Shown: one piece after another, positions 1 through 64,000 of the stretch
Numbering within the stretch: position 1 is the stretch's first letter
How the letters are laid out: the number at the start of each line of letters is the position of its first letter
Assembly: GCA_035512955.1 (NCBI GenBank)
Contig: DATKCZ010000013.1
Coordinates: forward strand, 305-64,304
Length of the DNA: 64,000 nt
Source: Acidimicrobiia bacterium
Lineage (GTDB): Bacteria > Actinomycetota > Acidimicrobiia > Spongiisociales > ZC4RG35
Reading direction: 5' to 3'
Notes under the pieces: model-generated
What the model was told of the DNA's origin: nothing
Database searches by the model: none
What the model saw: only the letters and a program-made list of their open reading frames with translations
Position numbers and translations under genes: made by a program

Positions 1-1
1 G

Positions 2-1708
2 CGCAGCGCCGTCGATGACCTGTTGGGGCCCGAAGAAGGCTTCGACGGGCGGGTCGTCTTCGGGGGTCGTGCCGCTCGGCAGCGGCGTCATCTGCTGCTG
101 CCTGCCCTCCACGCCGTCCAGGATGCCGCCGGCTCGGTGAGCAGGGGCGCACTGGCCTACATCTGTGAGCGGCTCACGGTGCCCCCGGCCGAGGCATACG
201 GTGTGGCCACCTTCTACGCGCTGTTCGACACCGACGGCCCCGGGGGCCCGTCGATCCACGTCTGTGATGACATCGTCTGTGCCCAATACGGGGCCGAGGA
301 TCTGTGCGCCGCCCTCGACGCGTCGGGCACGGTCTATGAGCGGAGCCCCTGTCTCGGTCAGTGTGACCGGGCGCCGGCGGCGATGTTCCACCAACCCGGC
401 ATCGGCTACGGCAATGCCGCGCCGGTCACACCTTCCTCGTTCGGGGCCCCCACCTTCGACGAGCTCCCTCCCGGTCTCGTCAACCAGGACCGGGAAGAAC
501 TGACGCTGCTGCGCCGCATCGGTGTGGTCGATCCCAGCTCCCTCGACGGCTACCTCGAGACCGGAGGGTTCGAGACCCTGGCCAAGGCACGGGCGATGGG
601 GCCGGAGGCGGTCATAGCCGCGTTGAAGACATCGGGGCTCAGGGGTCGTGGCGGAGCCGCATTCCCCATCGGTCTCAAATGGGAGGGTGTCCGTGAGGCC
701 AGGGGTGGCGACAAGTACGTGATCGCCAACGGCGACGAGTCCGAGCCGGGGACTTTCAAGGACCGTCTGCTGATGGAGGGCGATCCGTTCGCGCTGGTCG
801 AGGCGATGGCCCTCTACGGGTACGCCACCGGGGCCGGCAAGGGGTTCATCTACGTCCGCGGGGAGTATCCGACTGCGGAGAAGCGGCTCGAGAACGCCAT
901 CGCCCAGACCGTCGGCGCGGGTCTGATCGGTGACGGGTTCGACCTCGAGGTGCGGAGAGGCGCGGGGGCCTACATCTGTGGCGAGGAGACCGCCTTGTTC
1001 GCCTCCATCGAGGGACATCGCGGCGAGCCCCGGCAGAAGCCGCCGTTCCCCACCCAATCGGGGGTGTTTGGCAAGCCCACCGGCATCAACAACATCGAGA
1101 CGCTGCTCGCCGCTCTCGAAGTGATCGCCCGGGGAGGCGAGGCCTTCGCCGCGGTAGGGACCGAGCAATCGACCGGCCCCAAGCTGTTCTGTGTCTCCGG
1201 GGCCGTGGCCAGGCCCGGTGTCTACGAGGTCCCCTTCGGGACGACGCTCAGGGCTCTTCTCGCCCTCGCCGGTGGGATCAGGGATGGCGGTGATCTGGGT
1301 GCTGTGCTCATGGGCGGGGCGGCCGGTGTCTTCGCCGACCAGTCGGCGCTCGAGGTGCCCCTGACCTTCGAGGACACCAGCGCCGCGGGCACCACGCTGG
1401 GCTCGGGGGCGATCATATTCTTCGATGACCAGACCGATTTCGGGGGGGTGCTGGGCCGCATCGCCCGGTTCTTCAGAGATGAGTCCTGTGGCCAGTGTGT
1501 TCCATGTCGCATCGGCACCGTCCGTCAGGAGGAGGCGCTGGCCCGGCTGCGCGCCCACCGCCCCCTGGGCTCGGTGTCCGAGGAGAGAAGACGTCTCGAC
1601 GATCTGGCGGTGGTGATGACCGATGCCTCGATCTGTGGTCTCGGCCAGACCGCGGCCTCCGCGGTCCAGTCCGCGATGAAGCTAGGGCTCCCAGGAGTGC
1701 CGGCATGA
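2..1708 (+). CDS. NuoE-NuoF fusion flavoprotein (NAD-linked diaphorase, beta-subunit type of NAD-dependent formate dehydrogenase). It is 5'-partial because the frame is open to the window edge.
   Basis: The ORF track gives 23..1708, and the same frame has no stop back to nt 2. It has a NuoE-like 2Fe-2S Cys pattern (HVCDDIVC ... CLGQCDRAP). NuoF signatures are GGAAFPIGLKWE and ESCGQCVPCRIGT. It has an ATGA overlap with the next gene. Confidence 0.9.
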   Translation, partial: RSAVDDLLGPEEGFDGRVVFGGRAARQRRHLLLPALHAVQDAAGSVSRGALAYICERLTVPPAEAYGVATFYALFDTDGPGGPSIHVCDDIVCAQYGAEDLCAALDASGTVYERSPCLGQCDRAPAAMFHQPGIGYGNAAPVTPSSFGAPTFDELPPGLVNQDREELTLLRRIGVVDPSSLDGYLETGGFETLAKARAMGPEAVIAALKTSGLRGRGGAAFPIGLKWEGVREARGGDKYVIANGDESEPGTFKDRLLMEGDPFALVEAMALYGYATGAGKGFIYVRGEYPTAEKRLENAIAQTVGAGLIGDGFDLEVRRGAGAYICGEETALFASIEGHRGEPRQKPPFPTQSGVFGKPTGINNIETLLAALEVIARGGEAFAAVGTEQSTGPKLFCVSGAVARPGVYEVPFGTTLRALLALAGGIRDGGDLGAVLMGGAAGVFADQSALEVPLTFEDTSAAGTTLGSGAIIFFDDQTDFGGVLGRIARFFRDESCGQCVPCRIGTVRQEEALARLRAHRPLGSVSEERRRLDDLAVVMTDASICGLGQTAASAVQSAMKLGLPGVPA

Positions 1709-2670
1709 CCCTCACCGGAGCCGCCGTGACCACTATCACCGCGACGATCGACGGCCAGGAGGTGACCGTCGCCGCAGGGGAAACCATCCTCGAGGCCTGT
1801 CGCCGCTCGGGTGTCGACCTGCCCACCCTCTGTCACGGCCCCACACTGACACCGGCCAATGCATGCCGGGTATGTATGGTCGAGGTCGAGGGATCGCGGG
1901 CCCTGGTCCCCTCCTGCAGCCGGGCCCTGGACGAGGGCATGGTGATCAACACCGGCACCGAGCGCGCCAGACACAGTCGCCGCCTGGTCATGGAGCTCCT
2001 CGGCAGCGCCAGCCAGCTCGACCGGTCCGGTGACCGCGTCGACGCCTGGATGGAGTCTCACGGCGCCGACAGCGCTCGTTTCGGCGCGGCGGAGGCGGAG
2101 ACGCCCCGGAGCAAGCCGGTGCCGGGGCATCATCACCCTCCATCGCTCCGCGAGGCCGCCGGTGTCGCCGAGCCGGCGAAGGTCGAAGACGATCTCTACG
2201 TGCGTGACTACAGCCGGTGCATCCTCTGCTACAAGTGCGTCGACGCCTGCGGGGAACAGCACCAGAACACCTTCGCCATCGCCGTCGCGGGCCGGGGCTT
2301 CGACGCTCGCATCTCCACCGAGTTCGACGTCGCCCTGCCCGGATCGGCGTGTGTTTACTGCGGGAACTGCATCGCGGTGTGCCCCACCGGGGCACTCGAG
2401 GGCAAGATCGCCTGGGACATGAAGGAGAACGGGACCTGGGACGAGTCGACCCAAGAGGTCACCAGGACGGTTTGCTCCTACTGCGGTGTGGGCTGCAACC
2501 TCGACATCCACACCCAGGACGGCCGTATCGTCGATGTGAGCTCCCCACTCGACCACGAGGTGACGCTGGGCAACCTGTGCATAAAGGGCAGGTTCGGGTG
2601 GAGCTATGTCGCCAGTGGGATGGGGACGGAGGCCGGTGAGGGGCTCGGGGGGAGTGCTCCCCCCTCGTGA
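1705..2670 (+). CDS. Fe-S protein equal to the N-terminal part of an FdsA/NuoG-type formate dehydrogenase alpha subunit. It has 2Fe-2S, two ferredoxin-type 4Fe-4S sites and the Mo-enzyme cap 4Fe-4S, but ends before any molybdopterin domain.
   Basis: The ATG at 1705 overlaps the upstream stop, so the longer ORF 1495.. is an overlap artefact. Motifs are TIDGQEVTV..TLCH..CRVCMVEV, CILCYKCVDAC, CVYCGNCIAVCP and CSYCGVGCNL...LCIKGRFGW. The stop comes about 20 codons after the last motif. Confidence 0.85.
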   Translation: MTLTGAAVTTITATIDGQEVTVAAGETILEACRRSGVDLPTLCHGPTLTPANACRVCMVEVEGSRALVPSCSRALDEGMVINTGTERARHSRRLVMELLGSASQLDRSGDRVDAWMESHGADSARFGAAEAETPRSKPVPGHHHPPSLREAAGVAEPAKVEDDLYVRDYSRCILCYKCVDACGEQHQNTFAIAVAGRGFDARISTEFDVALPGSACVYCGNCIAVCPTGALEGKIAWDMKENGTWDESTQEVTRTVCSYCGVGCNLDIHTQDGRIVDVSSPLDHEVTLGNLCIKGRFGWSYVASGMGTEAGEGLGGSAPPS

Positions 2671-3464
2671 GCAACGCCGTCACGCCTCGACGGGTGGTGC
2701 AAGTCAGGGATCAGGTCCGGGCAATGGACGACACCCTGGTGGTCGAGGAACCGCTCGAGATCAGACTCGACGGCACCGCGCTGGCGGTGGTCATGAGGAC
2801 ACCCGGAGATGACGCCGACCTCGTTCTGGGGTTTGCCATCACCGAAGGGATCGTGACCACCCCCGATGCGGTCAAGCGGGTGGTGTCCCTGGGTGGTGGT
2901 CGATGGGACCTGGAGACCGTGGACGGGGTGAGCATCGACCCTGCCCAGTTTCAGCGGAACTTCTACAGCACGAGCTCTTGCGGGGTCTGTGGCAAGGCAT
3001 CGATCGACGCCATCCGCATCACCGGAGCCAAGCCGCCGACGGGCCCGGTGGTACCGGTGGAGATCTTCCTGTCATTGCCTCCCCGGCTGTTGGAGGCCCA
3101 GACCGCATTCCGCTCCACCGGAGGGCTCCACGCCGCCGCTGCTTTCGACTCCTCAGGGGAGATCGTGGCCGTCAGAGAGGACGTGGGCCGTCACAATGCG
3201 GTCGACAAGGTGGTCGGGCATCTCGCCCGGAAGGGCTGGCCGTTGCCGCCCCTGGGTCTGCTGGTCTCCGGCCGGGTCTCTTTCGAGATCACCCAGAAGG
3301 CGGCGGTGGCGGGAATCTCCCTGGTCTGCGGTGTCTCGGCAGCTTCCAGTCTGGCCGTCGAGCTCGCCGAGGAGTTCGAGATGACGGTCATCGGGTTCCT
3401 CCGGGAGGGCGGGTTCACCCTGTACACCGGAGGAGAGCGAGTGGGCGGACTCGAGTCGCGGTGA
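2667..3464 (+). CDS. fdhD: Formate dehydrogenase accessory sulfurtransferase FdhD
   Basis: Motifs are SSCGVCGKASID, GGLHAAAAF and DVGRHNAVDKVVG. The GTG start overlaps the upstream TGA. Confidence 0.9.
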   Translation: MSNAVTPRRVVQVRDQVRAMDDTLVVEEPLEIRLDGTALAVVMRTPGDDADLVLGFAITEGIVTTPDAVKRVVSLGGGRWDLETVDGVSIDPAQFQRNFYSTSSCGVCGKASIDAIRITGAKPPTGPVVPVEIFLSLPPRLLEAQTAFRSTGGLHAAAAFDSSGEIVAVREDVGRHNAVDKVVGHLARKGWPLPPLGLLVSGRVSFEITQKAAVAGISLVCGVSAASSLAVELAEEFEMTVIGFLREGGFTLYTGGERVGGLESR

Positions 3465-3479
3465 AGGCCTGACGCAGGT

Positions 3480-4025
3480 CTAGGGGCCCTCGGATCCGGC
3501 GAGCGCGATCAACTGCGAGATGGTCCGCCAGTTCCGCACCGTCGCCCTGACCCCGAGACGTCGCTCCAGCATCCCCTGATTGAGCTTCGACCGCCCCGAG
3601 CCATTGGGGAAGGCGAGATAGATCTCCCGACCCCGTCTTGTGAAGCGATCCGGCAGATAATCGTGGGCGTCGAGGGCGACATCGACTCCATGGGTGGGAA
3701 CCCGATCGAGAAACGCCACCTGAAGCAGACGCTGATCGAGACCGAGGTCGGAGAACGGGTGAGCCCTTCCCGTCTCGGCCAGTTCGGTGGACGAACGTGT
3801 CACCACCGGGATCTCGAAGCCGAACAGATCGCGAAGCGCCGGCTCCAACATCCCGACGACGCCCTGTTCGTCGAGCGCCGTCTCGAAGACCAGATTGCCC
3901 GACTGGGCATATGTCCTCGGATTGTCGAGCCCCCGTGCCGAGGCGAGGTCGCGAAGCTCGGCCATCGCCACCCTGTTGTGACCACCGACGTTGATCCCGC
4001 GCAACAGGGCGACTCGGATGGTCAA
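3480..4025 (-). CDS. DUF1697 family protein
   Basis: The N-terminus MTIRVALLRGINVGGHNRVAMAELR is typical of DUF1697. It has a 4-nt overlap with the upstream IclR gene. Confidence 0.75.
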   Translation of the reverse strand: MTIRVALLRGINVGGHNRVAMAELRDLASARGLDNPRTYAQSGNLVFETALDEQGVVGMLEPALRDLFGFEIPVVTRSSTELAETGRAHPFSDLGLDQRLLQVAFLDRVPTHGVDVALDAHDYLPDRFTRRGREIYLAFPNGSGRSKLNQGMLERRLGVRATVRNWRTISQLIALAGSEGP

Positions 4026-4765
4026 CGGGAGAGGGCCTCCGACAGGCGTCGGGCGGCGTCCGCCACCGCCTCACCGATCGCCTCCTCCCGGTCGGGCGCC
4101 GGGAATCGGTATGCCGGGCCATGCACGTGCATGGCCGCGGTTATCAGCCCGTTTCTCTCCAGGACCGGCGCTGCCACCGAGTTGATCCCCTCGACGAACT
4201 CCTCATAGACCCAGGCGTAGCCCTTCTCGCGGATCTCAAACAGGCGTTGTCGGACCTGGTCCCTGTCGGTCACGGTGTTGGGGGTCATCCGCACCAGCTC
4301 TCGGCCGAGGTAACGCTCCATCTGCTGCTCGGGCCAGTGAGCCATGATCACCAGGCCCGAGGGGACGAGGTGCATGGGGATGAGCTCCCCGGTCCAGTCC
4401 CGGACCTGAACCGGTTGGGCTGCCTCGGTCTGGTCCACATAGTGGACCTGGTACCCGTCCGGGATGGCGATTCCCGCGGCTTCGCCGGTGAGGGCGGTCA
4501 GCTCATCGAGATAGGGGCGGGAGAAGGCGGTCAGCTGGCCCGGCCCCCCCGCTGCCGAAGACAGTCGTTGCACGATTGGGCCCAGGCGATAGCGACGACC
4601 GTCTTCGTCGCGTTCGACCGCATCCATCTCTTCGAGGGTGGCGAGAAGCCGGGCCACGGTGCTCTTGGGGAGACCGACCCGGCGCGCCATCTCTGAGAGC
4701 CCGGCCGGCGACTGGGCCAGGGCCTCGACGATCTTGATGGCGCGGGCTACCGACTCGACGGCCAT
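4022..4765 (-). CDS. IclR family transcriptional regulator
   Basis: It has an N-terminal wHTH (LSEMARRVGLPKSTVARLLATLEE) and a C-terminal IclR effector-domain length and pattern. Confidence 0.85.
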   Translation of the reverse strand: MAVESVARAIKIVEALAQSPAGLSEMARRVGLPKSTVARLLATLEEMDAVERDEDGRRYRLGPIVQRLSSAAGGPGQLTAFSRPYLDELTALTGEAAGIAIPDGYQVHYVDQTEAAQPVQVRDWTGELIPMHLVPSGLVIMAHWPEQQMERYLGRELVRMTPNTVTDRDQVRQRLFEIREKGYAWVYEEFVEGINSVAAPVLERNGLITAAMHVHGPAYRFPAPDREEAIGEAVADAARRLSEALSR

Positions 4766-4813
4766 GTCGGCCCATCTTACGGGCCCCGTACCGCATGGCG
4801 GAACAGTGTGGGG

Positions 4814-5680
4814 CTAGCCGAGCGAGGCGAGCATGTCCTGACGCCACTGCTCGGTGGCCTCCACCCGATTGAAGGTGTAGACGTGGAAGCCTTCGATGTT
4901 GGCGGTCGGATCGTCGAGCAGCGGGGCCAGTCCCACCACGAGGTCATCGGGGCTGTACCCGCCCGGGCGCACCAGCTTTCCCGCCAGACCCTTGTTCTTG
5001 GCGAGAAACCGGGCCGACGGCCCCACCCCGATGCGCAGCGACAGCGTGATCAGCTTGCTCATCTCTGCCACGCCGGGGATCCCGACCCACACCCCGAGCC
5101 CGATCCCCGTCTCGCGGAGCGACTCGACCCAGTCACGGATCGACTCGGGGACGAAGCACATCTGGCTGGTGACGTAGGACGCGTACGGGGCCTTCTCCTC
5201 GAGGGCGTTCCGCATGGTGAGGTCGTCGACGATATGATGACCCTCGGGATAGCCGGGCACACCGATCTCGGTCAGCCCATGCCCGATCTGCTCCATCGCG
5301 GTGAGGAGGGCAAGACCGTCGAAGAACTCCCCCTGGGCCTCACCGTCACCACCCACCACGAATGCCTTGTGGATCCCGCCCCGATCCAGCCTGTCGAGGA
5401 TCTTCCCCAACTCCTGCCGACCCGTGGTGAGACGTGCCGAGAGGTGGGGGACGACATCGAAGCTTCTGTGCTTGAGCTCGACGGTCAGGTCGACCGTGGC
5501 CGCCATGCCCTTTCCCGGTGAGGCGGTGACCGACACCGTGGCCCCCTCGGGGAGGAAGTGAGATTGATCCAAGGCGTTCTTGAGCGGGATCAACTCGTAT
5601 TTGGGCCGCTCGAGCAGACGGCGCAGGGCGGCGACATGGGCGCTCTCGAGGTGCCGCAGGTCGAGGGACTTCTGTCTCAT
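4814..5680 (-). CDS. Methylenetetrahydrofolate reductase family protein (MetF-like)
   Basis: The internal ATG at 5680 forms an ATGA overlap with the MttB stop. The N-terminal 54 codons of the 342-aa ORF overlap the upstream gene. It has an MTHFR-like TIM-barrel pattern (YELIPLKN.., VTASPGKG, HLSARL, VVGGDG). Confidence 0.75.
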   Translation of the reverse strand: MRQKSLDLRHLESAHVAALRRLLERPKYELIPLKNALDQSHFLPEGATVSVTASPGKGMAATVDLTVELKHRSFDVVPHLSARLTTGRQELGKILDRLDRGGIHKAFVVGGDGEAQGEFFDGLALLTAMEQIGHGLTEIGVPGYPEGHHIVDDLTMRNALEEKAPYASYVTSQMCFVPESIRDWVESLRETGIGLGVWVGIPGVAEMSKLITLSLRIGVGPSARFLAKNKGLAGKLVRPGGYSPDDLVVGLAPLLDDPTANIEGFHVYTFNRVEATEQWRQDMLASLG

Positions 5681-7200
5681 GACGCATCCGAGTCGGGGAA
5701 CAAGTCCTTCCGCTCCCCGATCCAGGTTGCCAACCTGTGGTCGAGGTCCTCGTCGAGTGGCGGCGGCTGGTAGTCCGAGAGCATCTGGCGCCATCGCTCG
5801 TGGGCGCGGCCGGCGGCATCGCGGCCCCCCTCGCCCTCCCACTGCTCGAAGCTGTTGCTGTCGGAGGTGTCGGAACGCCAGAAGGCCTTCTCGAAGTTGG
5901 CCAGGGTGTGCTCGGCGCCGAGGAAGTGCTGTCCGGGGCCGGTGCTCCTGATCGCCTCCATCGCCTGGCCGTTCTCGGAGAGGTCGACCCCACCGACCAG
6001 CGCTCCGGCCATCCCGGCCATGTCGGCGTCGAGGATGAACTTCTCATAGCCCATCACCAGACCCCCCTCCAGCCAACCGGCGGTGTGTAGTACGAAATTG
6101 GTCCCGGCGGCCAACGTTGGCAAGAAGGTGGCGGCGCTCTCATAGGCGGCCTGGGAGTCGGTCACCTTGGAGGCGGTCAGGTTCCCGCCGCTGCGAAAGG
6201 GCACCCCGAGCCGTCGAGCCAGGGCGGCAACGATCCACAGGACCAGGGCCGGCTCGGGTGTGCCAAAGGTGGGGGCGCCGGACTGCATCGATATCGAGCT
6301 GGCGAAGGACCCGAGCACCACCGGTGCCCCGGGTCTCACGATCTGGGTGAAGGCGATGCCGGCCAGGGCCTCGGCCAGGGTCTGTGCCGCGGTGGCGGCC
6401 ACCGTCACCGGGGCCATCGCCCCGGCGAGGATGAACGGTGTGATCAGGGTGGCCTGGTTGTTCTCCGCGTATACCTTGGCCGACCCCAGCATGGCCCGGT
6501 CCCAGGAGAGTGGTGAGTTGGCGTTGCACAGCGAGAGGATCACCGTGTTCTCCTCGACGAAGTCATCTCCGAAGACGATCCTGGCGATCTCAACGGTGTC
6601 CTCGGCTCGTTCGGGCGCGGTCACCGCGCCCATGAATGGCTTGTCGCTGTGTTTGACGTGGCTGTAGATCATGTCGAGGTGCCTCTTGTTCACCGGCAGG
6701 TCCACCGGCTCACACAGGGTGCCGCCGGCATGGTGGAGCTGGGGTGACAGATAGGTGAGCTTGGCGAAGTTGTGGAAGTCCTCGATGGTGGCATAGCGCC
6801 GCCCCTCCTCCAGGTTGCGGATGAAAGGGGAGCCGTAGGCGGGGGCGAAGACCATGTGCGGGTCTCCGATTTCGACCGATCGCTTCGGGTTGCGGGCATG
6901 CTGGGTGAATCTGGCCGGGGCACCGGCGGCGAGATCCCGACACATGCCCCTGGGGAACCTGACCCTGGAGCCGGCCACCACGGCACCCGCCGAGGCGAAG
7001 ATCTCCACCGCCTCGGGGAAGTCGATGATCTCCACGCCGACTTCCTCGAGGATGGTGTCGGCGTTGTCCTCGATGATGCCCAGACCCTCCTCCCCGAGAA
7101 CCTCGTAAGGGGGGATGGAGCGGGTCAGGTAAGGGAGGTAGGACGCAGCCCCGGATGACCTGGCCGCCCGTCTCGCCTGACGTCCGCGTCGCTCAGCCAT
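5677..7200 (-). CDS. MttB-family (trimethylamine methyltransferase superfamily) methyltransferase, non-pyrrolysine type
   Basis: It matches MttB-like sequence along the full length (ILSLCNANSPLSWD, ITPFILAGAMAPVT, SGAPTFGTPEP, HTAGWLEGGL, GPGQHFLG). There is no in-frame TAG. The ATG at 7200 overlaps the upstream stop by 8 nt. Confidence 0.9.
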   Translation of the reverse strand: MAERRGRQARRAARSSGAASYLPYLTRSIPPYEVLGEEGLGIIEDNADTILEEVGVEIIDFPEAVEIFASAGAVVAGSRVRFPRGMCRDLAAGAPARFTQHARNPKRSVEIGDPHMVFAPAYGSPFIRNLEEGRRYATIEDFHNFAKLTYLSPQLHHAGGTLCEPVDLPVNKRHLDMIYSHVKHSDKPFMGAVTAPERAEDTVEIARIVFGDDFVEENTVILSLCNANSPLSWDRAMLGSAKVYAENNQATLITPFILAGAMAPVTVAATAAQTLAEALAGIAFTQIVRPGAPVVLGSFASSISMQSGAPTFGTPEPALVLWIVAALARRLGVPFRSGGNLTASKVTDSQAAYESAATFLPTLAAGTNFVLHTAGWLEGGLVMGYEKFILDADMAGMAGALVGGVDLSENGQAMEAIRSTGPGQHFLGAEHTLANFEKAFWRSDTSDSNSFEQWEGEGGRDAAGRAHERWRQMLSDYQPPPLDEDLDHRLATWIGERKDLFPDSDAS

Positions 7201-9181
7201 CGGAGCGTTCCCTCGCACCCGGGCGTCTCCGCTTTCCCCCGGTGCGGGACGGCAGATCGACCACGGTCGATAGATTCGGGTAGCCCGCGGTCTTGTGGGG
7301 GATTCCGAGTGCAGCCACGAAGTGCTCCTGGAACCTCGGCTCGGTGGCGGTCTCGATCTTCTCCACCCTCTCGACCAGCCGTTCGACCTCGTCACGAGCG
7401 GTCTTGGAGAGCAATGCCATGATCGCCCCCGCCCCGGCGGCGTTACCGGCCCCGGAGACCGATCCCAGGTCGCAGTCGGGGATCATGCCCAGCACCATGG
7501 CGTACATGGGGTCGATGTGGTTGCCGAACGCCCCAGCCAGCCGGATCTGGTCGACGGTGTCGGTCCCGTAATGGTCCATGAGCAGTCTCGCCCCGGCGAG
7601 CAGGGCGGCCTTGGCCAACTGCACCGCACGGACATCCGCCTGGGTGACCAGTATCTGAGGGTCGGTCCACAGCACGTAGGAGTAGGTGCGCCCATCGGGG
7701 ACCAGGCGGTCGGTGGGGGCGTCTCCGGAGATCGCACCGTCCTCATCGATGACACCGGCGAGGAACAGCCCGGCGATCACCTCGATGATCCCCGAGCCGC
7801 ATATCCCGGTCACCGGCGTCGTCTCGATCTCCCCGTAGAAGCCATCCTCATCAGACCAATGCTCCCCACCGACCAAGCGTATGCGTGGCTCGAGTGTCTC
7901 CCGATCGATTCGAACCCGTTCGATGGCCCCCGGGGCGGCTCTCTGACCGGAGGAGATCTGGGCCCCCTCGAAGGCGGGCCCGGTGGGGCTCGATGCGGCG
8001 AGGAGCCGTTCCGAGTTACCGAGCACGATCTCGGCGTTGGTACCCACGTCCACGAGGAGTTGGATGGCCTCACTGCGCTGGGGCGCCTCCGAGAGCATGG
8101 CGGCGGCAGCGTCGGCTCCGACGTGTCCGGCGACACAGGGCAGCACGTAGACCCGGCCCCGGGGATGGACCTCGATTCCGAGAGCGGCGGCCTCTATCCG
8201 CACCGAATCGCCGGTGGCCAGGTTGAACGGTGCTGCGCCCAGCGGGGTCGGGTCGAGCCCGAGGAAGAGGTGGTGCATTATCGGATTCCCCACCAACACC
8301 ACCTCGAGGACGTCTGCGCGCACCACACCCGCCTCGTCGACCAGCTCACCGATGGCGTCGTCGATGGCGGTCTGCACGATCCTGGTCAACTCAGCGGCTC
8401 CCCCCTCGTTCATCATGGCGTAGGAGACCCGGCTCATCACATCTTCCCCCAACCTGATCTGGGGGTTCATCGCCCCATGGGTGGCGATGATCTGCCCGGT
8501 GAGGAGGTCGCACAGGTGCCCGGCGATGGTCGTCGACCCCACATCGAATGCCACCCCCAAGGTGCGATCGTGAAACCCGGGCCATACCGCGGTGATGTCG
8601 CTCTCGTCGTGCACGGCCACGGTCACCGCAGACTTGCCCTCGATCAGCGACGACTGGAGGTCGGGCAAGACCCTCGGATCGAGATCCAACGCGGTCAGGT
8701 CCCATTGCCCTTCGAGGGCGGTGAGCAGCCGCCGACGGTCGCTCATGGAATCCCCCAATATCGATTCCTCCATCTCGACGTAGTACAGCCGCACAACGGG
8801 GTCGACGTCGATGTCGGGAACCTCGGGCCGCTTGCGGACCACCTGCCGGTGGACCCGGCTGCCGGCGGGCACGTCGATCACCACGTTTCCGAGAACAGTC
8901 ATCTGGCACCCGAGGCGATTTCCGTCTTCGAGTGGCCGGGCACCGGCGTAGTTCAACTCGACGAGGTTGGGCTCAGAGACCCTGCTGGGGTCGAGGGCGA
9001 TGGTCTTGGACGACCCGAGCTGGATCTGACATCGGCCACAAATGCCGCGTCCGCCGCAAATGGAGTCGAGGTCGACTCCCAGGGCGCGGGCCGCGTCGAG
9101 GACGTTGGTCCCGACTGCTATCTCACCCTGTCTCCCCGACGGGGTGAAGAGGACGCGAACCTCGCCCTCGGCCCCGGTCAT
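7193..9181 (-). CDS. Corrinoid reductive activase, RACo/COG3894 type (N-terminal plant-type 2Fe-2S ferredoxin plus ASKHA ATPase/DUF4445)
   Basis: The N-terminus carries CGGRGICGRCQIQ, and the large C-terminal domain is acetate/sugar-kinase-like. Both ends have ATGA-type overlaps. Confidence 0.85.
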   Translation of the reverse strand: MTGAEGEVRVLFTPSGRQGEIAVGTNVLDAARALGVDLDSICGGRGICGRCQIQLGSSKTIALDPSRVSEPNLVELNYAGARPLEDGNRLGCQMTVLGNVVIDVPAGSRVHRQVVRKRPEVPDIDVDPVVRLYYVEMEESILGDSMSDRRRLLTALEGQWDLTALDLDPRVLPDLQSSLIEGKSAVTVAVHDESDITAVWPGFHDRTLGVAFDVGSTTIAGHLCDLLTGQIIATHGAMNPQIRLGEDVMSRVSYAMMNEGGAAELTRIVQTAIDDAIGELVDEAGVVRADVLEVVLVGNPIMHHLFLGLDPTPLGAAPFNLATGDSVRIEAAALGIEVHPRGRVYVLPCVAGHVGADAAAAMLSEAPQRSEAIQLLVDVGTNAEIVLGNSERLLAASSPTGPAFEGAQISSGQRAAPGAIERVRIDRETLEPRIRLVGGEHWSDEDGFYGEIETTPVTGICGSGIIEVIAGLFLAGVIDEDGAISGDAPTDRLVPDGRTYSYVLWTDPQILVTQADVRAVQLAKAALLAGARLLMDHYGTDTVDQIRLAGAFGNHIDPMYAMVLGMIPDCDLGSVSGAGNAAGAGAIMALLSKTARDEVERLVERVEKIETATEPRFQEHFVAALGIPHKTAGYPNLSTVVDLPSRTGGKRRRPGARERSDG

Positions 9182-10074
9182 GTCCCGCTTCTACGTCCGG
9201 TGCGTCGACGCTCCCCATTGCCTCCTCCGGAAGGCCGGCGATAGGTCTTGATCCAGCCAACACAGTCCACGTCGTTGCCGTTCAAGACGTTGGCCGCCAT
9301 CACCGCCTGGCGCACCTCGGGCTCGAGGGGATTGGTGATCGCCGAGGTAAGCCCGCTCGCGGCCGCCATGGCGAGAAAGGTGGCGTTGATCCCGATCCGG
9401 TTGGGGAGGCCAAAGCTGATGTTGGAGGCCCCGACGGTGGTGTTGACCTCCAGCTCGTGGCGGAGACGGGAGACGAGACGAAACACCTGTCGCCCAGCGG
9501 TCGGCATCGCACCGATCGGCATGACCAGAGGGTCGACAACCACGTCTTCTCGGGGGATGCCGTGGTCGGCCGCCCGGTTGACGATCTTCTTCGCCACCTC
9601 GAACCTGACGTCGGGATCTTCGGAGATACCGGTCTCGTCGTTGCTTATGGCCACGACCGCCGCTCCATACTTGGCAATGAGCGGAAGCACCGCCTCGAGA
9701 CGCTCATCCTCTCCGGTGACCGAGTTGACCAAGGGCTTTCCCTCATACACGGCGAGGCCTGCGGCCAGTGCGTCGACGATGGAAGAGTCGATCGAGAGAG
9801 GGACGTCCGTGATGGACTGGACCAGTTTCACGGTGGCGGCGAGGATCGCCGGCTCGTCGGCGAGGGGTATCCCGGCATTGACATCGAGCATGTGGGCGCC
9901 CGCCTCGACCTGGGCGGCGGCGTCGGCAGCCACCCGTGTGTAGTCGCCTTTTCTCATCTCCTCGGCGAGGAGCTTGCGCCCGGTCGGGTTGATGCGCTCT
10001 CCGATGATGACGAACGGATGGTCGAACCCGATAACCACATCCCGGGTGGCCGAGCTCAGCACGGTCAGTGTCAT
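9178..10074 (-). CDS. Methyltetrahydrofolate:corrinoid methyltransferase (pterin-binding DHPS-like domain, MetH/AcsE/MtgA-like)
   Basis: Motifs are IIGERINPTG, MLDVNAG, PLSIDSS, LVNSVTGE and GASNISFGLP. Confidence 0.85.
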   Translation of the reverse strand: MTLTVLSSATRDVVIGFDHPFVIIGERINPTGRKLLAEEMRKGDYTRVAADAAAQVEAGAHMLDVNAGIPLADEPAILAATVKLVQSITDVPLSIDSSIVDALAAGLAVYEGKPLVNSVTGEDERLEAVLPLIAKYGAAVVAISNDETGISEDPDVRFEVAKKIVNRAADHGIPREDVVVDPLVMPIGAMPTAGRQVFRLVSRLRHELEVNTTVGASNISFGLPNRIGINATFLAMAAASGLTSAITNPLEPEVRQAVMAANVLNGNDVDCVGWIKTYRRPSGGGNGERRRTGRRSGT

Positions 10075-10691
10075 GTGGAGAGCCGGTGCCGGGGGGAGAG
10101 TTGCACCAGGGCCGGCTCCATCTCGCCATGACCCACGAGCCGGCGCTCGAAGCGCAGTTTGAGCCGCATGGCCGCCACCCTGGCTGCCTGGGTGAGGGCG
10201 GGGTCATCGACCTGGGCCAGGTGGACGACTCTCTCGTAGTTGCCGAAGTAGTCCTCGAGCAGCTCGGGCCAGCGGTCTAGCCCGAGCCCTTGCCAGATGA
10301 GACGATCGAAGTGCCTGGTCAGGTAGTCGGTGAGATACAGAGTGCCGGGCTCGTCTTCGTGCATGAGGTCGAACGCCTCGATCCCGGCATAGAACTGGTA
10401 ACAGTGCGCACCGGGCAACCGTTCGACCTCGAACTCGTCGAGGACCTCGTCCAACAGACCACCCGTCCCACAGTCCCCATAGGCGACGAAAACGGTGTCG
10501 TGGCCCCTCGCAGCCTCGAGCTTGGCCCGTACCGCGTCAGGGATCTTCGCAGGAGTGTTGTGCAGGATGGCCGGCAGGCATTCCACCCTGATGTTGTGCA
10601 GACCGTTGCGGGAGACGATCGCGAGCAGTTCGCGGGCGAGGGCCCCGCAGCCGATGACGAGAACGGAGGGAGAATCAAGCCGCGCTGCCAC
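10071..10691 (-). CDS. DUF1638 domain protein
   Basis: Motifs are VLVIGCGALARE .. VFVAYGDCGTGG .. GAHCYQF. The start is uncertain: GTG 10691 is preferred, with alternatives ATG 10739 or ORF start 10772. Confidence 0.7.
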   Translation of the reverse strand: MAARLDSPSVLVIGCGALARELLAIVSRNGLHNIRVECLPAILHNTPAKIPDAVRAKLEAARGHDTVFVAYGDCGTGGLLDEVLDEFEVERLPGAHCYQFYAGIEAFDLMHEDEPGTLYLTDYLTRHFDRLIWQGLGLDRWPELLEDYFGNYERVVHLAQVDDPALTQAARVAAMRLKLRFERRLVGHGEMEPALVQLSPRHRLST

Positions 10692-11367
10692 GCCGCTCCG
10701 TGACCAGCCGCTTCGCCGTGTCGGCGGCGACGGCGGCATCCCGGCAGTAGGCGTCGGCCCCGACCGCCTCACCGAACTCCTCGTTGAGAGGGGCTCCGCC
10801 CACCATGACGATGTAGTGATCGCGGATTCCCTTGTCGACCATCGTGTCGATCACCACCTTCATATAGGGCATGGTCGTGGTCAGCAGCGCCGACATGCCC
10901 AAGATGTCGGGTTTGTGCTGGTCGAGTGCCTGGATGAAGGCATCGGCGTCGGTGTTGATCCCGAGGTCGAACACCTCGAAGCCGGCCCCCTCCAGCATCA
11001 TCGCCACCAGGTTCTTGCCGATGTCGTGGATGTCGCCCTTCACGGTCCCGATGACCACTGTGCCGATCGTCTCCGCCCCGGTCTCGATGAGAAGTGGCCG
11101 GAGGACGGCCATGCCGGCCTTCATCGCCTTGGCGGCGAGAAGGACCTCGGGCACGAACAGGATCCCGTCTCTGAAGTCGATCCCGACGATGCGCATCGCC
11201 TCCACCAGAGCCTCATTGAGCACCCGGGTGGGAGTCCACCCCCGGTCGAGCAGGATCCGGGTCCCCTCGTCGATCTCATCGGCCATGCCGTCGTAGAGGT
11301 CGTCGTGCATCTGGGCGACGAGGTCGTCGTCGGAGAGAGTGGATAGGTCCAGCTCGACTTCGCTCAT
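10675..11367 (-). CDS. Cobalamin-binding corrinoid protein (MtgC/MttC-like)
   Basis: It has the B12-binding DxHxxG motif (GDIHDIGKN) and MSALLTTT. The ATG at 11367 is preceded by a GAGGAGG Shine-Dalgarno sequence. Confidence 0.9.
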   Translation of the reverse strand: MSEVELDLSTLSDDDLVAQMHDDLYDGMADEIDEGTRILLDRGWTPTRVLNEALVEAMRIVGIDFRDGILFVPEVLLAAKAMKAGMAVLRPLLIETGAETIGTVVIGTVKGDIHDIGKNLVAMMLEGAGFEVFDLGINTDADAFIQALDQHKPDILGMSALLTTTMPYMKVVIDTMVDKGIRDHYIVMVGGAPLNEEFGEAVGADAYCRDAAVAADTAKRLVTERRGSAA

Positions 11368-11558
11368 CCGTCCTCCTCGGCGCGTCCCACTCTGCGGGAC
11401 GTTTGGGTGTGATAAGGAATTGGCGGCCAAATACTATTCGTGAAAACGTCGATTGGAAATGCAGTCCCTGGCCGAGGGCCGGTCCACTGGACGGTATGTC
11501 TCACGGCGAGACTTCCTCGAAGAGTGGGCGCGTCGGCTCCGACTAGGGTCGCGAGGTC

Positions 11559-12356
11559 GTGCCAGCCCTTCGATTCGGGACTTTTCTCGCACCGAACATG
11601 ATGTCCGTCTATCAGGCGATCGCCGCTGAGGTCGGTGCCAGCCTGGGGGTCGAGACCGAGTTGGTGGTCGAGTCCGACTACGAGAACTGCCGCAACGACG
11701 TCAACGACGTGTGCTTCGTCTGCAGCCTTCCATACATCCACTTCGAGCGTGAGGGAGTGGCGCCGGCGGTGCCCGTGGCCGCACCGGTCCTACAGGGCGA
11801 TCGGTACGCCGGGAGACCCATCTACTTCTCTGACGTCATCGTGCATCGCGACAGCGAGATCCAGCGCTTCGAGGACCTTCGCGGCCGATCCTGGGCGTAC
11901 AACGAGCCGCTCTCACAATCGGGTTATGGGATCACCCGTTATCACCTGGTTGCGATGGGGGAGACAGGTGGGTTCTTCGGCGAGGTGATCGAGGCCGGGT
12001 TTCACGAGACCGCCATCCGCATGGTCAGAGACCGCGAGGTCGATGCATCCGCGATCGATTCCCAGGTGCTCGCCATCGAGATGAGGGATCATCCCGAGAT
12101 TGCGGACACGTTGCGGGTAATCGATGCTCTCGGGCCCTCGACCATCCAGCCAGTGGCGGTGTCCAAGCGATGGGAGCCTGATTTCCGCGAGGCGATCCGT
12201 GATGTCCTCACTGACCTGCATCGGCGGCCGGGATTTGGGGAGATCCTCGACCACGGGATGATCGAGAGCTTCGTCGAAGTCGGTCCCGAGAGCTATGACG
12301 ACATCCGCCAGATGTTGGAGACCTGCGAGCGCGCCGCCTTCATGGTCATCCGGTGA
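11559..12356 (+). CDS. PhnD/SsuA/transferrin-fold substrate-binding protein without a signal peptide
   Basis: It shows a PhnD-like pattern (LRFGT.., YFSDVIVHRDS, LRGRSWAYNEPLSQSGY, VDASAIDS). There is no N-terminal hydrophobic signal or lipobox, and the ORF cannot be extended upstream. Confidence 0.65.
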   Translation: MPALRFGTFLAPNMMSVYQAIAAEVGASLGVETELVVESDYENCRNDVNDVCFVCSLPYIHFEREGVAPAVPVAAPVLQGDRYAGRPIYFSDVIVHRDSEIQRFEDLRGRSWAYNEPLSQSGYGITRYHLVAMGETGGFFGEVIEAGFHETAIRMVRDREVDASAIDSQVLAIEMRDHPEIADTLRVIDALGPSTIQPVAVSKRWEPDFREAIRDVLTDLHRRPGFGEILDHGMIESFVEVGPESYDDIRQMLETCERAAFMVIR

Positions 12357-12359
12357 GGC

Positions 12360-12680
12360 TCAGGGCGCCCACCCTCCATTGGTCACATAGGAGGTGATCA
12401 GTTCGACTGGGAATGCCTGGTCGACCCGCTTCGCCTCGATCCGGACCTCGGACTCGAGGTCGTCTCCGCAGCTCCTGGTCTCTTCACGCCATTCGGCGAT
12501 GTACTCGTCGGTGGTCGTCTTGCCCGCGATGGTCGCTGCCCTGTCCACGGCGACCATGAAACGGTCGGGGAGCGGTGCGCTGGCCCGATTCCGGCCAGCC
12601 CGTGCCTTGACCTGGGCGGGGATGTCTCGCCAGTAGATCACGGTGACGTGCGGGGTCTCCCTCCTCTCTCCACGTCCCAT
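12360..12680 (-). CDS. Small protein of the so-called 'virulence factor' family (about 100 aa, YWRDIPAQV motif)
   Basis: It carries VTVIYWRDIPAQVKA ... YIAEWRE. The ATG lies 3 nt after the fhs stop. The family assignment comes from memory of similar annotated proteins. Confidence 0.6.
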   Translation of the reverse strand: MGRGERRETPHVTVIYWRDIPAQVKARAGRNRASAPLPDRFMVAVDRAATIAGKTTTDEYIAEWREETRSCGDDLESEVRIEAKRVDQAFPVELITSYVTNGGWAP

Positions 12681-12683
12681 TCC

Positions 12684-14453
12684 TCAGAACAGCCCTACAA
12701 CGTTGCCGTCGTCGTCGACATCGACCTTCATGTAGGCCGGGTTGGCGCCCAGCCCGGGCATGGTCCGCATCTCGCCGAGCAGCGGGGAGATGAACCCGGC
12801 CCCCACCGAGGCGCGCACCTCGCGGACCGGGACGGTGAATCCCTTGGGGGCGCCCTTGAGATTCGGGTCGTGGCTAATCGAGAGATGTGTTTTGGCCATG
12901 CAGATCGGAAGGTACCCGAGCCCCGCCTTCTCGAACCCGGCGATCTGGGTCTCTGCGATGGGGGAGTACTCGACTCCGTCGGCCCCATAGACCCTGGTCG
13001 CGATGGTCTCGATCTTCTCCTTGATCGGACGGTCCAGGGGGTAGAGATAGTCGAAACGGCTGGGCTCCTCACAGGCCTTGGCCACTGCCTCGGCGAGCGC
13101 CCCGGCCCCTTCGCCCCCTTTGGCGTGATGGTCGGTGGTCACCGCTTCGAGCGCTCTAGCGGCCAACGCCATCTCAATGATCAACTCGTGCTCGCGCTGG
13201 GTGTCGGTCGGGAACCTGTTGATAGCCACCACGACGGGGACGCCAAACGACTTCGCGGTGGCGATGTGAGCTTCCAGGTTGGCCATCCCGGCCCTGAGCA
13301 AGGGAAGGTTCTCCTCGGTGTAGGCCGAGTCCAGTGGCCGTCCGGCGACGACTCGCGGCCCGCCGCCATGCGTCTTCAGGGCGCGCACTGTGGCCACCAT
13401 CACCACACAGTCCGGCTTGAGCCCCGAAACCCTGCACTTGATGTCGAAGAACTTCTCCATCCCCATGTCGGCGCCGAATCCCGACTCGGTCACTACGAAG
13501 TCGCCGAGATGGAGGGCGACCCGGTCGGCCAGGATCGAGGAATTGCCGTGTGCGATGTTGGCGAAAGGCCCGGCGTGGACGAAGGCCGCCTGTCCTTCGA
13601 GGGTCTGCATCAGCGTGGGGTTGAGGGTGTCTTTCATCAGGACCGCCACCGCCCCGGCCACCCCGAGATCTTCGAGGGTTATCGACGCACCATCCTTGGC
13701 CGACCCCACCACGACGCGGCCACATCGTTCCCGAAGGTTCCTCAGGGCGGAGGCGTAGTTGTCGCCGTCGGCGAGGGCGAGGATCGCCATCAGCTCACTG
13801 GCTACGGTGATGTCGTAACCGGACTCGCGGGGGCGGCCGTCGGCTGCACCGCCCAGACCGAGCACCACGTTGCGCAGTGCCCGGTCGTTGACATCGACCA
13901 CTCGTCGCCAACTGATCTTGTTGGGGTCGATGTTGAGACGTTTCAGCCCCAGCTCGGCGAGCTGTTTCGTGGTGAGCCGCCCCTCGTGGTACCAGCGGGC
14001 GTCGATGGCGGCGGCCACCAGGTTGTGTGCCGCGGTGATGGCGTGCATGTCACCGGTGAGATGGAGGTTGAACTCGTCCATCGGCACCACCTGGCTGTGA
14101 CCGCCACCGGCTGCGCCACCCTTGATGCCGAAGGTGGGGCCCAGGCTGGGCTGTCGGATGCATGCGATCGACTGGTGCCCCAGGGCGCCGAGACCTTGCA
14201 CCAGTCCGACTGTCGTGGTGGTCTTGCCCTCCCCGAGGGGAGTCGGGGTGATGGCGGTGACGTCGACATACTTACCCTTGGGTTTGGCGCCGATCCGGTT
14301 CAAGACGTCGAGGTGGATCTTGGCCTTGGTCGTGCCGTAGGGGATGACCTCTGATTCCTCCAGCCCGTTCTCGCCAGCGATCTCCATGATCGGCTTCAGG
14401 TTGGCCGCGTAGGCGATCTCGAGGTCGCTGGGGAATGGTCGGGCGGGACTCAA
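12684..14453 (-). CDS. fhs: Formate--tetrahydrofolate ligase
   Basis: Motifs are SDLEIA, TPTPLGEGKTTTTVGL and the C-terminal PGLGANPAY. I chose the TTG at 14453, which follows GAGGAGA. The longest ORF start is the GTG at 14522. Confidence 0.92.
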   Translation of the reverse strand: MSPARPFPSDLEIAYAANLKPIMEIAGENGLEESEVIPYGTTKAKIHLDVLNRIGAKPKGKYVDVTAITPTPLGEGKTTTTVGLVQGLGALGHQSIACIRQPSLGPTFGIKGGAAGGGHSQVVPMDEFNLHLTGDMHAITAAHNLVAAAIDARWYHEGRLTTKQLAELGLKRLNIDPNKISWRRVVDVNDRALRNVVLGLGGAADGRPRESGYDITVASELMAILALADGDNYASALRNLRERCGRVVVGSAKDGASITLEDLGVAGAVAVLMKDTLNPTLMQTLEGQAAFVHAGPFANIAHGNSSILADRVALHLGDFVVTESGFGADMGMEKFFDIKCRVSGLKPDCVVMVATVRALKTHGGGPRVVAGRPLDSAYTEENLPLLRAGMANLEAHIATAKSFGVPVVVAINRFPTDTQREHELIIEMALAARALEAVTTDHHAKGGEGAGALAEAVAKACEEPSRFDYLYPLDRPIKEKIETIATRVYGADGVEYSPIAETQIAGFEKAGLGYLPICMAKTHLSISHDPNLKGAPKGFTVPVREVRASVGAGFISPLLGEMRTMPGLGANPAYMKVDVDDDGNVVGLF

Positions 14454-14578
14454 AGGACTTCTCTCCTCGCGCTGGCTGGTCCATTTGTGCTGCGTGATGG
14501 TACAAGTGCCACCCAACGGCACAAGTGGTTTGGCTCGACCGGGGTGGGTCCCCTTTGGTTATCTTCGGGACTCGTCGA

Positions 14579-17002
14579 ATGGGAGCAGTGTTGAACACGA
14601 AGTATCGGGTGGTGATCGTGGGTGGCGGTGTGGTCGGGGCCAGTGTCGCCTATCACCTCGCCAAGCTGGGGTGGTCCGACGTGGCCATCATCGAGCGATC
14701 CGTGCTGACCGCCGGCTCCAGCTGGCATGCCGCCGGTGGGGTCCACGCTCTCAATGCCGATCCCAACATGTCCGCGCTTCAGACCTACACCATCGATCTG
14801 CTGTCGGAGGTCTCCGCGGAGTCGGGTCACGACATCAGTCTCCACATGACCGGCGGGATCTCGGTGGCCTCGGCTCCGCAGCGGTGGGAATGGCTCCAGG
14901 CCACCTACCGGATCTATCAGACCATGGGGATCGAGGACTGCTGGCTGATGACCCCTGAAGAGATAGCCGACAAGTGCCCGATAATCAGCACCGAGGGGGT
15001 GCTTGGCGGGCTGTGGGCCGACCGGGAAGGGCACATCGACCCTTCGGCCGTGGTCCACGCCTACGCCAAGGCAGCCCGTCAACGGGGTGCGGATGTCATC
15101 GAGCACAACCGGGTGGTCGAGCTCAACCCGAGACCGGACGGGACCTGGGACGTCGTCACCGAGCAGGGGACCATCCACGCCGAGCACGTGGTCAATGCAG
15201 CCGGGCTATGGGCCAAGCACGTGGGACGGATGGTCGGCTGGGAGGCGCCGGTGTCGCCTCTCGCCCACCACTACCTCATCACCGAGGAGATGCCCGAGAT
15301 CGAGGATCTCGACTTCGAGATCCCGATGATGATCGATCTCGAGGGCTTTACCTACATGCGTCAAGAGCGCAACGGGCTTCTCGTCGGAATCTACGAGATC
15401 GAGCACAAGCACTGGAACATGGATGGTGCGCCGTGGGACTACGGCGTCGAGTTGCTCACTCCCGACGTCGACCGCATCTCCAACGAGATCGCCATGGCGA
15501 TGACCCGGTACCCGGTCCTCGAGCACACCGGAATCAACCGGTGGGTCAACGGCGCCTTCACCTTCTCTCCCGACGGCAATCCCCTCGTCGGCCCGGTTCC
15601 CGGTCTGCGCAACTACTGGTCTGCATGTGCGGTGATGGCGGGGTTCCTCCAGGGTGGCGGTGTCGGCAAGTCGCTGGCAGAGTGGATGATCGAGGGAGAG
15701 CCCGAGGAAGACCCCTTCGCCATGGATGTCGCCCGCTTCGGCTCCTATGCGGAGAACCGGGAGTACATCAAGGAGAAGACCGGGCAGTTCTACTCACGGC
15801 GCTTCGTGATGACCTTCCCCAACGAGCAGCTCTGGGAGGCCCGTCCCCTCCGGATGGCGCCGGCATACGACGCGATGAGCCGGGCCGGCGCCTACTGGGG
15901 AGAGATGTACGGGCTGGAGGTGCCCCTCTACTTCGCCCCGGAGGGTTTCGAGGAGACCCCCACGCTGAAGAGGTCGAACGCCTTCGACATCGTCGGTGAG
16001 GAGTGCCGACGGGTTCGTTCCGGGGTGGGGGTGATCGACATCACCGGGTTTTCCCGATACGAGGTGACCGGCTCCAGGGCCGAGCAATGGCTCGACCGTC
16101 TGATGTCGGTCAAGCTGCCCGTTCCCGGTCGGATCAAGCTGTCGCCCATGCTGGGCCACGACGGCCGGCTCAAGGGCGACCTGACCCTTTTCAACTGGGG
16201 TGACGGCACCTGGTGGATCATGGGCTCCTACTACCTCCGCGCCTGGCACATGCGATGGTTCGACGACCATCTCGAAGACGGCGTGTCCGTGCGTGACGTG
16301 TCCGATGCGGTGGTCGGGTTCGGTCTCAGCGGCCCAGGGTCACGTCGGCTGATGGAGTTGGTCAGCCATGACGACGTGTCCAACGAGGCCATGCGATTCA
16401 TGAGGTGCCGCGAGATGGACATCGGGCTCATCCGCGCCAAAGTCGGCCGGATCTCGGTGACCGGTGAGCTGGGATATGAGATCCATTGCTCCGCAGCCGA
16501 GCACAACCTGTTGCGAAAGATCCTGGTCGAGGCCGGTCGCGAGGTGGGGGCAGTCGAGTACGGGTTCAACGCCATGGGCTCGCTTCGCATGGAGAAGAGC
16601 TTTGGCATCTGGTCCAAGGAGTTCCGTCAGGAGTACACGCCGGGGATGACCGGGATGGATCGGTGGATCGACTGGTCGAAGGACTTCATCGGTGCCGAGG
16701 CGGCTCGCAAGGAATGGGACGAGGACGGTGCCGAGCTCAAGCTGGTCACCCTCGAGGTGGATGCCCTGGATGCCGACGGGTCGGAATACGAGCCGGTGTG
16801 GTCGGGTGAGAAGCGGGTCGGCTACGTGACGTCGGGGGAGTATGGCCACGTCGTCGGCAAGAGCCTCGCCATGGCCCTGGTCGATCGCGAGCATGCCTCC
16901 GAGGGAACCGAGTTGAGCACCCATGTCGTCGGGGTGGAGCGACCGGCGACGGTCATCGCCACCTCGCCCTACGACCCGAGCGGCTCGGCAATGCGGGGCT
17001 GA
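14579..17002 (+). CDS. Dimethylglycine/sarcosine dehydrogenase family enzyme (FAD oxidoreductase plus GcvT-like THF-binding domain)
   Basis: It has the dinucleotide-binding motif VVIVGGGVVGASVAYHL, SSWHAAGG (the covalent-flavin His context) and a C-terminal aminomethyltransferase-like domain. Confidence 0.88.
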   Translation: MGAVLNTKYRVVIVGGGVVGASVAYHLAKLGWSDVAIIERSVLTAGSSWHAAGGVHALNADPNMSALQTYTIDLLSEVSAESGHDISLHMTGGISVASAPQRWEWLQATYRIYQTMGIEDCWLMTPEEIADKCPIISTEGVLGGLWADREGHIDPSAVVHAYAKAARQRGADVIEHNRVVELNPRPDGTWDVVTEQGTIHAEHVVNAAGLWAKHVGRMVGWEAPVSPLAHHYLITEEMPEIEDLDFEIPMMIDLEGFTYMRQERNGLLVGIYEIEHKHWNMDGAPWDYGVELLTPDVDRISNEIAMAMTRYPVLEHTGINRWVNGAFTFSPDGNPLVGPVPGLRNYWSACAVMAGFLQGGGVGKSLAEWMIEGEPEEDPFAMDVARFGSYAENREYIKEKTGQFYSRRFVMTFPNEQLWEARPLRMAPAYDAMSRAGAYWGEMYGLEVPLYFAPEGFEETPTLKRSNAFDIVGEECRRVRSGVGVIDITGFSRYEVTGSRAEQWLDRLMSVKLPVPGRIKLSPMLGHDGRLKGDLTLFNWGDGTWWIMGSYYLRAWHMRWFDDHLEDGVSVRDVSDAVVGFGLSGPGSRRLMELVSHDDVSNEAMRFMRCREMDIGLIRAKVGRISVTGELGYEIHCSAAEHNLLRKILVEAGREVGAVEYGFNAMGSLRMEKSFGIWSKEFRQEYTPGMTGMDRWIDWSKDFIGAEAARKEWDEDGAELKLVTLEVDALDADGSEYEPVWSGEKRVGYVTSGEYGHVVGKSLAMALVDREHASEGTELSTHVVGVERPATVIATSPYDPSGSAMRG

Positions 17003-17046
17003 CCTGACGCCATCAAGACTTGGCGTCGTTCTGCCGATGCGCCTCG

Positions 17047-17772
17047 ATGCCCAACGATGAGCGCAAGAGCAGCGAGGACCTGATTCGGGAGGCACAGAAC
17101 AGGCTTCGCCCCCCGCGTACCGAGCCCAGCTCCGCCGAGCGTGTCGGGGGCTCGGCCGAGGCGTCATCACCGCGAGTCGAGCCGACGCCGGTCGCGGATC
17201 GCCCGGAGCGTCAGCCCCCGACGACCGAACCGCCATCCCCGCCCATCGAGGTTCAGCCTCCACGCCGGTCGTGGTGGACCGAGAGACGGGTGCTGAGCTG
17301 GGCCGTGACCGTCTTGGTCTTCGTGGGGTGGGGCTTCTTCTCCTCGCTCGACGATGCCAGCCGGGATGGGACAGGGGAGATCGTCTCCAGCGGCGACCTC
17401 GACGTGATGACACTCCAGATCGGCGACTGCTTCAACGATCCTGCCGAGTTGGAAGACGTGGTCTTCAATGTCGCAGCAGTCCCGTGCGCTCAGCCTCACG
17501 ACAACGAGGTGTTTGCCGTCCACTCGATCGCCGGGGTCTTTGGCGATGTCTACCCTGGTGAGGAGGCCCTCGACGGGCATGGGTACGAGGTTTGCAGCGG
17601 CGGGCTCTTCGACGCCTACGTCGGCACCCCCTACTCGGATTCTGCTCTCGCCGTGTTCACCTTCACACCCACCGACGAGTCGTGGGGCCAGGGCGATCGC
17701 CAAGTGGTGTGCGCGCTCTATCGGCTCGACTTCTCCAAGCTGAGGCGGACCGCGCGCGCGAGCGGACTGTAA
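17047..17772 (+). CDS. Septum-formation family membrane protein
   Basis: It has a Pro-rich N-terminus, one TM (VLSWAVTVLVFVGWGFF), and then GDCF...VPC..PHDNEVF...VVC, a Cys pattern typical of the family. Confidence 0.6.
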   Translation: MPNDERKSSEDLIREAQNRLRPPRTEPSSAERVGGSAEASSPRVEPTPVADRPERQPPTTEPPSPPIEVQPPRRSWWTERRVLSWAVTVLVFVGWGFFSSLDDASRDGTGEIVSSGDLDVMTLQIGDCFNDPAELEDVVFNVAAVPCAQPHDNEVFAVHSIAGVFGDVYPGEEALDGHGYEVCSGGLFDAYVGTPYSDSALAVFTFTPTDESWGQGDRQVVCALYRLDFSKLRRTARASGL

Positions 17773-17809
17773 GGGGGACTGGCACCAAACGACCCTCTAG
17801 ATTTCCGGG

Positions 17810-18082
17810 TCACGCCGCCCCGGCGAGCAACCAGGTCGCGTAAGCCTTCGGCCATGACATGTCCTGTTCCTCGGAGCGGTAGCGAAGGTCCGCCTCGGCC
17901 AGCCAGGTGGCGAGCTCCTCTACGCTCTTCTCGGTGCCGAGGATCCGATTCACATCGTCGACGAGGTGCTCCGCATACCAGTCCGACCATTGGGGATTTA
18001 CTCCTCCGGTCGCAGCGTGATGCGCCCGGGCGGTGTTCACGAGATGTCCCACCAGAGTGTTGAAAGATTCCGGGTCGTCCAC
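17810..18082 (-). CDS. Hypothetical small protein
   Basis: This 90-aa ORF has a GTG start and coding-like third-position GC. I did not recognise any domain. Confidence 0.4.
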   Translation of the reverse strand: MDDPESFNTLVGHLVNTARAHHAATGGVNPQWSDWYAEHLVDDVNRILGTEKSVEELATWLAEADLRYRSEEQDMSWPKAYATWLLAGAA

Positions 18083-18132
18083 GAGCCCAAACTACCCGTG
18101 ATCGGTGGGTTTCGGTCGGTATCCTGACTCGG

Positions 18133-18774
18133 GTGTCCGAGTGCTGCAACCCCTCCGGCTACCGGGACTTCTTCACTCCCAAAGAGGCTCGTCGCAACCT
18201 GCGCAAATTTGAGAAGAAGGGCCTGGACAAGATGGCCCGGCGGCTGGTCGACTATCTCACAGCCCGCGGGCTCGAGGGCCGTTCGGTGCTGGAAGTCGGT
18301 GGGGGGATCGGTGCCCTCCACCTCGAGCTGCTCGCGGCCGGGGCGTCGGGGGCAGTCAACGTCGAGCTCTCCGACGGGTACGAGGGAGCGGCGAGGGAGC
18401 TGATGGAGAGACGAGGGCTCGGGGACCGGGTGGAGAGACGTGTGGGCGACTTCGTCGAGCTCGCCGGCGAGGTCGAAGCAGACGACGTCATCATGCATCG
18501 CGTCATCTGCTGTTATCCGAACATGGAGCGGCTGATGGGAGCCGCCTTGGCGGCCAGCAAGCGATTCGTAGCGGCAACCTTTCCCGGCGATCGGGCATAC
18601 ACGCGATTGGCAATTGGGTTCGGCAACGCGTTCTGCCGGATCCGCAACGTCGACTTCCGTGGCTTCGTGCACTCTCCAGACGGCATCGTGGAGACCGCGC
18701 GGGATGGCGGGTTCGATGTGGTCTTCCGTGACGGGAACTTCTTCTGGCAAGGAGTCGTCTTCGAAAGGGCGTGA
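18133..18774 (+). CDS. Class I SAM-dependent methyltransferase
   Basis: It has SAM motif I, LEVGGGIGALHLELL, and an N-terminal CCNPSGY motif. Confidence 0.75.
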   Translation: MSECCNPSGYRDFFTPKEARRNLRKFEKKGLDKMARRLVDYLTARGLEGRSVLEVGGGIGALHLELLAAGASGAVNVELSDGYEGAARELMERRGLGDRVERRVGDFVELAGEVEADDVIMHRVICCYPNMERLMGAALAASKRFVAATFPGDRAYTRLAIGFGNAFCRIRNVDFRGFVHSPDGIVETARDGGFDVVFRDGNFFWQGVVFERA

Positions 18775-18784
18775 CCGGCCGTCC

Positions 18785-18837
18785 TCCGTTCCGTGCGGAT
18801 CTACCGCGCGTCACGCGCCGTAAACCCGCACAGAACG
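18785..18837. repeat. REP-like palindromic element, copy 1 (arms CCGTTCCGTGCGG / CCGCACAGAACGG)
   Basis: The 13-bp arms have one mismatch. The element shares the core CCGTTCYGTGCGGATCTA with the element at 44109-44161. It lies between convergent genes. Confidence 0.6.
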
Positions 18838-18861
18838 GTCCAGAGAGAGCAGACGCGAGAA

Positions 18862-18899
18862 ACCCCGAGGGAGTGAGACCGAAGTCACACCCTCTCGGG
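18862..18899. other. Strong hairpin (17-nt arms, 15 pairs counting one plus-sense G-T wobble, tetraloop)
   Basis: The arms are CCCCGAGGGAGTGAGAC and GTCACACCCTCTCGGGG around a CGAA loop. On the minus strand the loop reads C(UUCG)G. Confidence 0.55.
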
Positions 18900-19137
18900 G
18901 CTTTCGACCCGTCTGGCACTCCAGCCCGAAGGCTGGTCCGCCACACGGATACCGAAGTCGCCTCTCGGCCACTTCCGTCACGATTTGAGGTTGCCCTCAA
19001 TCCGTTAAACAGAACGTATCCGGTTGACGGCCGATTGCCAAACCGAAACGCTCATGAAATTTCGCGATCTCTGAGATTCTTCTGTGAGGAGGCGCGCGTC
19101 GACCGCGACCATCTCAGAAGATGGACCGAGCCGCGGT

Positions 19138-20697
19138 TCAGTAGTCGGTCTCGACCCCGCCCTCAGCCCGCCTTCGCTCCACGAACTCCTCCAACTCGGC
19201 TCGAACCGCAGGGTCCATCGGCGGCTCCTCGTAGCTGTCCAAGAAGACGTCGACCAGTTCGATCATCTTCCCCTTGGCCTCGGGCTTGCCGGCCTCTTCC
19301 CAGCTCTCGTAGTTGCGCCAGTCGGAGAGCAGCGGCTGATAGAAGGCGGTGCGGAAGCGCTGTAGCGTGTGGGGCGTGCCGAAGAAGTGGCCGCCGGGAC
19401 CGACGTCGCGCACCGCATCGAGGGCGAGACCGGCCTCGCTGAAGTCGATGGGGTCCATGAACTTCTGCACCATCGCGCACAGGTCTGCATCGAGGATCAT
19501 CTTCTCGAAAGAGGCACGCAGACCCCCTTCCATCCACCCCACCGCATGGAGGATCAAGTGGGCACCGCCCATCACCGCTCCCCACAATGAGAACACCGAC
19601 TCGTACGCCGCCTGAGCATCGAGGGCGTTGGCCGCGTTGACCCCCGAGGATCGATATGGCAGGCCGTACCGCCGGGTCATTTGACCGGTGATCATCGATG
19701 TCTGGATGAACTCGGGGGTCCCGAAGGCCGGCGCCCCGCTCTGCATGTCGACATTGGAGGTGAAACCCCCGTAGATCACGGGGGCCCCGGGCCGGACCAC
19801 CTGGGTGAAGACGATGCCGGCGAGCGCTTCGGCGTTGTGCTGGGCGAGCGCACCAGCCACCGTCACCGGGGCCATCGCCCCGGCGAGAGTGAACGGGGTG
19901 ATGACGATCACCTGGTTGCGCGAGCTGAACTCGATGATGCCCTGGAGCATCGGGTGGTCGTAGCGGAGCGGAGAGCTGGCGTTGATGACGCTGAGTATCG
20001 ATGGTTGCTCGTCGAGAGTCGCATCATCGACCTGACGGGCGATCTTGATCATCTCCAGGGCGTCGGTGTTCCTCTGGGCCCCCAGGCTGTATGCGTGGAT
20101 CACCCGGTCGGACAGAGTCAGCATGTCGTAGAGAGCGTCGAGGTGACGGACCGAGGCATGGATATCCACCGGCTCGACGGGATATCCGCCCCACAGGTGC
20201 ACGGTGTTGATGGTGTGCCCCAAACGGAGCAGTCTCTGGAAGTCTTCGCGGTTCCCGACCCGGCGACCCCCGGCCTCATCACTCACATTGGGCGGGCTGG
20301 ACACTGCGGTGAACGCCACCGAGCTGGCCCCCATGTGGACATTGCGTTCCGGGTTCCTGGCGTGAATCGTGAACTCCGAGGGGGCTGTCGAGATCTTCTC
20401 CTCGATGAAGTCGGGATCGAATCGAACCCGCTCGGAGTCGGGGTCGACCCGGGCACCGGCATCGGCGAGCATCCGGCGCGCCTCGGGGTTCAAGAAGTCC
20501 ATGCCGATCTCGGAGAGGATCTGGAGCGACGTCCGATGGATGGCCTCGATCTCGTCCTCACCGACGAGGTCGACGGGGTCGAATCGTCGGCTGGGCTGCT
20601 TCCACGGAGCCTGTTCGGGGACGACCCGCCCCTCGGGCCGGTCGCCACCCCGTTGCCGGCGGCCCCTGCGTCTCGGCTGTGTCTCGTCCGCCGTCAT
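19138..20697 (-). CDS. MttB-family methyltransferase, non-pyrrolysine, paralogue 2
   Basis: It has the same family blocks as 5677..7200 (ILSVINASSPLRYD, ITPFTLAGAMAPVT, SGAPAFGTPEF, HAVGWMEGGL, GPGGHFFG). There is no in-frame TAG. Confidence 0.9.
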   Translation of the reverse strand: MTADETQPRRRGRRQRGGDRPEGRVVPEQAPWKQPSRRFDPVDLVGEDEIEAIHRTSLQILSEIGMDFLNPEARRMLADAGARVDPDSERVRFDPDFIEEKISTAPSEFTIHARNPERNVHMGASSVAFTAVSSPPNVSDEAGGRRVGNREDFQRLLRLGHTINTVHLWGGYPVEPVDIHASVRHLDALYDMLTLSDRVIHAYSLGAQRNTDALEMIKIARQVDDATLDEQPSILSVINASSPLRYDHPMLQGIIEFSSRNQVIVITPFTLAGAMAPVTVAGALAQHNAEALAGIVFTQVVRPGAPVIYGGFTSNVDMQSGAPAFGTPEFIQTSMITGQMTRRYGLPYRSSGVNAANALDAQAAYESVFSLWGAVMGGAHLILHAVGWMEGGLRASFEKMILDADLCAMVQKFMDPIDFSEAGLALDAVRDVGPGGHFFGTPHTLQRFRTAFYQPLLSDWRNYESWEEAGKPEAKGKMIELVDVFLDSYEEPPMDPAVRAELEEFVERRRAEGGVETDY

Positions 20698-20793
20698 GCG
20701 CTCACCTTCGAAGGGAACCTAACAGTGCACCGCAGGGCCCGCTTTCCGTAGTGTGCCCGGTTGAGAGCAAGAAGAGCTGATGAGGAGAGCGAG

Positions 20794-21567
20794 ATGAACC
20801 GGGGATTCGGCATCGACGCCAGCGTCCCGCTGGATGTGGCCCAGGAGGCGGCCTCGTTGGTCGAGCGGGCCGGTTACGGGTCGTTCTGGGTCAACGGAAG
20901 TCCCCATGATGGCGCGTTGGACATCATCGAAGGCGCCCTGTCCCGGACCGAGCTCGACGTCGGCGTCGGGGTGTTCCCGTTGACTCACATCTCGGCCGAC
21001 GCACTGGTCGCGGAGGTCCGCAGGCGCGAGCTTCCCCAGAAACGGCTTTGGCTCGGCGTCGGCTCCGGCCGGAGACCGGGTGCCCTCGACGAAGTGCGCG
21101 AGGCGGCCCATACCTTTCGGGAGGACCTCGATGTGACCGTGGTCACCGGAGCGGTCGGGCCCAGGATGCTGGCCCTCGCCGGCGAGGTGGCCGACGCGGT
21201 CATCCTGACCTGGTCGTTCGCCACCGAGGCCGAGCGGGCCCGTGGCCTGGTGGCCGATGCTGCGGCCGCGGTAGGCCGTGACACCCCCACCGTGGTGTCC
21301 TTCGTCCGCTGTGCGCTGCTGCCCCAGGCAGAGGAGGCCGTCTCCGAGCGGGCTCGGGTCTATGACGCCATTCCTCACTACCGGGAGGTCTTCGCCCGCC
21401 ACGGCATCACCGCGGCCGACACCGTGGTCACCGGAGGGTCCCGGGCCGAGCTCCTCGAGCGGATCGAAGCCGAGGAGTCGGTGCTCGACCTCTCGGTGAT
21501 CCGCGCCATCCCGGCCGAGAGCACCGTCGAGTCACTGTCGGAGCTGGTCATCGCCTGTGCCCCGTAG
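20794..21567 (+). CDS. Luciferase-like (LLM class) flavin/F420-dependent oxidoreductase
   Basis: The ATG at 20794 follows GAGGAGAG. The protein has an LLM-like TIM-barrel pattern (YGSFWVN, LGVGSG). Confidence 0.6.
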   Translation: MNRGFGIDASVPLDVAQEAASLVERAGYGSFWVNGSPHDGALDIIEGALSRTELDVGVGVFPLTHISADALVAEVRRRELPQKRLWLGVGSGRRPGALDEVREAAHTFREDLDVTVVTGAVGPRMLALAGEVADAVILTWSFATEAERARGLVADAAAAVGRDTPTVVSFVRCALLPQAEEAVSERARVYDAIPHYREVFARHGITAADTVVTGGSRAELLERIEAEESVLDLSVIRAIPAESTVESLSELVIACAP

Positions 21568-21570
21568 CGG

Positions 21571-22008
21571 TCAGGAGGAGAGGCCGAGCCCCGTTCCGGC
21601 GTCGAAGATCACCTCTCGGATGTATGTGGAGTACGAGCGTGACGGGAGGATCAGGTAGGAGGGCACCTCTTCGTGGTCGTCTCTCACCAGTTCGGTGACG
21701 ACACCGGCGAAGAGTGTCCGGGCTGCTGCGCCGTTGGGGAACATCCCCTCACCGAGATCGAGGGCGCACACCCGGTTGATCAGCTCCGCGGCTCGCCGAC
21801 CGGTGAGCCGGAACAGAGCCCGGACGTGGGTCAGTTCGACGGACTCACCACCGGGCCGGTCACCGAGAACCGTCGACTCTCCAGGGCTCACCGACCACAT
21901 CAGATGCTCGCCCGAGCCTCGCGAGGTTCCCGGGCGTATGTCTTCGCCGGCGGAGAAGACCCTCCACTTGGATGTCGAGGAGAGGTCGGCGAAGTCGAGG
22001 TCAGCCAC
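21571..22008 (-). CDS. soxG: Sarcosine oxidase gamma subunit
   Basis: Its position after soxA, its size and its SoxG-like sequence (LTHVRALFRLTG, RTLFAGV) support the call. Confidence 0.75.
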   Translation of the reverse strand: MADLDFADLSSTSKWRVFSAGEDIRPGTSRGSGEHLMWSVSPGESTVLGDRPGGESVELTHVRALFRLTGRRAAELINRVCALDLGEGMFPNGAAARTLFAGVVTELVRDDHEEVPSYLILPSRSYSTYIREVIFDAGTGLGLSS

Positions 22009-24841
22009 GGGCTCTGGTTCCTTCCGGGTCGAAGTGGGCGTGCTCGGCGAGCACTCTGGCCGCGGCCGTCTTCCCGTTGGGAAGCCTGATCTCGATGCGG
22101 TGACCCGGTCGATCCAGGTGAGCCTCGACCTGACCCAGACATATCGAGCGTTGCAGTGTCGGGGACATCCGGCTCGAAGTGATCCGTCCCCGGATCCTCC
22201 CGTCGGAGTCGACGATCTGGCATGCCTCGAGGGGGAGAACCGTCGGGTCCTCGGTCTGAATCGCCACCAGATGGGGGTAGTTCCCGCCCTCGACCTGCCA
22301 GGCGAGCTCGGGCTTGCCGACGAAGTCGTGTTTGTCGAGGCGGATCATCGCATCGGCTCCCATCCCGAACCCTTGGGTCAGCCCGTCGGTGTCCTGTCCG
22401 ACGATGAAGTGGCCCTTCTCCAGGCGAAGGATGCGCTGTGCCTCGACACCGAACGGCCGGACTCCCAGGTCGGAGCCTTTCTCCAGCAGTTGCTCCCAGA
22501 CGCCGAGGCCGTGGCTCGACGGGATGTGGATCTCGTAGGACAGCTCACCGGTGAACCCGATTCGCCAGACGAAACAGTCGGCCACGCCGGCCACGGTGCC
22601 GGTGCGCACCTGCATGTAGCCGAATCGGTCAGAGTCGAGGTCGATGTCGGTGATGCGGCCCACCAGCTCGCGTGAGCGCGGTCCGGCGACATTGATGCTG
22701 GCGTAGCCGTCGGTGACGGCGGTCATCTTCACGTCCCATTCCGGGAAGCCGGTCTGCAGCCACTCATCGAGCCAGTTCCACACCGTTCCCGCCCCGCCCG
22801 ACGTGGTCGACATCATGTAGTGGTCTGGGGCGAGCCGCCCGGTGACGCCGTCGTCGAAGACGACCCCGTCCTCGGCACACATGATCCCGTAGCGAACCCT
22901 GCCGATCTCGAGCTTGGACCATTTGTTGACGTACACGAACTCGAGGAGCTTGGGCACGTCGCTTCCCCTGAGGTCGATCTTGCCGATGGGGCTGACGTCG
23001 ATGATCCCGACGGTCCGGCGGACCGCCCTCACCTCGCCAACCGGGTCGCCATAGTGCTCGGGGCGGATCCACTGGCCAGCAACCAGGGGGATGGCCCCGT
23101 GCTCCTCATGCCACGGTTGCATGGGTGAGTAGCGCACCGGCTCGTACTTGCGCCCGGCGAGCGTGCCCAGCCGGATCGGGGCGTAAGGCGGGCGCCAGGT
23201 GGTGGTGGAGGTCTCGAGGAGGCTGGCGTTGGTCGCCTCACCGTGCACCGCCAACGCGTTGACCGCCTCCAGCTTTCCCTGCACTGGCCCCATTCCCGCG
23301 GTGGTGTAGCGTTTGGCCAACTCCATCGTGTCGTAACCCTCTTTGGCCGCCGCGATGAGGTCTTTCGAGGTGACGTCCTCGGAGAAGTCGACGAATCCGT
23401 GGGTGGAGGAGCGGTACATCTCCGGATGGGGCTGGTGCTCCAGCACCGGGATGTCGCCGGGAGGCGACGGCGGAGGGTCGATGGCGACACCGGCAGGGGC
23501 CGCCTTCTGCCATCGAGCCCTCACGGTGAGGGCCCGACGCGCCGCTTCGGCGCCGGTGGCAGTCCCGTGGGCGATCAACTGATCGGTGGGGCCGTCTCCG
23601 ACGATCCCCCCCGTGGCCATCACATCGTCGGGCAGGTCGGCGGGGACGAAACGGGCGGCACGAGGCAGGTACACCGGACTATCCCCTGCCATGTTGAGCA
23701 GAGCCGTCGGCGAGGTCCAGCCGGTGGCGGTGACCAGCAGGTCGGCCTTCACCCGGTTGCCCCTGGAGTCGAGGACACTGTGCACCTCCTTGGTGCCTCG
23801 CGCCTCGAGGACGGTGCGGCCCTCGCGGGCATCGAGGACCGAGACCACCTCGACCGCTGCCCGCTCCAGGTCGGCCACCGCCGCGTCCCCCGAGGAGTTG
23901 GCCGTGACCACCACGGCCCGGTCCCCAGGTCTGACCGCATAGAGGTTGATGAGCCGGCGCACCGCGGTGGACAGCATCACCCCGGGCAGGTCGTTGCCCT
24001 TGAAGACATAGGGGCGCTCGAGAGTTCCCACCGCCACCACGAGACACTTGACCCGGGCCTTGACCAGACGCTCCTCCACCCCGGGAGCGTCTCGTTGCAC
24101 CACCGACACCCAATTGTGGTCGTAGCGCCCGGTCACCACGGAGTCGGTCATCACTTCGATGGCGCCGGTAGAGCCCACCTGTTCGATCAGGTCGCCGAGG
24201 GTCGCCAGCTCATCGGCTCCGCCCCAACGCAAATGACCCCCTAGCTCTGGCTCCTCCTCGACGAGGATCACCGATGCCCCCGCCTCGGCGGCGGCAATGG
24301 CGGCGGCCATCCCCGCCGGCCCGCCACCAGCCACCAGGACGTCGGGGTGGACGTGGCGATGGTCGAAGCGCCCTGACTGGTGCTCGGCGCTCACCGTGCC
24401 CCCGGCGGCGAACCGTCCCAGCACTTTCTGGTACACCGGCCAGAGCGGGCGAGGGGCCATGAACGTCTTGTAGTAGAAGCCGGGGGAGAGGAACCGGCCG
24501 ACCAGCTTGTTGGATGCCTTCACGTCGAAGTCGAGCGAGGGCCATGCGTTTTGGGCCACCACCACCATCCCCTCGGCCAGCCGCTGATGGGCCGCCCGGA
24601 CGTTGGGGTCGTCACCCACCTGGACGATGGCGTTGGGGTCGTGATAGGTGGCGGTCAACAGCCCCCGGGGGCGGTGATACTTGAAGCTCCGCGAGAGAAC
24701 ACGCACCCCGTTGGCGGCCAGGGCGGAAGCGATGGTGTCTCCGGCCAACCCGCCATACGTCGAGCCGTCCCACTGGAAGCGCACAGCCCGATTGCGGTCG
24801 ATCACCTCTCCCGGCTGGGGCCCGATGCGAAGAGAGCTCAC
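22001..24841 (-). CDS. soxA: Sarcosine oxidase alpha subunit
   Basis: Motifs are FKYHRPRGLL and the NAD/FAD site VLVAGGGPAGMAAA, followed by a C-terminal GcvT-like folate domain. The GTG at 24841 forms a GTGA overlap with soxD. Confidence 0.92.
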   Translation of the reverse strand: MSSLRIGPQPGEVIDRNRAVRFQWDGSTYGGLAGDTIASALAANGVRVLSRSFKYHRPRGLLTATYHDPNAIVQVGDDPNVRAAHQRLAEGMVVVAQNAWPSLDFDVKASNKLVGRFLSPGFYYKTFMAPRPLWPVYQKVLGRFAAGGTVSAEHQSGRFDHRHVHPDVLVAGGGPAGMAAAIAAAEAGASVILVEEEPELGGHLRWGGADELATLGDLIEQVGSTGAIEVMTDSVVTGRYDHNWVSVVQRDAPGVEERLVKARVKCLVVAVGTLERPYVFKGNDLPGVMLSTAVRRLINLYAVRPGDRAVVVTANSSGDAAVADLERAAVEVVSVLDAREGRTVLEARGTKEVHSVLDSRGNRVKADLLVTATGWTSPTALLNMAGDSPVYLPRAARFVPADLPDDVMATGGIVGDGPTDQLIAHGTATGAEAARRALTVRARWQKAAPAGVAIDPPPSPPGDIPVLEHQPHPEMYRSSTHGFVDFSEDVTSKDLIAAAKEGYDTMELAKRYTTAGMGPVQGKLEAVNALAVHGEATNASLLETSTTTWRPPYAPIRLGTLAGRKYEPVRYSPMQPWHEEHGAIPLVAGQWIRPEHYGDPVGEVRAVRRTVGIIDVSPIGKIDLRGSDVPKLLEFVYVNKWSKLEIGRVRYGIMCAEDGVVFDDGVTGRLAPDHYMMSTTSGGAGTVWNWLDEWLQTGFPEWDVKMTAVTDGYASINVAGPRSRELVGRITDIDLDSDRFGYMQVRTGTVAGVADCFVWRIGFTGELSYEIHIPSSHGLGVWEQLLEKGSDLGVRPFGVEAQRILRLEKGHFIVGQDTDGLTQGFGMGADAMIRLDKHDFVGKPELAWQVEGGNYPHLVAIQTEDPTVLPLEACQIVDSDGRIRGRITSSRMSPTLQRSICLGQVEAHLDRPGHRIEIRLPNGKTAAARVLAEHAHFDPEGTRARG

Positions 24842-25098
24842 CGGTTGTCTCCGACGAGGGCGATGCTGCGTATCTCGTTGGTGCTGCGATGTCGCTCCAA
24901 CATCAGGTAGCGCCGGCACCCGGCGAGGTGAAACCAGCGCTCGGACACCCAGCCCGAGACGTTGGCCCTCATGTAGAGGTATCGGCGCCACGTGGCGGGA
25001 TCGGTCTCCCCCACCTGGGGACGGGGACGGACCTCGCCACCGAATGTGAACTCGTCGCTGTTGCGGGGACCGCAGTTGGGGCAGATTATGACCAACAT
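24838..25098 (-). CDS. soxD: Sarcosine oxidase delta subunit
   Basis: It has the MLVIICPNCGPRNSDEFTFGGE zinc-ribbon start typical of SoxD. Confidence 0.9.
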   Translation of the reverse strand: MLVIICPNCGPRNSDEFTFGGEVRPRPQVGETDPATWRRYLYMRANVSGWVSERWFHLAGCRRYLMLERHRSTNEIRSIALVGDNR

Positions 25099-25102
25099 CT
25101 AG

Positions 25103-26359
25103 TCAGTGACCCACCGCGGCTGCGCCCTTCTCGGCCGTCAGCGTCCCTTTCTCGAAGCGCTCGAGGCCGAACGACTCGATGAGCTCGCCGGGACGCCCGC
25201 TGGCCACCATGTCGGCCACCGACTCCCCGGCCACGGGCCCGGCCTTGAAACCGTAGGTGCCCCAACCCACGTCCACATAGAACCCCTCGACGGGCGTGGG
25301 CCCGATGATGGGGCCGAAATCGGGGGTCATGTCACAGAGCCCCGCCCACTGGCGGAGAAGCCGCATGTTGGAGAGGGCCGGCATCAACTCGAGCACGTGG
25401 GTGGCCAGACCGGTGGTGAACTCGAGAGAGCCACGTGTGGAGTAGCTGGCAAAGGGGTCGACGCTGGCGCCGAAGACCAGCTCACCCCGGGCCGTCTGGC
25501 TCACGTAGGTGTGGAGGCTGCCCGAGACGATCACAGGGTGGAGGAACAGCTTCACCGGCTCGGTGACCGCCGCCTGGAGGGGGTGGGTGGTGATGGGCAG
25601 CGTCACCCCGGCCATCGCCGCCACCAGGGACGACCAGCCGGCGGTGCAGTTGATGACCGTCCCGGTCGATATTGGGCCGCGGCTGGTCTGCACCCCCGTC
25701 ACCCGTCCGCCCGCCACGTCGATGTCGGTCAGCTCGGTCTCTTGATGGATGTGGACGCCCAAGGCGTCTGCCGCCCGGGCATAGCCCCAGACCACGGCAT
25801 CGTGACGGATGATTCCCCCGGGAGGGTGCCACAGCGCACCGAGGATCGGGTAGCGGGGGTGCTCCGACACGTCGAGGAAGGGTGCGAGCTCCTTGATCGC
25901 CTCGGGGCTGATCACCGAGGAGTCGATTCCACCCAGCTTGTTGACCTCGGCCCGCCACCGCATAGTCCGCAGCGAGGAGTCACTGTGAGCCAGGGTCATG
26001 TGCCCGCGCTGTTCGAACATGACATTGAAGTTGAGATCCTCGGCCAGGCCCTCGTACAGCTTCACCGAGCGGTCGTAGAAGCGGGAGCCTTCCGGTGTCA
26101 GATAGTTGGAGCGGATGATCGCGGTGTTCCTCCCTGACCCTCCACTCCCGATGTAGCTCTTCTCCACCACGGCGATGTCGGTGATCCCGTGGTTGCGCGC
26201 CAGGTAGTAGGCGGTGGCCAGCCCGTGGACGCCCCCGCCGACGATGACCACGTCGTAGGAGCGCTGCAGGTCGTGATGGTCCCAGACCCGGGGCCACGTC
26301 GAGCGTGACATCCCGTGCCGGAACAGGCTCCACGCCGAGAATTTGGGGGTGGGCTTCAT
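25103..26359 (-). CDS. soxB: Sarcosine oxidase beta subunit
   Basis: Motifs are YDVVIVGGGVHGLATAYYLA and GRNTAIIRSNY, and the length is SoxB-like. Confidence 0.92.
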   Translation of the reverse strand: MKPTPKFSAWSLFRHGMSRSTWPRVWDHHDLQRSYDVVIVGGGVHGLATAYYLARNHGITDIAVVEKSYIGSGGSGRNTAIIRSNYLTPEGSRFYDRSVKLYEGLAEDLNFNVMFEQRGHMTLAHSDSSLRTMRWRAEVNKLGGIDSSVISPEAIKELAPFLDVSEHPRYPILGALWHPPGGIIRHDAVVWGYARAADALGVHIHQETELTDIDVAGGRVTGVQTSRGPISTGTVINCTAGWSSLVAAMAGVTLPITTHPLQAAVTEPVKLFLHPVIVSGSLHTYVSQTARGELVFGASVDPFASYSTRGSLEFTTGLATHVLELMPALSNMRLLRQWAGLCDMTPDFGPIIGPTPVEGFYVDVGWGTYGFKAGPVAGESVADMVASGRPGELIESFGLERFEKGTLTAEKGAAAVGH

Positions 26360-26405
26360 CGGCCTCTTCTCATTTGTGGGGCGACCCTAGATATGCTCGA
26401 CCCTC

Positions 26406-27719
26406 ATGAGCGAGACTCTCGAGTACGACGCGGTCATCATCGGTGCGGGGATCATCGGGGCCAACCTGGGCTTTGAGATGTCGAAGGCGGGATACAGGAC
26501 GCTGAACATAGACAAGCTCCCCGCTGCCGGATACGGGTCCACGGCGAATTCGTGTGCCATCGTCCGCACCCACTACTCGACCTGGTCGGGGGTGGCCATG
26601 GCCTATGAGGGTTTTCATTTCTGGAAGGACTGGGCCAACTATCTGGAAGTCGAGGACGAGCGTGGCGTCGCCGGGTTCGTCCAGTGTGGTGGTGTCTTCG
26701 TCGGCGACGACGAGCGCTACACCAAGAAGGTCCTGCCGTTGTTCGACGAGATCGGGATCGAGTACGAGGTCTGGGACGCCGACGCCCTAGCCGATCGTCT
26801 GCCCGGGATCGACACCGGTGAGCATGCCCCACCCAAGCGACCCGAGGACGACGAGTTCTGGGAGGACCCTCCGCGACAGATCACCAGCGTGGTGCACTCT
26901 CCCATCGCCGGATACATCACCGACCCACAGCTGGCGACTCACAACCTGCAGCGCGCTGCCGAGGCCAAGGGCGGAGAGTTCAGGTTCAACACCGAGGTGA
27001 CCGGCATCAGGGTCGAGGATGGCCGGGTGGCCGGGGTCGAGCTCGCCGACGGCAGCTTGGTGCTCGCCCCGATCGTGGTCAACGTCGCCGGTCCCCACTC
27101 CTTCGTCATCAACGAGATGGCCGGGGTGGCGGGCTCCATGAACATCAAGACCAGGGCGCTGCGTCACGAGGTGCATCACGTCCCCGCGCCCGCCGGCCTC
27201 GACTTCGAGAAGGACGGGATGTTGGTGGGCGACGACGACCTCGGCACCTACTTCCGCCCCGAGGTGGGCAACCACATCCTCGTCGGCAGTCAGGACCCCG
27301 AGTGTGACCCCCAGATCTGGGTCCAGAACCCCGACGAGTTCGAGCGGGCTATCACCGAGGACCAATGGCGGGCCCAGGTCCTCCGCCTGGCCAGGAGGCT
27401 GCCGACCCTGGGAGTCCCCAACGAGAAGAAGGGTGTCGTCGACCTCTACGACGTGAGCGACGATTGGATCCCGATCTACGACAAGACCGACCTCCCCGGC
27501 TTCTACGTGGCGATTGGCACCAGTGGCAACCAGTTCAAGAACTCACACATCGCCGCGTACTGTCTGACCCGGCTGATCCAGGCCGTCGAGGCGGGGCACG
27601 ACCACGATGCCGACCCGGTGAAGTTGAAAATGCCCTACACCGGTCTGGAGATGGACATGGGGGTGTTCAGCAGGAACCGGGAGATCAACGAAGCCTCTTC
27701 TTTCAGCGTCCTCGGCTGA
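26406..27719 (+). CDS. FAD-dependent oxidoreductase (DAO/amine oxidase-like family)
   Basis: It has the YDAVIIGAGIIGANLGFEM Rossmann motif. It is divergent from soxB with only a 46-nt spacer. Confidence 0.8.
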   Translation: MSETLEYDAVIIGAGIIGANLGFEMSKAGYRTLNIDKLPAAGYGSTANSCAIVRTHYSTWSGVAMAYEGFHFWKDWANYLEVEDERGVAGFVQCGGVFVGDDERYTKKVLPLFDEIGIEYEVWDADALADRLPGIDTGEHAPPKRPEDDEFWEDPPRQITSVVHSPIAGYITDPQLATHNLQRAAEAKGGEFRFNTEVTGIRVEDGRVAGVELADGSLVLAPIVVNVAGPHSFVINEMAGVAGSMNIKTRALRHEVHHVPAPAGLDFEKDGMLVGDDDLGTYFRPEVGNHILVGSQDPECDPQIWVQNPDEFERAITEDQWRAQVLRLARRLPTLGVPNEKKGVVDLYDVSDDWIPIYDKTDLPGFYVAIGTSGNQFKNSHIAAYCLTRLIQAVEAGHDHDADPVKLKMPYTGLEMDMGVFSRNREINEASSFSVLG

Positions 27720-27762
27720 GACCACTAGCTTCCAGCGGCTGACGTCGTCAGTCGAGGAAGAG

Positions 27763-30240
27763 ATGTCAAATCGGTGGATCATGCACAAGTTCGGCGGCAC
27801 CAGCCTGGCCGACGCCGACGCCTACCGGGCGGTCATCTCGATCATCGAGGGCGGGGAGCGCCCCCGACAGGCAGTGGTTGTCTCGGCGTCGGCGGGGATG
27901 ACCGACGACCTCATCGAGCTGGTTGCCAGGGCCGGCCGGCGAGACGCCACCTCCGCGGAGCTCTCGGAGAGGCTGCGGGACCGTCAGGTCGCCCTGGTCG
28001 AAGCCCTCCTTCCAGACGCCGAAGCCCGCGACCTCGTCGCCCGAGTCGATGAGGACATCGCCGACATCAAGGACGTGTTGCGCGCCTCAAGTGTGATGGG
28101 GGCTGCTGTGGAGAACGCCATCGGCGCGGTGGCCGGGTTCGGCGAGGTGTGGTCGGCGCAGCTCCTGGCCGGCCAGCTGGCGGGCCGCGGGATCTCGGCG
28201 ACCTGGCTGGATGCCAGGAGAGTGCTCGTGGTCAGCCCGGCCGAGCCCACGCCAAGAGTCGATTGGGAGACGAGCAAGGCCAATCTCGACGCCTGGCTCG
28301 CCGAGAACCGATACGACGTCGTGGTGATCACCGGATTCATCGCATCCGACGCCAACGGGGCGCCAACCACCCTGGGGCGGAATGGGAGCGATTACTCCGC
28401 CTCGATCTTCGCCTCCCTCTTCGAGGCCGACGAGCTGATCATGTGGAGCGACGTCGACGGGGTGATGAGTGCCGACCCGCGCCTCGTCCCCCAAGCCAAA
28501 GTGCTCGAAGATCTGTCCTACGACGAGGCTATGGAGCTCGCCTACTTCGGGGCGAAAGTGCTCCACCCGGCCACGCTGACCCCGGCGATACGGACCGGGA
28601 TCCCGGTGACGATCCGCAACACCTTCAACCCGTCGGCGCCGGGCTCGAGGATCTCGAGGACCTCATCGGCCGACAAGCCGGTGAAGGGATTGGCCTCCAT
28701 CGGAGACATCGCCCTGATCAACATCGAGGGAACGGCGATGATCGGCGTACCGGGCATCTCCGAACGGCTATTCGGGGCGCTCAGACAGGCGGGAGTCTCG
28801 GTGGTGATGATCTCCCAGGCCAGTTCGGAGCATTCCATATGCTTCGCGGTTCCCCAAGACCATGCCGAGCGCGCCAGGAGAGCGGCCGAGAGCGCCTTTG
28901 CCGCGGAGCGCAGCAGAGGACAGGTCCAGGATCTGGAGGTCACCCAGGGATGCACCATCCTCGCCGCGGTGGGTGACGGTATGTCAGGGACCCCTGGTAT
29001 CGCCGCCCGTCTCTTCGGCTCGCTGGCCCGAGCCGGTGTCAACGTCAGGGCGATTGCCCAGGGGTCCTCGGAGCGCAACATCTCGGTGGTCATCGACGGA
29101 TCCGATGCCACCCGGGCCCTGCGCTCGGTCCACTCCGGGTTCTATCTGTCCCGGCAGACTCTGTCGCTCGGTGTGATCGGCCCCGGCCATGTCGGGGCCA
29201 CCCTCCTCGATCAGATGGCCGGCCGGCTCGAGTGGCTGCTCGAGCAATTCGGGATCGACTTGCGGGTCCGGGCCATCGCCTCGAGCAAGGAAATGGTGCT
29301 CGATGAGCAAAGCATCGAGCTGGGATCGTGGCGGGATCGTCTCGGGGGTCCCGACGCAGATACCCGGGAGTCGGATCTAGACGTCCTCGCCGACTACGTG
29401 CAGACCGACTCGGTGCCCCATGCAGCCATCATCGACTGCACCGCCAGCAGCGACGTCGCAACGCGATACGGGGAGTGGCTCTCCAGGGGCATTCACGTGA
29501 TCACACCGAACAAGAAGGCCAACAGCGGGCCGATCGAGTACTACCGGGAGCTACGGCGGGCCGGTCGTCGCGCCGACGCCCACTACTTCTACGAGACCAC
29601 CGTGGGAGCGGCCTTGCCAGTGATCCAGACCCTGCGCGACCTGGTGCAGACCGGTGACGAGGTCCGACGCATCGAAGGGGTGTTGTCGGGCACCCTTTCC
29701 TATCTGTTCAACAGCTTCGACGGCTCCACACCCTTCTCGGAGATCGTGAGGGCGGCCCGGGAGAAGGGGTACACCGAGCCGGACCCGCGCGAGGACCTTT
29801 CCGGGATGGACGTTGCCCGCAAGGTGGTGATCCTGGCCAGGGAGATGGGTGTGGAGGCAGACCTCTCCGACATGGAGATCGAAGGTTTGATCCCGGCCGG
29901 TCTCGAGACGGGGTCCGTCGACGAGTTCCTGGCCCGCCTCGGTCACCACGACCACCAGATGCTGACGGTGGTCGACGAGGCGCGCGCGGAGGGCCGGGTC
30001 CTCCGCTTCGTCGGGGTGATCGACCCGGAGCAGGGGTGCGGAGTATCCCTGCGCTCCTATGAGATGAATCACCCCTTCGCCCGCATACAGCTGACCGACA
30101 ACATTGTCACGTTCCAGACCGCCCGGTACCACGAGAACCCCTTGGTGGTGCAGGGCCCGGGCGCCGGGCCCGAGGTGACCGCCGGGGGCGTGTTCGCCGA
30201 TCTGCTCCGACTGGCCAACTACCTCGGCGCGACACTCTGA
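27763..30240 (+). CDS. thrA: Bifunctional aspartate kinase / homoserine dehydrogenase
   Basis: It has the N-terminal kinase motif MHKFGGTSL, ACT domains, and a C-terminal HSD (GVIGPGHVG, NPLVVQGPGAG). Confidence 0.88.
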   Translation: MSNRWIMHKFGGTSLADADAYRAVISIIEGGERPRQAVVVSASAGMTDDLIELVARAGRRDATSAELSERLRDRQVALVEALLPDAEARDLVARVDEDIADIKDVLRASSVMGAAVENAIGAVAGFGEVWSAQLLAGQLAGRGISATWLDARRVLVVSPAEPTPRVDWETSKANLDAWLAENRYDVVVITGFIASDANGAPTTLGRNGSDYSASIFASLFEADELIMWSDVDGVMSADPRLVPQAKVLEDLSYDEAMELAYFGAKVLHPATLTPAIRTGIPVTIRNTFNPSAPGSRISRTSSADKPVKGLASIGDIALINIEGTAMIGVPGISERLFGALRQAGVSVVMISQASSEHSICFAVPQDHAERARRAAESAFAAERSRGQVQDLEVTQGCTILAAVGDGMSGTPGIAARLFGSLARAGVNVRAIAQGSSERNISVVIDGSDATRALRSVHSGFYLSRQTLSLGVIGPGHVGATLLDQMAGRLEWLLEQFGIDLRVRAIASSKEMVLDEQSIELGSWRDRLGGPDADTRESDLDVLADYVQTDSVPHAAIIDCTASSDVATRYGEWLSRGIHVITPNKKANSGPIEYYRELRRAGRRADAHYFYETTVGAALPVIQTLRDLVQTGDEVRRIEGVLSGTLSYLFNSFDGSTPFSEIVRAAREKGYTEPDPREDLSGMDVARKVVILAREMGVEADLSDMEIEGLIPAGLETGSVDEFLARLGHHDHQMLTVVDEARAEGRVLRFVGVIDPEQGCGVSLRSYEMNHPFARIQLTDNIVTFQTARYHENPLVVQGPGAGPEVTAGGVFADLLRLANYLGATL

Positions 30241-30298
30241 CCCGACCGCTCTCAGCCGAGCTCGGCACCGATGAGAACTGACGGCATGGGGCCTGTTC

Positions 30299-31501
30299 GT
30301 GATCCCCGCTACCCTTGGGCTGACCATGGCACGGAGCTACCGCGATTACGTCTCCGAAGCGAAACGGCACATCGTCGAGATCACCGCTGAGGACCTGGAG
30401 AGCCGGCTCGGGGAGCTGACTCTGATCGATATCCGGGAAGCCGACGAGTTCGAGCAAGGTGCCATTCCAGGGGCGATCTTCGTCCCCCGGGGACGGCTCG
30501 AATCCACGATATCGACTCATGTCCCCCATCCCGACCAGGGGGTGGTGCTCTACTGCGCCGGTGGCTCGCGTTCCGCTCTGGCGGCGCGCACCCTCCAGGA
30601 CATGGGTTACACCGACGTCTTCTCGCTCGAAGGGGGTTTCACCCGATGGAAGGAGGAAGGTCTGCAATGGCGGGTGCCGGAGGGCCTCTCATCCGACCAG
30701 CGGGGTCGATACAGCCGGCACCTCCTTTTGCCCGAGGTGGGCGAGGCAGGGCAGATCGAGTTGCTGGAGGCCAAGGTGCTCATGGTCGGGGCAGGCGGCC
30801 TGGGCTCGCCGGCCGCCATATACCTGGCGGCGGCCGGTGTGGGCACCATCGGCCTCGTCGACTTCGATGTCGTGGACGCCAGCAACCTGCAGCGTCAGAT
30901 CCTTCACAATCTGGACAGGCTGGGCCAGCCCAAGGTGGAGTCGGCCCGGGAGACCCTGAACGCCCTCAACCCGGACACCAAGGTTGAGACCCACAACGTG
31001 CGGCTCACCGCAGACAACGTTTTCGACATCCTCTCTCACTATGACGTCATCGTCGACGGTGGCGACAACTTCCCTACGCGGTATCTGGTCAACGACGCCT
31101 CACTCCACCTGAGGAAACCGGTGGTGCACGGCTCGATCTTCCGGTTCGAGGGCCAGGTGAGTGTCTTCGACCCGTACCACGGGCCCTGTTACCGCTGCCA
31201 GTATCCCGAGCCCCCACCACCCGAGCTGGCCCCCTCCTGTGCCGAGGCGGGGGTGCTCGGCGTGCTGCCTGGCATCATCGGCTCGATCCAGGCGGTTGAG
31301 ACGATCAAGCTGATCCTGGGCATCGGCGAGAGCCTGGTGGGACGACTCCTCACCTACGACGCTCTCACCCAGGAGTTTCTCACTCTTCGCACCAGACGTG
31401 ATCCGGCGTGTCCCGCTTGTGCCGACGAGTCAATGCCGCCCCGGATCGTGGAATACGACCAGACCTGTGCCTATCCGGGAGCTGTCGCCCGCTCCAACTG
31501 A
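30299..31501 (+). CDS. moeB: Rhodanese-MoeB/ThiF fusion (sulfur-carrier adenylyltransferase with an N-terminal rhodanese domain)
   Basis: The rhodanese active site is LYCAGGSRS. The ThiF nucleotide site is MVGAGGLGSP, and the zinc motif is CYRCQYPEPPPPELAPSCAEAGVLG. The start may be ATG 30326. Confidence 0.85.
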   Translation: MIPATLGLTMARSYRDYVSEAKRHIVEITAEDLESRLGELTLIDIREADEFEQGAIPGAIFVPRGRLESTISTHVPHPDQGVVLYCAGGSRSALAARTLQDMGYTDVFSLEGGFTRWKEEGLQWRVPEGLSSDQRGRYSRHLLLPEVGEAGQIELLEAKVLMVGAGGLGSPAAIYLAAAGVGTIGLVDFDVVDASNLQRQILHNLDRLGQPKVESARETLNALNPDTKVETHNVRLTADNVFDILSHYDVIVDGGDNFPTRYLVNDASLHLRKPVVHGSIFRFEGQVSVFDPYHGPCYRCQYPEPPPPELAPSCAEAGVLGVLPGIIGSIQAVETIKLILGIGESLVGRLLTYDALTQEFLTLRTRRDPACPACADESMPPRIVEYDQTCAYPGAVARSN

Positions 31502-31648
31502 GAGCGAACTCTTCTCCTGCTCTCAGCTCAAGCCCTGAAGGTCCCCGGGAGGGGTTGGTGATGGGGCTCCCCATGGGCCTCGCAGCTGACCGGGCACCAG
31601 GTTGGTTAGGTTGCTGCAATCTCCAAAAGAGGTGAGTCCCTGGCCCGA

Positions 31649-33211
31649 GTGTTCAAGAGCCCGCTTGCCGATGTCGAGATCCCCGACACTCCGCTGACAT
31701 CCCACGTCTTCAGGGATGTCTCCCTGCACCCCGACCGGGTGGCGGTGGTCGATGGGCTCACCGGCGCCAGCTACACCTATGGCCGGCTCCACGACTCGGT
31801 GCGGGCCGTGGCCGGTGGTCTGGTCGCTGAAGGCCTCGCCAAGGGTGACGTCTTCGCGATCCTCGCCCCGAACCTGCCGGAGTACGCCATCGCCTTCCAT
31901 GGGGTTGCATACGCGGGTGGGATCGTCACGACGATCAACCCCACCTACACGGTGGGGGAGATCGGCGCCCAACTCCGTGACTCGGCGGCACGGATGCTGC
32001 TGACCATCCCCTCCCTGGTCGAGTCGGCGGTGGCGGCCGGGGAGGCCAGTGGTGTCGAGGAGGTCTTCGTCTTCGGTGAGGCAGAAGGGGCACGATCGTT
32101 CTCGGAGCTGGCGGCTGCCGCGCCCTTGGCGGCCGAGGTCCCCATCGACCCGGCAGAGGACGTGGTGGTGCTCCCGTATTCGTCGGGGACCACCGGGCTC
32201 GCCAAAGGCGTACGACTCACCCACCGAAACCTCGTGGCCAATCTGGTGCAATACGAGTCGATCTCCTCGGTCAGCGAAGACGACGTGATCCTGGCCGTGC
32301 TCCCCTTCTTCCACATCTACGGGATGCAGGTGCTGATGAACGGCGTGCTGTCGTGCGGGGCCACCACGGTGACGATGCCCCGTTTCGATCTCACCGAGTT
32401 CCTCCGCATCATCGAGCAGCATGCGGTGACCAGGGTCGCCGCGGTCCCACCCATCGTCCTTGCCCTGGCCAAGAGCCCGCTGGTCGATCAATACGACTTG
32501 AGCAGTCTCCAACAGATCGGGTCGGGCGCGGCCCCACTGAGCGGCGACGTGGAGCGGGAAGCCTCCGGGAGAACCGGCGCCACGGTGGTCCAGGGCTTCG
32601 GGCTCACCGAGACCAGCCCGGTCACCCATGCCATGCCCGCTGGTGAGACGAGGAGTGGATCGATCGGCGTGCCCGTGCCCAACACCGAGGTCAGGGTGGT
32701 CGACCCGGAGTCGGGGGAGTCTCGCGGGGTCGGTGAGGACGGGGAGATCTGGATCCGAGGGCCCCAGGTGATGAAGGGTTATCTGAACGACCCCGCGGCC
32801 ACCGCCGCCACCATCGATGAGGACGGCTGGTTGCGCACCGGGGACATCGGGCGGGTCGACGAGGATGGCTATTGGTACGTGACCGACCGTCTCAAGGAAC
32901 TGATCAAGTACAAGGGTTTCCAGGTGGCGCCTGCGGAGCTCGAGGCCGTGCTCCTCACCCATTCGGCGATCGCCGACGCCGCCGTGATCCCCATCCCCGA
33001 CGAGGAGGCCGGAGAGGTGCCGAAGGCTTTTGTCGTCCTGCAACCGGAGGGGACTGCAACGGTCCAGGAGATCATCGACTACGTAGGGCGAAAAGTCGCC
33101 TCTTACAAGAGGATCAGGGAGGTGGAGGTGATCGACACCATCCCCAAATCGCCCTCCGGCAAGATCCTGCGACGGGAGTTGCGCGACCGTGAGCTGGCCG
33201 CCTCCCCATAG
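31649..33211 (+). CDS. AMP-dependent acyl-CoA synthetase (4-coumarate--CoA ligase family)
   Basis: Motifs are LPYSSGTTGLAKGV, GWLRTGDIG and SPSGKILRRELR. Confidence 0.88.
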   Translation: MFKSPLADVEIPDTPLTSHVFRDVSLHPDRVAVVDGLTGASYTYGRLHDSVRAVAGGLVAEGLAKGDVFAILAPNLPEYAIAFHGVAYAGGIVTTINPTYTVGEIGAQLRDSAARMLLTIPSLVESAVAAGEASGVEEVFVFGEAEGARSFSELAAAAPLAAEVPIDPAEDVVVLPYSSGTTGLAKGVRLTHRNLVANLVQYESISSVSEDDVILAVLPFFHIYGMQVLMNGVLSCGATTVTMPRFDLTEFLRIIEQHAVTRVAAVPPIVLALAKSPLVDQYDLSSLQQIGSGAAPLSGDVEREASGRTGATVVQGFGLTETSPVTHAMPAGETRSGSIGVPVPNTEVRVVDPESGESRGVGEDGEIWIRGPQVMKGYLNDPAATAATIDEDGWLRTGDIGRVDEDGYWYVTDRLKELIKYKGFQVAPAELEAVLLTHSAIADAAVIPIPDEEAGEVPKAFVVLQPEGTATVQEIIDYVGRKVASYKRIREVEVIDTIPKSPSGKILRRELRDRELAASP

Positions 33212-33241
33212 ACCGGCCCCCCGGGCGGCGAGACCCGAAAT

Positions 33242-33263
33242 GCGCGATCGCGACCGATCGCGC
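33242..33263. terminator. Hairpin between convergent genes (GCGCGATCG-cgac-CGATCGCGC)
   Basis: The stem is a perfect 9 bp with a 4-nt loop. There is no U-tract, so its terminator function is unproven. Confidence 0.35.
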
Positions 33264-33343
33264 CATTCAGCTGGTGCAGGAGAATCTCAACTCGTCGGAC
33301 ACCGCAGGAATGTCGTCGGGGCTGAGGCGGCGCGAGTCTCGGG

Positions 33344-33637
33344 TTAGCGGGACCGACGCCCGAACAAGCCGCCACTGAACAAGAGCCCGGCACCGAGGAC
33401 GAAGCCGAAGTCGTACCAATTGCCGTTGTTGTGGACCTCGTAGATGTTCACGCTGTCCGAGAAGAGAGAGATGAAGAACGTGATCGGGGCGATGAACCCG
33501 TGCCACAGGCCCATGAAGAACCCGGCCACGTCGCCGTCGGGCGGTGCGTTGCCGATCTCGGGATTGATCCCGGCCGTGCAGGCCGCGGCGAGCACCACGA
33601 CCGCAAGGAGCAGGACGAGGAGCCGAGCCCGTCTCAC
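33344..33637 (-). CDS. Small membrane lipoprotein, unknown function
   Basis: The GTG at 33637 forms a GTGA overlap with the oxidoreductase stop. It has the lipobox LAAAC and two further hydrophobic segments. Confidence 0.55.
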   Translation of the reverse strand: MRRARLLVLLLAVVVLAAACTAGINPEIGNAPPDGDVAGFFMGLWHGFIAPITFFISLFSDSVNIYEVHNNGNWYDFGFVLGAGLLFSGGLFGRRSR

Positions 33638-35886
33638 GCCGGTATCACCTCGACCGGTATGCCGTTGAGCACCGCATTCCCCGAGACGGGGTCCATCTCC
33701 CCGGTGGAGAGACGGTTGGAGTTGACTCCGGGCCGGGCGGAAGCCACCGACAGGCTGGCTCCCTCGAGATCGTGGCCCCATCCATGGGGGAGGCTGACCA
33801 CACCGGGCATTATGTCGTCGGTGATCTCGACCGGGGTGACCACCGATCCGGCGGCGGAGGAGACCTTGGCGTGGCCACCGGGCACCACCCCGATCCGGTG
33901 GGCGTCGGCTGTGTTCATCTGCAGGGTGCAACGCTCCTTTCCCTTGACCAGCACATCGACGTTGTGCATCCAGGAGTTGTTGGACCGGACGTGGCGGCGA
34001 CCGATGAGGACGAACCCCGACATCGGTGTGCGATCGATCGCCGCCCGCAGCCGGGGCACGTCGGCGATGAGCGCCTCTGGGGCGAGCTCCACTTTTCTCG
34101 AAGGGGTGCACAGGTCACCGGGAAGCCGCGGCTGCAATGGCCCCAGGTCGACACCGTGGGGGGAGTCTTCCAGCCTGTTCAGGCTCAGACCGTCGTTGTC
34201 TTCTCCATAACCGTCACCGTAGGGACCGGTGCGGATGAGAAAATCGAGCATCCGGACCGGTCCCCGGCTGCCGTCGGTGGCGTTGAAGATCTCCTCGGGC
34301 GAGCGCCCATGGATCCGTGAAGCGGGGTCACCCACCGCCGATCCCACGGTCATCGCGAACACCGCGTCGTCGAGTGCGGCGATGTCGGGGTGGGCGCCCT
34401 TACCAGTCACCACTGCACCGAGGCGCAGGAGGACCTCCCATTCATCGGGGGTTCCCGCCGGCAGCTCGTAGAGCGCCGGCGAGAAGTTGGCGATGTTGCG
34501 CACGGACAACTGGTAGAAGGCGAAGTCATAGTGGGGTCGGCGCAGGGGAGCCGCACCCGGGAGGACGACATCGGCGTGTCGGGTCGTCTCGTTGAGATAG
34601 AGGTCGACCGACACCATGAACTCGAGCGAGGCGAAGGCCTCGTCGAGCCGGTCGCTGTCGGGTGTGGACAGGATGGGGTTCCCGGCGATGGTGATCATCG
34701 CCTTGATCTGTCCCTCACCGGGCTCGATGATCTCCTCGGCCAAAACCGAAACGGGGAGCTCCCCCCGCGTCTCCGGCAGGCCTCTGACCCTGCTCACCCA
34801 TCTCCCGGTCTGAAAGTGACGTCGCGACCTGGGCTGCTCGTGGGCGGAACGGGAGAACATCGCGCCGCCCGGCCGGTCGAGGTTCCCGGTTATCACGTTG
34901 AGGACGTCGACCATCCACGATGCCATGGTCCCGAACTCCGCGGTGTGCGTGCCGATCCGCCCGTAGACAGCGGCTGCTTCGGCGGCGGCCAGCTCGCCGG
35001 CGACACGGCGGATGGTGGCTGCGGGCACCCCACATCGGTGCGCGACGGTCTCCGGCCCGAAGCCATCGACGGCGGCGGCGACCTCGTCGAGACCGGCGAC
35101 ATGGCCTTCGAGGACCCCCAGATCGACCAGTCCCTCATCGAAGATGACGTTGGCGAGAGCGAAGAGAAACATCGGGTCGGTCCCAGGGCGGATCGGGATG
35201 TGCTCGTCGGCGGCTCGAGCGGTCCTGGTCTTTCTCGGGTCCACCACGACCACCTTGCCTCCCCGTTCCCTGATCCCCTCGAGCCGCCCCGGCCAGTCGG
35301 GGGCGGTCGCCAGGCTCCCGTTGGACTCGTACGGATTGGCCCCGAGCATGAGGAGATACCCGGTGCGGTCGAGGTCGGGAACCGGGATCAGGTCGGGGTG
35401 ACCGAACAGGTGCCCGGACGAGACGTGCTTGGGCATCTGGTCGACGGTGGCCGCGGAGAACAGGTTCTTCGAGCGGAGCATCTTGAGAAAAGCCCGGGTA
35501 TAGAGCACGCCCGACATCGAGTGGACATTGGGGTTGCCGAGGTAGACGCCGACGCCGTTGGCACCGTGCTGGGAGATGATCGGTGTGATCTTCGAATCGA
35601 TGAGCTCGAACGCCTCGTCCCAGGTGGCCTCCTCGTGTTTGCCGTTGCGTTTGATCAGCGGGGCACGGAGACGGTCCGGGTCCTTTTCGAGCTTGCCGAG
35701 GGTCGAGCCCTTGGGACAGATGAAACCATGGCTGAAGACATCGGCGCGGTCGCCCCGGATCCGAACGATCTCCCCATTTCTATGGCTGATCTCCAACCCG
35801 CAGGTGGCTTCGCAGAGAGGACAGGTTCGGTAGTGGATGGCGAGCTCAGGAGGACTCACCCCGGGGAATCTAGCCGAGGTGTGCAT
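33634..35886 (-). CDS. Molybdopterin (Mo-bisPGD) oxidoreductase family protein, cytoplasmic
   Basis: It has the N-terminal 4Fe-4S cap CPLCEATCG...FICPKG and a length and domain order typical of FdhF/BisC-like enzymes. There is no twin-arginine signal. Confidence 0.85.
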   Translation of the reverse strand: MHTSARFPGVSPPELAIHYRTCPLCEATCGLEISHRNGEIVRIRGDRADVFSHGFICPKGSTLGKLEKDPDRLRAPLIKRNGKHEEATWDEAFELIDSKITPIISQHGANGVGVYLGNPNVHSMSGVLYTRAFLKMLRSKNLFSAATVDQMPKHVSSGHLFGHPDLIPVPDLDRTGYLLMLGANPYESNGSLATAPDWPGRLEGIRERGGKVVVVDPRKTRTARAADEHIPIRPGTDPMFLFALANVIFDEGLVDLGVLEGHVAGLDEVAAAVDGFGPETVAHRCGVPAATIRRVAGELAAAEAAAVYGRIGTHTAEFGTMASWMVDVLNVITGNLDRPGGAMFSRSAHEQPRSRRHFQTGRWVSRVRGLPETRGELPVSVLAEEIIEPGEGQIKAMITIAGNPILSTPDSDRLDEAFASLEFMVSVDLYLNETTRHADVVLPGAAPLRRPHYDFAFYQLSVRNIANFSPALYELPAGTPDEWEVLLRLGAVVTGKGAHPDIAALDDAVFAMTVGSAVGDPASRIHGRSPEEIFNATDGSRGPVRMLDFLIRTGPYGDGYGEDNDGLSLNRLEDSPHGVDLGPLQPRLPGDLCTPSRKVELAPEALIADVPRLRAAIDRTPMSGFVLIGRRHVRSNNSWMHNVDVLVKGKERCTLQMNTADAHRIGVVPGGHAKVSSAAGSVVTPVEITDDIMPGVVSLPHGWGHDLEGASLSVASARPGVNSNRLSTGEMDPVSGNAVLNGIPVEVIPA

Positions 35887-35937
35887 CCCGGCGGGTGGGA
35901 GGTGGATGCCGCGGCCGATTCTCCGGCCTGGCTGCGC

Positions 35938-36663
35938 TCAGCCGCTGTGGCGGATGTCGATGACCGCACCCGGCTCCAGCCCTTCCTCGATCGCTTCCCA
36001 GATGCGCCGAGCCGCCTCTTCGGGTTCGACGAGTCGACCCTCGTGGAGAAGGTCGTGAAACCTCTCCACCCGGGGGAAGTCACGCTCCTCGGTCTCCCGG
36101 ATCTCCGACTGCATCGCCGTGGCCATCACCCCAGGGGCTATCGCGGCCACTCGCACCCCACCCCGGCTCTTCTGCTCGGCACCGGCAATGCGCACCCATT
36201 GGTCGATCGCCGCCTTGCCCGCACCATAAGAGGACCATCCCGGGTAGACGCTCCTCGCCGCGCCGGAGGTGACCTGGATGAGGTCGAAGACTCCCTCCCG
36301 GTCCCGGACGGCCTCGAGGAAGGCATGCCCGAGGACCTGGCCCGCCGCACTGTTGAGGAGGACGTTCTCGGTGTAGGCCCCGGTTTCGACTTCGCCCGCG
36401 AACCCGATCGGGGTGAGAGTCCCCGCGGCGTGGATGAATACGGCCCGGGCGGGGCCGTGCCTGCTCAGCAAGGAGCGGAGATGAGACCCGACCCCTGCCC
36501 AATGGGCCGGATCGGCGAGATCAGCCCGGTAGTGCTCGATTGGCTCGTCTCCGGGAGGGCCCGAACGACTGATGTCGACCACCACTGCCGGAAAGGGCGT
36601 GGACCGGGCCAGGGCGAGTCCCAGGCCGCTCGAGGCACCGGTGATTACGACCAGGTCCGTCAC
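35938..36663 (-). CDS. SDR family oxidoreductase
   Basis: It has the TGASSGLGLALA cofactor motif and YGAGK catalytic motif. Confidence 0.85.
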   Translation of the reverse strand: MTDLVVITGASSGLGLALARSTPFPAVVVDISRSGPPGDEPIEHYRADLADPAHWAGVGSHLRSLLSRHGPARAVFIHAAGTLTPIGFAGEVETGAYTENVLLNSAAGQVLGHAFLEAVRDREGVFDLIQVTSGAARSVYPGWSSYGAGKAAIDQWVRIAGAEQKSRGGVRVAAIAPGVMATAMQSEIRETEERDFPRVERFHDLLHEGRLVEPEEAARRIWEAIEEGLEPGAVIDIRHSG

Positions 36664-36778
36664 GTGCTCAGCGTAGGGCCGCCCACCCGCCCACCTCCTC
36701 GGTCCCGGTCCTCGAGCCCTTCGAGAACTCGTTTCGCGCTGAAGGTGGACAGCCGGCTGTCGGAGACCGTCGTGGCCA

Positions 36779-37657
36779 TCAATTTGGCGCGGGCTCGACC
36801 GGACGGCCCCGGATCGATTTGGCGGTGAGAGCCATGAAGAAGAGCACTATCGGTGTCACCGCCATGGTCGCCGACCCCGATGTGTTTGCGTGATAGCTGA
36901 TGATCAACCCGATGGCCACCGAGACCACGCCGAGGGTGGCGGCAACGGCCATCATCACCGGGACTCGCTGGACCAGCAGGGCGGCGGTTGCCGCCGGCCC
37001 GACCAGCAACCCAAAGACGAGAAGCGTTCCCACCGTCTGGAACGAGGCGACCACGGCGAGGGTTATGAGAGCTAGCAGGGCGATATGGGCCAGCCTGGGG
37101 TGAAGACCGAGCAGCTTGGCCTTCTGCTCGTTGAACGAGAGCACCAGGAAAGGGCGGAACAGGAGAACGGTCCCCAGCGACGTCACCACCAAGAGGACGG
37201 CCAGGAGCCCGATGTCGCCAGGGGTCACCCCGAGTGCGTCGCCGAAGAGGATGGCGGTGAGGCTCCCGCTGTAGGAGTCGGTCCGCGAGATCAGGATCAC
37301 GCCCAACCCCAGCATCCCCACGAAGAGAAGCCCGATACTGGTGTCCTCGGAGAAGGCGGTCTGCCGATGCACCAGATTGATGCCGGTCAGCATCACCAGG
37401 GCGGCGGCAGCTGCGCCGATGAGGAGGTTGAAGTCGAAGAGGATGGCCAGGGCGATGCCCGGTACCACACCATGGACCAGGGCGTCCCCGAGAAAAGACA
37501 TCCCGCGGATGACCACCCAGGTACCGACGAGGGCCAGCGCCACCGCCGCCAAGGAGCCACCCAGCAGGGCGCGCTGCTGGAAGGCGAGCTGGAAGGGATC
37601 GATCAGCCAGTCCACGAACAGCAAAGGTAGCTGCGCCGTCCTAGCCGGAGAGGGCAT
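36779..37657 (-). CDS. Metal ABC transporter permease (ZnuB/MntB/TroD type)
   Basis: It is a multi-TM protein with FQQRALLGG and SFLGDALVHGVVPG motifs. I chose the ATG at 37657 because the longer ORF overlaps the SBP gene. Confidence 0.85.
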   Translation of the reverse strand: MPSPARTAQLPLLFVDWLIDPFQLAFQQRALLGGSLAAVALALVGTWVVIRGMSFLGDALVHGVVPGIALAILFDFNLLIGAAAAALVMLTGINLVHRQTAFSEDTSIGLLFVGMLGLGVILISRTDSYSGSLTAILFGDALGVTPGDIGLLAVLLVVTSLGTVLLFRPFLVLSFNEQKAKLLGLHPRLAHIALLALITLAVVASFQTVGTLLVFGLLVGPAATAALLVQRVPVMMAVAATLGVVSVAIGLIISYHANTSGSATMAVTPIVLFFMALTAKSIRGRPVEPAPN

Positions 37658-38576
37658 CTGCGATGCGGGTGGCATTGATGTGGAGCATCCCGACCAGGGT
37701 GTCTGCCCTGCTTCCCGACTCGCCCAGCGACTCGGTGTACAACTCGACAACGCTGACCTCGTGGCCCACTTCGGCGGCCACGGCTTCCGCCAACCGCGTG
37801 GGCTGGGTCGTCTCGGCGAAGATGGCGCGGACACCCTGACGCCGCATCTCATCGACCAAGGCAGCGAGCTCGGCGGAGCTCGGGTCACTCAGGGTCGATC
37901 CGCCGGGGACGACCACTCCAACCACCGAGAACCCGTAACGCTGGGCGAAATACCCCAGTACTTCGTGATTGGTCACCAGTCTGCGATCAGGCCGGGCGAT
38001 CCCAGCAAGCATGTCTGAGATCTCGGCGTCGACAGTGTCGAGCTCGGCGGCGTACGCATCGGCTCGAGCCGCCCAGTCGAACGAAGGGTCGATTTCGGCG
38101 ATTCTCTCGGCGATCAACCCGGCGGCGACCGCCATCCGAACCGGGTCGAACCAGACATGAGGGTCATCTCCGATCGCACTCTCGAGCGGTAGGGGCTCAA
38201 TGTCGGCGCCAACCGCGTAGACGTTGGCGCCGTCTGTCTCGGCACTCTTCAGCACGTCGATCAGCCCTTCTTCGAGACCGAGCCCGTTGGCAACGACGAG
38301 ATCCGCGGTTTGCAGGGCGATGACCTGTTGTGGTGTCACCTGATAGTCGTGGGCATCGGCGCCGAGCGGGATGATCACCTCCACCCGGCCCCGGTCACCG
38401 ACGATCTGACCGACCACATCCCCCCAGATCGAGGTGGTGGCCACCACCGTCAGCTCGTCGGAACCGCGGTCGTCTCCCGGGCCGCATCCGATGGTCAGCA
38501 GAACGAGCAGGGTCACCGCCATGACCAGCCGGAAGGGGGTTCTCGAGCCCGGTCGGTGAATGAGAATCGTTATCAT
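37641..38576 (-). CDS. Metal ABC transporter substrate-binding lipoprotein (ZnuA/TroA family)
   Basis: It has the lipobox LLTIGCG and a cluster-A-I SBP pattern (DAHDYQ, DPHVWFDP). The start is ATG 38576 or ATG 38522. Confidence 0.85.
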   Translation of the reverse strand: MITILIHRPGSRTPFRLVMAVTLLVLLTIGCGPGDDRGSDELTVVATTSIWGDVVGQIVGDRGRVEVIIPLGADAHDYQVTPQQVIALQTADLVVANGLGLEEGLIDVLKSAETDGANVYAVGADIEPLPLESAIGDDPHVWFDPVRMAVAAGLIAERIAEIDPSFDWAARADAYAAELDTVDAEISDMLAGIARPDRRLVTNHEVLGYFAQRYGFSVVGVVVPGGSTLSDPSSAELAALVDEMRRQGVRAIFAETTQPTRLAEAVAAEVGHEVSVVELYTESLGESGSRADTLVGMLHINATRIADALSG

Positions 38577-38604
38577 GCAATTGAGAATCATAATCATTAT
38601 GATT
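38560..38604. promoter_or_regulatory. Two Fur-family (Zur-type) operator boxes in a divergent promoter
   Basis: The box at 38586-38604, AATCATAATCATTATGATT, is a perfect 9-1-9 palindrome. The box at 38560-38576, ATGAGAATCGTTATCAT, is an imperfect 8-1-8 palindrome. Together they form an AT-rich island in a GC-rich genome. Confidence 0.75.
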
Positions 38605-39048
38605 GGCCAGGTGACCAAATCGACCCTCGATCGCCAGGTGCAGCTGAGACTTCTCGACCACGACGTTCGATACACCAGGGGCCGTCGCGTCGTGGTTGCC
38701 GCCCTCTCCAGGGCTAAAGGCCCGCTCTCGGCCAACGAGCTGAGCCGGATGATCGGCGATGTACCGCTCTCATCGATCTACCGCACGCTGGCAGTCCTCG
38801 AAGAGGCAGGTGTGGTCGCCCATCATCTCGGGGCCAAGGGCCTGACCCGTTTCGAGTTGGCCGAGTGGCTGACCGGTCACCACCACCATCTCGTCTGTCT
38901 GGACTGCGGCTCGGTCTCCGACGTCGAGATACCCAAATCGAAGGAGGAGAGCGTCAGGCGCCTGGTCTCCGAGATCGCCGAGTTGGCGTCGTTCGATGCC
39001 ACCGAACACGCCCTGGAAATCGAGGGCAGGTGCGCACAGTGCGCCTGA
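38599..39048 (+). CDS. zur: Fur family transcriptional regulator (probable Zur)
   Basis: It has HHHHLVCLDCG and C-terminal CAQC zinc motifs, plus a wHTH. The start is ATG 38599 or GTG 38611. Confidence 0.85.
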   Translation: MIGQVTKSTLDRQVQLRLLDHDVRYTRGRRVVVAALSRAKGPLSANELSRMIGDVPLSSIYRTLAVLEEAGVVAHHLGAKGLTRFELAEWLTGHHHHLVCLDCGSVSDVEIPKSKEESVRRLVSEIAELASFDATEHALEIEGRCAQCA

Positions 39049-39866
39049 ACGGTCAGGCAGTGCGTGCGCGCGGCCTGAGGGTCGAGTACGGCGCGACGGT
39101 CGCCCTGGCCGATTCGGACTTCGATGTGGCGGCAGGGGGCGTGACCGCCCTGATCGGGCCCAATGGGTCGGGCAAGTCGACCCTGCTCAACGCGATCGCA
39201 GGGCTCATCGAGCCCTCCTCCGGGTCGATCGAGGTGGCTGTCGAGCCGGAGCGCCTCTCCTATGTGATGCAGTCGACCAAGGTCAACGACAATCTCCCAG
39301 TCACCGTGAAGGAGGTGGTGACGATGGGACGCTACGCCCGGGCCGGGGTGTACGGGAGGTTGCGGTCGCCGGACAGACAGGCAGTAGAAGATGCGATGCA
39401 CAGAGTCGGCGTCTCCGATATCGCCTCGCGACACCTCCATGACCTATCAGGCGGGCAACGCCAGCGAGTCTTCGTCGCTCAGGGTCTGGCCCAGGACCAC
39501 GACATGATCCTGCTCGACGAGCCGCTGACCGGCATCGACCTGACCACGGCGCAAGCCATAGATGACGTGCTCCACAGGGAGACCGAGGAGGGATGCACCG
39601 TCATCATGACCACGCACGACCTCTCCGAGGCGGAGCTGGCCGATCAGGTGCTGCTCCTTGCCGGCCGGGTGGTGGCCTGGGGGGCCCCTGGTGAGGTCCT
39701 CACCGAGAACAACCTGGTCGCTGCCTATGGCCCCTCACTTCTCCATGTGGAGAAGGGGCGGTTGTTCCTCGACGATCCTGCTCACATGCCTGCGGAGGGT
39801 CGGCACGCCCATAGGGAGCGCTCGATTCACTCCGAGAGCGACCGCTTCGATCTGCACGGCGAGTAG
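39039..39866 (+). CDS. Metal ABC transporter ATP-binding protein (ZnuC type)
   Basis: It has Walker A GPNGSGKST, signature LSGGQRQR and Walker B ILLDEP. The GTG at 39039 overlaps the zur stop. Confidence 0.88.
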   Translation: MRLNGQAVRARGLRVEYGATVALADSDFDVAAGGVTALIGPNGSGKSTLLNAIAGLIEPSSGSIEVAVEPERLSYVMQSTKVNDNLPVTVKEVVTMGRYARAGVYGRLRSPDRQAVEDAMHRVGVSDIASRHLHDLSGGQRQRVFVAQGLAQDHDMILLDEPLTGIDLTTAQAIDDVLHRETEEGCTVIMTTHDLSEAELADQVLLLAGRVVAWGAPGEVLTENNLVAAYGPSLLHVEKGRLFLDDPAHMPAEGRHAHRERSIHSESDRFDLHGE

Positions 39867-39937
39867 CCACGCCAACCGCGGCCCATAGCGATTATTCGAT
39901 CGCGGGCGGCCGATTATGGCGGTTAGCGTGCTCACTC

Positions 39938-41161
39938 ATGTGGGAGATCCGCACCATCACCGATGACGATGTCGATCTCTTCAGAAGTCGGCTGTCCCGA
40001 GGCTTCGGCGGTGACATCGACTCGGACGACTCCGCCGCAGAGCGCTTCCGGTCCATCTTCGAGTACGACCGAACCCTCGCCGTCTTCGAAGCAGGAGACA
40101 TCGTGGGCACCGGTGCGGCTTTCTCCCTGGGGGTCACCGCTCCCGGGGGTGTCGAGGTCCCTATGGCGGGGACCACGGTGATCTCCGTGCAGCCGACCCA
40201 TCGGCGACGAGGAGTGCTGCGGGAGCTGATGGACAGACACCTCGAGGACGTCACCGACAGGGGAGAGCCATTGGCGGGGCTGTGGGCCTCGGAGAGCTCG
40301 ATCTACGGTCGCTTCGGATACGGGCCATCGACATTCCGATACAGCACCGAGATCGATACCCCCACGGTGAAGATGTCGGATCCTCCGGCGAAGCGGTCGG
40401 TTCGACTGATCGACTCCGAAGATGCCGAGTCGATGATTAGGTCGGTCTATGAAGCGGTACGTCCGACTCGCCCGGGGATGCTCACCCGGAGCGATCCATG
40501 GTGGACGCACCGGCTGATGGCCGATCCGGAGTCGTGGCGCGGGGGCAAGTCAGCACATCGATACCTGGTGTTCGAAGAGGACGGATCGCCCACCGGGTAT
40601 GCCACCTATCGGCAGAAGGAGAAGTGGGAGGACTTCGTCGCCGGGGGAGAGATCAGGGTGACCGAGGTGATCGCGGCCGATCCAAACGCCCACAAGGGCA
40701 TCTGGGCCTTCCTCACCAACATCGACCTGTTCAACAAGCTCGAGTGGTGGAACTTGCCACTCGACGATGCGCTCCCCAACATCATCACGGATCAACGACG
40801 GGTCCGGCGCCGTCTGGTCGATGCGCTATGGGTGCGGGTCATGGACGTCACGGCCGCACTCGAAGCCAGGGGATATGAGCACGACGGAACGGTCACGATC
40901 GAAGTGATCGATCCGACGAGGTTTCGGGCGGCAGGCACCTATCGACTGGAGGTCGTCGATGGTGTGGCGGCGTGTGACAGGACCTCCGCCTCGGCGGAAT
41001 TGAGGTTGGGCGCAGACGTTCTCGGGCATCTCTACCTGGGTGGTGGAAACGCTATCGCCATGGCCGACGCAGGTCGGATCGAGGGCGATCCCGCGGCGGT
41101 GGCGAGGCTGCATCGGATCTTCCGAACCGATCGCGCACCTTGGTGCCCCGAGGTCTTCTGA
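39938..41161 (+). CDS. GNAT N-acetyltransferase, Eis-like (GNAT plus SCP2-like C-terminal domain)
   Basis: It has the acetyl-CoA motif VQPTHRRRGVLRELM, a length of about 400 aa, and the family-typical end CPEVF. Confidence 0.8.
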   Translation: MWEIRTITDDDVDLFRSRLSRGFGGDIDSDDSAAERFRSIFEYDRTLAVFEAGDIVGTGAAFSLGVTAPGGVEVPMAGTTVISVQPTHRRRGVLRELMDRHLEDVTDRGEPLAGLWASESSIYGRFGYGPSTFRYSTEIDTPTVKMSDPPAKRSVRLIDSEDAESMIRSVYEAVRPTRPGMLTRSDPWWTHRLMADPESWRGGKSAHRYLVFEEDGSPTGYATYRQKEKWEDFVAGGEIRVTEVIAADPNAHKGIWAFLTNIDLFNKLEWWNLPLDDALPNIITDQRRVRRRLVDALWVRVMDVTAALEARGYEHDGTVTIEVIDPTRFRAAGTYRLEVVDGVAACDRTSASAELRLGADVLGHLYLGGGNAIAMADAGRIEGDPAAVARLHRIFRTDRAPWCPEVF

Positions 41162-41249
41162 GTCCTCGCTTCTACTCGGACTCGTCGGCGGCTCCGGAGG
41201 ATGTCAGCGCTCGGCCCGGAGTCGATCCCGGTTCCTCGTCAGCACCGTC

Positions 41250-41417
41250 TCACGGAGACCGGACGGCCCGCTGTTCGGCCGCCTGCCACATGCCGGTCTC
41301 GCCGCATGTGCAGGTGAAGTGGGCGACGAGACCGGAGTCAGTGGGAATCAGGGCAGTGATCGCCGTCGTGGGGAGGAGGACCCTCGATCCGTGTCGGTAG
41401 CAGAAGGGTGCGAACAT
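41250..41417 (-). CDS. Small Cys-containing protein (55 aa), unknown function
   Basis: The sequence is MFAPFCYRHGSRVLL...HFTCTCGETG. Its ATG shares one nt with the upstream stop (TGATG). Confidence 0.5.
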   Translation of the reverse strand: MFAPFCYRHGSRVLLPTTAITALIPTDSGLVAHFTCTCGETGMWQAAEQRAVRSP

Positions 41418-41599
41418 CAGCAGTTCTCCAATTGGTTGCATCGTCTCCAGTCGAGCATGGCAAGGCGAGCCTGTTGGACCCGCAGTGAGGACTCCACCAG
41501 GTCCGAGAGGGTGGCCTCCGATCGTCTCAGGGTCTGATGTGACTCCCATGCCTCTGCCAACTGGTGGTACAGGCTGTCGAAAGTCTCGGTCGCGTACAT
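41417..41599 (-). CDS. Small helical protein (60 aa), unknown function
   Basis: The ATG at 41599 is preceded by AGGAGG at about 8 nt. The sequence has a heptad-like helical pattern. Confidence 0.5.
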   Translation of the reverse strand: MYATETFDSLYHQLAEAWESHQTLRRSEATLSDLVESSLRVQQARLAMLDWRRCNQLENC

Positions 41600-41661
41600 C
41601 GTGAGGCTCCTCCTTGGTAACAAGCTAATCCGATATGAGTCCTTACAGGATACGTCGGCGG

Positions 41662-41695
41662 CTGTAATTAGTCAAGGAGATTTCACTCATTACTG
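41662..41695. promoter_or_regulatory. Imperfect inverted repeat in the AT-rich divergent promoter (candidate operator)
   Basis: The arms CTGTAATTAGT and ACTCATTACTG are separated by 12 nt and match at 9 of 11 positions. Confidence 0.35.
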
Positions 41696-41788
41696 TTTCC
41701 GGTTTGGTGAAGCGAATGCCCTGTTGGCGCTCCCAAGCAACCCATGGAGGTAGCGTGGTCGGTACTTTGAGTGAAAGGTCAAATACCG

Positions 41789-42973
41789 ATGTCTGATTCG
41801 GACGTGGCGCGCCTCGACTCACTGCTCGAGTCGCTGATCGTCGAGCACCCTCCTGCCGAGACCCCCCACACCGAGTTCTGGGGAGCCCAATATGACAAGG
41901 GGCTGGCCTGGGCGTGGCACCCGGAGGGCTTCGGTGGGCTCGCCCTGGAGCGAAGACACCAGACTCGGATCAATCAAGCGCTGGAAGAGGCCGGGGCCTC
42001 GACCGAGAACCGATCCACCAATCTCCTCGGCATCGCCATGGGGGCAGGAGTGCTCGACGCCCATGCCACCGATGAGCAGAAGAGACGGTGGCTGCGCCCG
42101 ATGTTCACCAACGAGGAGATCTGGTGCCAGCTCTTCAGTGAGCCGGGAGCCGGCTCCGATGTGGCCGGTCTGTCCACCAGGGCGGTCAGGGACGGTGATG
42201 AGTGGGTGGTCAACGGTCAGAAGGTGTGGACCACCCTGGCCCACATCGCCAAATGGGGCATGCTGATCACCCGAACCGATCCGGAGGCTCCCAAGCACCA
42301 GGGTCTCTCCTATTTCATCGTCGACATGATCGCACCCGGTGTCGACGTGCGCCCCCTCTTCCAGATCACCGGGGAGGCTGAGTTCAGCGAGGTGTTCTTC
42401 AACGATGTCCGGATCCCCGACGACAACCGGATCGATGCGGTGGGCGCCGGATGGAGAGTGGCCCTGACCACCCTGATGAACGAGCGAATAGCCATCGGAG
42501 GTGGGGACGCCCCCCGGGAGAGCGGCTATATCCGCCAGGCCGTCGAGGTGTGGCGGGAGATCGGAGGGGGCGACCCGGTGATGAGGGACCGGCTTCTCGC
42601 CCTTTGGGCCGATGCCGAGGCTGCCCGTCTCACCTCGGTGCGGGCCAACGAGCTGGCCGGCGCCGGGATCCCCGGCCCGGAAGGCTCCACCGGAAAGCTG
42701 GCCTGGGCCAATCTGAACAAGAGGATCACATCCTTCACCGTAGAGCTCTTGGGCCTCGACGGGACCCTGTACCCCGACGGCTACGACCTGGTCAGACCCG
42801 AAGGCGTCCCCCGGCATGGGCCCCAGAAGGCCTTTCTCCGGACCCGGGCCAACTCCATCGAAGGCGGGACGTCGGAGATCATGTTGAACATCCTCGGCGA
42901 GCGCGTTCTCGGTCTTCCCGGTGAGCCCAGAGTCGACAAGGACCTGCCCTGGTCGGAGGTTCCCCGTGGCTGA
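41789..42973 (+). CDS. Acyl-CoA dehydrogenase (subunit retaining the catalytic-base motif)
   Basis: It has the ACAD fold pattern, and IEGGTSEI sits at the position of the catalytic Glu. Confidence 0.85.
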   Translation: MSDSDVARLDSLLESLIVEHPPAETPHTEFWGAQYDKGLAWAWHPEGFGGLALERRHQTRINQALEEAGASTENRSTNLLGIAMGAGVLDAHATDEQKRRWLRPMFTNEEIWCQLFSEPGAGSDVAGLSTRAVRDGDEWVVNGQKVWTTLAHIAKWGMLITRTDPEAPKHQGLSYFIVDMIAPGVDVRPLFQITGEAEFSEVFFNDVRIPDDNRIDAVGAGWRVALTTLMNERIAIGGGDAPRESGYIRQAVEVWREIGGGDPVMRDRLLALWADAEAARLTSVRANELAGAGIPGPEGSTGKLAWANLNKRITSFTVELLGLDGTLYPDGYDLVRPEGVPRHGPQKAFLRTRANSIEGGTSEIMLNILGERVLGLPGEPRVDKDLPWSEVPRG

Positions 42974-44093
42974 GACCCCCACCTACGCCTCGACCGAAGA
43001 ACAGGGCATGATTCGTGACACTGCCCGCCAGTTCCTCGAGGACCGGGTCGGTCTAGGCCGGGTGAGGGATCTGATGATGTCCGAGGAGGGGTTCGACCCC
43101 GTGATTTGGAAGGAGATGGCGGAACTGGGCTGGACCGGTCTCGCCATCGCGGAGGGCCATGGTGGTGCCGGATTCGGGCCTGTCGAGATGGGGGTGCTCC
43201 TGGAGGAGATGGGGAGGCAGGTGACCCCCGGGCCGTTCTTCGCCAGCGCAGTCCTGGCGACCACCGCTATCCAGGAGATCGGCACCGCGTCGCAACAGGA
43301 GGCGTGGCTGCCCGGGCTCGCCTCGGGTGAGACCGTGGCCAGCCTCGCCGTCTTCGAGGAGCCCAGAAACTGGAGTCCGGCCGATCCCTCGACGTCGGCC
43401 TTTCTCAGCGATGACCGCTGGACGATCAATGGTTCGAAGCGCTCGGTGATGTCCGGCGTAACCGCCGACATTCTGTTGGTCACCGCGGGCACCGAGGACG
43501 GGGTCGGTGTGTTCCTCGTCGACCCGGGGTCGGACGGTGTGGTGATCGAGGAGGAGCCGGTGCTCGACCCCACCCGCCGACAGGCAAAGGTCAATTTGGA
43601 CTCCGTCGTGGTCGACTCCGCCGCCCGTCTCGGAGAGGCCGATGCCACTGCCGCACTCGGCCGCACTCTCGCGTTGGGCACTGTTGCCCTGGCATGCGAG
43701 CAGGTCGGCGGTGCGCAGAGATGCATGGAGATGTCGGTTGAATATGCCAAGACCCGGTACCAATTCGGCCGTCCCATCGGGTCGTACCAGGCGATCAAAC
43801 ATCGCTGCGCCAACATGTTTATGAGGGTGGAGCACGCCAAGTCGGCGACGTACCACGCGGCCCGGGTGACCGAGGACCCATCAGAGCTGGCGATCGCAGC
43901 TCCTCTCGCCGGATCGGTTGGGTCCGAGGCCTACGTGTGGGTGGCAGGCGAGAACATCCAAGTCCACGGGGGGATCGGGTTCACCTGGGAGCACGACGCC
44001 CACATATATCTCAAGCGGGCCATGGCGTCGTCGCTGTCACTGGGATCTCCCCATCACCAGAGGGATCTGCTCGGGAGGGCGCTACAGATCTGA
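42966..44093 (+). CDS. Acyl-CoA dehydrogenase family protein (partner subunit lacking the EGTSE catalytic motif)
   Basis: The GTG at 42966 overlaps the upstream gene by 8 nt. It has an ACAD-like middle and C-terminal domain (IQVHGGIGFTWEHD), but I found no YEG/TSE motif. Confidence 0.8.
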   Translation: MAETPTYASTEEQGMIRDTARQFLEDRVGLGRVRDLMMSEEGFDPVIWKEMAELGWTGLAIAEGHGGAGFGPVEMGVLLEEMGRQVTPGPFFASAVLATTAIQEIGTASQQEAWLPGLASGETVASLAVFEEPRNWSPADPSTSAFLSDDRWTINGSKRSVMSGVTADILLVTAGTEDGVGVFLVDPGSDGVVIEEEPVLDPTRRQAKVNLDSVVVDSAARLGEADATAALGRTLALGTVALACEQVGGAQRCMEMSVEYAKTRYQFGRPIGSYQAIKHRCANMFMRVEHAKSATYHAARVTEDPSELAIAAPLAGSVGSEAYVWVAGENIQVHGGIGFTWEHDAHIYLKRAMASSLSLGSPHHQRDLLGRALQI

Positions 44094-44108
44094 GAACGCT
44101 TTGCCCGC

Positions 44109-44161
44109 CCGTTCTGTGCGGATCTATGGCGTCTGGGTCTGCATAGATCCTCACAGAACGG
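44109..44161. repeat. REP-like palindromic element, copy 2 (arms CCGTTCTGTGCGGATCTATG / CATAGATCCTCACAGAACGG)
   Basis: The 20-bp arms have one mismatch and a 13-nt loop. It has the same core as the element at 18785-18837 and also lies between convergent genes. Confidence 0.6.
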
Positions 44162-44203
44162 TCAGGGAAGTGGATCACTCCTGCCCGGAATAGGGGATGC
44201 GGG

Positions 44204-45145
44204 CTACTTGCTGCGCAACTTGGGATCGAGGGCGTCGCGGAGCCCGTCGCCGATGTAGTTGACACTCATCACGGTCAGGGAGATCAGCACCCCCGGTGCG
44301 ATGACCCGCATCGGTGACAACTGGAGATAGTTGTTGCCGTCGAAGAGGAGACGGCCCCAGGTGGGGAAGCTCGCCGGGAAACCGAGCCCCAGGAAGGAGA
44401 GCGCCGACTCGGTGATGATGGCGACCGCCACCCCGAGGGCCGCGGAGACCATGACCGGGCTCAAGGTGTTGGGAAGGATGTGACGCATGATCACGTTGCG
44501 ATTGCGGGTCCCGATGCTGTTGGCGGCGAGGACGAACTCCTCCTCCTTGATCGAGAGGACGTCACCTCGAACCACACGCGCCGTCTGCATCCAACTGGTC
44601 ACACCGATGATGAAGACCACCAGCAGGAAGATCCCCAGCTCCTCACCGAAGGCCTCCTTCAGACTGTCCCTGAAGAGCATGATGACCACCAACAGCAAGG
44701 GGAGGATGGGCAACGCCAGGAACAGGTCCGTGATCCGCATCAGCGGACCGTCGAGTTTGCGGAAAAAGCCCGAGAGGATCCCGATCGCCGTGCCCAGGAA
44801 CACTCCGAAGAGCATCGCAGCGAATCCAACGGAGAGCGAGATCCGACCACCGATCAGGACACGGGCGAGGACGTCACGACCGAGATTGTCGGTACCCAGG
44901 GGGTGCTGCGCGGAAGGCGCCTGGTTGGTTATCGAGGTGTCCACGGCATAGGGGTCGACTCCGTAGATGAGAGGCCCGAAGACGGTGGCGAAGACGATGA
45001 GCCCCAGAAGAACCAGCCCGACCACGGCGCCTTTGTGCTTCTTGAACTGACGCCAGACGTCCTCACGCAGCGTGCGATGATGCTCGCCGCCGCCAGGCGC
45101 CGCTAGACCGGTTTGCTCGTCGACTCGCTCCTGTGTGGTTGCCAT
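44204..45145 (-). CDS. ABC transporter permease (DppC/OppC type)
   Basis: It has six TM segments and the EAA-like loop region of binding-protein-dependent transport permeases. Confidence 0.88.
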   Translation of the reverse strand: MATTQERVDEQTGLAAPGGGEHHRTLREDVWRQFKKHKGAVVGLVLLGLIVFATVFGPLIYGVDPYAVDTSITNQAPSAQHPLGTDNLGRDVLARVLIGGRISLSVGFAAMLFGVFLGTAIGILSGFFRKLDGPLMRITDLFLALPILPLLLVVIMLFRDSLKEAFGEELGIFLLVVFIIGVTSWMQTARVVRGDVLSIKEEEFVLAANSIGTRNRNVIMRHILPNTLSPVMVSAALGVAVAIITESALSFLGLGFPASFPTWGRLLFDGNNYLQLSPMRVIAPGVLISLTVMSVNYIGDGLRDALDPKLRSK

Positions 45146-45161
45146 GTCTGTTCCTATTCAG

Positions 45162-46181
45162 TCAGTCGTAGCGGATCCGCGGGTCCATCACGCCATAGGT
45201 GACGTCGGCTATCAGGTTGAAGACCACGATGAGCACCGCGAACATGAAGGTAAGGGTCTGCACCATCGGCACATCGGATTGACCGATGGAAATGATCAGG
45301 AGTTGGCCCAACCCGTTGATCCTGAAGATCTGCTCGGTGATGATGGCGCCGGCGAAGATGCCCGGGACCTGGAGTGCGATAAGGGTGATAACCGGGATCA
45401 TGCTGTTCCTCATTACGTGTGTCATCACCACGCGGTTCTCCCTGAGACCTTTGGAGCGTGCGGTGCGGACGTAGTCCTTGTTCAGGTTGTCGAGCATCGA
45501 CGATCGGGTGAACCGGCTCAAAGCGGCGGCGTTGAACAGGGAGAGCACTGTGATCGGCATGATCATCTGCTCGACTTGGAACCAGATGCTGTCCCAACTC
45601 GTCCAGTCGACCACATGGGTCGTGGTGTAGAAGGAGGGGAACCATCCCAGCCACACGCTGAAGATGACGATGGCGAGGAGACCGGTGAAGAAGACCGGCA
45701 CCGAGTAGCCCACCATCGTCACGAAGGTGCCGACGTTGTCGAACGCCGAGTACTGCTTGTAGGCGGAGATGACGCCGACGGGGATGGCGATGACGATCCC
45801 GAGGACGAAGGCGATGCCCAGGATCCACAGCGTCTGGGGCAGCCGCTCCATGATGATGTCGATGGCTGGTGCCCGGGAGGACCAGGAGATGATGCGGGCC
45901 CGGTTCTCGCAGTCGCCGATGCAAGTGCCGAAGATCGAGTCGATGGCGTTGAGCGGCTCGTTGATGAACATGAGTTGCATCCACCTGAGCCACTTGACGA
46001 GGAAGGGGTCGGTGAAACCCATTGCCTCCCTGATCCGCTCACGGACCTCGGCCGGGAGCGTAAGAGGTAGCTGGGAGCTCGGGTCGCCCGGGGCCAGATC
46101 GAGAATGGCGAAGATGATGAAGCTGATCACGATCAGCGTGGGGATCGCGAACAGCGTCCGTCTGACGATGTACCTGCCCAT
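45162..46181 (-). CDS. ABC transporter permease (DppB/OppB type)
   Basis: The N-terminus is MGRYIVRRTLFAIPTLIVISFIIF and the C-terminus is DPRIRYD. Confidence 0.9.
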   Translation of the reverse strand: MGRYIVRRTLFAIPTLIVISFIIFAILDLAPGDPSSQLPLTLPAEVRERIREAMGFTDPFLVKWLRWMQLMFINEPLNAIDSIFGTCIGDCENRARIISWSSRAPAIDIIMERLPQTLWILGIAFVLGIVIAIPVGVISAYKQYSAFDNVGTFVTMVGYSVPVFFTGLLAIVIFSVWLGWFPSFYTTTHVVDWTSWDSIWFQVEQMIMPITVLSLFNAAALSRFTRSSMLDNLNKDYVRTARSKGLRENRVVMTHVMRNSMIPVITLIALQVPGIFAGAIITEQIFRINGLGQLLIISIGQSDVPMVQTLTFMFAVLIVVFNLIADVTYGVMDPRIRYD

Positions 46182-46205
46182 CTCTACCTGCCCGAGGTTC
46201 GTGGT

Positions 46206-46243
46206 AAGAGAGCCTTTCAGGTTTGACCCTGAAAGGCTCTCTT
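46206..46243. other. Perfect 16-bp intercistronic stem-loop between the SBP and permease genes
   Basis: The arms are AAGAGAGCCTTTCAGG and CCTGAAAGGCTCTCTT around a tttgac loop. No U-tract follows on the mRNA strand. Confidence 0.7.
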
Positions 46244-46270
46244 GTCAGTAGGTCGAAGTCTAGAGCAGCC

Positions 46271-48076
46271 CTATCCGCTGCGGGTCCAGTCTTCGATGTT
46301 CCATAACTCGGAATCCCATCCGTTGACGTCCACGTAACCATCGAGCGTGCTCGCGAAAGCGGAAACGCTTCCACGATTGACCAACGGGATGACCGCGTAC
46401 TGCACCATCAGGTCGTTCAGCTGAATGATCAGCTCGTTGCGCGCCGGATCCGTGAGAGACGTCTCGGACAGCTGCTGCCAAACCGCATCGAACTCCTCAC
46501 TGGCGAGGCGCTGGAGGTTGCCTCCACCCCATGAGTTCGTCGACTCGGGGATCTCGCTGCTCAAGTTCGACTGGAAGTAGCTCTGAGCGTCTGTGCCCAC
46601 CGCGGAGTTGGTGTACAGCTGGATGTCCGTGAAGAACTTCCAGATCGACGCATCGCTGGCCGCGGTGCCGTCGAAGAACAGACCCGCGTCCTCGTTTCTC
46701 ATCGAGGTCTCGACGCCGATCTGCTCCCAGTACACCGCGATCAGATCCTGTTCGGACTGACGCACCGCGTTGGTGGAGGTGACCACCTCGAACGAGAGCG
46801 GGAGCCCGTCGGGCGTCTCACGCACACCGTCACCGTCGGTGTCCAAGTACCCGTTCTCATCGAGCAGCGCGTTGGCACCCTCGATGTCATGGGTGAGACA
46901 CCAGTCGTTGTTGGTCGACAACGCGTCACCTGGCACGGGCCAGATGTTGCAGGTCGGCTCACCTGCGGGGCCGTACGCCACGGCCACCATCTCCTCGCGG
47001 TTTATCGCCATCGACAATGCGTCGTGGAGAACCTGGTTCTCGAAGAAGTACGGGTTCGGGTTGCTGCCGTCGGCATAGTCAGACGGTGGGTCACCGTCCG
47101 GGTCGGTTTGGTTCAGGTTGAGGTGCTCGACCGAGGTGTTGAACCCGACTGCAATAATCCCGTTTCCGGCTGCCTCCATGGGCCCGAGGATCTCAGGGGC
47201 GACCTGGAGGTTCCAGGCATAGTCGGCTTCGCCGATCTCGAGGACGGAACGTGCCGTTGCCTCGGCGTCGCCGCCACCCTTGATCTCGGCGGTCCCGAAG
47301 AAGGGCTTGCCCTCAGGGATCTTCCGATAGTTCGGGTTCATCTCGTACAGCACTGTGTCTTCGGCCCGCAGCTCGGTGACCACGAAGGGCCCCGTGCCCA
47401 CTGGCTGGAAGTTCTGCTCGGTGCAGGCCGTTGCGGCCTCACCGACACAGTCGGCGAACTGCGCCCGCTGGAGCACCGGCTCGGTCGCTCCGACAAAGGG
47501 GACGTACGGCCACGGTGTCGGACCGTCGAAGGTGATCTGGACGGTCGAGTCGTCGACGGCTTCGACACTGGTGACGCTTTCGAACGCCGGCGAGATGCAG
47601 CCGGTCAACTCGTCAATGCAGTACTCCCAGGTGAAGACGAAGTCGTCTGCGGTCAGCGGTGTGCCATCCGACCAGAGCACGCCGTCCTGGATGGTCCAGG
47701 TGATCGAGGTCAGGTCTTCGGCGATTCCGCCGTTCTCGACAGTCGGGACCTCCGTTGCCAGCGCAGTCACGATCTCACCGTCCGTGTTGTACTCGGCGAG
47801 ACCCTCCAGGACCATAGATCCGGCTTGGATGTCCTTGGTGCCCGTTGACAGATAGGGATTTGCCTGAGATACGGCCTGCCACTGCAGGAGCAACAGGTTT
47901 CCACCCTCACCGGCGCCACCGCCGGTTGGCGGCTCCGTCGGTTCGGTGGAGTCAACAGATGTGGTGGTCGCGCCACCGTCGCCGGTAGTGGTGGTCCCAT
48001 CAACGTCGCCGCCGCCGCATGCCGCGACCACCATGGCAAACACGGCGAGCAACGACAGCAATCTTGTTTTCTTCAT
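46271..48076 (-). CDS. ABC transporter substrate-binding lipoprotein, family 5 (peptide/nickel type)
   Basis: It has the lipobox VVAACGGG, a Thr/Gly linker, and SBP_bac_5-like length and pattern. Confidence 0.88.
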   Translation of the reverse strand: MKKTRLLSLLAVFAMVVAACGGGDVDGTTTTGDGGATTTSVDSTEPTEPPTGGGAGEGGNLLLLQWQAVSQANPYLSTGTKDIQAGSMVLEGLAEYNTDGEIVTALATEVPTVENGGIAEDLTSITWTIQDGVLWSDGTPLTADDFVFTWEYCIDELTGCISPAFESVTSVEAVDDSTVQITFDGPTPWPYVPFVGATEPVLQRAQFADCVGEAATACTEQNFQPVGTGPFVVTELRAEDTVLYEMNPNYRKIPEGKPFFGTAEIKGGGDAEATARSVLEIGEADYAWNLQVAPEILGPMEAAGNGIIAVGFNTSVEHLNLNQTDPDGDPPSDYADGSNPNPYFFENQVLHDALSMAINREEMVAVAYGPAGEPTCNIWPVPGDALSTNNDWCLTHDIEGANALLDENGYLDTDGDGVRETPDGLPLSFEVVTSTNAVRQSEQDLIAVYWEQIGVETSMRNEDAGLFFDGTAASDASIWKFFTDIQLYTNSAVGTDAQSYFQSNLSSEIPESTNSWGGGNLQRLASEEFDAVWQQLSETSLTDPARNELIIQLNDLMVQYAVIPLVNRGSVSAFASTLDGYVDVNGWDSELWNIEDWTRSG

Positions 48077-48356
48077 GTCTTATTTCCTCCATGTGCCGGA
48101 ACGATCGTCCGGCATCAGAGGGCAACGCTACCAGCGTCTCGGATGCTGGGGCGAGGAAACGCCGGCCGATTCGCTGCTTTCCGATAACTGTCCGATAACC
48201 GACAGTTGCCATTCGAGACCGCGGAACTACAAACCTCAGGTATTGGACCTCATGTAAGAAACCGACAGCCCCGAGAACGCGAGCGGCCGTTTTCTCGAGA
48301 TCGTGAGTTCCGTATCGGGCTACCTGCGGTTATCGGACCAACCTCGGGCAGGAGCG

Positions 48357-49406
48357 CTAGATCGGTGTGACGGTGAGCGTGCTGTCCAACTCGGCGAAGT
48401 GACAGGCCACCCAGCGGCCCGGCTCGAGCTCGCGCCACTCGGGCACCTCGGTCACACAGCGCTCTTTTGCCACAGGGCATCGGGTGTTGAAAGGACACCC
48501 CGGGGGTGGGTTGGCGGGGCTGGGGATGTCCCCCTCGAGGATGACCCGCTCCCTGGTCGCCTCGACCACGGGGTCGGGGACCGGGACCGCCGAGAGCAGC
48601 GCCTGGGTGTATGGATGCTTGGGGTCGTTGTAGAGATGGTCGACGTCGGCCAGCTCCATGATCTTGCCCAGATACATGACCGCCACTCGATCGGCGATAT
48701 GGCGGACCATGGAGAGGTCGTGGCTGATGAACAGATAGGTCAGGCCGAGGACCTCCTGGAGATCCTCGAGGAGATTGACCACCTGGGCCTGGATCGAGAC
48801 GTCCAGGGCGGCTATCGGCTCGTCGGCCACGATGAAGTCCGGGTTGAGGGCGATGGCTCTGGCGATGCCGATGCGCTGTCGTTGCCCGCCCGAGAACTCG
48901 TGGGGATAGCGGTTGGCGTGCTTCGGCTCCAGACCGACCAGGCTCAACAGCTCTTCGATTCGCTTCTTGCGGTCTTCCCCCTTGGCCTTGTTGTGCTCGG
49001 TCAATGGCTCACCGATGATCGAGGCAACGGTCATCCGGGGGTTGAGCGACGCATGGGGGTTTTGGAAGATCATCTGCATGCGGGGTCGAAGAGAGCGCAG
49101 CTTGTTCCCGGTGGTCACCGTCAGGTCGACGTCCTCGAACTGGACTACACCCTCGGTGGCTTTTTCGAGCTGGAGGATCACTCGCCCCGTGGTCGACTTG
49201 CCGGAGCCGGACTCACCGACGAGCCCCAGTGTCTCGCCGCGTCGAACGTCGAAGGTGATGCCGTCGACGGCGCGGACGGCCCCAACCTGACGACGGAACA
49301 CTCCCTTCATGATAGGGAAGTGCTTCTTCAGGCCTTGGATCCTGACTATCACATCGTCGGTCTGGGGGGCGGGAGCAGGTGGCGCGGTGGGAGTCTCAGT
49401 TGCCAT
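48357..49406 (-). CDS. ABC transporter ATP-binding protein (DppF/OppF type)
   Basis: It has Walker A GESGSGKST, signature FSGGQRQR, and the C-terminal oligopeptide-ATPase Cys motif (PPGCPFNTRCP). Confidence 0.9.
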   Translation of the reverse strand: MATETPTAPPAPAPQTDDVIVRIQGLKKHFPIMKGVFRRQVGAVRAVDGITFDVRRGETLGLVGESGSGKSTTGRVILQLEKATEGVVQFEDVDLTVTTGNKLRSLRPRMQMIFQNPHASLNPRMTVASIIGEPLTEHNKAKGEDRKKRIEELLSLVGLEPKHANRYPHEFSGGQRQRIGIARAIALNPDFIVADEPIAALDVSIQAQVVNLLEDLQEVLGLTYLFISHDLSMVRHIADRVAVMYLGKIMELADVDHLYNDPKHPYTQALLSAVPVPDPVVEATRERVILEGDIPSPANPPPGCPFNTRCPVAKERCVTEVPEWRELEPGRWVACHFAELDSTLTVTPI

Positions 49407-50412
49407 AGCGAGGCCGGTCGTTGTCGAGGTCCCACCAGCAGGCGGTCTTGCGGCCATTGCCGATGTCCATCAGAGGAGGGTTCTCCTCGCGGCATTTGTC
49501 GTAGACGTACGGGCACCGCGGTGCGAACGGGCAGCTCGTGGGGAATTCGTAGAGGTCGGGCGGCTGACCCTTGATGTTGACCAGGTCCAGACCCTTTTGG
49601 TCGAGTCGGGGCAGCGATCCCAACAGGCCCTCGGTGTAGGGGTGTTGGGGGTTGGCATACAGCTCGTTGACCGGGGCCTCTTCGACGATGAGCCCGGCGT
49701 ACATGACGAGTACACGTTCGGCAAGACCGGCGACGACCCCGAGGTCATGGGTGATCCAGATCACGGCGGTCCCCAGCTTCTCCCTGAGGTCGCGGACTAT
49801 CTGGATTATCTGGGCCTGAATTGTGACGTCGAGGGCGGTTGTCGGCTCATCGGCGATCAGTATCTCGGGATCACAGGCGAGCGACATCGCGATCATCACC
49901 CGCTGTCGCATGCCTCCCGACAGCTCGTGGGGGTAGTTTTTCAGTCTCGCTGCCGCGTCGGGGATGCCGACGAGGTCCAACAACTCCTTGGCCCGGAGTC
50001 GCAACTGCTTCTCCGTCAAGTCGGTGTGGAGCCCGAGGGCCTCGGTTATCTGATATCCGATGGTGAGCACGGGGTTGAGTGAGGTCATCGGGTCCTGAAA
50101 GATGAACCCGATCTTGCCCCCTCTGATCGAGCGAAGCTCGTCGAGGTCGACTTTGAGGAGGTCTTGGTCACCGAACATGGCCTGACCGGACATGATCTCG
50201 CCGGGTGGCATCGGGATCAGGCGGAGCAGGGACATCATGGTCACGGTCTTGCCCGAGCCGGACTCACCCACCACCCCGAGAAACTCGCCGCGTTTGAGAT
50301 GGAAGCTGACACCGTTGACCGCATGAACGGTCCCGTCCTGTGTGACGAATCGGGTCTTGAGGTCGTCGACCTCGAGGACCGTCTGGATCTGAGTCTGTGT
50401 CACGCTGCCCAA
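49396..50412 (-). CDS. ABC transporter ATP-binding protein (DppD/OppD type)
   Basis: It has Walker A GESGSGKT, signature LSGGMRQR, and the C-terminal CPFAPRCP. Confidence 0.9.
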
Positions 50413-50475
50413 TCGCTTGTGAGGTGAGGGCAGAGTAACCCCAACTTTCGCGATAGGTGCCGGAAAGTAGGACTC

Positions 50476-51627
50476 CTACCCGCTATCGCCGATACTCTCC
50501 CAAACCTCTCTCTCGGCCATGTCGATGATCGTGTAGGCCATCGCCAGCGCACCGTCCCTAATCGCCTCGTCGCCGCTCTCGGTGACGGTGGCGGCGGCGA
50601 AGTCCTTTTGATGATTGACCGCGCCGTTGGTCTCGATGGCCAGCATCGGATGGATCGAAGGGACCACCTGGCTGAGGTTGCCCATGTCAGAGGACCCCCC
50701 GGATGCCCCGACCTCGGCCTCGAGGGGGAGGGGACGGCCCAGTGCGGTCGAGTTCTGCTGGAACAGCTCGGTCATGATCGCGCTGTTGACCATGTTGAGA
50801 TAAGGATGTCCGAGCGGGTTCAGCTCGAGACGGCAACCCGTGGCCCGGGCCGCGGCCTCGAAACAGGCGTGGACCTTGGGGATCAGCTCCTCGAGCCGCT
50901 CGGAGCCCGCGGAGCGAATCCCCCAGGTCGACCTGGTGTAGGCGGGGATGATGTTGTTGGCGTCCCCGCCATGGTTGATGATGCAGTGGACCCGGTCGCT
51001 GGGAAGCAGCTGCTGTCGCAGCGTGGCCACGTTCATGTATGCCTGGACGAAGGCGTCTAGGGCATTGATCCCCACCTGGGGGGCGAACGCGGCGTGGGAC
51101 TCCTTTCCGTGGTACTCGACGGTGAAGCTGCTCCGTGCCTGGAAGCTGGGGTCGAGCAGGTCCCGTGGGCTGGGGTGGATCATCATCGCTGCAGCGGCGT
51201 CTTGGAGAGCCCCGGCGTCGATGAGGTCGACCTTGCCCCCACCCCCCTCCTCGGCAGGGGTGCCGAGCACGGTGACCCGGATGCCCAGCTCATCGGTCAG
51301 GCCCGCTACCGCGACTCCCGCCCCGAGAGCCGCAGTGGCGATGATGTTGTGACCGCAGGCGTGTCCGATCTCGGGGAGAGCGTCGTACTCACAGCAGATG
51401 ACGACTCGTGGCCCCGATGAGCCGGCGGTGGCTTCGAACGCGGTTTTCAACCCGTGTGTCGGATGTTCAACCTCGAACCCGTTGTCCCTGAGGAAGGCGG
51501 CGAGCTTGGCGGAGGACTCGTACTCCTCATACTGGATCTCGGGGTTCTCGTACATCCACCTCGAGATCCCCCGGAGCTCGGCCTCGACGGCGGTGAACCT
51601 CTCTTCGGCTGTCTGTTTGCGGCTCAT
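50476..51627 (-). CDS. M20 family amidohydrolase/metallopeptidase, copy B
   Basis: Motifs are CEYDALPEIGHACGHN and GTPAEEGGGGK. I chose the ATG at 51627. Confidence 0.85.
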   Translation of the reverse strand: MSRKQTAEERFTAVEAELRGISRWMYENPEIQYEEYESSAKLAAFLRDNGFEVEHPTHGLKTAFEATAGSSGPRVVICCEYDALPEIGHACGHNIIATAALGAGVAVAGLTDELGIRVTVLGTPAEEGGGGKVDLIDAGALQDAAAAMMIHPSPRDLLDPSFQARSSFTVEYHGKESHAAFAPQVGINALDAFVQAYMNVATLRQQLLPSDRVHCIINHGGDANNIIPAYTRSTWGIRSAGSERLEELIPKVHACFEAAARATGCRLELNPLGHPYLNMVNSAIMTELFQQNSTALGRPLPLEAEVGASGGSSDMGNLSQVVPSIHPMLAIETNGAVNHQKDFAAATVTESGDEAIRDGALAMAYTIIDMAEREVWESIGDSG

Positions 51628-51649
51628 GGGCGCACGGTAGCCAGTGGCT

Positions 51650-52789
51650 TCACAGGCTCTCCCATACGTCCTGTTCTGCCATGTCGATGATGGTGTGGGC
51701 CATGGCCAACGCACCGTCTCGCAGCGCCCGTTCCCCCGAAGGGGTGACGGTGGCGGCGGCGAACTCCGGCTGGTGATTCACCGCCTCGGTCTCGATGGCG
51801 AGGGAGGGATGGATGGAGGGGACGACATGGCTCACATTGCCCATGTCCGACGAAGCCGAGGTTTCGATTCCCGAGTCGGCGAACGTGGGCATCGACCTTC
51901 CCAGAGCGATGCAATTGGCCGCGAACAGTGCGGTCATCACCGGGTTGGAGATCAAATCGACATATGGCTCGCCCTCGTACTCGATCTCGAGCCGGCACCC
52001 CGACGACTGGGCGGCCGCCTCGAAACAGGCGAGCACCTTTTGCTTGATCGCATCGAAGCGATCGGCGGTGGCCGCCCGGACGATCCAACGTGATCTGGTG
52101 AGGTCGGGTATCACGTTCGGTGCCCCGCCCCCCTCGGTGATCACACCGTGGACACGGTCCCCCAACTCGAACTGCTGTCGCAGAGTCGAGATGTTGTTGT
52201 ATGCCCCGACGAAGGCGTCGAGGGCGTTGATACCGAGTTGTGGTGTGGCGGCCGCGTGGGCGGTCTTGCCGTGGAAGGTGGCGACGAAGCCCTGGGCCGC
52301 CAACAGCTTCGGGTCGACGAGGTCGTGTCGGCTGGGGTGGATCAGCAGCGACGCCGCGGCGTCCTCGAACGCCTCCGCCTCGATCAGATCGATCTTGCGG
52401 CCCCCGCCCTCTTCGGCGGGAGTCCCCAGCACAGTGACCCTGATGCCGAGCTCATCGGCGAGACCGGCCAACGAAATGCCGGCTCCCACCGACGAGGTGG
52501 CGATGATGTTGTGGCCACAGGCATGTCCCACCTGGGGGAGGGCGTCGTACTCGGCGCATATGACCACCCGGGGACCCGATGACCCGACGTTCGCCTCGAA
52601 GGCGGTGCTGAGCCCGTAGGCCGGATACGTGACCTCGAAGCCGTGCTCACCGAGGAATTTGGCGAGCCTGGCCGATGACTCGAACTCCGCATCGCCGAGC
52701 TCGGGGTTGTCGTACATCCACCTCGAGATCTCTGTCAACTCCCTCTCGACGGTGGAGAAGTCGTCGACTGCTCTCTGTTTGTGACTCAT
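51650..52789 (-). CDS. M20 family amidohydrolase/metallopeptidase, copy A
   Basis: Motifs are AEYDALPQVGHACGHN and GTPAEEGGGRK. It is colinear with copy B over the full length. Confidence 0.85.
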   Translation of the reverse strand: MSHKQRAVDDFSTVERELTEISRWMYDNPELGDAEFESSARLAKFLGEHGFEVTYPAYGLSTAFEANVGSSGPRVVICAEYDALPQVGHACGHNIIATSSVGAGISLAGLADELGIRVTVLGTPAEEGGGRKIDLIEAEAFEDAAASLLIHPSRHDLVDPKLLAAQGFVATFHGKTAHAAATPQLGINALDAFVGAYNNISTLRQQFELGDRVHGVITEGGGAPNVIPDLTRSRWIVRAATADRFDAIKQKVLACFEAAAQSSGCRLEIEYEGEPYVDLISNPVMTALFAANCIALGRSMPTFADSGIETSASSDMGNVSHVVPSIHPSLAIETEAVNHQPEFAAATVTPSGERALRDGALAMAHTIIDMAEQDVWESL

Positions 52790-52850
52790 GACCGCACGCT
52801 AACGGCTGGCGGTTGTCGACAGCCGGGCGTCGGGCACCCCCGTTCAGGAA

Positions 52851-54755
52851 TCAGTCGCCTGGCCCGGTGAGGACTGCGGACAACGTACGGAAGAGGATGC
52901 GCAAATCGAGGGTCATCGACTGATCCTCGACGTACTTCTCGTCGAGGTCTGTGCGCTCCTCGATCGAGAGCGTGTCACGCCCTTCGATCTGGGCCAGCCC
53001 GGTGATCCCCGGTTTGACTGCGAAGCGCCGGTTATCGACCCCGACCACGTCGGCTTCCGACTCGACGAGGGGGCGGGGGCCGACCAACGACATCGAGCCC
53101 TCGAGAACGTTCCACAGGTTGGGCAGCTCATCTATCGACCAACGTCTCAAGAAGTGGCCGACACCGGTGATACGTTCGTCGTCTTCGATACGGATCGAGG
53201 CGACGGTGTCTTCATGACGGGCCGCCTGGAGACGGGCGAGGTGCTCGGCGAACACGGATTCGTCGGCCTCCGGGACCATGCTTCTGATCTTCAACAGCCC
53301 GAACGGGCGCAGGTTCCTCCCCATCCTCGTCTGCCTGAAGAAGATCGGCCCCTTGCTGTCGACCCGAACTGCTAACCCGGCGGCCAAGACGATCGGGGCG
53401 GTCAACACCAGGAGCACCAGCGACACCCCGATGTCGACCGTTCTCTTGGCGAGTTGGTAGGCGGCCCGGCTGCCCCGGGCCGTCCTCGCAGTCTCCCCGA
53501 CGGCAACCGCCCCGGTGACCAGGGCGATCAAGGCGACGACCTCGCCGCTGGCGAACCCCAGGGCCACCCTCCCCACGGCGTCGATCCCATTCACCAGAGT
53601 GGACGCGCTCGCTGCCGCGGCCAGACCGGCCAGCCATGCCACACCGAGACGGACCGGCTGGTTGCGAGCCACGAGGATCTGTCCCACGAAGAGCCCCGCG
53701 CCGGCGAGCACCACCCCCACCGCCACGGCCGAGGTGACGAACCTGGTCGGGGCGAAGTCCGACCCGAATGCCACCTCTACCACCCACGGGCCAAGAAACC
53801 AGCCCAGAGCGGCGGCCAGGAGGGAGAGCCCGGCTGCGGCCCAAGCCATGCCCCGAGCCCACGATCTCAACTCATGTCGCTCGCCCCTGGCAGCCATCTC
53901 GGTGAAGGGCGGGAGGACCCGGGCAAGGAGGTTGTACCCGAAGGTCAACGGCGCGCGGCCCAGCGTGAATGCGGCGAAGGCGATGCTGATCTCGACAGGC
54001 GAGCCGCCGAGGAACCCCACGATGAGGGGCCCACCCAGCAACAGAGCTTGAGATGCGGCGGAGGCGAGGACCAGCCCGCTGAGAAGCCCCCGGTCAGACA
54101 TCATCTCGCGCTCGGCGGCGTCGAGCTGCCTGCGTCCCAATTCGACCTTTTGGAACGGATGCCACAGCATCACGATCGCCGGGCCGATGATCAGACCGAG
54201 TGCAAAACCCGACGCCGAAGGTCGAACGATGGTGACGCCGATCGCCACTACGAGCCTCAGCACCGAGGCGGCTCCCGAGGAAAGCCCGTATGCGCGGAAC
54301 CGCCGCCATCCTGCGAGATGCCCCCGGGCCGCGGCGAAGAAGAAGTGTCCCGCCACGGTGAGGGTCGTGAATACGATGAAACGCCGGTCGCCGTTGAGGT
54401 AGGAGTCGACGCCGAGCCAGGCGAAGAGGGTGGAACCCAGGATGCTCAGACCTCCCAGCCAGTAGGCGCGTAGGGGGAGACCCGTGTCGGAGCGATCCAC
54501 GGTGAGACGGCGCACCACCAGTTGCTCGATGGGCATGAGGAGCACTATGAAGGTGAGGAAGTGCACCGTGAGCAACACCGACACCGGGGCGAAGGCCTCG
54601 GCCCCAAGAGTCCGCCCACCGATCAGTTGGTAGGCGTACGCGGCGACACCGGCCACGGCACTGCCCCCCACGATGTACGCCGTGCCATCGCTGCGCAGGT
54701 AGGCGTATCGGGTCTCAGGCGTGGAGGGTGCGCGCTCGCTTTCGGAGTCCATCAA
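52851..54755 (-). CDS. Fusion protein: 12-TM polysaccharide-flippase-like (Wzx/MOP-like) domain plus C-terminal monotopic phosphoglycosyl transferase (bacterial sugar transferase)
   Basis: The C-terminal roughly 200 aa carry KRTVDIGVSLVLLVLTAPI, SKGPIFFRQTRMG, LLKIRSM, DELPNLWNVLEGSMSLVGPRPL and KPGITGLAQ. The N-terminal roughly 430 aa have about 12 hydrophobic segments. The flippase assignment is inference only. Confidence 0.8.
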   Translation of the reverse strand: MMDSESERAPSTPETRYAYLRSDGTAYIVGGSAVAGVAAYAYQLIGGRTLGAEAFAPVSVLLTVHFLTFIVLLMPIEQLVVRRLTVDRSDTGLPLRAYWLGGLSILGSTLFAWLGVDSYLNGDRRFIVFTTLTVAGHFFFAAARGHLAGWRRFRAYGLSSGAASVLRLVVAIGVTIVRPSASGFALGLIIGPAIVMLWHPFQKVELGRRQLDAAEREMMSDRGLLSGLVLASAASQALLLGGPLIVGFLGGSPVEISIAFAAFTLGRAPLTFGYNLLARVLPPFTEMAARGERHELRSWARGMAWAAAGLSLLAAALGWFLGPWVVEVAFGSDFAPTRFVTSAVAVGVVLAGAGLFVGQILVARNQPVRLGVAWLAGLAAAASASTLVNGIDAVGRVALGFASGEVVALIALVTGAVAVGETARTARGSRAAYQLAKRTVDIGVSLVLLVLTAPIVLAAGLAVRVDSKGPIFFRQTRMGRNLRPFGLLKIRSMVPEADESVFAEHLARLQAARHEDTVASIRIEDDERITGVGHFLRRWSIDELPNLWNVLEGSMSLVGPRPLVESEADVVGVDNRRFAVKPGITGLAQIEGRDTLSIEERTDLDEKYVEDQSMTLDLRILFRTLSAVLTGPGD

Positions 54756-54867
54756 ACCGGTGTTAGCTCAATCGGGTCTCGGCATTGGGGATTTTGGTAC
54801 TCGCGTTGAGAAATTGCCGCCCCCGAAGCTAGGGAAACACCGTATGGCCCCATAAGATCGGAGTGGC

Positions 54868-56328
54868 TTGGCATCTACTGCAGACACCCCCGGGACGAGC
54901 TCGAAGCGTGCATCGCTTGCCGCGCTGGCATCTGCGGTTGTCCCCGGTTGGGGCCAGATATATGCCGGCAGGCCGGAGCGGGGCAAACGCCTGCTGATCG
55001 TCGACGGGGCGATCGTCGCCCTCAGCCTGGGCGCCATTCTCTGGCTCCGGCTCGATGTCCTCAAGCTGTGGGTGTCGACCACTGCGCTCGCCTCGATGAT
55101 GGTGGTCAACCTGGTGTTGCTGGGTTACCGGTGGTTGGTGGCCACCGACGCCTACCAGTCGGCAGGCGAGCCCGCGCCACGCTGGCAGACCAATCTCGTC
55201 ATCGGCGTGGTCGCTTTCGTGCTGGTAATCCCCCATCTCATCTTCGGCTATCTGACGGTGACCCAATACAGCCTCATCAGCAGTGTGTTCGGGGGACCCG
55301 AGCCGGTGGCGTTGCCCCCCGAGGCGACGACCACCACCCTGAGCGGCGACCCCGTGTTGGCTCCGGTGACCACCACGCCGGCGGTGGTTACCGCGACGAC
55401 GGTGGGGCCCGCCCTGTGGGACGGCCTGGAGCGTCTCAACATCGCCCTGCTCGGCGCCGATGCCGGAGCGGGGCGACAGGGGCTGCGCACCGACACCGCG
55501 ATCGTCGTCAGTCTGGACCCACAAACCGGCGATGCGGTGATGTTCTCCGTTCCCCGGGACCTCTCCAATGCGCCCCTACCCGACGGGATGGGGCGATGGG
55601 ACTGTGACTGCTTCCCCGATTTGTTCACCCATCTCTATGACGCGGGCGAGACCAATCCCGCGGTCTTCGAGGGCCCCGACACCCCGGGCATCAATGCCGT
55701 CAAGGGTGCCCTGGGTGAGATGTTCGGCATTCCGATCCACCACTACGCGCTGGTGACTCTCGACGGTTTCGTCGACATCGTCGACGCTCTGGGTGGGGTG
55801 ACCATCGAGGTCCCGGTGACGATCTTCGACAACGAGTACCCCCACGAAGACGGGACCATCGAGAGCATGACTATCGAGGCCGGGACCAGACATCTGAATG
55901 GTCACGAGGCCCTGGCCTACGCGCGTATCCGACGCCAGTCCAATGACTTCGCCCGGATGCACCGTCAGCGCTGTGTGCTCGAAGCGGTGGTCGAGCAGTC
56001 GAGCCCCACCGAGATCCTCTTCAGGTTTGGCGCCATTGCCGAGGCCCTGAAGCGGAGCCTGGTCACCGACATTCCCGAAGAGAGACTGGCCGACTTCATC
56101 GACCTTCTGCCCAAACTGTCCACAGAGCGCATCGTCAGTCTCCGGATCACCCGGGAGCGGTACAAGAGCGGCGAGGGCGACGGCCGTGTCTACTACGACA
56201 TCGAAAGGATCAGGGACGACGCCCGGGCGCTCATGGAGAATCCGGGCTCGGCCCTGGCCGATCTCGGTTTGGACAGCCTCGACGGGACATGTGGGGAGGG
56301 AGACGAGGACCCGTCAACGGGGCTTTAA
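54868..56328 (+). CDS. LCP (LytR-CpsA-Psr) family glycopolymer ligase with N-terminal multi-TM domain
   Basis: LCP blocks are LNIALLGADAG..RTDT, FSVPRDL, HHYALVTLDGFVDIVDALGGV and LAYARIRRQSNDFARMHRQ. The N-terminus has a PGWGQIYAGR motif and TM segments. The start (TTG 54868) is uncertain. Confidence 0.85.
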   Translation: MASTADTPGTSSKRASLAALASAVVPGWGQIYAGRPERGKRLLIVDGAIVALSLGAILWLRLDVLKLWVSTTALASMMVVNLVLLGYRWLVATDAYQSAGEPAPRWQTNLVIGVVAFVLVIPHLIFGYLTVTQYSLISSVFGGPEPVALPPEATTTTLSGDPVLAPVTTTPAVVTATTVGPALWDGLERLNIALLGADAGAGRQGLRTDTAIVVSLDPQTGDAVMFSVPRDLSNAPLPDGMGRWDCDCFPDLFTHLYDAGETNPAVFEGPDTPGINAVKGALGEMFGIPIHHYALVTLDGFVDIVDALGGVTIEVPVTIFDNEYPHEDGTIESMTIEAGTRHLNGHEALAYARIRRQSNDFARMHRQRCVLEAVVEQSSPTEILFRFGAIAEALKRSLVTDIPEERLADFIDLLPKLSTERIVSLRITRERYKSGEGDGRVYYDIERIRDDARALMENPGSALADLGLDSLDGTCGEGDEDPSTGL

Positions 56329-56375
56329 CCCCGGAACCCATGTGCGCCGGCAGTCGTTGATTCGGCACCTTCGCC

Positions 56376-57814
56376 ATGTCACGATCCGCCCCCATCGACG
56401 CCGCCTCGAAGAGACCGAGTGGTCTGGTAGCGATCGCCTCCTCGATCGCTCCCGGTTGGGGCCACATCCTCATCGGGAGGGTGGGAGTCGGCCGTGCCCT
56501 CTTGTTCGTCGACGGGCTCTCGGTGGTGGCGGTGCTGGTATCGGTCTTCTGGTTCCAGGTCGAGCTGGTCGAGGCGTGGGTTACCCCCACGGCTCTGGTG
56601 GCAATCCTGGGTCTGAACCTCGGAGCGCTGATCTACCGGGCCTCGGTCACGGTCGACTCCTTCCTCACCTCGGGCTCTCGTCGATGGTATGACTGGGTCG
56701 GAGCGATGCTGGCAGGCATCCTCCTGGTCGCCCCCCACCTCCTAATCGCCGGTCTGACCCTCATCCAGTACGACCTCCTCGACACCGTCTTCGCCCCCGC
56801 CGGGGTCGAGGCCGCGGCGGCAACGTCGACGAGCGCGGGGCGCCCGCGCCGACGACCACCGCCGTAGAGGCCACCACTTCCACGTGGCCAACGACGACGA
56901 CCACCACGGAACCGAAGATCTGGGATGGGCACCAGAGACTCAACATCATGCTGCTCGGCAGCGACGCCGGCGTGGGTCGCATCGGGACCCGAACCGACAC
57001 CATCATCTTGGTGAGTATCGAGCCGGAGCCCGGGAAGGTGGCGATGTTCTCGGTACCGAGGAATCTCTCCGCCGCCCCGCTCCCCGAGGGGATGGGTCGG
57101 TGGGACTGTGACTGCTTGCCCGACATCATCACCCACCTCTGGGCGAACGGTGAGTGGTATCCCGATGCCTTCCCTGGCCCCCAGGAGCCGCCCATCAACG
57201 CGTTGAAAGGGGCACTCGGCCTCATCTTCGACGTCGACATCCATTACTACGCCAAGGTCGACCTCAGGGGCTTCGTGGGCGTGGTCGATGCGCTCGGCGG
57301 GGTCTCGATCGACGTCCCGGAGACCATCGTCGAACCCATCTACCCCCACGAGGACGGGGGCACCGAGCACGTCGTCATCGAGGAGGGGGCCCAGGTGCTC
57401 GATGGGCACCGCGCCCTGGCGTACGCGCGCATCCGCCGTAACTCGGGGGACTTCGCCCGGATGCATCGTCAGCGATGTGTCCTGGGCGCCCTGGCCAACC
57501 AGATCGGGCCGTTCGACGTGCTCAGCGGCTATCACCAGTTGGCGACCGCGATCGAGGAAAACGTGGTGACCGACATCCCGATCGACCGTCTCGGCGACTT
57601 CGTCGAGTGGCTGCCCAAGGTGAGCACCTCGAGGGTGGCTTCGCTGCGGATCACTCGTTACAACTACGGGGCGGGAGGTCACCCCGGCCAGCAGTTCTAC
57701 GATCTGGAACGGCTGAGGGCTGACGCCCACGCCCTCATGGCCGACCCCGAGACCGCCCTCGACACTCTCGACGGGTTTGGCCTCGATGCGACCTGTGAGG
57801 AGTCCTTCGAATAG
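56376..57814 (+). pseudogene. Second LCP family gene, split by a frameshift into a membrane N-terminal ORF (56376-56867) and a catalytic ORF (frame open upstream, first ATG at 56948, ends 57814)
   Basis: It is colinear with 54868..56328. The reading frame changes from frame 0 to frame 2 between about 56815 and 56850. One extra G in the G4 run at 56837-56840 would restore ...AAAATSTSAG-APAPTTTAVE... Confidence 0.7.
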
Positions 57815-57833
57815 CGGGGTTACTGTCGGGGGG

Positions 57834-59504
57834 GTGACCACAGCCTTCCAGTTGGCCGACGACCTGGTCGACGAATTCTGCGCCCTCGACCCGATCATCG
57901 CGACACATCTGGGTGTGGCAGGCTCCGACGATCGTTGGGGTGACTCGTTCGGTCTCGCCGGGCTCGAGGCCGAGAGAGAACTGCGGGAGCGGTACGTGTC
58001 GCGGTTCGGTCCGTTCACACAGAGCGCCGACCCGAGAGAGCGGCTCGCCGCCCGGGTCATGGTGGGCTCGATGGTCGAAGCGCGCCGCTCGTACGAGCAC
58101 GGTGACCACTTCCGTGACCTGAGGCACCTCGCCTCCCCGTTCCACAGCATCCGGTCGGTGTTCGATGTGATGAAGACCGCCACCACCGAGGACCGAGACC
58201 ACGTCATCGCCAGACTCGAGACAATCGCCCAACCGCTTCGAGACTACGTCTCGCTTCTCCAGACGGGGAACTCCGCCGGGGTGGTCGTGGCGCAGCGTCA
58301 AGTGCGTTCCGTCATCCGCCAGGCCCGCCGCATGTCCGACGACACCGCCTCGACCGACGCCATCGTCGACAAGCTCGAAGCCTCGGGTCTCGGCTCCGGA
58401 CGGCTCTCGGCTGCGGCCGACACCGCCAGGGCCGCCATCGGCGAGTTCGCACATTGGCTGGAGACCGGCTATCTGCCCCATGCCGTCGAAGAGGATGCAG
58501 TCGGTCGTGACACCTACATCCGCGCCGCCGACCGTCTCGTCGGCCTGGAGGTCGATCCTGATGAGGCCTATCAGTGGGGCTGGGACGAGTTCCATCGTCT
58601 TCAAGCCGAGATGCAGAACGTGAGCGACGAGATCCTGCCCGGTCAAGGGGTGGAGAGCGTCAAGCACCACCTCGAGACCGATCCGGAAGTGACGGCAGCC
58701 GGCACCGACGCACTGATCGTCTTCGTCGAGCAGACCCTGGCCCGGGCGGTAGCCGATCTCGCCGGGTCGCACTTCGAGGTGCCCCACCTGATCAGGCCGC
58801 TGACCGTGCAGTTGGCGCCCCCCGGCAGCCCGCTGGGTGCCTATTACGTCGGGCCATCGGAGGATTTCAGCCGCCCCGGTGGTGTCTGGTACTCGATCGG
58901 GGATCAGGAGATTTTCCCGCTCTATCAGCATGTCTCGACCGCCTACCACGAGGGCTTTCCAGGCCATCACCTCCAGATCGCCACCGCCATGTCACGAGGT
59001 GAGGAGATAAGCCGGTTCCAGCGGGTCTTGACCTGGTACCCGGGCTACGGCGAAGGCTGGGCGATGTATGCCGAGGTGCTCATGGGGGAGCTCGGGTATC
59101 TCGACGACCCCACGCACTATTTCGGGATGTTGGCCAAGCAGATGTATCGGGCGGCCCGGGTGATCGTCGACATCGGCCTCCACCTGGGAAAGGACATCCC
59201 CCTGTCGGCCCCGATCGCACCGGGCGAGAAGTGGTCCTTCGAGCATGCCGTCGAGTTCATGCAGGTCTACGGCTTTCGAACCGAGGACCAGGCGAGCGAC
59301 GAGGTGCTGCGATACCTGGGCTGGCCGGGTCAGGCCATCGCCTACAAGCTGGGCGAGCGGGAGATCCTCTCGATCAGGGACGAGACCAAGACACGGCTGG
59401 GATCGGCCTTCGATCTGAAGGAGTTCCACTCAACCGTGCTCAACCACGGGGCGATGCGGCTCGATCTCCTTCGTGAGGTGGTGGCCGACCGGCTGGGGTC
59501 GTGA
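57834..59504 (+). CDS. DUF885 family protein
   Basis: Motifs are YHEGFPGHHLQ and GWAMYAE. I chose the GTG at 57834, which lies after the LCP stop. Confidence 0.8.
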   Translation: MTTAFQLADDLVDEFCALDPIIATHLGVAGSDDRWGDSFGLAGLEAERELRERYVSRFGPFTQSADPRERLAARVMVGSMVEARRSYEHGDHFRDLRHLASPFHSIRSVFDVMKTATTEDRDHVIARLETIAQPLRDYVSLLQTGNSAGVVVAQRQVRSVIRQARRMSDDTASTDAIVDKLEASGLGSGRLSAAADTARAAIGEFAHWLETGYLPHAVEEDAVGRDTYIRAADRLVGLEVDPDEAYQWGWDEFHRLQAEMQNVSDEILPGQGVESVKHHLETDPEVTAAGTDALIVFVEQTLARAVADLAGSHFEVPHLIRPLTVQLAPPGSPLGAYYVGPSEDFSRPGGVWYSIGDQEIFPLYQHVSTAYHEGFPGHHLQIATAMSRGEEISRFQRVLTWYPGYGEGWAMYAEVLMGELGYLDDPTHYFGMLAKQMYRAARVIVDIGLHLGKDIPLSAPIAPGEKWSFEHAVEFMQVYGFRTEDQASDEVLRYLGWPGQAIAYKLGEREILSIRDETKTRLGSAFDLKEFHSTVLNHGAMRLDLLREVVADRLGS

Positions 59505-59944
59505 GGGACGCATCCGTCAGGAGGTGGTCGGCGTTCCACAGGCTGGTGTACCGGCTGACCGGGGGTTTGGTCGGCCGACGGCTGGCCGACAACGACGTGC
59601 TGTTGCTGACGACCAGAGGGCACATCACCGGCCGCCGACACACCGTGCCGCTGCTCTACTTGAGGGATGGCGAGAGGCTCGTCGTCATCGCCTCCTACGG
59701 AGGGAGGGCGCAGCACCCAACCTGGTACCGGAACCTGGTCTATCAGCCGTCGGTCGAGGTCCAGGTCGAAGGGGTCTACGTGCCGATGACGGCCCGGCCC
59801 GCCACCGGGACCGAGCGATCCGAGTGGTGGCCGCGGGTGGTCGCCGCCTACGAGGGCTACGCGACCTATCAGGCGAGGACCGATCGGGTGATCCCGGTGG
59901 TGTTCCTCGAGCCCGGAGATCGATCCGAGGACCGCGCGGACTGA
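59501..59944 (+). CDS. Nitroreductase-family deazaflavin (F420)-dependent oxidoreductase (DDN family)
   Basis: Motifs are LLLTTRGHITGRRHTVPLLYL, HPTWYRNL and IPVVFLEP. Confidence 0.85.
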   Translation: MRDASVRRWSAFHRLVYRLTGGLVGRRLADNDVLLLTTRGHITGRRHTVPLLYLRDGERLVVIASYGGRAQHPTWYRNLVYQPSVEVQVEGVYVPMTARPATGTERSEWWPRVVAAYEGYATYQARTDRVIPVVFLEPGDRSEDRAD

Positions 59945-60045
59945 TTGGTGGAGACCTCGGCTGCGGGTGACCCCGCTCCTGGCTGTCAGGGTCAATGGAC
60001 CGTGGGGCCTATTTCGCAAAACCCCTGGCCTCCCGAAGAAAACAC

Positions 60046-61443
60046 ATGGGCAATGTGGCGCGAAGCCGTTCCACGTTCAGAAGGCGGACGATCGTGGTCT
60101 CGGTCGGCTTCGCTCTGTTCGTGCTGTTCCTGGTGGCGGGTCTGGCGTTCGCCAACTCGATCAGCGTCACCAGGGTGACCAACAACGCCCGCTCGCTGCA
60201 TTGGACCAATGCGGCCGTGGGCACCTCGGCGCTCATCCGCGCCGGCCTCGTCCAGGCGGTCACCTTCGCCGAGCTGGAGGGCACCGGCGTGGTGACATCG
60301 GAGGATTTCGAGTTCGCCATGGAGCAGGTCGATGGGGCCGACTCGGAGTTGGAGGACCTGCTCGCAACGGGGACTGCCCACGAATCCCATGCGGCATTGG
60401 CGCGATTCTTCGCATACGTCGCGGACACCGTCGACTTGCTGCACAGCGGCGATGTCGCCGCAGCCAAGGAACAGGTCATCACCGACGTGGAGACCTCATA
60501 CCAAGACCTGGTGAGTGCTCTCGATGCGGAACAGGCCGCCATCCAGTCGGCGATCGAGGAGAACAGCGAGGCCGGCCGAACCCTCAACGCTTGGGTCGTC
60601 TTCATCCTCACCTTGGCCGTGCCTGGCTCTGCGGTGGTGGCCTACTTCGTCATCGCACGACGTCAGGTGCGGGCCCTCCAGGAGCGCAGCCGGGTGGAGA
60701 TCGAGGCCGAGCGCACGGTCAGCCGGGCCAAGGACGCCTTCATCGCCGGCCTGTCCCACGAGCTGAGGACCCCTTTGACCTCGATATACGGCTTCGCCGA
60801 GTTGCTCACCGACGGTGACGTCAAGGGTGTCGAGGCCAGCCGGGAGACGGCCCGGATCATCGCCAATGAGGCTGCGGAGATGACCCGGATGGTCGACGAC
60901 TTGTTGGCCGCCTCCCGCTTGGAGAGCACCGGTATCGAGATCGAGATGACCCCCACCGCGCTCCAGGAGGTGGTGGAGGGAGCGGTCAACCCGTTCCAGC
61001 GTGCCGGTCTCGAGATCGACCGGGAGCCGACGTCGGTGACCATCAACACCGACGGCGCCCGGCTGAGGCAAGTCCTGGTCAATCTGATCTCCAATGCGGT
61101 CCGCCACGGCGGGCCCAAGATGGGTTTGGTGGTCTCTCTCGGGCCGAGCACCGCCGAGATCGAGGTTTGGGACAACGGCTCCGGTGTCCCCGAGGACCGG
61201 GTCGAGCGTCTGTTCCAGCGCTTCGTCCACGATGGGGCGGCCTCTCTGCTCACCGGAAGCATTGGGCTCGGTCTGGCGGTGGCGTCACGTCTCACCGATC
61301 TCCTGGGCGGCGAGCTGCAGTACCAGCGCTACTCGGGCAGGACCTACTTCACCCTCACCCTCCCGTTGTCGGCCGAGAGCGAAGAAGAGTCCAGGGACGA
61401 TGAAGAGTCGGTGGCCTCGATGATCAAGGCGCTTTCGACATGA
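60046..61443 (+). CDS. Sensor histidine kinase (two TM segments, extracytoplasmic helical domain) with no adjacent response regulator
   Basis: It has the H-box AGLSHELRTPL, N-box LISNAVRHG, and G-boxes DNGSGV and GLGLAV. Confidence 0.88.
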   Translation: MGNVARSRSTFRRRTIVVSVGFALFVLFLVAGLAFANSISVTRVTNNARSLHWTNAAVGTSALIRAGLVQAVTFAELEGTGVVTSEDFEFAMEQVDGADSELEDLLATGTAHESHAALARFFAYVADTVDLLHSGDVAAAKEQVITDVETSYQDLVSALDAEQAAIQSAIEENSEAGRTLNAWVVFILTLAVPGSAVVAYFVIARRQVRALQERSRVEIEAERTVSRAKDAFIAGLSHELRTPLTSIYGFAELLTDGDVKGVEASRETARIIANEAAEMTRMVDDLLAASRLESTGIEIEMTPTALQEVVEGAVNPFQRAGLEIDREPTSVTINTDGARLRQVLVNLISNAVRHGGPKMGLVVSLGPSTAEIEVWDNGSGVPEDRVERLFQRFVHDGAASLLTGSIGLGLAVASRLTDLLGGELQYQRYSGRTYFTLTLPLSAESEEESRDDEESVASMIKALST

Positions 61444-62504
61444 GGAGATGTCTGGGCGGCGTTCTCGTCATGGCACTGCTGGTTCCTGCCGTCGTGGCAT
61501 CGGCTGGCAGCGAGAACTATCGCGACGACTTCGGGGAGATCAGCTACTCGGGCAGTGACGGCAGTCTCGAATGGTCGGACCCGTGGGTGGAGTCCGAGGA
61601 CAACGACCCCGAGGGCGGGAACGACCCCGCCGCCGGCCAGATCAGGGTCGTCGACGACGGGAATTGCTCCAACAACAAGTGTCTCCGTATAGAGGGTGGT
61701 CCCCTGGCACAGCTCTGGATCAGCAGGAAGGCCGATCTCACCGGGTTCATGACGGCCGATCTGTCGTTCGATCTCGAAATCGACCCGGCACTCCTCTCCA
61801 CTGCGACGCTTGCCGTCCAGGTGAGGGGAAACGGATCGGGATGGAAGACGCTGAAGACCTACCCGCTCCTCTTGAACGATGGCTCATTCGAAGAGTCGTT
61901 TGACGTCTCCTCATACATCGGCGCCGACTTCGAGCTTCTCTTCAGTCTCGACAACGTCCTCGGCGGCGATGACGTGTACATTGACAGAGTCGAGATCGAA
62001 GGGTCGGTGACTCCCTCGACGTCGACCACCTCGACCACCTCCCTCACGACCATCTCCGTCCCGACCATCACCGTCCCGACCATCTCCGTCTCAACCACCT
62101 CAACTACCTCCGCCCCGACCACCTCAACGACCCAGCCCCGGGTGACAACCACCACACCCCGGCCCAATACGACCGAGACCGAGGACCCATCTTCGAGCGC
62201 TGGTGAGGGTGCCACTACCACCACCACTAATCCCACCGCCTCGGCCGACCTTCCGATCCCACCCGGTGACGGCGGGCTCAGAGACCCCGGGGTGGGTCTC
62301 CTCGCCGACTACCGGCCGGGAATGATGGGTGCCCTCGACTTCGAGGGGGTCGAGGTTCTCGGTGCAGAGATCAACGCAGACTTCACCATCGCCGTCGAGG
62401 TCTTCGAAGCCACCAAGCTGTGGATCGCGGTTCTGGCGCTGCTGATCACGACGGTCCTGGTCAGCGGTCTCGACCGGCGACGCTCGAAGTTGGGGCCCGG
62501 TTAG
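61440..62504 (+). CDS. Secreted, C-terminally membrane-anchored protein with a jelly-roll-like N-domain and a Thr/Ser/Pro-rich linker
   Basis: It has an ATGA overlap with the kinase stop, a signal peptide (LLVPAVVASAGS), and a C-terminal TM followed by RRRSK. Confidence 0.65.
   Translation: MRRCLGGVLVMALLVPAVVASAGSENYRDDFGEISYSGSDGSLEWSDPWVESEDNDPEGGNDPAAGQIRVVDDGNCSNNKCLRIEGGPLAQLWISRKADLTGFMTADLSFDLEIDPALLSTATLAVQVRGNGSGWKTLKTYPLLLNDGSFEESFDVSSYIGADFELLFSLDNVLGGDDVYIDRVEIEGSVTPSTSTTSTTSLTTISVPTITVPTISVSTTSTTSAPTTSTTQPRVTTTTPRPNTTETEDPSSSAGEGATTTTTNPTASADLPIPPGDGGLRDPGVGLLADYRPGMMGALDFEGVEVLGAEINADFTIAVEVFEATKLWIAVLALLITTVLVSGLDRRRSKLGPG
62047..62091 (+). repeat. Three tandem 15-bp repeats (CGACCATCWCCGTCY) encoding T-I-S/T-V-P units
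   Basis: I read them directly as CGACCATCTCCGTCC, CGACCATCACCGTCC and CGACCATCTCCGTCT. They lie inside a longer Thr/Ser-rich tract. Confidence 0.85.
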
Positions 62505-62521
62505 CACAGGTGTCCGGGCGC

Positions 62522-63706
62522 TCATTCACGGGGGGCCAGGGCCTTGTCGTGTGGCGAGCGAAATCGTGGAGTCACCCTGACATCGCCGAGCCATCTCTCC
62601 AGCTCGTCGCCGCGGTAAGCGATCGCCGACCGGGCCTCGGCCCCGACCTCCTCGAGAAGCTCGTAGACCACCCGCCCGTCTCGTCGCTGGGCCCACCCAC
62701 CGACGACCCGGCCATCCGCCCAGACGGTGGGCCCGGCATTCCCGTTGCGGTCGAACAGCTTGGAGTAGTGCTCGCCGAGGTACCAATCCCGTTCCTTCCA
62801 ACCCATGATGGTGGGGTCGAGCGAGGGAAGGAAGGCGATCCAGGGCCCAGGCGGGGCAACCGGGTCGAGGTCGTCGGGCAGCAGGTACCCGAGCTTGTCG
62901 TCGTCCAGTGACACCGCGACCGCTCCGACATCGGCAAGCGCCTCTCTCACCCGTCTCACCGGCCATCCGGTCCACCACACCACGTCGGCTTCGGTGGCCG
63001 GCCCAAACGAGTGCAGCCAGGATCTGACCAGCACGGCGCAGGCGACATCTATCGGCACTTCTTCGATCGGCCCACCCAGCCAGCGCTCGGTCTCGGCGTA
63101 GCTGTACTGGCCGCTGACCCAGCTGCCGGCGGGGCGGGCTCTCACGACCTTGGATTCCATCGCCAGCTGCAACAGGGTCCGGCTGGACATTCCGGTCGTC
63201 CCCTGCACCTTTCCCGCTTTGTTCCTGAAGACGATCTTCTGGGCGAGCTCGGGGAATTGTCGGGAGAGGTCGCGGGCGAAGAGCTCACCATTGTCCCGAA
63301 CCGCCGCCAGCGTCCGGCGCATCATGGAGTCGAGCCAGGCAGCTCCGTCGTCGGAGATCTCTCCTTTCTCGATGATCTCGATGCTTCTTCGCCGTTCTCT
63401 CTCGGCGATGACGCCAGTCGACGAGGCGACGAGGATCGGGAGCATCTCACGGTCGACGACCCACAGAGTCCGCCGCATCCCGATATGCCGGACCAGAGAG
63501 CGACCCACATACAGAGCACTTTCGAGATCGGGCACCTCGAAGCCGGCGACCCGGGCCCATACCGAGAGATAGACGGTCACCGGGTCGCTCGAGTGGAGGG
63601 CGACCAATGCTCGGGCCACCTCGGTGGGGTTCGAGCCCGAGGTGGCGAGCAGGTGACGTCGGGCGAGACGTGCCCTGCGCTGATCGCGACTGATGTGTGG
63701 CACCAC
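62522..63706 (-). CDS. Winged-helix YcaQ/AlkZ-like family protein (DUF1006, crosslink-repair DNA glycosylase family)
   Basis: The N-terminus is RRARLARRHLL ... ALVALHSSDP. I chose the GTG at 63706 because the longest ORF (to 63928) would overlap the divergent OsmC start. Confidence 0.7.
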   Translation of the reverse strand: MVPHISRDQRRARLARRHLLATSGSNPTEVARALVALHSSDPVTVYLSVWARVAGFEVPDLESALYVGRSLVRHIGMRRTLWVVDREMLPILVASSTGVIAERERRRSIEIIEKGEISDDGAAWLDSMMRRTLAAVRDNGELFARDLSRQFPELAQKIVFRNKAGKVQGTTGMSSRTLLQLAMESKVVRARPAGSWVSGQYSYAETERWLGGPIEEVPIDVACAVLVRSWLHSFGPATEADVVWWTGWPVRRVREALADVGAVAVSLDDDKLGYLLPDDLDPVAPPGPWIAFLPSLDPTIMGWKERDWYLGEHYSKLFDRNGNAGPTVWADGRVVGGWAQRRDGRVVYELLEEVGAEARSAIAYRGDELERWLGDVRVTPRFRSPHDKALAPRE

Positions 63707-63799
63707 TCGTTGTATAGCCGCCGAGCAGGGAGGGTCGCCCGGGAACCGATGACGTTCGTTAGCCTCGACGTGTCCGGCCCACCAGAGAAAGGCTCGAAA

Positions 63800-64000
63800 A
63801 TGGCACTCCGCAGCATCGGTCGCACTCATTGGGAAGGTGACCTGCTCAGCGGGTCGGGAACGGCCAGCCTGGACAGCGGCGCCGCCCCCGCCATGCAGGT
63901 GACCTGGAGGGCGCGGACCGAGGAACATGGGTCATTGACCAGTCCCGAGGAGTTGATCGCTGCCGCCCACTCCTCCTGTTACTCGATGGCGTTCTCCAGC
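63800..64000 (+). CDS. OsmC/Ohr family peroxiredoxin-like protein, 3'-partial at the window edge
   Basis: This gene is not in the ORF track because there is no stop in the window. From the ATG at 63800 it translates to MALRSIGRTHWEGDLLSGSGTASL...SPEELIAAAHSSCYSMAFSS, the OsmC signature around the first catalytic Cys. Confidence 0.75.
   Translation, partial: MALRSIGRTHWEGDLLSGSGTASLDSGAAPAMQVTWRARTEEHGSLTSPEELIAAAHSSCYSMAFSS

Follow-up and report, generated by a model that had tools for sequence, protein, structure and literature searches.

Gene content and layout of the cluster

The genes described here lie at one end of a window of 64,000 nucleotides, the whole stretch of DNA that was analyzed. 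The host is an uncultured soil actinobacterium (class Acidimicrobiia), and the source is metagenome assemblies only. Coordinates, strands and family matches are as follows.

2..1708, +, FdsG-FdsB-like fusion, NuoE/NuoF-type NAD+/FMN/Fe-S subunit (PF01257, PF01512, PF10531, PF10589)
1705..2670, +, FdsA N-terminal Fe-S protein with 2Fe-2S, 4Fe-4S and Molybdop_Fe4S4 domains (PF13510, PF22117, PF12838, PF04879)
2724..3464, +, FdhD, sulfur-carrier/maturation factor for formate dehydrogenase (PF02634, 217 bits)
3480..4025, -, DUF1697 protein (PF08002, on L001)
4022..4765, -, IclR-family transcriptional regulator (PF09339, PF01614)
4814..5680, -, MetF2-like enzyme of the MTHFR fold (PF02219)
5677..7200, -, MttB1, non-pyrrolysine MttB-superfamily quaternary-amine:corrinoid methyltransferase (PF06253, 718 bits)
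7193..9181, -, RACo-type ATP-dependent reductive activator of corrinoid proteins, with a 2Fe-2S domain (PF00111, PF17650, PF17651, PF14574)
9178..10074, -, methylcorrinoid:tetrahydrofolate methyltransferase, MtgA/MtgD-type, pterin-binding (PF00809)
10071..10691, -, DUF1638 protein (PF07796)
10675..11367, -, MtgC-like corrinoid (B12-binding) protein (PF02607, PF02310)
11598..12356, +, PhnD-like solute-binding-fold protein (PF12974)
12360..12680, -, PF13769 ('Virulence_fact') protein, 106 aa
12684..14453, -, Fhs, formate-tetrahydrofolate ligase (PF01268, 831 bits)
14609..17002, +, DMGDH/SARDH-family flavoenzyme, FAD amine dehydrogenase plus GcvT-type THF domain (PF01266, PF16350, PF01571, PF08669)
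19138..20697, -, MttB2, second non-pyrrolysine MttB-superfamily methyltransferase (PF06253, 658 bits)
20761..21567, +, F420-type luciferase-like (LLM) oxidoreductase (PF00296)
21571..22008, -, soxG, sarcosine oxidase gamma subunit, short and divergent (TIGR01375, 43 bits, under cutoff)
22001..24841, -, soxA, sarcosine oxidase alpha subunit with THF-binding GcvT domain (PF13510, PF17806, PF01571, PF08669)
24838..25098, -, soxD, sarcosine oxidase delta subunit (86-aa ORF in another frame, starting MLVIICPNCG)
25103..26359, -, soxB, sarcosine oxidase beta subunit, catalytic flavoprotein (PF01266)
26406..27719, +, DAO-family FAD oxidoreductase, divergent from soxB (PF01266)

Every gene listed in the initial annotation is present where it had been placed, and high GC3, GC1 greater than GC2 and strong family matches mark all of them as real; their boundaries are consistent with independent gene calls on near-identical contigs, and soxD could be pinned to its position above. 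The MttB operon of that annotation stands, but a second MttB-family gene, MttB2, had been overlooked. Its term "island" is dropped because GC is uniform across the window (0.61-0.69); the locus is a gene cluster without distinct composition. Overlapping start and stop codons link mtgC-DUF1638-mtgA-RACo-MttB1-metF2 as operon junctions and run throughout soxB-D-A-G. Directly established are the genes present, their domain architecture, the operon junctions, the conserved motifs and the synteny shared with relatives. No match to FolD, ETF, BCCT or OpuA was found among the ORFs scanned over the whole window, in agreement with the earlier statement that FolD and the transporter lie outside it; the lack of FolD, ETF and a betaine transporter there counts against the betaine route proposed below. 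Variable, unrelated genes are interspersed, namely a Septum_form protein, a methyltransferase-like ORF and the LLM gene.

The corrinoid operon and its accessory proteins

In NCBIfam the corrinoid protein matches best MtgC, the corrinoid protein specific for glycine betaine (214 bits, under the cutoff), and a DIHDIG motif (DxHxxG) is at residue 112. The pterin-binding methyltransferase matches NF005719 at 355.7 bits, over the cutoff of 259. The activator, with the 2Fe-2S pattern Cys42/48/51/92, matches AcsV at 368 bits and RamA at 116 bits in NCBIfam. DUF1638, an accessory protein for reactivating the corrinoid in split MetH/Mtg systems, has been named as a component of the betaine-demethylation system (PMC12478193). 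The best solved relative of the MetF2-like enzyme is the CH3-THF-oxidizing S6MTHFR (7xg9, 99 bits), canonical MetF scoring about 25 bits. Its catalytic E/D/Q are retained but the type-4 motif residues mostly are not, and the lack of five of the residues that define type-4 CH3-THF oxidases counts against the function proposed for it here, oxidation of CH3-THF to CH2-THF.

Two of these top NCBIfam names are acetogen-type (AcsV-like activator, 368 bits; methyl-THF:corrinoid/Fe-S protein methyltransferase, 356 bits), as would be expected if FDH, Fhs, MTHFR, the methyltransferase and RACo formed a reductive Wood-Ljungdahl-type methyl branch for C1 assimilation. Such a branch is scarcely credible here: genes for CODH/ACS and CFeSP were not found in the window or in the relatives' loci, the corrinoid protein is of the MtgC/MtbC type, the nearest relative of MetF2 is an oxidizing MTHFR, and the cluster includes an oxygen-using sarcosine oxidase. 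The main role of the module of MtgC, pterin methyltransferase, RACo and DUF1638 might alternatively be that of a split cobalamin-dependent methionine synthase like the one of Phaeobacter inhibens, placed beside sox and DMGDH through shared C1 metabolism rather than betaine catabolism, although a dual role is conceivable. We consider this unlikely, as no homocysteine-binding MtgE/PF02574 was found among the scanned ORFs of the window or in the annotated loci of relatives, the operon includes translationally coupled genes for an MttB protein and a catabolic-type MetF2, and fhs and FDH flank it.

The iclR gene adjoins metF2, an arrangement conserved in Actinomycetota and Chloroflexota loci, and its product is probably the regulator of the mtg operon. 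The DUF1697 gene overlaps iclR by 4 nt and is the last gene of the operon in this lineage only; an MFS gene stands in its place in L168 and L169. The PF13769 gene occurs in most loci with the corrinoid core, within the operon in L103, L109 and L125, and its product is evidently a conserved accessory of these clusters; neither fusions nor a structural relative were found for it. The PhnD-like gene keeps its place beside fhs-PF13769 in L165 and L166. No signal peptide was found in the PhnD-like protein, and its N-terminus is not hydrophobic.

The two MttB paralogs and the flavoenzymes

MttB1 and MttB2 are 40% identical. MttB1 matches S. meliloti 4yyc at 686 bits and D. hafniense MtgB at 423 bits; its identity to the latter is 44%, vs 35% for MttB2. 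Four betaine-contact residues have been defined structurally in this MtgB; all members acting on acidic quaternary amines share R312 and H348, and the aromatic pair is substrate-specific (PMC13080624). MttB1 has three of the four (Y97, R312 and H348 kept, F356 replaced by G) and MttB2 two (R312 and H348 kept, Y97 replaced by S and F356 by G). Since neither has all four, other acidic quaternary amines are possible substrates.

Neighborhoods also differ between the paralogs in loci that are metagenomic and may represent partly redundant populations: of 70 loci with an MttB1 ortholog, 41 have the corrinoid core and 8 (Proteobacteria) have sox, and of 32 loci with an MttB2 ortholog, 19 have a DMGDH ortholog (immediately downstream and on the same strand in 15) and 20 have SoxB. 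MttB2 has the tighter neighborhood link to DMGDH and sox.

These differences bear on a tentative alternative, less probable than not, in which the cluster serves several methylated amines. One paralog, most likely MttB2, with DMGDH as its partner, would be the glycine betaine enzyme, and the other, MttB1 of the corrinoid operon, would pass methyl groups from a different quaternary amine, e.g. proline betaine, carnitine, gamma-butyrobetaine or choline, to the same MtgC/MtgA/RACo core. The low identity of the paralogs, their difference at Y97, their distinct conserved neighborhoods and the general conservation of R312/H348 beside a substrate-specific aromatic pair are consistent with this division, as is the finding that several MttB paralogs share one corrinoid core in Eubacterium limosum and Ruegeria pomeroyi (PMC12478193). 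Against it, MttB1 is the closer to bona fide MtgB in both identity and contacts, and betaine induces two paralogs in R. pomeroyi (PMC12478193). In relatives, moreover, the mtgC-MttB1 operon is divergent from a DMGO-like paralog and ETF, and in several Proteobacteria MttB1 orthologs adjoin sox; these neighbors therefore link MttB1 also to dimethylglycine and sarcosine catabolism.

Rat/human DMGDH is matched by the DMGDH-family enzyme at 517 bits. SoxB matches the two characterized heterotetrameric sarcosine oxidases (2gag_B, 1vrq_B) at 384-390 bits, soxG is assigned also by its position and its 8-nt overlap with soxA, and soxD orthologs in relatives carry PF04267. SoxA (TIGR01372, 850 bits vs a cutoff of 1164), SoxB (TIGR01373, 508 vs 529) and SoxG are all under the NCBIfam trusted cutoffs, which counts against the route proposed below. 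The DAO-family enzyme resembles solved amine oxidases only distantly (at most 37 bits); its gene is the conserved boundary of the cluster, kept in L094 and L165-L167. The LLM gene, with weak F420-LLM/Mer-like NCBIfam matches, is a lineage-specific insert between soxG and MttB2 present in close relatives only.

Formate oxidation, conserved synteny and the proposed route

The FdsG-FdsB-like fusion, whose 5' end is beyond the window and whose full length on L001 is 582 aa, is identified as a subunit of an NAD-linked formate dehydrogenase. The FdsA N-terminal protein lacks a molybdopterin domain, matches only positions 1-50 of the NCBIfam Fdh-alpha model, and is 308-321 aa long in all relatives. 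The catalytic molybdopterin subunit, seen on L001 immediately upstream of window position 1, matches positions 141-672. At its active-site Sec/Cys position the reading frame has a TGA that is conserved, as is a hairpin downstream of it. These features indicate that the two proteins are halves of a split alpha subunit, that the TGA encodes selenocysteine and that the enzyme is complete. The NAD-linked module with FdhD recognized initially is strengthened accordingly by its catalytic subunit.

Conservation of gene order in relatives, which the initial annotation had proposed as a check, is found in two independent MAG contigs of Acidimicrobiia, with MttB proteins 73-80% identical to those of the window. 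The whole order is DAO | soxBDAG, MttB2, DMGDH | fhs-PF13769 | PhnD-like, followed by mtgC-DUF1638-mtgA-RACo-MttB1-metF2-iclR and fdhD-fdsA(N)-fdsGB-fdhA. In Chloroflexota, Gaiellales and Proteobacteria, sub-modules of the cluster occur in other combinations. Coincidence, with sox and DMGDH acting on sarcosine or creatine-type substrates, FDH and Fhs working in C1 metabolism generally and the MttB operon having no tie to them, could account for the interspersed Septum_form, methyltransferase-like and LLM genes and for L167, where DAO|soxBDAG-MttB2 alone is retained, next to IS elements. It is nevertheless very improbable given the full order in independent contigs and the recurrence of the same families in other orders and phyla, a signature of functional coupling. 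The co-location is far beyond chance, and one conserved cluster seems to hold almost every gene needed to strip glycine betaine of its three methyls and oxidize them to CO2.

The locus is probably a catabolic cluster of an aerobic member of the Acidimicrobiia for complete demethylation of glycine betaine, and possibly of further betaines, by a cobalamin-dependent route. We infer glycine betaine as the substrate, the direction of flux, the regulation and the role of each MttB paralog. MttB2 and/or MttB1 would transfer one N-methyl from the quaternary amine to the Co(I) corrinoid protein MtgC, kept reduced by RACo and DUF1638 and perhaps PF13769, and the pterin-binding methyltransferase would pass it to tetrahydrofolate. 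The MetF2-like MTHFR would oxidize CH3-THF to CH2-THF, to which the DMGDH-family enzyme and heterotetrameric SoxBDAG would contribute the second and third methyls. After a FolD step encoded elsewhere, Fhs would release formate, and the split selenocysteine-containing FdsABG-type enzyme would oxidize it to CO2 with NAD.

This sequence of a corrinoid first step, flavin-type second and third steps and exit from the THF pool as formate had been suggested initially and is supported by comparative genomics and by R. pomeroyi, in which aerobic betaine demethylation by MtgBCD, MetF2, RamA and DUF1638 has genetic proof (PNAS 2025, PMC12478193). Growth of that species on glycine betaine requires or induces the same enzyme set, as shown by genetics and proteomics (PMC12478193). 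The routes have in common MttB-type methyl transfer through a corrinoid protein to THF, oxidation of CH3-THF by an MTHFR paralog, CH2-THF from DMGDH and heterotetrameric sarcosine oxidase, and THF-linked oxidation to formate and CO2. The route, put forward initially as a replacement of BHMT or GbcAB, has since been published (PMC12478193), and its novelty is less than was implied. Because proof of the B12-dependent route came from marine bacteria in 2025, the cluster is a well-preserved new example rather than a new pathway, and what is new is a phylum and a habitat for which the route had no study. In other marine bacteria the downstream genes are likewise co-located with this system (PMC12478193).

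Organization and conservation of the cluster

Real genes were distinguished from spurious ORFs by codon-position GC and then assigned with Pfam and NCBIfam. Every component named in the initial annotation is found in the window, which confirms its observation; a second MttB-family gene, MttB2 (PF06253 match, 40% identical to MttB1), had been overlooked. The window is high-GC DNA throughout (0.61-0.69), and this uniformity rules out a compositionally distinct island. The genes of the cluster are the following.

2-1708, FdsG/FdsB-like fusion
1705-2670, FdsA-like Fe-S protein without a molybdopterin domain
2724-3464, FdhD
4814-5680, minus strand, metF2, MTHFR-like, overlapping MttB1 by 4 nt
5677-7200, minus strand, MttB1 (PF06253, 718 bits)
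7193-9181, minus strand, RACo
9178-10074, minus strand, pterin methyltransferase (mtgA)
10675-11367, minus strand, mtgC, the corrinoid protein
11598-12356, plus strand, PhnD-like gene, no signal peptide
12360-14453, minus strand, fhs and the PF13769 gene, divergent from the DMGDH-family gene
14609-17002, DMGDH-family gene
19138-20697, MttB2 (PF06253, 658 bits), between the DMGDH and sox genes
26359 down to 21571, soxB-D-A-G, divergent from the DAO-family gene
24838-25098, soxD, an 86-aa ORF in a frame other than that of the long soxA ORF; its orthologues carry PF04267
26406-27719, DAO-family gene

The mtg operon comprises eight minus-strand genes with overlapping stop and start codons, in the order mtgC, DUF1638, pterin methyltransferase, RACo, MttB1, metF2, iclR and a DUF1697 gene. 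The sox genes likewise form a single operon, with 4-nt gaps or 4-8-nt overlaps. FolD and a substrate transporter had been described as missing, and a scan of the window indeed gave no FolD or BCCT/OpuA-type match. Rfam and tRNA scans, aimed at B12, THF and glycine riboswitches and at tRNA-Sec, gave neither an Rfam family nor any tRNA in the window.

For all of the key proteins, the nearest relatives come from metagenome-assembled genomes of Acidimicrobiia (Actinomycetota). A protein identical to MttB2 (P0121, 100%) is encoded on a 137-kb NCBI Acidimicrobiia contig of this kind, and one 99% identical to MttB1 (P0001) on ENA and JGI contigs, where independent gene calls agree with the window coordinates. 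The entire gene order is kept in two independent, Pfam-annotated Acidimicrobiia contigs, ENA k141_131135 and NCBI GCA_024638655.1, whose MttB proteins are 73-80% identical to those of the window. It runs DAO, soxBDAG, MttB2, DMGDH, fhs-PF13769 and PhnD-like, followed by mtgC-DUF1638-mtgA-RACo-MttB1-metF2-iclR, (MFS), fdhD-fdsA(N)-fdsGB-fdhA(Sec) and a Zn-ADH. Because the whole order is kept in both contigs, synteny is regarded as conserved in relatives, and a coincidental co-location of these genes is contradicted.

Between the PhnD-like gene and mtgC the relatives carry ETF-alpha/beta and a second DMGDH-family paralogue (1337-5653 in locus L168 and 1428-5680 in locus L169), so that their MttB1 operon is divergent from a DMGO-like gene and ETF. 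The extra paralogue is nearer to the Arthrobacter dimethylglycine oxidase (1pj5, 527 bits). In the window the same interval (11368-11597) is only a 230-bp spacer, and a tblastn search of the whole 64 kb with the ETF-alpha/beta of L169 gave no match, a point the initial annotation had passed over.

Some smaller features of these neighbourhoods deserve mention. The PhnD-like neighbour of fhs-PF13769 is kept in relatives at 73% identity (loci L165 and L166), and the signal-less protein may be a cytoplasmic ligand-binding protein rather than a transporter component. Between soxG and MttB2 these two loci encode an M24-family protein (L165, 8653-9897; L166, 8654-9943), and the L166 copy is strongly similar to the DMSP lyase DddP (NCBIfam 476 bits, cutoff 600). 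In the window (20761-21567) and its closest relatives this place is taken by a luciferase-like oxidoreductase of the F420 type, which has weak Mer-like matches. Half-sites of the form CAYTTGTG occur in two divergent promoter regions, the fhs/DMGDH spacer (14482-14527; CATTTGTG, N9, GTACAAGTG, then 19 nt on GGCACAAGTG) and the soxB/DAO spacer (one copy, 26371-26378). Three of the four CAYTTGTG matches of the window fall in these spacers. The window-wide count of 4 against 1.7 expected is not significant (9 of 100 shuffles reach 4), and a shared operator is a possible but weak lead.

Probable corrinoid methyl transfer and the published betaine route

The corrinoid protein has PF02607 and PF02310 domains, and its DxHxxG motif reads DIHDIG at residue 112. 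The pterin methyltransferase (PF00809) reaches 355.7 bits with NF005719, the model for methyl-THF:corrinoid methyltransferases, whose cutoff is 259. Reactivation proteins are represented by PF07796 (DUF1638) and by RACo domains with 2Fe-2S cysteines, the RACo protein scoring 368 bits with the NCBIfam model for AcsV and 116 bits with that for RamA. A class-I methyltransferase-like ORF at 18133-18774 (plus strand) has a weak match to CpaM, a corrinoid protein-associated methyltransferase (22 bits, E = 7e-5), and is confined to near-identical contigs.

The initial annotation had proposed a corrinoid, MttB-type first demethylation of betaine, two flavin-type demethylations, and exit of the C1 units from the THF pool as formate. 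This interpretation is supported. It is right in outline and agrees with the published route of Ruegeria pomeroyi, so the pathway is already known and the window is a further example in a new phylum and habitat. Growth of R. pomeroyi on glycine betaine induces the PF06253 proteins SPO2108 and SPO2134, together with MtgC, the pterin protein MtgD, MetF2, RamA and DUF1638, as well as proteins of dimethylglycine and sarcosine demethylation and of THF-linked C1 oxidation (Mausz et al., PNAS 2025; PMC12478193). Knockouts of mtgC and mtgD abolished growth on betaine; no MttB gene was among the knockouts (PMC12478193). The mtg and downstream genes are often co-located in other marine Alpha-, Gamma- and Deltaproteobacteria, and Actinomycetota account for ~5% of oceanic mtgC reads (PMC12478193). 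For Phaeobacter, a 2026 study takes it as accepted that the betaine route runs through mttB and then sox (PMC13381886). No analysis of such clusters in Acidimicrobiia was found in the literature searched.

The window and the R. pomeroyi MtgBCD system have in common the PF06253 enzymes, two paralogues in each, a separate corrinoid protein, a pterin-binding methyltransferase, an activase, DUF1638, a MetF paralogue, and downstream dimethylglycine and sarcosine demethylation with THF-linked C1 oxidation. They differ in several respects. The window belongs to Acidimicrobiia from mostly soil-type metagenomes, and nearly everything lies in one ~30-kb cluster, whereas the R. pomeroyi genes are scattered. 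Its activator, which carries a 2Fe-2S domain, is RACo/AcsV-like, and its cluster includes a conserved Sec-type split FDH, Fhs, IclR and the PF13769 protein. Also particular to the window are the contrasting neighbourhoods of its two paralogues and the conserved, unstudied PF13769 and signal-less PhnD-like proteins. The neighbourhood, read with the R. pomeroyi precedent, suggests that the substrate would be glycine betaine.

A role of the corrinoid module in methionine synthesis only is unlikely. MttB and a catabolic-type MetF2 are encoded inside the operon, and there is no mtgE nearby: the ORFs scanned, from the window and the relatives' annotated loci, include no PF02574-type (homocysteine-binding MtgE) gene, so that, unlike in R. 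pomeroyi, a link to methionine synthase is not visible. CODH/ACS and CFeSP (AcsABCD) are absent from the window and the relatives' annotated loci, which rules out operation as the methyl branch of a reductive Wood-Ljungdahl pathway.

The PF13769 ('Virulence_fact') protein (12360-12680, minus strand, 106 aa) is kept in corrinoid methyltransferase clusters across phyla. Its gene follows fhs in the window, and elsewhere lies between DUF1638 and mtgA. No domain fusion is present among its 120 best homologues, the close ones all being standalone; Foldseek matched nothing in the PDB to its confident AF2 model (pLDDT 88), and a literature search by accession found no mention of the family.

B12-dependent betaine catabolism, lately established in marine Proteobacteria, would extend to uncultured, mostly soil-derived Acidimicrobiia, in a layout that appears to place the full route from betaine to CO2 in one conserved cluster. 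With this layout the lineage is a handy template for annotating betaine turnover and the demand for B12 and selenium in soil metagenomes, and the cluster flags the PF13769 protein and the split selenocysteine FDH as parts of the module.

Pockets and neighbourhoods of the two MttB paralogues

The MtgB-MtgC-MtgA system of Desulfitobacterium hafniense, reportedly described by Ticak in 2014, carries out anaerobic glycine betaine:THF methyl transfer. The window has the same three-component chemistry and protein families as this system (PDB 2qne/9yce; Picking 2026, PMC13080624), but it comes from a probable aerobe, in which the methyl groups would go to CO2 rather than to anaerobic respiration or acetogenesis. 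Betaine is contacted in D. hafniense MtgB by Y97, R312, H348 and F356; R312 and H348 recur in every known member acting on acidic quaternary amines, unlike the aromatic pair (PMC13080624). Both PF06253 ORFs of the window are unbroken, without in-frame TAG.

Residues at the betaine-contact positions of D. hafniense MtgB.
Protein; Y97; R312; H348; F356; identity to MtgB
MttB1; Y; R; H; G; 44%
S. meliloti 4yyc; Y; R; H; G; 45%
MttB2; S; R; H; G; 35%

Both paralogues therefore keep the carboxylate-binding residues R312 and H348. At position 356 both have Gly instead of Phe, and at position 352, four residues before it, a Trp that 4yyc shares; Y97 is lost in MttB2. Since neither protein has the full set of four contact residues, membership in MtgB sensu stricto is rejected for both. 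The nearest solved relative of MttB1 is 4yyc, a putative trimethylamine methyltransferase of Sinorhizobium meliloti (686 bits, end-to-end alignment), which is proteobacterial and has the same Y/R/H/G and Trp352 pocket pattern; no biochemical function of 4yyc was found in the literature searched.

Neighbourhoods were compared by anchoring on MttB1 in species-representative genomes (80 loci) and on MttB2 in metagenome contigs (80 loci), with all cluster proteins scored against each locus by tblastn. The corrinoid core was defined as three or more of RACo, MtgA, DUF1638, MtgC and PF13769, and SoxB and the DMGDH orthologue were counted at at least 40%.

Neighbours of MttB1 and MttB2 orthologues, counted in loci of at least 8 kb. 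Some metagenome loci may represent redundant populations, so the counts are not independent events.
Anchor; loci; corrinoid core; SoxB; DMGDH orthologue
MttB1 orthologues; 70; 41; 8; 0
MttB2 orthologues; 32; 3; 20; 19 (15 directly downstream on the same strand)

The MttB1 loci with a core are from Acidimicrobiia, Chloroflexota, Gaiellales and Gamma- and Betaproteobacteria, and the eight with SoxB are from Woeseia, Steroidobacteraceae, Comamonadaceae and Halieaceae. In two loci (L109 and L125) the sole MttB is MttB2-type and stands beside DMGDH, sox and MtgC-DUF1638-PF13769-MtgA; two others (L117 and L131) additionally have RACo-MetF2-Fhs.

The two lines of evidence point to different paralogues. 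The sequence comparison slightly favours MttB1 as a betaine enzyme, and the neighbourhoods, through the tight mttB2-dmgdh pair, favour MttB2. It is possible, though short of probable, that the cluster handles several substrates, MttB1 and MttB2 each acting on its own; this would refine the betaine reading and not contradict it. The MttB proteins of aerobes are now pooled as 'MtgB', and the MttB2 type lacks both aromatic contact residues and forms the mttB2-dmgdh pair. The contrasting neighbourhoods yield a concrete hypothesis on a betaine-specific clade: the MttB1 and MttB2 types would be functionally distinct, MttB2 being the true betaine enzyme with a different pocket, MttB1, co-transcribed with the corrinoid machinery, acting on another quaternary amine, and PF13769 being an accessory that aerobic corrinoid methyltransferase systems require. 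This more specific proposal is speculative and, taken as a whole, rather unlikely.

Proposed flavin demethylation, C1 oxidation and formate dehydrogenase

The DMGDH-family enzyme has a DAO, FAO_M, GCV_T, GCV_T_C architecture and matches rat/human DMGDH with 517 bits. SoxB gives 384-390 bits with the two solved heterotetrameric sarcosine oxidases, those of Corynebacterium sp. U-96 (1vrq) and Stenotrophomonas maltophilia (2gag). The set of four subunits and its order agree with these enzymes, and SoxA has the same Fer2_4, SO_alpha_A3 and GcvT domains, but SoxG is short (145 aa) and divergent, and three subunits fall under the NCBIfam trusted cutoffs (SoxA 850 vs 1164, SoxB 508 vs 529, SoxG 43 vs 144 bits). 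An MttB gene accompanies the sox genes of the window, which sets them apart from the classical dimethylglycine/sarcosine clusters of actinobacteria such as Arthrobacter, in which no first betaine step had been recognized.

The metF2 product (PF02219) matches PDB 7xg9 with 99 bits, against ~25 bits for canonical MetF. This structure, the nearest solved relative (identity ~30%), is the type-4 MTHFR of Sphingobium lignivorans SYK-6 (S6MTHFR), which oxidizes CH3-THF without using NADH and works with THF-dependent demethylases (PMC11868366). The catalytic Glu/Asp/Gln are conserved in metF2, and three of the eight signature residues are retained (P49, Y267, F269), the others being changed (L48 to S, R78 to L, F215 to L, C219 to I, P268 to T). 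Assignment as a type-4 MTHFR was accordingly rejected; on its sequence, metF2 is related to the family without being a clean member of it. An MTHFR paralogue beside a THF-dependent demethylase is the logic common to both systems, and we infer that metF2 would act in the direction of CH3-THF oxidation.

The initial annotation had noted an NAD-linked formate dehydrogenase electron module with FdhD. Both are present, and the catalytic subunit that it had overlooked is encoded directly upstream of window position 1, as seen in the near-identical locus L001 (17242-19167, minus strand) and also in L002, L168 and L169. In these loci the gene reads as 78 codons, a TGA and about 520-550 further codons. 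The longer ORF of L001 covers positions 141-672 of the Fdh-alpha model with 545 bits. The 78-codon ORF lies ahead of it in the same frame, and the single TGA between them falls within DSCNRT-TGA-HAPSVAGL, at the Sec/Cys active-site position. Relatives retain both this TGA and the stem-loop downstream of it. The Mo domain is encoded first, followed by the FdsGB fusion, the Fe-S N-terminal part and FdhD. The feature set of NAD-linked FdsABG-type enzymes is present, in an atypical split architecture (NuoE/F-like diaphorase, NuoG-like Fe-S, Mo-bisPGD domain with Sec/Cys site, FdhD). Given the upstream Mo-domain ORF, the active-site TGA and the conserved stem-loop, this looks like a complete, split, selenocysteine NAD-type FDH in Acidimicrobiia.

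The NAD-dependent FDH encoded by FdsGBACD is the type of Rhodobacter capsulatus and Cupriavidus necator. The window has in common with it the NuoE/NuoF-like and NuoG-like Fe-S modules, the molybdopterin catalytic domain and FdhD. It differs in that FdsG and FdsB are fused, that FdsA is divided between an Fe-S N-terminal protein and a Mo-domain protein whose gene comes first, and that the active site has TGA (predicted selenocysteine) instead of Cys. A Zn-dependent class-III-like alcohol dehydrogenase is a conserved neighbour of fdhA (L168, 20224-21294, minus strand; partial at L001, 20562-21524). It resembles NDMA-dependent ADH (316 bits) and mycothiol-dependent formaldehyde dehydrogenase (298 bits), both under cutoffs, and could plausibly serve the flavin demethylases by detoxifying formaldehyde.

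A few kb past the cluster, a rhodanese and ThiF (MoeZ-like) protein is encoded at 30299-31501 (plus strand), and a second molybdopterin oxidoreductase at 33634-35937 (minus strand). The best match of the latter is Fdh-alpha (223 bits, far under cutoff), and it shares 24-27% identity with the FDH catalytic subunit. The two genes may have to do with molybdenum cofactor or sulfur metabolism. The interval 36779-63600 holds unrelated housekeeping and transport genes, among them a Znu-type metal ABC system (36779-39866), two acyl-CoA dehydrogenases (41771-44093), an Opp/Dpp-type ABC transporter with two M20 peptidases (44204-52798), a GNAT/SCP2 protein, a sugar transferase, two LytR-CpsA-Psr proteins, DUF885 and a histidine kinase.

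Follow-up and report, generated by a model that had tools for sequence, protein, structure and literature searches.

What does a pyrrolysine-free MttB-superfamily protein demethylate in a soil Acidimicrobiia bacterium, and could the cobalamin-dependent system around it operate in air? We analysed a 64,000-nucleotide stretch of DNA (the window) in which such a protein is encoded within an operon of six minus-strand genes joined by start/stop overlaps of 4-17 nt. All genes, coordinates, and junctions given in a preliminary description of the window were recovered, and Pfam and NCBIfam domain assignments agreed with the functions proposed there for the six products, listed here in operon order.

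11367..10675, minus strand: MtgC-like corrinoid (cobalamin-binding) protein, 230 aa; PF02607 and PF02310; GDIHDIGKN
10691..10071, minus strand: DUF1638 protein, 206 aa; PF07796, 86 bits
10074..9178, minus strand: MtgD-like methyl-corrinoid:THF methyltransferase, 298 aa; PF00809, 107 bits; NF005719
9181..7193, minus strand: RACo-type ATP-dependent reductive activase, 662 aa; Fer2, RACo_linker, Raco_middle, RACo_C_ter
7200..5677, minus strand: MttB1, pyrrolysine-free MttB-superfamily methyltransferase, 507 aa; PF06253, 719 bits
5680..4814, minus strand: divergent MTHFR-like protein, 288 aa; PF02219, 35 bits (cutoff 24)

Conservation and extent of the operon

From 5' to 3', the junctions are GTG...TGA (17 nt), ATGA, ATGA, ATGGCTGA (8 nt), and ATGA, with GAGGAGGA just upstream of the corrinoid gene ATG. 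The operon is real and not a product of chance: the six frames have a GC3 of 0.75-0.87, independent gene calls on four metagenome contigs gave the same six proteins and gene lengths at 97-99% identity, and the gene order is kept in other genomes. The colinear order holds in 8 of 9 loci from Actinomycetota and 7 of 13 from Chloroflexota and is rare in Pseudomonadota (1/38 loci), while the MTHFR-like gene lies directly 3' of MttB in 10 of 15 Actinomycetota, 11 of 15 Chloroflexota, and 0 of 40 Pseudomonadota loci. No terminator-like site was found on the minus strand inside the operon, and its genes are likely to be co-transcribed. The transcription unit may comprise eight genes rather than six, because an IclR gene starts 48 nt past the MTHFR-like stop and a DUF1697 gene overlaps IclR by 4 nt.

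4022..4765, minus strand: IclR-family regulator; HTH_IclR and IclR_C
3480..4025, minus strand: DUF1697 protein; PF08002, 116 bits; start overlaps the IclR stop at a TTGA junction

In several Acidimicrobiia loci the IclR gene comes after the operon in the same orientation; in Chloroflexota it is upstream and divergent. It is probably part of the operon unit or its regulator, and here too the minus strand showed no terminator-like site.

The corrinoid core is orthologous to a Sinorhizobium meliloti cluster

Mausz et al. (PMC12478193) describe an S. meliloti cluster, termed MtgBCDE, with which the operon proteins share 46-77% identity. The corrinoid protein, of the single-chain MtaC/MtgC type, has 1y80 as its top PDB match (192 bits) and shares 77% identity with the cobalamin-binding protein adjoining DUF1638 in S. 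meliloti. At least 95% of 42 orthologues share its DxHxxG (within GTVKGDIHDIGKNLV), SALLTTT, and GGAP motifs, and the protein would carry the methyl group as CH3-Co(III). The pterin-binding methyltransferase scored 356 bits against NCBIfam NF005719 (cutoff 259) and is 64% identical to an S. meliloti 'methyltetrahydrofolate cobalamin methyltransferase'. Its top PDB matches were MeTr (2yck, 152 bits) and the MetH folate domain (144 bits), with no MtgA chain among its matches at E <= 1e-10.

The activase consists of an N-terminal 2Fe-2S ferredoxin domain (Cys42/48/51/92), linker, middle, and ASKHA domains. It matches RACo (3zyy) over its full length with 307 bits and shares 53% identity with the ASKHA protein of S. 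meliloti; its score against AcsV, 368 bits, is below the cutoff of 800. Five residues of the DUF1638 protein (C15, H44, C74, H96, and C97) show 94-100% conservation across 150 family representatives, and the protein is 46% identical to its S. meliloti counterpart. No solved fold relative was found for its AlphaFold model (pLDDT 84). Phaeobacter genetics tie DUF1638 to B12 reactivation (PMC5764234), and the protein may be an accessory factor of the B12 system.

The MttB1 pocket and neighbouring genes point to glycine betaine

As the preliminary description had stated, the MttB1 reading frame contains no internal stop and thus no amber codon; Leu341 occupies the pyrrolysine position (X334 of 7xcl, TMA methyltransferase). 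MttB1 scored 262 bits against TIGR02369 (Pyl-MttB), under the cutoff of 525, and is 61% identical to S. meliloti MttB. Its PDB match to 4yyc spans the whole protein (residues 3-504 to 21-523) and scores 686 bits, ahead of Desulfitobacterium hafniense MtgB (423 bits) and Pyl-MttB (7xcl, 122 bits). Of the four betaine-binding residues defined experimentally in MtgB (PMC13080624), MttB1 keeps three: Y97, R312, and H348 correspond to Y122, R336, and H372, which are invariant in MttB1 and 85 orthologues. The fourth, F356, is replaced by G380, with Gly in all 85 orthologues. An F356L substitution in D. hafniense MtgB raises the Km several hundred-fold (PMC13080624); the nearby Trp375 of MttB1 might stand in for the lost side chain.

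A second MttB paralogue and an O2-dependent sarcosine oxidase, both noted previously, were present in the window together with other genes of N-methylglycine and C1 metabolism.

1..3464, plus strand: FdhD and subunits of an NAD-linked molybdenum formate dehydrogenase (a 51K/FdsB-like one truncated at the start of the window; an Fe-S/FdsA N-terminal part); Pfam on two 96-99% identical contigs, tblastn mapping
12360..12680, minus strand: PF13769 ('Virulence_fact') small protein, 106 aa; 68 bits
12684..14453, minus strand: formate-tetrahydrofolate ligase; PF01268 on a 99% identical contig, tblastn 99% identity
14609..17002, plus strand: dimethylglycine/sarcosine-dehydrogenase-like enzyme; DAO, FAO_M, GCV_T domains
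20697..19138, minus strand: MttB2, second, solitary Pyl-free MttB paralogue, 519 aa; PF06253, 658 bits
21571..26359, minus strand: heterotetrameric-type sarcosine oxidase cluster (soxB, soxD, soxA, candidate soxG); TIGR01373 508 bits, TIGR01372 850 bits, both just below family cutoffs
26359..25103, minus strand: soxB; sarcosine oxidase cluster ORF
25098..24838, minus strand: soxD; PF04267, 87.5 bits
about 24841..22001, minus strand: soxA; sarcosine oxidase cluster ORF
22008..21571, minus strand: soxG candidate; ORF only, no Pfam match
59477-59944: F420H2-dependent quinone reductase, in keeping with the F420 background described before

The dimethylglycine-dehydrogenase-like gene, soxBDA, the formate-THF ligase gene, and the formate dehydrogenase and FdhD genes all lie within 20 kb of the operon. 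The dehydrogenase-like enzyme, with partial NCBIfam matches to soxA, gcvT, and soxB, is a probable second demethylation step, and DAO-GCV_T enzymes recur near orthologous operons in relatives. Formate-THF ligase would belong to a C1 oxidation branch, with formate dehydrogenase at the end of the route. The pocket residues and these neighbours together therefore suggest that glycine betaine is the most likely MttB1 substrate. The preliminary description had called the substrate unknown, which is too cautious given this probable assignment. No recognisable betaine transporter of the OpuA or BCCT type was found within the window.

MttB2 is 40% identical to MttB1, has S133, R349, H384, and G392 in the pocket, and presumably uses the corrinoid protein of the operon; its PDB matches include 4yyc, at 382 bits, and MtgB, at 326 bits. 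The PF13769 gene sits between the DUF1638 and methyltransferase genes in most Actinomycetota and Chloroflexota relatives; in S. meliloti it adjoins MTHFR genes, and its product is 41% identical to the window's protein. Its WRDIPAQV motif is conserved, and it may be an accessory gene of the corrinoid system that has moved out of the operon in this lineage.

A divergent MTHFR-like protein probably oxidises methyl-THF

The top PDB match of the MTHFR-like protein was S6MTHFR (7xg9, type 4) with 99 bits, compared to about 25 bits for canonical MTHFRs (Thermus MTHFR, 25). S6MTHFR oxidises CH3-THF downstream of THF-dependent demethylases (PMC11868366). Because this closest solved relative works in that direction, the proposal that the MetF-like protein oxidises methyl-THF gained support and is probable on sequence grounds. 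Only P49 and F269 of seven examined S6MTHFR residues are kept, with L48, R78, F215, C219, and P268 changed, so membership in type 4 is not established. No FolD or MtdA gene was seen within the window.

Proposed pathway and alternatives

We consider it probable, with reasonable rather than high confidence, that the operon encodes a full cobalamin-dependent methyl-transfer system for glycine betaine demethylation, of the kind represented by aerobic MtgBCD. MttB1 would bind glycine betaine and transfer an N-methyl group to the Co(I) corrinoid protein, yielding dimethylglycine and CH3-Co(III), and the MtgD-like methyltransferase would pass the methyl group to tetrahydrofolate. The MTHFR-like enzyme would then oxidise CH3-THF to CH2-THF, after which formate-THF ligase and NAD-linked formate dehydrogenase would convert the one-carbon unit to formate and CO2. 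Removal of the two remaining methyl groups could fall to the dimethylglycine-dehydrogenase-like enzyme and soxBDA(G) sarcosine oxidase. With ATP and its 2Fe-2S domain, the RACo-type activase would re-reduce Co(II) formed on oxidation, which is expected to be frequent in air. The DUF1638 and PF13769 proteins may act as helpers of the corrinoid system, and the IclR protein probably regulates the unit. The general logic already proposed for the locus, in which a methylated amine gives up its methyl group to the Co(I)-corrinoid and then to THF, ATP drives reactivation, and the MTHFR works oxidatively, fits all of the evidence.

The same machinery might serve a different MttB1 substrate, a methylammonium compound with a carboxylate such as proline betaine, gamma-butyrobetaine, carnitine, or dimethylglycine itself; glycine betaine would then be a matter for other enzymes, if it is used at all. 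The whole MttB1 clade lacks F356 of the betaine aromatic pair, R312 and H348 do not discriminate betaines, being kept in MtcB, MtpB, MthB, and MtyB (PMC13080624), and the closest structure, 4yyc, carries no assigned substrate in its name. Aerobes also have up to seven PF06253 paralogues, thought to serve different methylated compounds (PMC12478193). However, Y97 is kept in MttB1 while the aromatic pair is not conserved in other MttB specificities (PMC13080624), the operon has as neighbours enzymes acting on dimethylglycine and sarcosine, which arise specifically from betaine demethylation, and it is MttB1, not MttB2, that is embedded with the corrinoid machinery across phyla. We therefore regard another substrate as rather unlikely. 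Still less probable is that the core (corrinoid protein, pterin methyltransferase, activase, and DUF1638) is mainly a split cobalamin-dependent methionine synthase with a homocysteine-binding MtgE encoded elsewhere and MttB as an add-on. The core is essential for methionine synthesis in Phaeobacter and Ruegeria, where mutation of DUF1638 or of the RamA-like gene causes methionine auxotrophy (PMC5764234, PMC12478193), but no PF02574 homocysteine methyltransferase was present among the window ORFs scanned, the MttB and MTHFR-like genes are translationally coupled to the core, and C1-oxidation and N-methylglycine genes surround it. Marine bacteria, moreover, usually lack mtgE near mtgBCD (PMC12478193). 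A dual role in methionine synthesis and betaine demethylation is possible and compatible with our preferred reading.

Very little speaks for an anaerobic host with a Wood-Ljungdahl-type pathway of which the locus forms the methyl branch, and in which formate dehydrogenase, formate-THF ligase, MTHFR, MeTr, corrinoid protein, and RACo would lead to acetyl-CoA. The enzyme families overlap with that branch, and two matches fall below their cutoffs, that of the activase to AcsV at 368 bits and that of the methyltransferase to the CODH/ACS methyltransferase subunit at 144 bits. Against this, no CODH/ACS or two-subunit CFeSP genes occur within the window, the corrinoid protein is single-chain, and the operon includes an MttB. 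The window also holds soxBDA, F420H2:quinone reductase, and NAD-linked formate dehydrogenase, and aerobic rhizobia, Paracoccus, and Virgifigura host orthologous clusters. Glycine betaine demethylation in air remains our preferred reading: aerobic operation is suggested by the sox cluster, by the aerobic hosts of orthologues, and by the host class, judging from cultured Acidimicrobiia. No terminal oxidase was found within the 64-kb window.

Comparison with known systems

The preliminary description had treated pyrrolysine-free MttB systems as confined to strict anaerobes and the aerobic context as new, a claim that does not hold: aerobic Ruegeria pomeroyi needs MtgC and MtgD to grow on glycine betaine (Mausz et al. 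2025; PMC12478193). PF06253 MtgB, RamA, DUF1638, and MetF2 are induced there on betaine, choline, and carnitine, while knockouts covered only mtgC and mtgD, not MttB genes; in other aerobes such genes are colocated or in operons, and 5% of ocean mtgC reads were assigned to Actinomycetota (PMC12478193). The operon is a further member of this system, described in 2025 in marine and root-nodule proteobacteria. The systems of R. pomeroyi DSS-3, Phaeobacter inhibens, and S. meliloti (PMC12478193), compared here through S. meliloti sequences, have the same parts: Pyl-free PF06253 MtgB, single-chain MtgC, PF00809 MtgD, a RamA/RACo-like ASKHA activase, DUF1638, and an MTHFR paralogue (MetF2) for methyl-THF oxidation, associated alike with dimethylglycine, sarcosine, and THF C1-oxidation genes. 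The window differs in its host, an actinomycetotal soil MAG lineage of class Acidimicrobiia, in having MtgC, DUF1638, MtgD, activase, MttB, and MTHFR in one overlapping operon, and in lacking MtgE nearby. Its MTHFR is of a different, divergent type from the S. meliloti MetF and MTHFR C-terminal-domain proteins. The novelty is modest and lies in the host phylum, a compact colinear order typical of Actinomycetota and Chloroflexota, the divergent MTHFR, and hints on DUF1638 and PF13769.

Anaerobic MtgABC of D. hafniense (MtgB 2qne, 9yce) shares the first half-reaction, the TIM-barrel MttB fold, Y97, R312, and H348, a DxHxxG corrinoid protein, and ATP-dependent reductive activation. It differs in having F356 where MttB1 has Gly, whereas the window adds O2-dependent sarcosine oxidase and a second methyltransferase of the MeTr/MetH-folate-domain type. 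Pyl-MttB/MttC of Methanosarcina (7xcl, 7xcn) shares superfamily PF06253 and the logic of methylating a cognate corrinoid protein, but MttB1 has no in-frame UAG and carries Leu341 at Pyl334, and the predicted acceptor is THF, not coenzyme M. RACo of Carboxydothermus hydrogenoformans has the same four-domain architecture and N-terminal 2Fe-2S Cys motif as the window's activase, whose client would be a small MtgC-type corrinoid protein rather than CFeSP. Finally, S6MTHFR of Sphingobium lignivorans SYK-6 (PMC11868366) and the MTHFR-like protein are both encoded beside a THF-linked demethylase, and CH3-THF oxidation is expected for both.

Organization and extent of the operon

The six minus-strand genes of the proposed corrinoid methyl-transfer operon have the same boundaries as in the preliminary description; domains are from Pfam and NCBIfam searches:

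11367..10675, minus: corrinoid protein (MtgC-like), B12-binding_2 and B12-binding domains, motif GDIHDIGKN
10691..10071, minus: DUF1638 protein
10074..9178, minus: pterin-binding methyltransferase (MtgD-like), PF00809; NF005719 at 356 bits (cutoff 259)
9181..7193, minus: activase, 662 aa; Fer2, RACo_linker, Raco_middle and RACo_C_ter domains
7200..5677, minus: MttB1, PF06253 at 719 bits
5680..4814, minus: methylenetetrahydrofolate reductase (MTHFR)-like protein, PF02219 at 35 bits

The successive junctions read GTG...TGA (17 nt), ATGA, ATGA, ATGGCTGA and ATGA. GC3 was 0.75-0.87 across the six frames, the GC content of the operon is that of the remaining window, and gene callers recovered these six protein lengths on four metagenome contigs (97-99% identical). 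No terminator-like sites were found on the minus strand inside the operon. Two further genes follow on the same strand:

3480-4765, minus: IclR regulator and DUF1697 protein

Since IclR lies only 48 nt past the stop codon of the MTHFR-like gene and DUF1697 overlaps IclR by 4 nt, the transcription unit may exceed six genes. IclR is kept near the operon, downstream in Acidimicrobiia and upstream and divergent in Chloroflexota. An Rfam scan of the window returned no match, so the operon is not under cobalamin riboswitch control. A sigma-70 promoter scan also returned no match, a result that is uninformative for an actinobacterium at 66% GC.

Activase, methyltransferase, MTHFR-like and DUF1638 proteins

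The activase is a full-length homologue of RACo (3zyy, 307 bits), with the N-terminal 2Fe-2S, linker, middle and C-terminal ASKHA domains of that family in order by Pfam and a C-x5-C-x2-C...C motif formed by Cys42, Cys48, Cys51 and Cys92. The PDB matches of the pterin-binding methyltransferase were MeTr and MetH folate domains, with no MtgA chains among them at E <= 1e-10 and an MtrH-family match of 20 bits. By this indirect comparison, the operon methyltransferase belongs with the MeTr and MetH folate domains and not with MtgA.

The best solved relative of the MTHFR-like protein was S6MTHFR (7xg9, 99 bits), which oxidises CH3-THF produced by THF-dependent demethylases (PMC11868366). The comparison covered R78 and the conserved type-4 motifs (L48-P49, F215, C219 and P268-F269), which fall in loop beta2-alpha3, in helix alpha8 and in loop beta8-alpha11. 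Because P49 and F269 alone (2/7 residues) were retained in the pairwise alignment, the protein was not classed as a type-4 member. As a candidate MetF2-type paralogue it was compared with the MTHFR of S. meliloti only, and gave no match there; its gene is coupled to that of MttB1.

In the DUF1638 protein, Cys15, His44, Cys74, His96 and Cys97 occur in 94-100% of 150 family representatives and Cys38 in 67%, a pattern that hints at a metal or Fe-S site. A Foldseek search of its AlphaFold model (pLDDT 84) against the PDB gave generic alpha/beta matches only (TM <= 0.33) and no functional lead. An NCBI entry from an Acidimicrobiia metagenome-assembled genome matches the DUF1638 protein at 100% identity.

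Genomic neighbourhood

The operon is surrounded by genes for one-carbon and methylated amine oxidation, among other functions:

1-3464: NAD-linked formate dehydrogenase subunits and FdhD
operon neighbourhood: formate-THF ligase
operon neighbourhood: DAO-FAO_M-GCV_T enzyme, dimethylglycine/sarcosine dehydrogenase type
11598-12356, plus: PhnD-like (PF12974) solute-binding-fold protein, divergent from the operon
21571-22008, minus: candidate soxG, 145 aa; overlaps the soxA stop by 8 nt, no Pfam match
24838-25098, minus: soxD, 86 aa, between soxB and soxA; PF04267 at 87.5 bits
59477-59944, plus: F420H2-dependent quinone reductase; PF04075 at 132 bits

The context elements named in the preliminary description, namely a second MttB, a sarcosine oxidase cluster and an F420 background, here in the form of an F420H2-dependent quinone reductase, are all present. 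Together, soxD and the candidate soxG would complete a sarcosine oxidase cluster of the heterotetrameric type. No terminal oxidase was found within the 64 kb; soxB, soxD, soxA and the F420H2:quinone reductase are present, and orthologues occur in aerobic isolates. A luciferase-like gene beside MttB2 (20752-21567, plus) was considered as F420 evidence and set aside for its weak score, about 54 bits to F420-dependent LLM families against cutoffs of about 220; the PF04075 gene better supports an F420 background. The match of the PhnD-like protein begins at profile position 14, without a signal peptide, and no ABC partner genes lie near its gene. It could serve in the cytoplasm, as a binding protein or as a sensor.

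MttB1 and its likely substrate

As the preliminary description had reported, the MttB1 frame runs uninterrupted, with no internal stop, and the protein aligned end to end with PDB 4yyc. Leu341 aligns with pyrrolysine X334 of the Methanosarcina enzyme (7xcl), and MttB1 falls outside the pyrrolysine-dependent trimethylamine methyltransferases, with no in-frame UAG and a TIGR02369 score of 262 bits (cutoff 525). No tRNA genes were found in the window. The closest MttB homologues were proteins from Acidimicrobiia metagenome-assembled genomes. Placement of MttB1 was made against the PDB anchors 4yyc, 2qne/9yce and 7xcl only.

Mutagenesis and a ligand-bound structure have shown how MtgB of D. hafniense holds betaine: Y97 and F356 make cation-pi contacts, and R312 and H348 bind the carboxylate (Picking et al. 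2026, PMC13080624). The equivalents of Y97, R312 and H348 (Y122, R336 and H372) were invariant in MttB1 and 85/85 orthologues. MtgB F356 corresponds to Gly380 in MttB1 and in all 85 orthologues, and the full four-residue betaine motif is thus not present. Trp375, three residues past His372, may preserve betaine function despite the loss of F356. The preliminary description had regarded the substrate as unknown; on the strength of the conserved Tyr, Arg and His and of the adjacent genes for dimethylglycine, sarcosine and C1 oxidation, we consider glycine betaine the most likely substrate. The missing Phe limits this assignment to a probable one, and action of MttB1 on a different betaine is an unlikely, if real, alternative.

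Two other readings concern the pathway as a whole. In Mausz et al. (2025, PMC12478193), the core of the R. pomeroyi system also forms, with MtgE, a split methionine synthase. No PF02574 (homocysteine methyltransferase) domain was detected among the scanned window ORFs, and we judge it very unlikely that methionine synthesis is the primary role of the core in this context. A dual role in demethylation and methionine synthesis is possible. A reading as the methyl branch of a Wood-Ljungdahl pathway is hardly credible and was rejected because neither CODH/ACS nor a two-subunit CFeSP was present among the Pfam-scanned window ORFs, whereas sox genes are present.

The second paralogue lies outside the operon:

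19138-20697, minus: MttB2, solitary, pyrrolysine-free, 40% identical to MttB1, without its own corrinoid protein

The MttB2 pocket keeps the carboxylate-binding Arg and His and has Ser at the position of Tyr97, which suggests a different substrate. MttB2 probably acts on another methylated compound, borrowing the corrinoid protein of the operon. The neighbours of its homologues on Mesorhizobium and Phaeobacter plasmids include GcvT and, beside a Mesorhizobium homologue, genes for an Ldh-family oxidoreductase and for 2OG and Rieske oxygenases; these contexts offer no clear clue to its substrate.

Distribution across phyla and a possible cassette

A scan for MttB relatives, limited to one genome per species, yielded at least 587 loci. 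Over the best aligned segment, the 80 that were kept share 63-84% identity with MttB1. Their hosts are Acidimicrobiia, Gaiellales, Chloroflexota (Limnocylindrales), Polarisedimenticolia and numerous Pseudomonadota, with Virgifigura deserti and Denitromonas iodatirespirans among the isolates. Plasmid and replicon records added relatives from Sinorhizobium, Paracoccus, Mesorhizobium and Azoarcus. The gene order MtgC-DUF1638-(PF13769)-methyltransferase-activase-MttB was found in 8/9 loci of Actinomycetota, 7/13 of Chloroflexota and 1/38 of Pseudomonadota. An MTHFR-like gene directly 3' of MttB showed a similar distribution (10/15, 11/15 and 0/40 loci, respectively). In Pseudomonadota, MttB is mostly divergent from, or far from, the core genes.

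The PF13769 gene in this order has a counterpart in the window:

12360-12680, minus: small PF13769 ("Virulence factor") protein, outside the operon and 1.7 kb upstream in this lineage

Its WRDIPAQV motif is conserved, and it lacks any conserved Cys. The protein goes with the system in several phyla (comparison loci L010, L013-L020, L025-L037 and others). Its gene sits between those for DUF1638 and the methyltransferase in the majority of operons from Actinomycetota and Chloroflexota, and in the S. meliloti cluster (L005, 7111-7413) it adjoins MTHFR genes. PF13769 is not known to be treated in the two papers on this system.

The corrinoid protein (10675-11367) was 77% identical to that of S. 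meliloti (L005, 10662-11360) and its identity over the remaining loci retrieved was 72-92%. Such identity is unusually high for phyla this distant, and suggests either horizontal transfer of a cassette or very strong constraint.

We tentatively propose, as an idea more speculative than probable, that in Actinomycetota and Chloroflexota the aerobic betaine demethylase is a self-contained 7-8-gene cassette (MtgC, DUF1638, PF13769, MtgD, RACo, MttB, an MTHFR of a new type and, optionally, IclR) that has moved between phyla, and in which DUF1638 as a metal or Fe-S partner and an obligatory PF13769 protein sustain Co(I) under oxygen. If so, maintaining Co(I) chemistry under oxygen would be a function so far assigned to neither DUF1638 nor PF13769. 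The compact operon, which brings every component together, DUF1638 and PF13769 among them, is a convenient start for in vitro reconstitution.

Comparison with the aerobic MtgBCD system

Glycine betaine is among the most abundant osmolytes of soils and oceans. How aerobes take off the first of its methyl groups became clear as late as 2025, and for proteobacteria alone. With the locus described here, the cobalamin-dependent route would reach soil Acidimicrobiia and, judging from synteny, Chloroflexota, Gaiellales and others, extending the B12 demand and betaine turnover of the pathway to major uncultured soil lineages.

In Mausz et al. (2025, PMC12478193), R. pomeroyi growing aerobically on glycine betaine requires the cobalamin-binding MtgC and the pterin-binding MtgD, and it induces PF06253 proteins (MtgB), a RamA-like activase, a DUF1638 protein and MetF2, a paralogue of MTHFR. 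That paper describes the genes as colocated in other aerobes, "even in operons", as in S. meliloti, and gives Actinomycetota 5% of ocean mtgC reads. Ellenbogen 2021 says nothing about aerobes.

The reference record for S. meliloti, CP090106.1 (L005), is labelled "S. meliloti plasmid pSymB" in PLSDB at 3.72 Mb and, judged by that size, looks like a mislabelled chromosome; it holds an MtgBCDE cluster and bmt.

Identity to the S. meliloti cluster was 77% for MtgC, 64% for the methyltransferase, 61% for MttB, 53% for the activase, 46% for DUF1638 and 41% for PF13769, so the operon is an orthologue of the described aerobic system, not a new kind. Both systems have a pyrrolysine-less PF06253 MtgB and a PF00809 MtgD resembling MetH module 1. 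Judged against the S. meliloti MtgBCDE cluster, the stand-alone MtgC with DxHxxG, PF02607 and PF02310 belongs to the proteobacterial-type clade. The RamA-like (DUF4445/ASKHA) activase and DUF1638 are both encoded within the operon here. The methyl-transfer mechanism of the preliminary description stands, and its novelty has been overtaken by the 2025 publication: relative to the known aerobic system, what is new is the phylum, the compact gene order and the divergent MTHFR, with the pathway concept unchanged.

Follow-up and report, generated by a model that had tools for sequence, protein, structure and literature searches.

The window, a 64,000-nucleotide stretch of a contig from an Acidimicrobiia genome, carries a gene coding for a single polypeptide in which an N-terminal membrane domain with the predicted fold of MOP transporters (Wzx/MurJ-like) is joined to a C-terminal monotopic phosphoglycosyl transferase (PGT). 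The gene is located next to genes for LytR-CpsA-Psr (LCP) phosphotransferases, and in the reading we consider the most probable a polyprenyl-PP-sugar is both made and flipped by one protein, after which an LCP enzyme attaches it to the wall. The features of the locus are as follows:

52851..54755, minus strand: fusion protein, complete ORF, 634 aa; TTG start with ATG as codon 2, stop codon at 52851-52853; orthologues are about 630-640 aa long
53505..54683, minus strand: 12-TM MOP-fold (Wzx/MurJ-like) membrane domain, residues ~25-417, predicted N-in/C-in (AF2, Foldseek, conservation, K+R counts)
53466..53504, minus strand: short basic cytoplasmic linker of low pLDDT, residues 418-430, leading from TM12 to the PGT membrane helix
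residues 429-466 of the fusion protein, minus strand: membrane-associated helix of the PGT part with the invariant P454 (DSSP of the AF2 model, orthologue alignment)
52869..53447, minus strand: monotopic PGT catalytic domain (PF02397), residues 437-629 (Pfam, structure-profile matches, Foldseek PglC)
53127..53132, minus strand: codons of the D542-E543 dyad, inside SIDELPNLWNVL, invariant in 40 orthologues
54756..54867, no strand: intergenic region of 112 bp separating the divergently transcribed fusion and LCP1 genes, presumably containing both promoters
54868..56328, plus strand: LCP1, LCP glycopolymer phosphotransferase of 486 aa with an N-terminal membrane region (PF03816, E 4e-32; TIGR00350, 97.8 bits against a cut-off of 62.3)
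56376..57814, plus strand: LCP2, tandem paralogue of LCP1, frameshifted in this assembly and read in two frames (56376-56867 for the N-terminal part, the frame 56693-57814 for the catalytic part)

The reading frame comprises 634 codons with no internal stops, in agreement with the first-pass annotation of the sequence, which had described a single polypeptide at these coordinates without naming the strand. A plus-strand reading of the same interval was rejected, that frame being riddled with stops. With the N-terminal part as the query, 367 database clusters match at E ≤ 1e-3, and 120 proteins among the matches listed are about 630 aa long; both domains are present in the same order in 119 of these 120 homologues, a recurrence well above what chance would give. 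The architecture is kept down to 36% identity, with six full-length representatives at 36-53% coming from independent assemblies (NCBI, ENA, JGI, Logan). It could be argued that the fusion is an artefact of assembly or annotation, a missed stop or a frameshift between two adjacent genes, given that the genome is a MAG of 85% completeness, that the adjacent LCP2 is frameshifted, and that on one short contig (L052) the fused gene is itself split over two frames. Such an origin, which the first-pass annotation had named as a way in which its reading could fail, has practically no probability given the continuous frame, the conserved 13-residue linker, the whole-chain AF2 model with a pTM of 0.84, and the recurrence of the same architecture in the homologues and in all six full-length representatives. 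A genome of the same genus does not possess the fusion gene, so the module is accessory.

The C-terminal domain is a clear monotopic PGT with intact catalytic motifs and a predicted activity. Residues 437-629 match Bac_transf (PF02397) with an E-value of 4.4e-59 and 199.4 bits against a cut-off of 27, covering positions 1-178 of the 179-position profile. All the motifs by which the domain had initially been recognized as a sugar transferase are present, namely DIGVSLVLLVLTAPI (residues 441-455), FFRQTRMG (472-479), DELPNLWNVL (542-551), VGPRPL (558-563) and KPGITGLAQ (581-589). Residues K437, R438, D441, P454, D542, E543 and P560-R561-P562 are invariant in 40 orthologues, with D542-E543 presumably being the Asp-Glu catalytic dyad of monoPGTs, whose catalytic role is known from PglC studies. 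A profile search against solved structures returned WbaP and PglC with E-values from 1e-48 to 1e-40, and the Foldseek match of the PGT part of the AF2 model to PglC has an E-value of 1e-9 and a TMt of 0.79-0.81. In the PglC-like fold a re-entrant, non-spanning membrane helix is broken at a conserved proline; the stretch of residues 429-466 containing the invariant P454 is one continuous helix in the predicted model (DSSP). Membership in the Large PGTs (Lg-PGTs) of the WbaP/WcaJ type was rejected, since the WbaP/WcaJ/EPS models TIGR03022, TIGR03023 and TIGR03025 align to residues ~431-633 only, with 200-243 bits against cut-offs of 295-411, and the N-terminus has a 12-TM MOP fold; this bears out the earlier remark that the N-terminus does not resemble the 4-TM type of WbaP.

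As proposed initially from roughly 12 hydrophobic helices in the first ~430 residues, 12 TM helices are predicted for residues 1-430 both by DSSP of AF2 models and by hydropathy. The putative cytoplasmic loops contain 27 K+R residues against 6 in the outside loops, and this strong positive-inside bias together with the 12 helices places both ends in the cytoplasm, and with them the PGT domain, whose chemistry requires that location. The full-length AF2 model has a pLDDT of 84 and a pTM of 0.84, and the domain-only model a pLDDT of 92.6 and a pTM of 0.90. When the latter was compared with the PDB using Foldseek, the top match was WzxE (E 3e-6, TM 0.65/0.68 over 421 columns), its best-matched structure being in the inward-facing state, followed by MurJ (TM 0.67) and MATE proteins (TM 0.55-0.65), all with a probability of 1.00. 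No non-MOP fold was found among the 38 matches at E ≤ 1e-3, no O-antigen ligase or polymerase or acyltransferase fold was found among the Foldseek matches, and every non-PGT match of the full-length model was a MOP transporter. The modelled topology and fold thus agree with the suggestion of the first-pass annotation that an initiating enzyme is fused to a domain resembling Wzx/MOP exporters, the flipping itself being predicted from fold and gene context.

The sequence-level signal is much fainter; identity to WzxE and MurJ is only 16-17%. In Pfam and NCBIfam scans the N-domain of the window protein has no match even at E ≤ 1, thus falling short of the PF01943 (Polysacc_synt, Wzx family) cut-off for the Wzx branch of MOP, and the assignment to flippases rests on the predicted fold and the gene context. 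Among its relatives, sub-threshold PF01943 matches are seen in 8 of 40 orthologues, the best at 3e-5, and in 9 of 100 stand-alone homologues, the best at 9e-7, and a paralogue on another contig of the same genome, C41, scores 27.5 bits against the cut-off of 28.2. PF01943 is the only recurrent Pfam signal and MatE was never matched. Ten stand-alone homologues gave nothing against Pfam at E ≤ 1, nor did two of them against NCBIfam. Neither O-antigen ligase/polymerase (Wzy_C) nor acyltransferase families, considered earlier as other possible identities, appeared in Pfam scans of 140 family members (E ≤ 0.1-10). The N-domain is best described, judging from the models and profiles, as a MOP subfamily without a model of its own that Pfam and NCBIfam barely detect. 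In profile searches against solved structures the full-length profile found PGT chains only and the N-domain profile built from 100 sequences found FieF only; the FieF match (E 2e-5) was rejected as a compositional TM match, covering an 80-residue hydrophobic stretch with no support from the fold search. Identity with MurJ was also rejected, as there is no PF03023 match, the helices number 12 and not 14, and a canonical MurJ is encoded elsewhere in the genome.

The divergence of this domain leaves room for a MOP fold that no longer transports and serves as an anchor, an oligomerisation scaffold or a regulatory module replacing the 4-TM bundle of WbaP, with some other protein flipping the product; Large PGTs are known to carry non-catalytic membrane N-termini (PMC10942596, PMC11257628). 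Conservation points the other way. R267 is invariant, and each of R48, R82, R144, Q236 and R279 is retained in 90% or more of 100 homologues (27-43% identity), so that membrane-embedded Arg and Gln residues are kept family-wide. In total, 806 representatives match the MOP domain at E ≤ 1e-3, and of the best 150 of these, which were examined, 138 are free-standing proteins of about 420 aa, so the domain has a function in its own right. These free-standing members and the conserved polar residues indicate that the domain is a working unit under selection. Furthermore, stand-alone relatives are found together with non-homologous PGTs, an association more readily explained by a partner in the pathway than by a PGT-specific scaffold, and the genome contains no further Wzx-like candidate for the flipping step besides MurJ and the C41 paralogue. 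We consider loss of transport unlikely for these reasons. In a tree, every fused sequence falls in one clade with 96% support, together with stand-alone sequences linked to LCP genes.

The stand-alone MOP relatives have LCP genes beside them as well as separate genes for PGTs of the monotopic or the WecA-like polytopic kind, and this neighbourhood of separate PGT and MOP genes provides Rosetta-stone support for the fused function. On contig C41 a separate Lg-PGT gene is followed directly by the paralogue of the MOP domain; the same Lg-PGT/MOP pair is found in three other genomes (G047, G017 and G160) and a convergent arrangement in a fourth one, G119. The latter also harbors, at locus L037, the closest stand-alone relative of the domain, whose operon also encodes an SDR sugar dehydratase/epimerase and a WecA-like polytopic PGT; this operon is divergent from an LCP gene and has no adjoining glycosyltransferase (GT) gene. 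The genome of the window, an 85%-complete MAG, encodes exactly two monoPGTs and two members of the MOP family, paired one to one, with no further PF01943-like genes found in it; MraY is its only GT4-family PGT, and a canonical MurJ (212.9 bits) is located on contig C14. As the C41 pair adjoins a class A PBP gene, the MOP family was considered as a source of the genome's lipid II flippase and rejected because of this MurJ.

The MOP fold also covers MATE drug/cation antiporters, and in the fold search of the N-domain the scores of MATE structures came close to those of WzxE and MurJ. As the substrate is not readable from sequence, the domain might have a different cargo, either returning polyprenyl phosphate to the inner leaflet for the fused PGT or exporting a solute in the MATE manner with no relation to a glycan. 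This would be very surprising, since the sole sequence-level signal is that of the Wzx family and the genes that recur nearby code for PGT, LCP and sugar-nucleotide enzymes; the known recyclers of carrier lipids come from the DedA and DUF368 families and not from MOP. It is the gene context, then, from which we infer translocation of a polyprenyl-PP-glycan by the MOP domain.

LCP1 is divergent from the fusion gene, and the same divergent partner is found in the orthologous loci. The LCP genes, on which the first-pass annotation was silent, tell more than any other element of this context. In 10 of 12 independent loci the fusion gene has an LCP gene as its neighbour, the remaining neighbours being variable, and none of the 12 has an adjoining GT gene. 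At unrelated PGT loci LCP was detected in 1 of 75, with an HMM that was built from this genome's own paralogues and may miss some LCPs of distant phyla. The fused loci L050 and L053, which are related, have no LCP gene within 6 kb and are positioned between ftsK and pabBC. No GT gene was found on the 137-kb contig holding the window, and the seven GT matches of the genome (four PF00535 and three PF00534) are all on other contigs.

Taken with the domain architecture, this neighbourhood suggests a compact make, flip, attach pathway for a short wall glycan. The fusion gene would encode a bifunctional inner-membrane protein whose PGT part makes a polyprenyl-PP-sugar, and the covalently attached 12-TM Wzx-like domain would carry this molecule across to the outer face, either as it is or after extension to a very short glycan. 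The products of the neighbouring LCP genes, as putative consumers, would there transfer the sugar or glycan to peptidoglycan, or perhaps a wall protein, and set the lipid carrier free. With both steps in one chain, each initiation event would be tied to one export event, and scarce lipid carrier would not be trapped as a dead-end intermediate, comparable to the way in which MprF links the synthesis of a lipid with its flipping. As regards the presumed identity and length of the glycan, a very short and possibly single-sugar unit is plausible given the LCP and GT counts at the 12 fused loci.

GTs encoded elsewhere in the genome may nevertheless take part, in which case a normal multi-sugar repeat unit would be initiated and flipped, the polyprenyl-PP-sugar being extended before export as in an ordinary Wzx-type pathway. 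The flippase mechanism would be that of the explanation preferred here, the only differences being a longer glycan and a less self-contained locus. It agrees with the seven GT matches on other contigs, with the fact that Wzx proteins normally flip completed units, and with LCP enzymes normally transferring polymers (PMC7831098). No GT gene, however, adjoins the 12 fused loci or the L037 operon or is present on the 137-kb contig, and the C41 pair has GT genes within 3-5 kb, showing that this genome clusters GTs where a longer glycan is expected. We therefore regard the multi-sugar unit as rather improbable, albeit less so than a loss of transport. The bolder form of the make-and-flip pathway, in which the fusion and the adjacent LCP gene or genes are a complete GT-free pathway, a single sugar-1-phosphate being loaded, flipped by the same polypeptide and transferred to peptidoglycan or a wall protein, is proposed tentatively, as a possibility somewhat stronger than the multi-sugar unit. 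If true, it would be a minimal two-gene wall decoration with the first Wzx-type flippase that naturally transports nothing more than what an initiating enzyme makes, and the L037 operon with its non-homologous WecA-like PGT would be an independent version of the minimal pathway.

Among known proteins, the C-terminal part is like the monotopic PGTs PglC and WbaP/WcaJ in having the PF02397 core, a membrane-associated helix with a conserved proline, the DE dyad and the PRP motif. The Lg-PGTs differ in that their extension is a 4-TM bundle with a nucleotide-binding-like domain and not a 12-TM transporter fold, and the Bi-PGTs, in which a PGT is likewise fused to another member of its pathway, have a soluble enzyme as the partner (a GT, an acetyltransferase or a sugar-modifying enzyme) (PMC11257628, PMC10942596). 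The N-terminal part shares with Wzx flippases (WzxE; PF01943/PF13440) and MurJ the 12 TM helices, both ends in the cytoplasm, conserved arginines in the membrane domain and gene neighbours coding for PGTs and wall ligases, but it is too distant for the Pfam and NCBIfam thresholds, is fused to the initiating enzyme, and its flipping is a prediction. A parallel in design is MprF, an aminoacyl-phosphatidylglycerol synthase fused to its flippase, which likewise has a polytopic translocation domain at the N-terminus and a cytoplasmic synthase at the C-terminus, so that the lipid produced on the inner face is exported by its own maker (PMC8131360, PMC4324311); the flippase domain of MprF is not of the MOP type, its substrate is a phospholipid and not a polyprenyl-PP-sugar, and the chemistry is different. 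Loci with separate genes for a PGT, a MOP flippase and an LCP protein, such as Wzx-dependent capsule and wall loci with a CpsA-type LCP and the wall-glycopolymer locus of C. difficile, link the same three functions (PMC7831098, PMC5065235). They encode several GTs and often a polymerase, whereas the fusion loci have the first two functions in one protein and neither a GT nor a polymerase gene.

No description of a MOP/Wzx-PGT fusion was found in the literature searched, although a 2021 PNAS similarity-network survey of monoPGTs, which lay outside that search, may list the architecture. Both superfamilies are well studied, and the fusion bears on how the initiating PGT passes its product on to the flippase and on what a Wzx-type flippase minimally recognizes. 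A natural single-chain PGT-flippase with a predicted fixed arrangement of its domains (pTM 0.84) could be a suitable object for cryo-EM and for coupled synthesis-and-flipping assays. A sizeable MOP subfamily of Actinomycetota, most of whose best 150 of 806 representatives are free-standing, escapes the current Pfam and NCBIfam models, and domain-based PGT surveys would consequently file the fusions as PGTs with an unknown N-terminus. For Acidimicrobiia, which are abundant and mostly uncultured bacteria of aquatic and soil habitats, the fusion gives a hint as to how small genomes without WecA and with few GTs might make wall-bound glycans.

The features around the fusion gene, which joins a MOP-fold (Wzx/MurJ/MATE transporter superfamily) domain to a monotopic phosphoglycosyl transferase (PGT), and two LCP (LytR-CpsA-Psr glycopolymer phosphotransferase) genes, are as follows.

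Features of the fusion locus (window coordinates)
44204-50412: Opp-type peptide ABC transporter, beyond the M20 pair
50476-52789, minus strand: tandem pair of M20-family peptidase paralogues, immediately downstream of the fusion gene
52851-54755, minus strand: fusion gene, a single ORF of 634 codons
54868-56328, plus strand: LCP1 (PF03816, E 4e-32), divergent from the fusion gene, with a second LCP next to it
56376-56867, plus strand: LCP2, N-terminal membrane part, 39% identical to LCP1 residues 11-141
56693-57814, plus strand: LCP2, catalytic part in another frame, 58% identical to LCP1 residues 181-480

The plus-strand reading of 52851-54755 was ruled out, as it contains stops throughout, and all the PGT motifs quoted in the first-pass annotation were found in the minus-strand translation, between residues 441 and 589. 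The frame opens with TTG and its second codon is ATG, which makes MDSESE the most likely start of the protein.

Residues 437-629 give a full-length match to Pfam Bac_transf (199 bits, cut-off 27; E 4.4e-59). The Asp-Glu dyad D542/E543 within SIDELPN, the PRP motif at 560-562, the KRxxD motif at 437-441 and the membrane-helix proline P454 are all invariant in 40 orthologues, and the small bacterial sugar transferase proposed earlier for the C-terminus is thereby upheld, with its family-defining residues in place. A profile of the same orthologues matched the solved chains of WbaP and PglC at E values from 1e-48 to 1e-40 in this domain only, and superposition of the AlphaFold2 model on PglC gave a TMt of about 0.8. 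Judging from these residues, the C-terminal domain is a monotopic PGT core with intact catalytic motifs. Alignments to the NCBIfam models of large PGTs (WbaP, WcaJ and EPS types) are confined to the last ~200 residues and score below the cut-offs, which agrees with the earlier statement that the N-terminus is unlike that of WbaP-type enzymes.

No Pfam or NCBIfam matches at E ≤ 1 were obtained for residues 1-430. Two AlphaFold2 models, one of the full-length protein built from 40 orthologues (pLDDT 84.4, pTM 0.84) and one of the domain alone built from 100 diverse homologues (pLDDT 92.6, pTM 0.90), both contain twelve long helices. Lys and Arg residues number 27 in the putative cytoplasmic segments versus 6 in the outside loops, which predicts an N-in/C-in topology with the PGT domain in the cytoplasm, on the same side as the nucleotide-sugar donor. 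Apart from the PGT chains, the Foldseek matches in the PDB were MOP-superfamily transporters only. The domain model matched best to the lipid III flippase WzxE in its inward-facing state (E 3e-6, TM 0.65/0.68 over 421 columns), followed by MurJ (TM 0.67) and then MATE proteins, with no non-MOP fold among the 38 matches at E ≤ 1e-3. The sole sequence-level family recurring among relatives of the domain is PF01943 (Polysacc_synt, the Wzx family), below-threshold matches coming from 8 of the 40 orthologues (down to E 3e-5), 9 of the 100 stand-alone homologues (down to E 9e-7) and a paralogue on contig C41 of the same genome (27.5 bits, cut-off 28.2). Ligase, polymerase and acyltransferase families, any of which would have meant a non-transporter domain, were absent from the sequence and fold searches of the domain and its relatives, so that the twelve-helix, Wzx/MOP-like assignment of the first-pass annotation stands. 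According to the AlphaFold2 models, the N-terminal domain belongs to the MOP superfamily as a divergent, Wzx-like member which no current family model covers. R267 is invariant across 100 family members at 27-43% identity, and R48, R82, R144, Q236, R279 and several Gly, Pro and Trp residues are kept in at least 90% of them, a pattern that argues for a functional membrane domain over a mere anchor.

When residues 1-430 were used as a query in a word-indexed search, 367 clusters were found at E ≤ 1e-3; among the 120 of these that were listed, nearly all are 615-670 aa long with PF02397, and custom HMMs detected both domains in identical order in 119. An exhaustive search of representatives yielded 806 relatives of the N-terminal domain, the best 150 of which include nine fused proteins, six of them full-length and with identity down to 36%, and 138 free-standing proteins of about 400-450 aa. 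A missed stop or frameshift, considered at first as a possible origin of the fusion, is disproved by these two-domain clusters and distant fused relatives. The N-terminal domain thus occurs as a protein family in its own right, one subset of which has gained the PGT domain. In a FastTree phylogeny of 128 N-terminal domains all 17 fused sequences fall into a single clade (96% local support) with six stand-alone sequences scattered among them; three changes between the fused and stand-alone states are needed, just one of which is forced by strongly supported branches. The fused gene is absent from the 99% complete genome G047 of the same genus, which keeps only the PGT-adjacent MOP paralogue, and therefore the fusion/LCP module is accessory and patchy even inside one genus. 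On a 3.7-kb MAG contig (L052:588-2583) the fused gene is present as two overlapping frames, one for the MOP part and one for the PGT part, probably owing to an assembly indel, natural fission being the alternative.

Flanking sequence was examined for 12 independent fused loci, and 10 of them have an LCP gene beside the fusion: the window, metagenomic orthologues at 36-75% identity (L001, L002/L049, L004, L129, L130, L131 and L132), L040 from genome G133, and L051. As a rough control, LCP genes were found in 1 of 75 unrelated PGT loci with an HMM derived from own-genome paralogues, which distant LCPs may escape. In the closely related L050 and L053 the fusion is flanked by ftsK and pabBC, and LCP genes are absent within 6 kb. 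The side away from the LCP varies by locus (M20/Opp, Fur, histidine kinase or PLDc_N/ZnuA), and in none of the 12 loci is a glycosyltransferase (GT) gene next to the fusion. The M20-M20-Opp block is also downstream of the fusion in L129, L130 and L131; it may hint at a connection with the turnover of peptides or muropeptides, or be plain conserved synteny. The two M20 paralogues, 412 and 379 aa long as longest ORFs, overlap by 65 nt. The frame of LCP2 switches in a Thr/Ala/Pro-rich linker at about 56795-56912, and the split reflects true pseudogenisation or else a MAG assembly indel; in the orthologous loci L129 and L132 both LCPs are intact (490 and 497 aa). A small gene for a DUF5698/DUF2179 membrane protein lies beside the module LCP genes in several orthologous loci (L129:3884-4411, L131:1076-1600 and the edge of L132).

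Two loci with unfused relatives of the MOP domain are as follows.

Loci with unfused MOP genes
L036:14463-16975 (contig C41, own genome), minus strand: PGT and MOP-paralogue pair
L037:4198-9223 (G119, a genome of the same order): operon of MOP, SDR and GT4 PGT genes with a divergent LCP gene

The C41 PGT is a 431-aa large PGT (TIGR03025, 302 bits, above the cut-off), immediately followed by the MOP paralogue, which is 36% identical to the fused domain and whose gene overlaps that of the PGT in another frame. The pair is convergent with an adjoining class A PBP bearing PASTA domains, and two GT genes (GT2 and GT1-family) are located 3-5 kb upstream. The same PGT-then-MOP pair is present in G047, of the same genus, and in two genomes of the same family, G017 and G160, and in G119 the two genes abut convergently. 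The L037 operon begins with the stand-alone MOP closest to the fused domain (44% identity), followed by an SDR sugar-nucleotide dehydratase/epimerase and a WecA-like polytopic PGT (PF00953), with no GT gene at the locus; in gene content it is the same three-function module with a non-homologous PGT. Actinobacterial loci L043 and L044 have both an SDR enzyme and a GT4 PGT near the MOP gene, L046 has a GT4 PGT and a weak SDR match 5.8 kb off, and the gene for the metagenomic stand-alone MOP P0128 overlaps the LCP gene upstream of it at the latter's stop codon. The MOP family thus recurs in company with LCP ligases and with initiating PGTs from one superfamily or the other, as would be expected of a flippase acting between them.

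The own assembly (2.1 Mb, 45 contigs, 85% complete) contains two monotopic PGTs (Bac_transf matches), two members of the MOP family of the fusion with one PGT partner each, no further PF01943-like genes, no Pfam-recognisable Wzx at this completeness, one canonical MurJ, and a single GT4-family PGT, namely MraY, with no WecA/TagO. There are seven LCP domains and seven GT matches (four PF00535 and three PF00534), none of the latter on the 137-kb contig of the window. Such glycan machinery is unusually sparse for a monoderm with seven LCP domains. Within the limits of completeness, the gene inventory leaves these two PGTs as the necessary initiators of the substrates of all seven LCPs, and the two MOP-family members as the sole Wzx-like flippases available.

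From the architecture, folds, motifs, topology and linkage observed here, we infer the following activities, cargo and acceptor. At the inner face the PGT domain would make a polyprenyl-PP-sugar, which the attached MOP domain would move across the membrane bare or minimally extended, and at the outer face LCP1 and LCP2 would put the sugar-1-phosphate or a short glycan on the MurNAc-6-OH of peptidoglycan. Alternatively, the LCP acceptor might be a protein, as reported for LcpA of Actinomyces oris. General LCP chemistry is reviewed in PMC7831098. We lean towards this initiate-flip-LCP reading of the fusion and its LCP neighbours; within it, the strictly single-sugar, GT-free version is plausible but less likely than not. 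The design parallels that of MprF, a synthase fused to a domain flipping its product (PMC8131360, PMC4324311).

Although it does not amount to a new kind of system, the architecture is undescribed within the literature searched, in which a PGT-flippase fusion is not mentioned and whose scope left out a 2021 network survey of PGT fusions. Since the N-terminal domain escapes Pfam, a domain-based catalogue is probably blind to the fusion. The architecture is attractive for experiments, and it comes with a MOP subfamily that lacks a model. In NCBI and JGI the fused proteins are labelled as plain sugar transferases.
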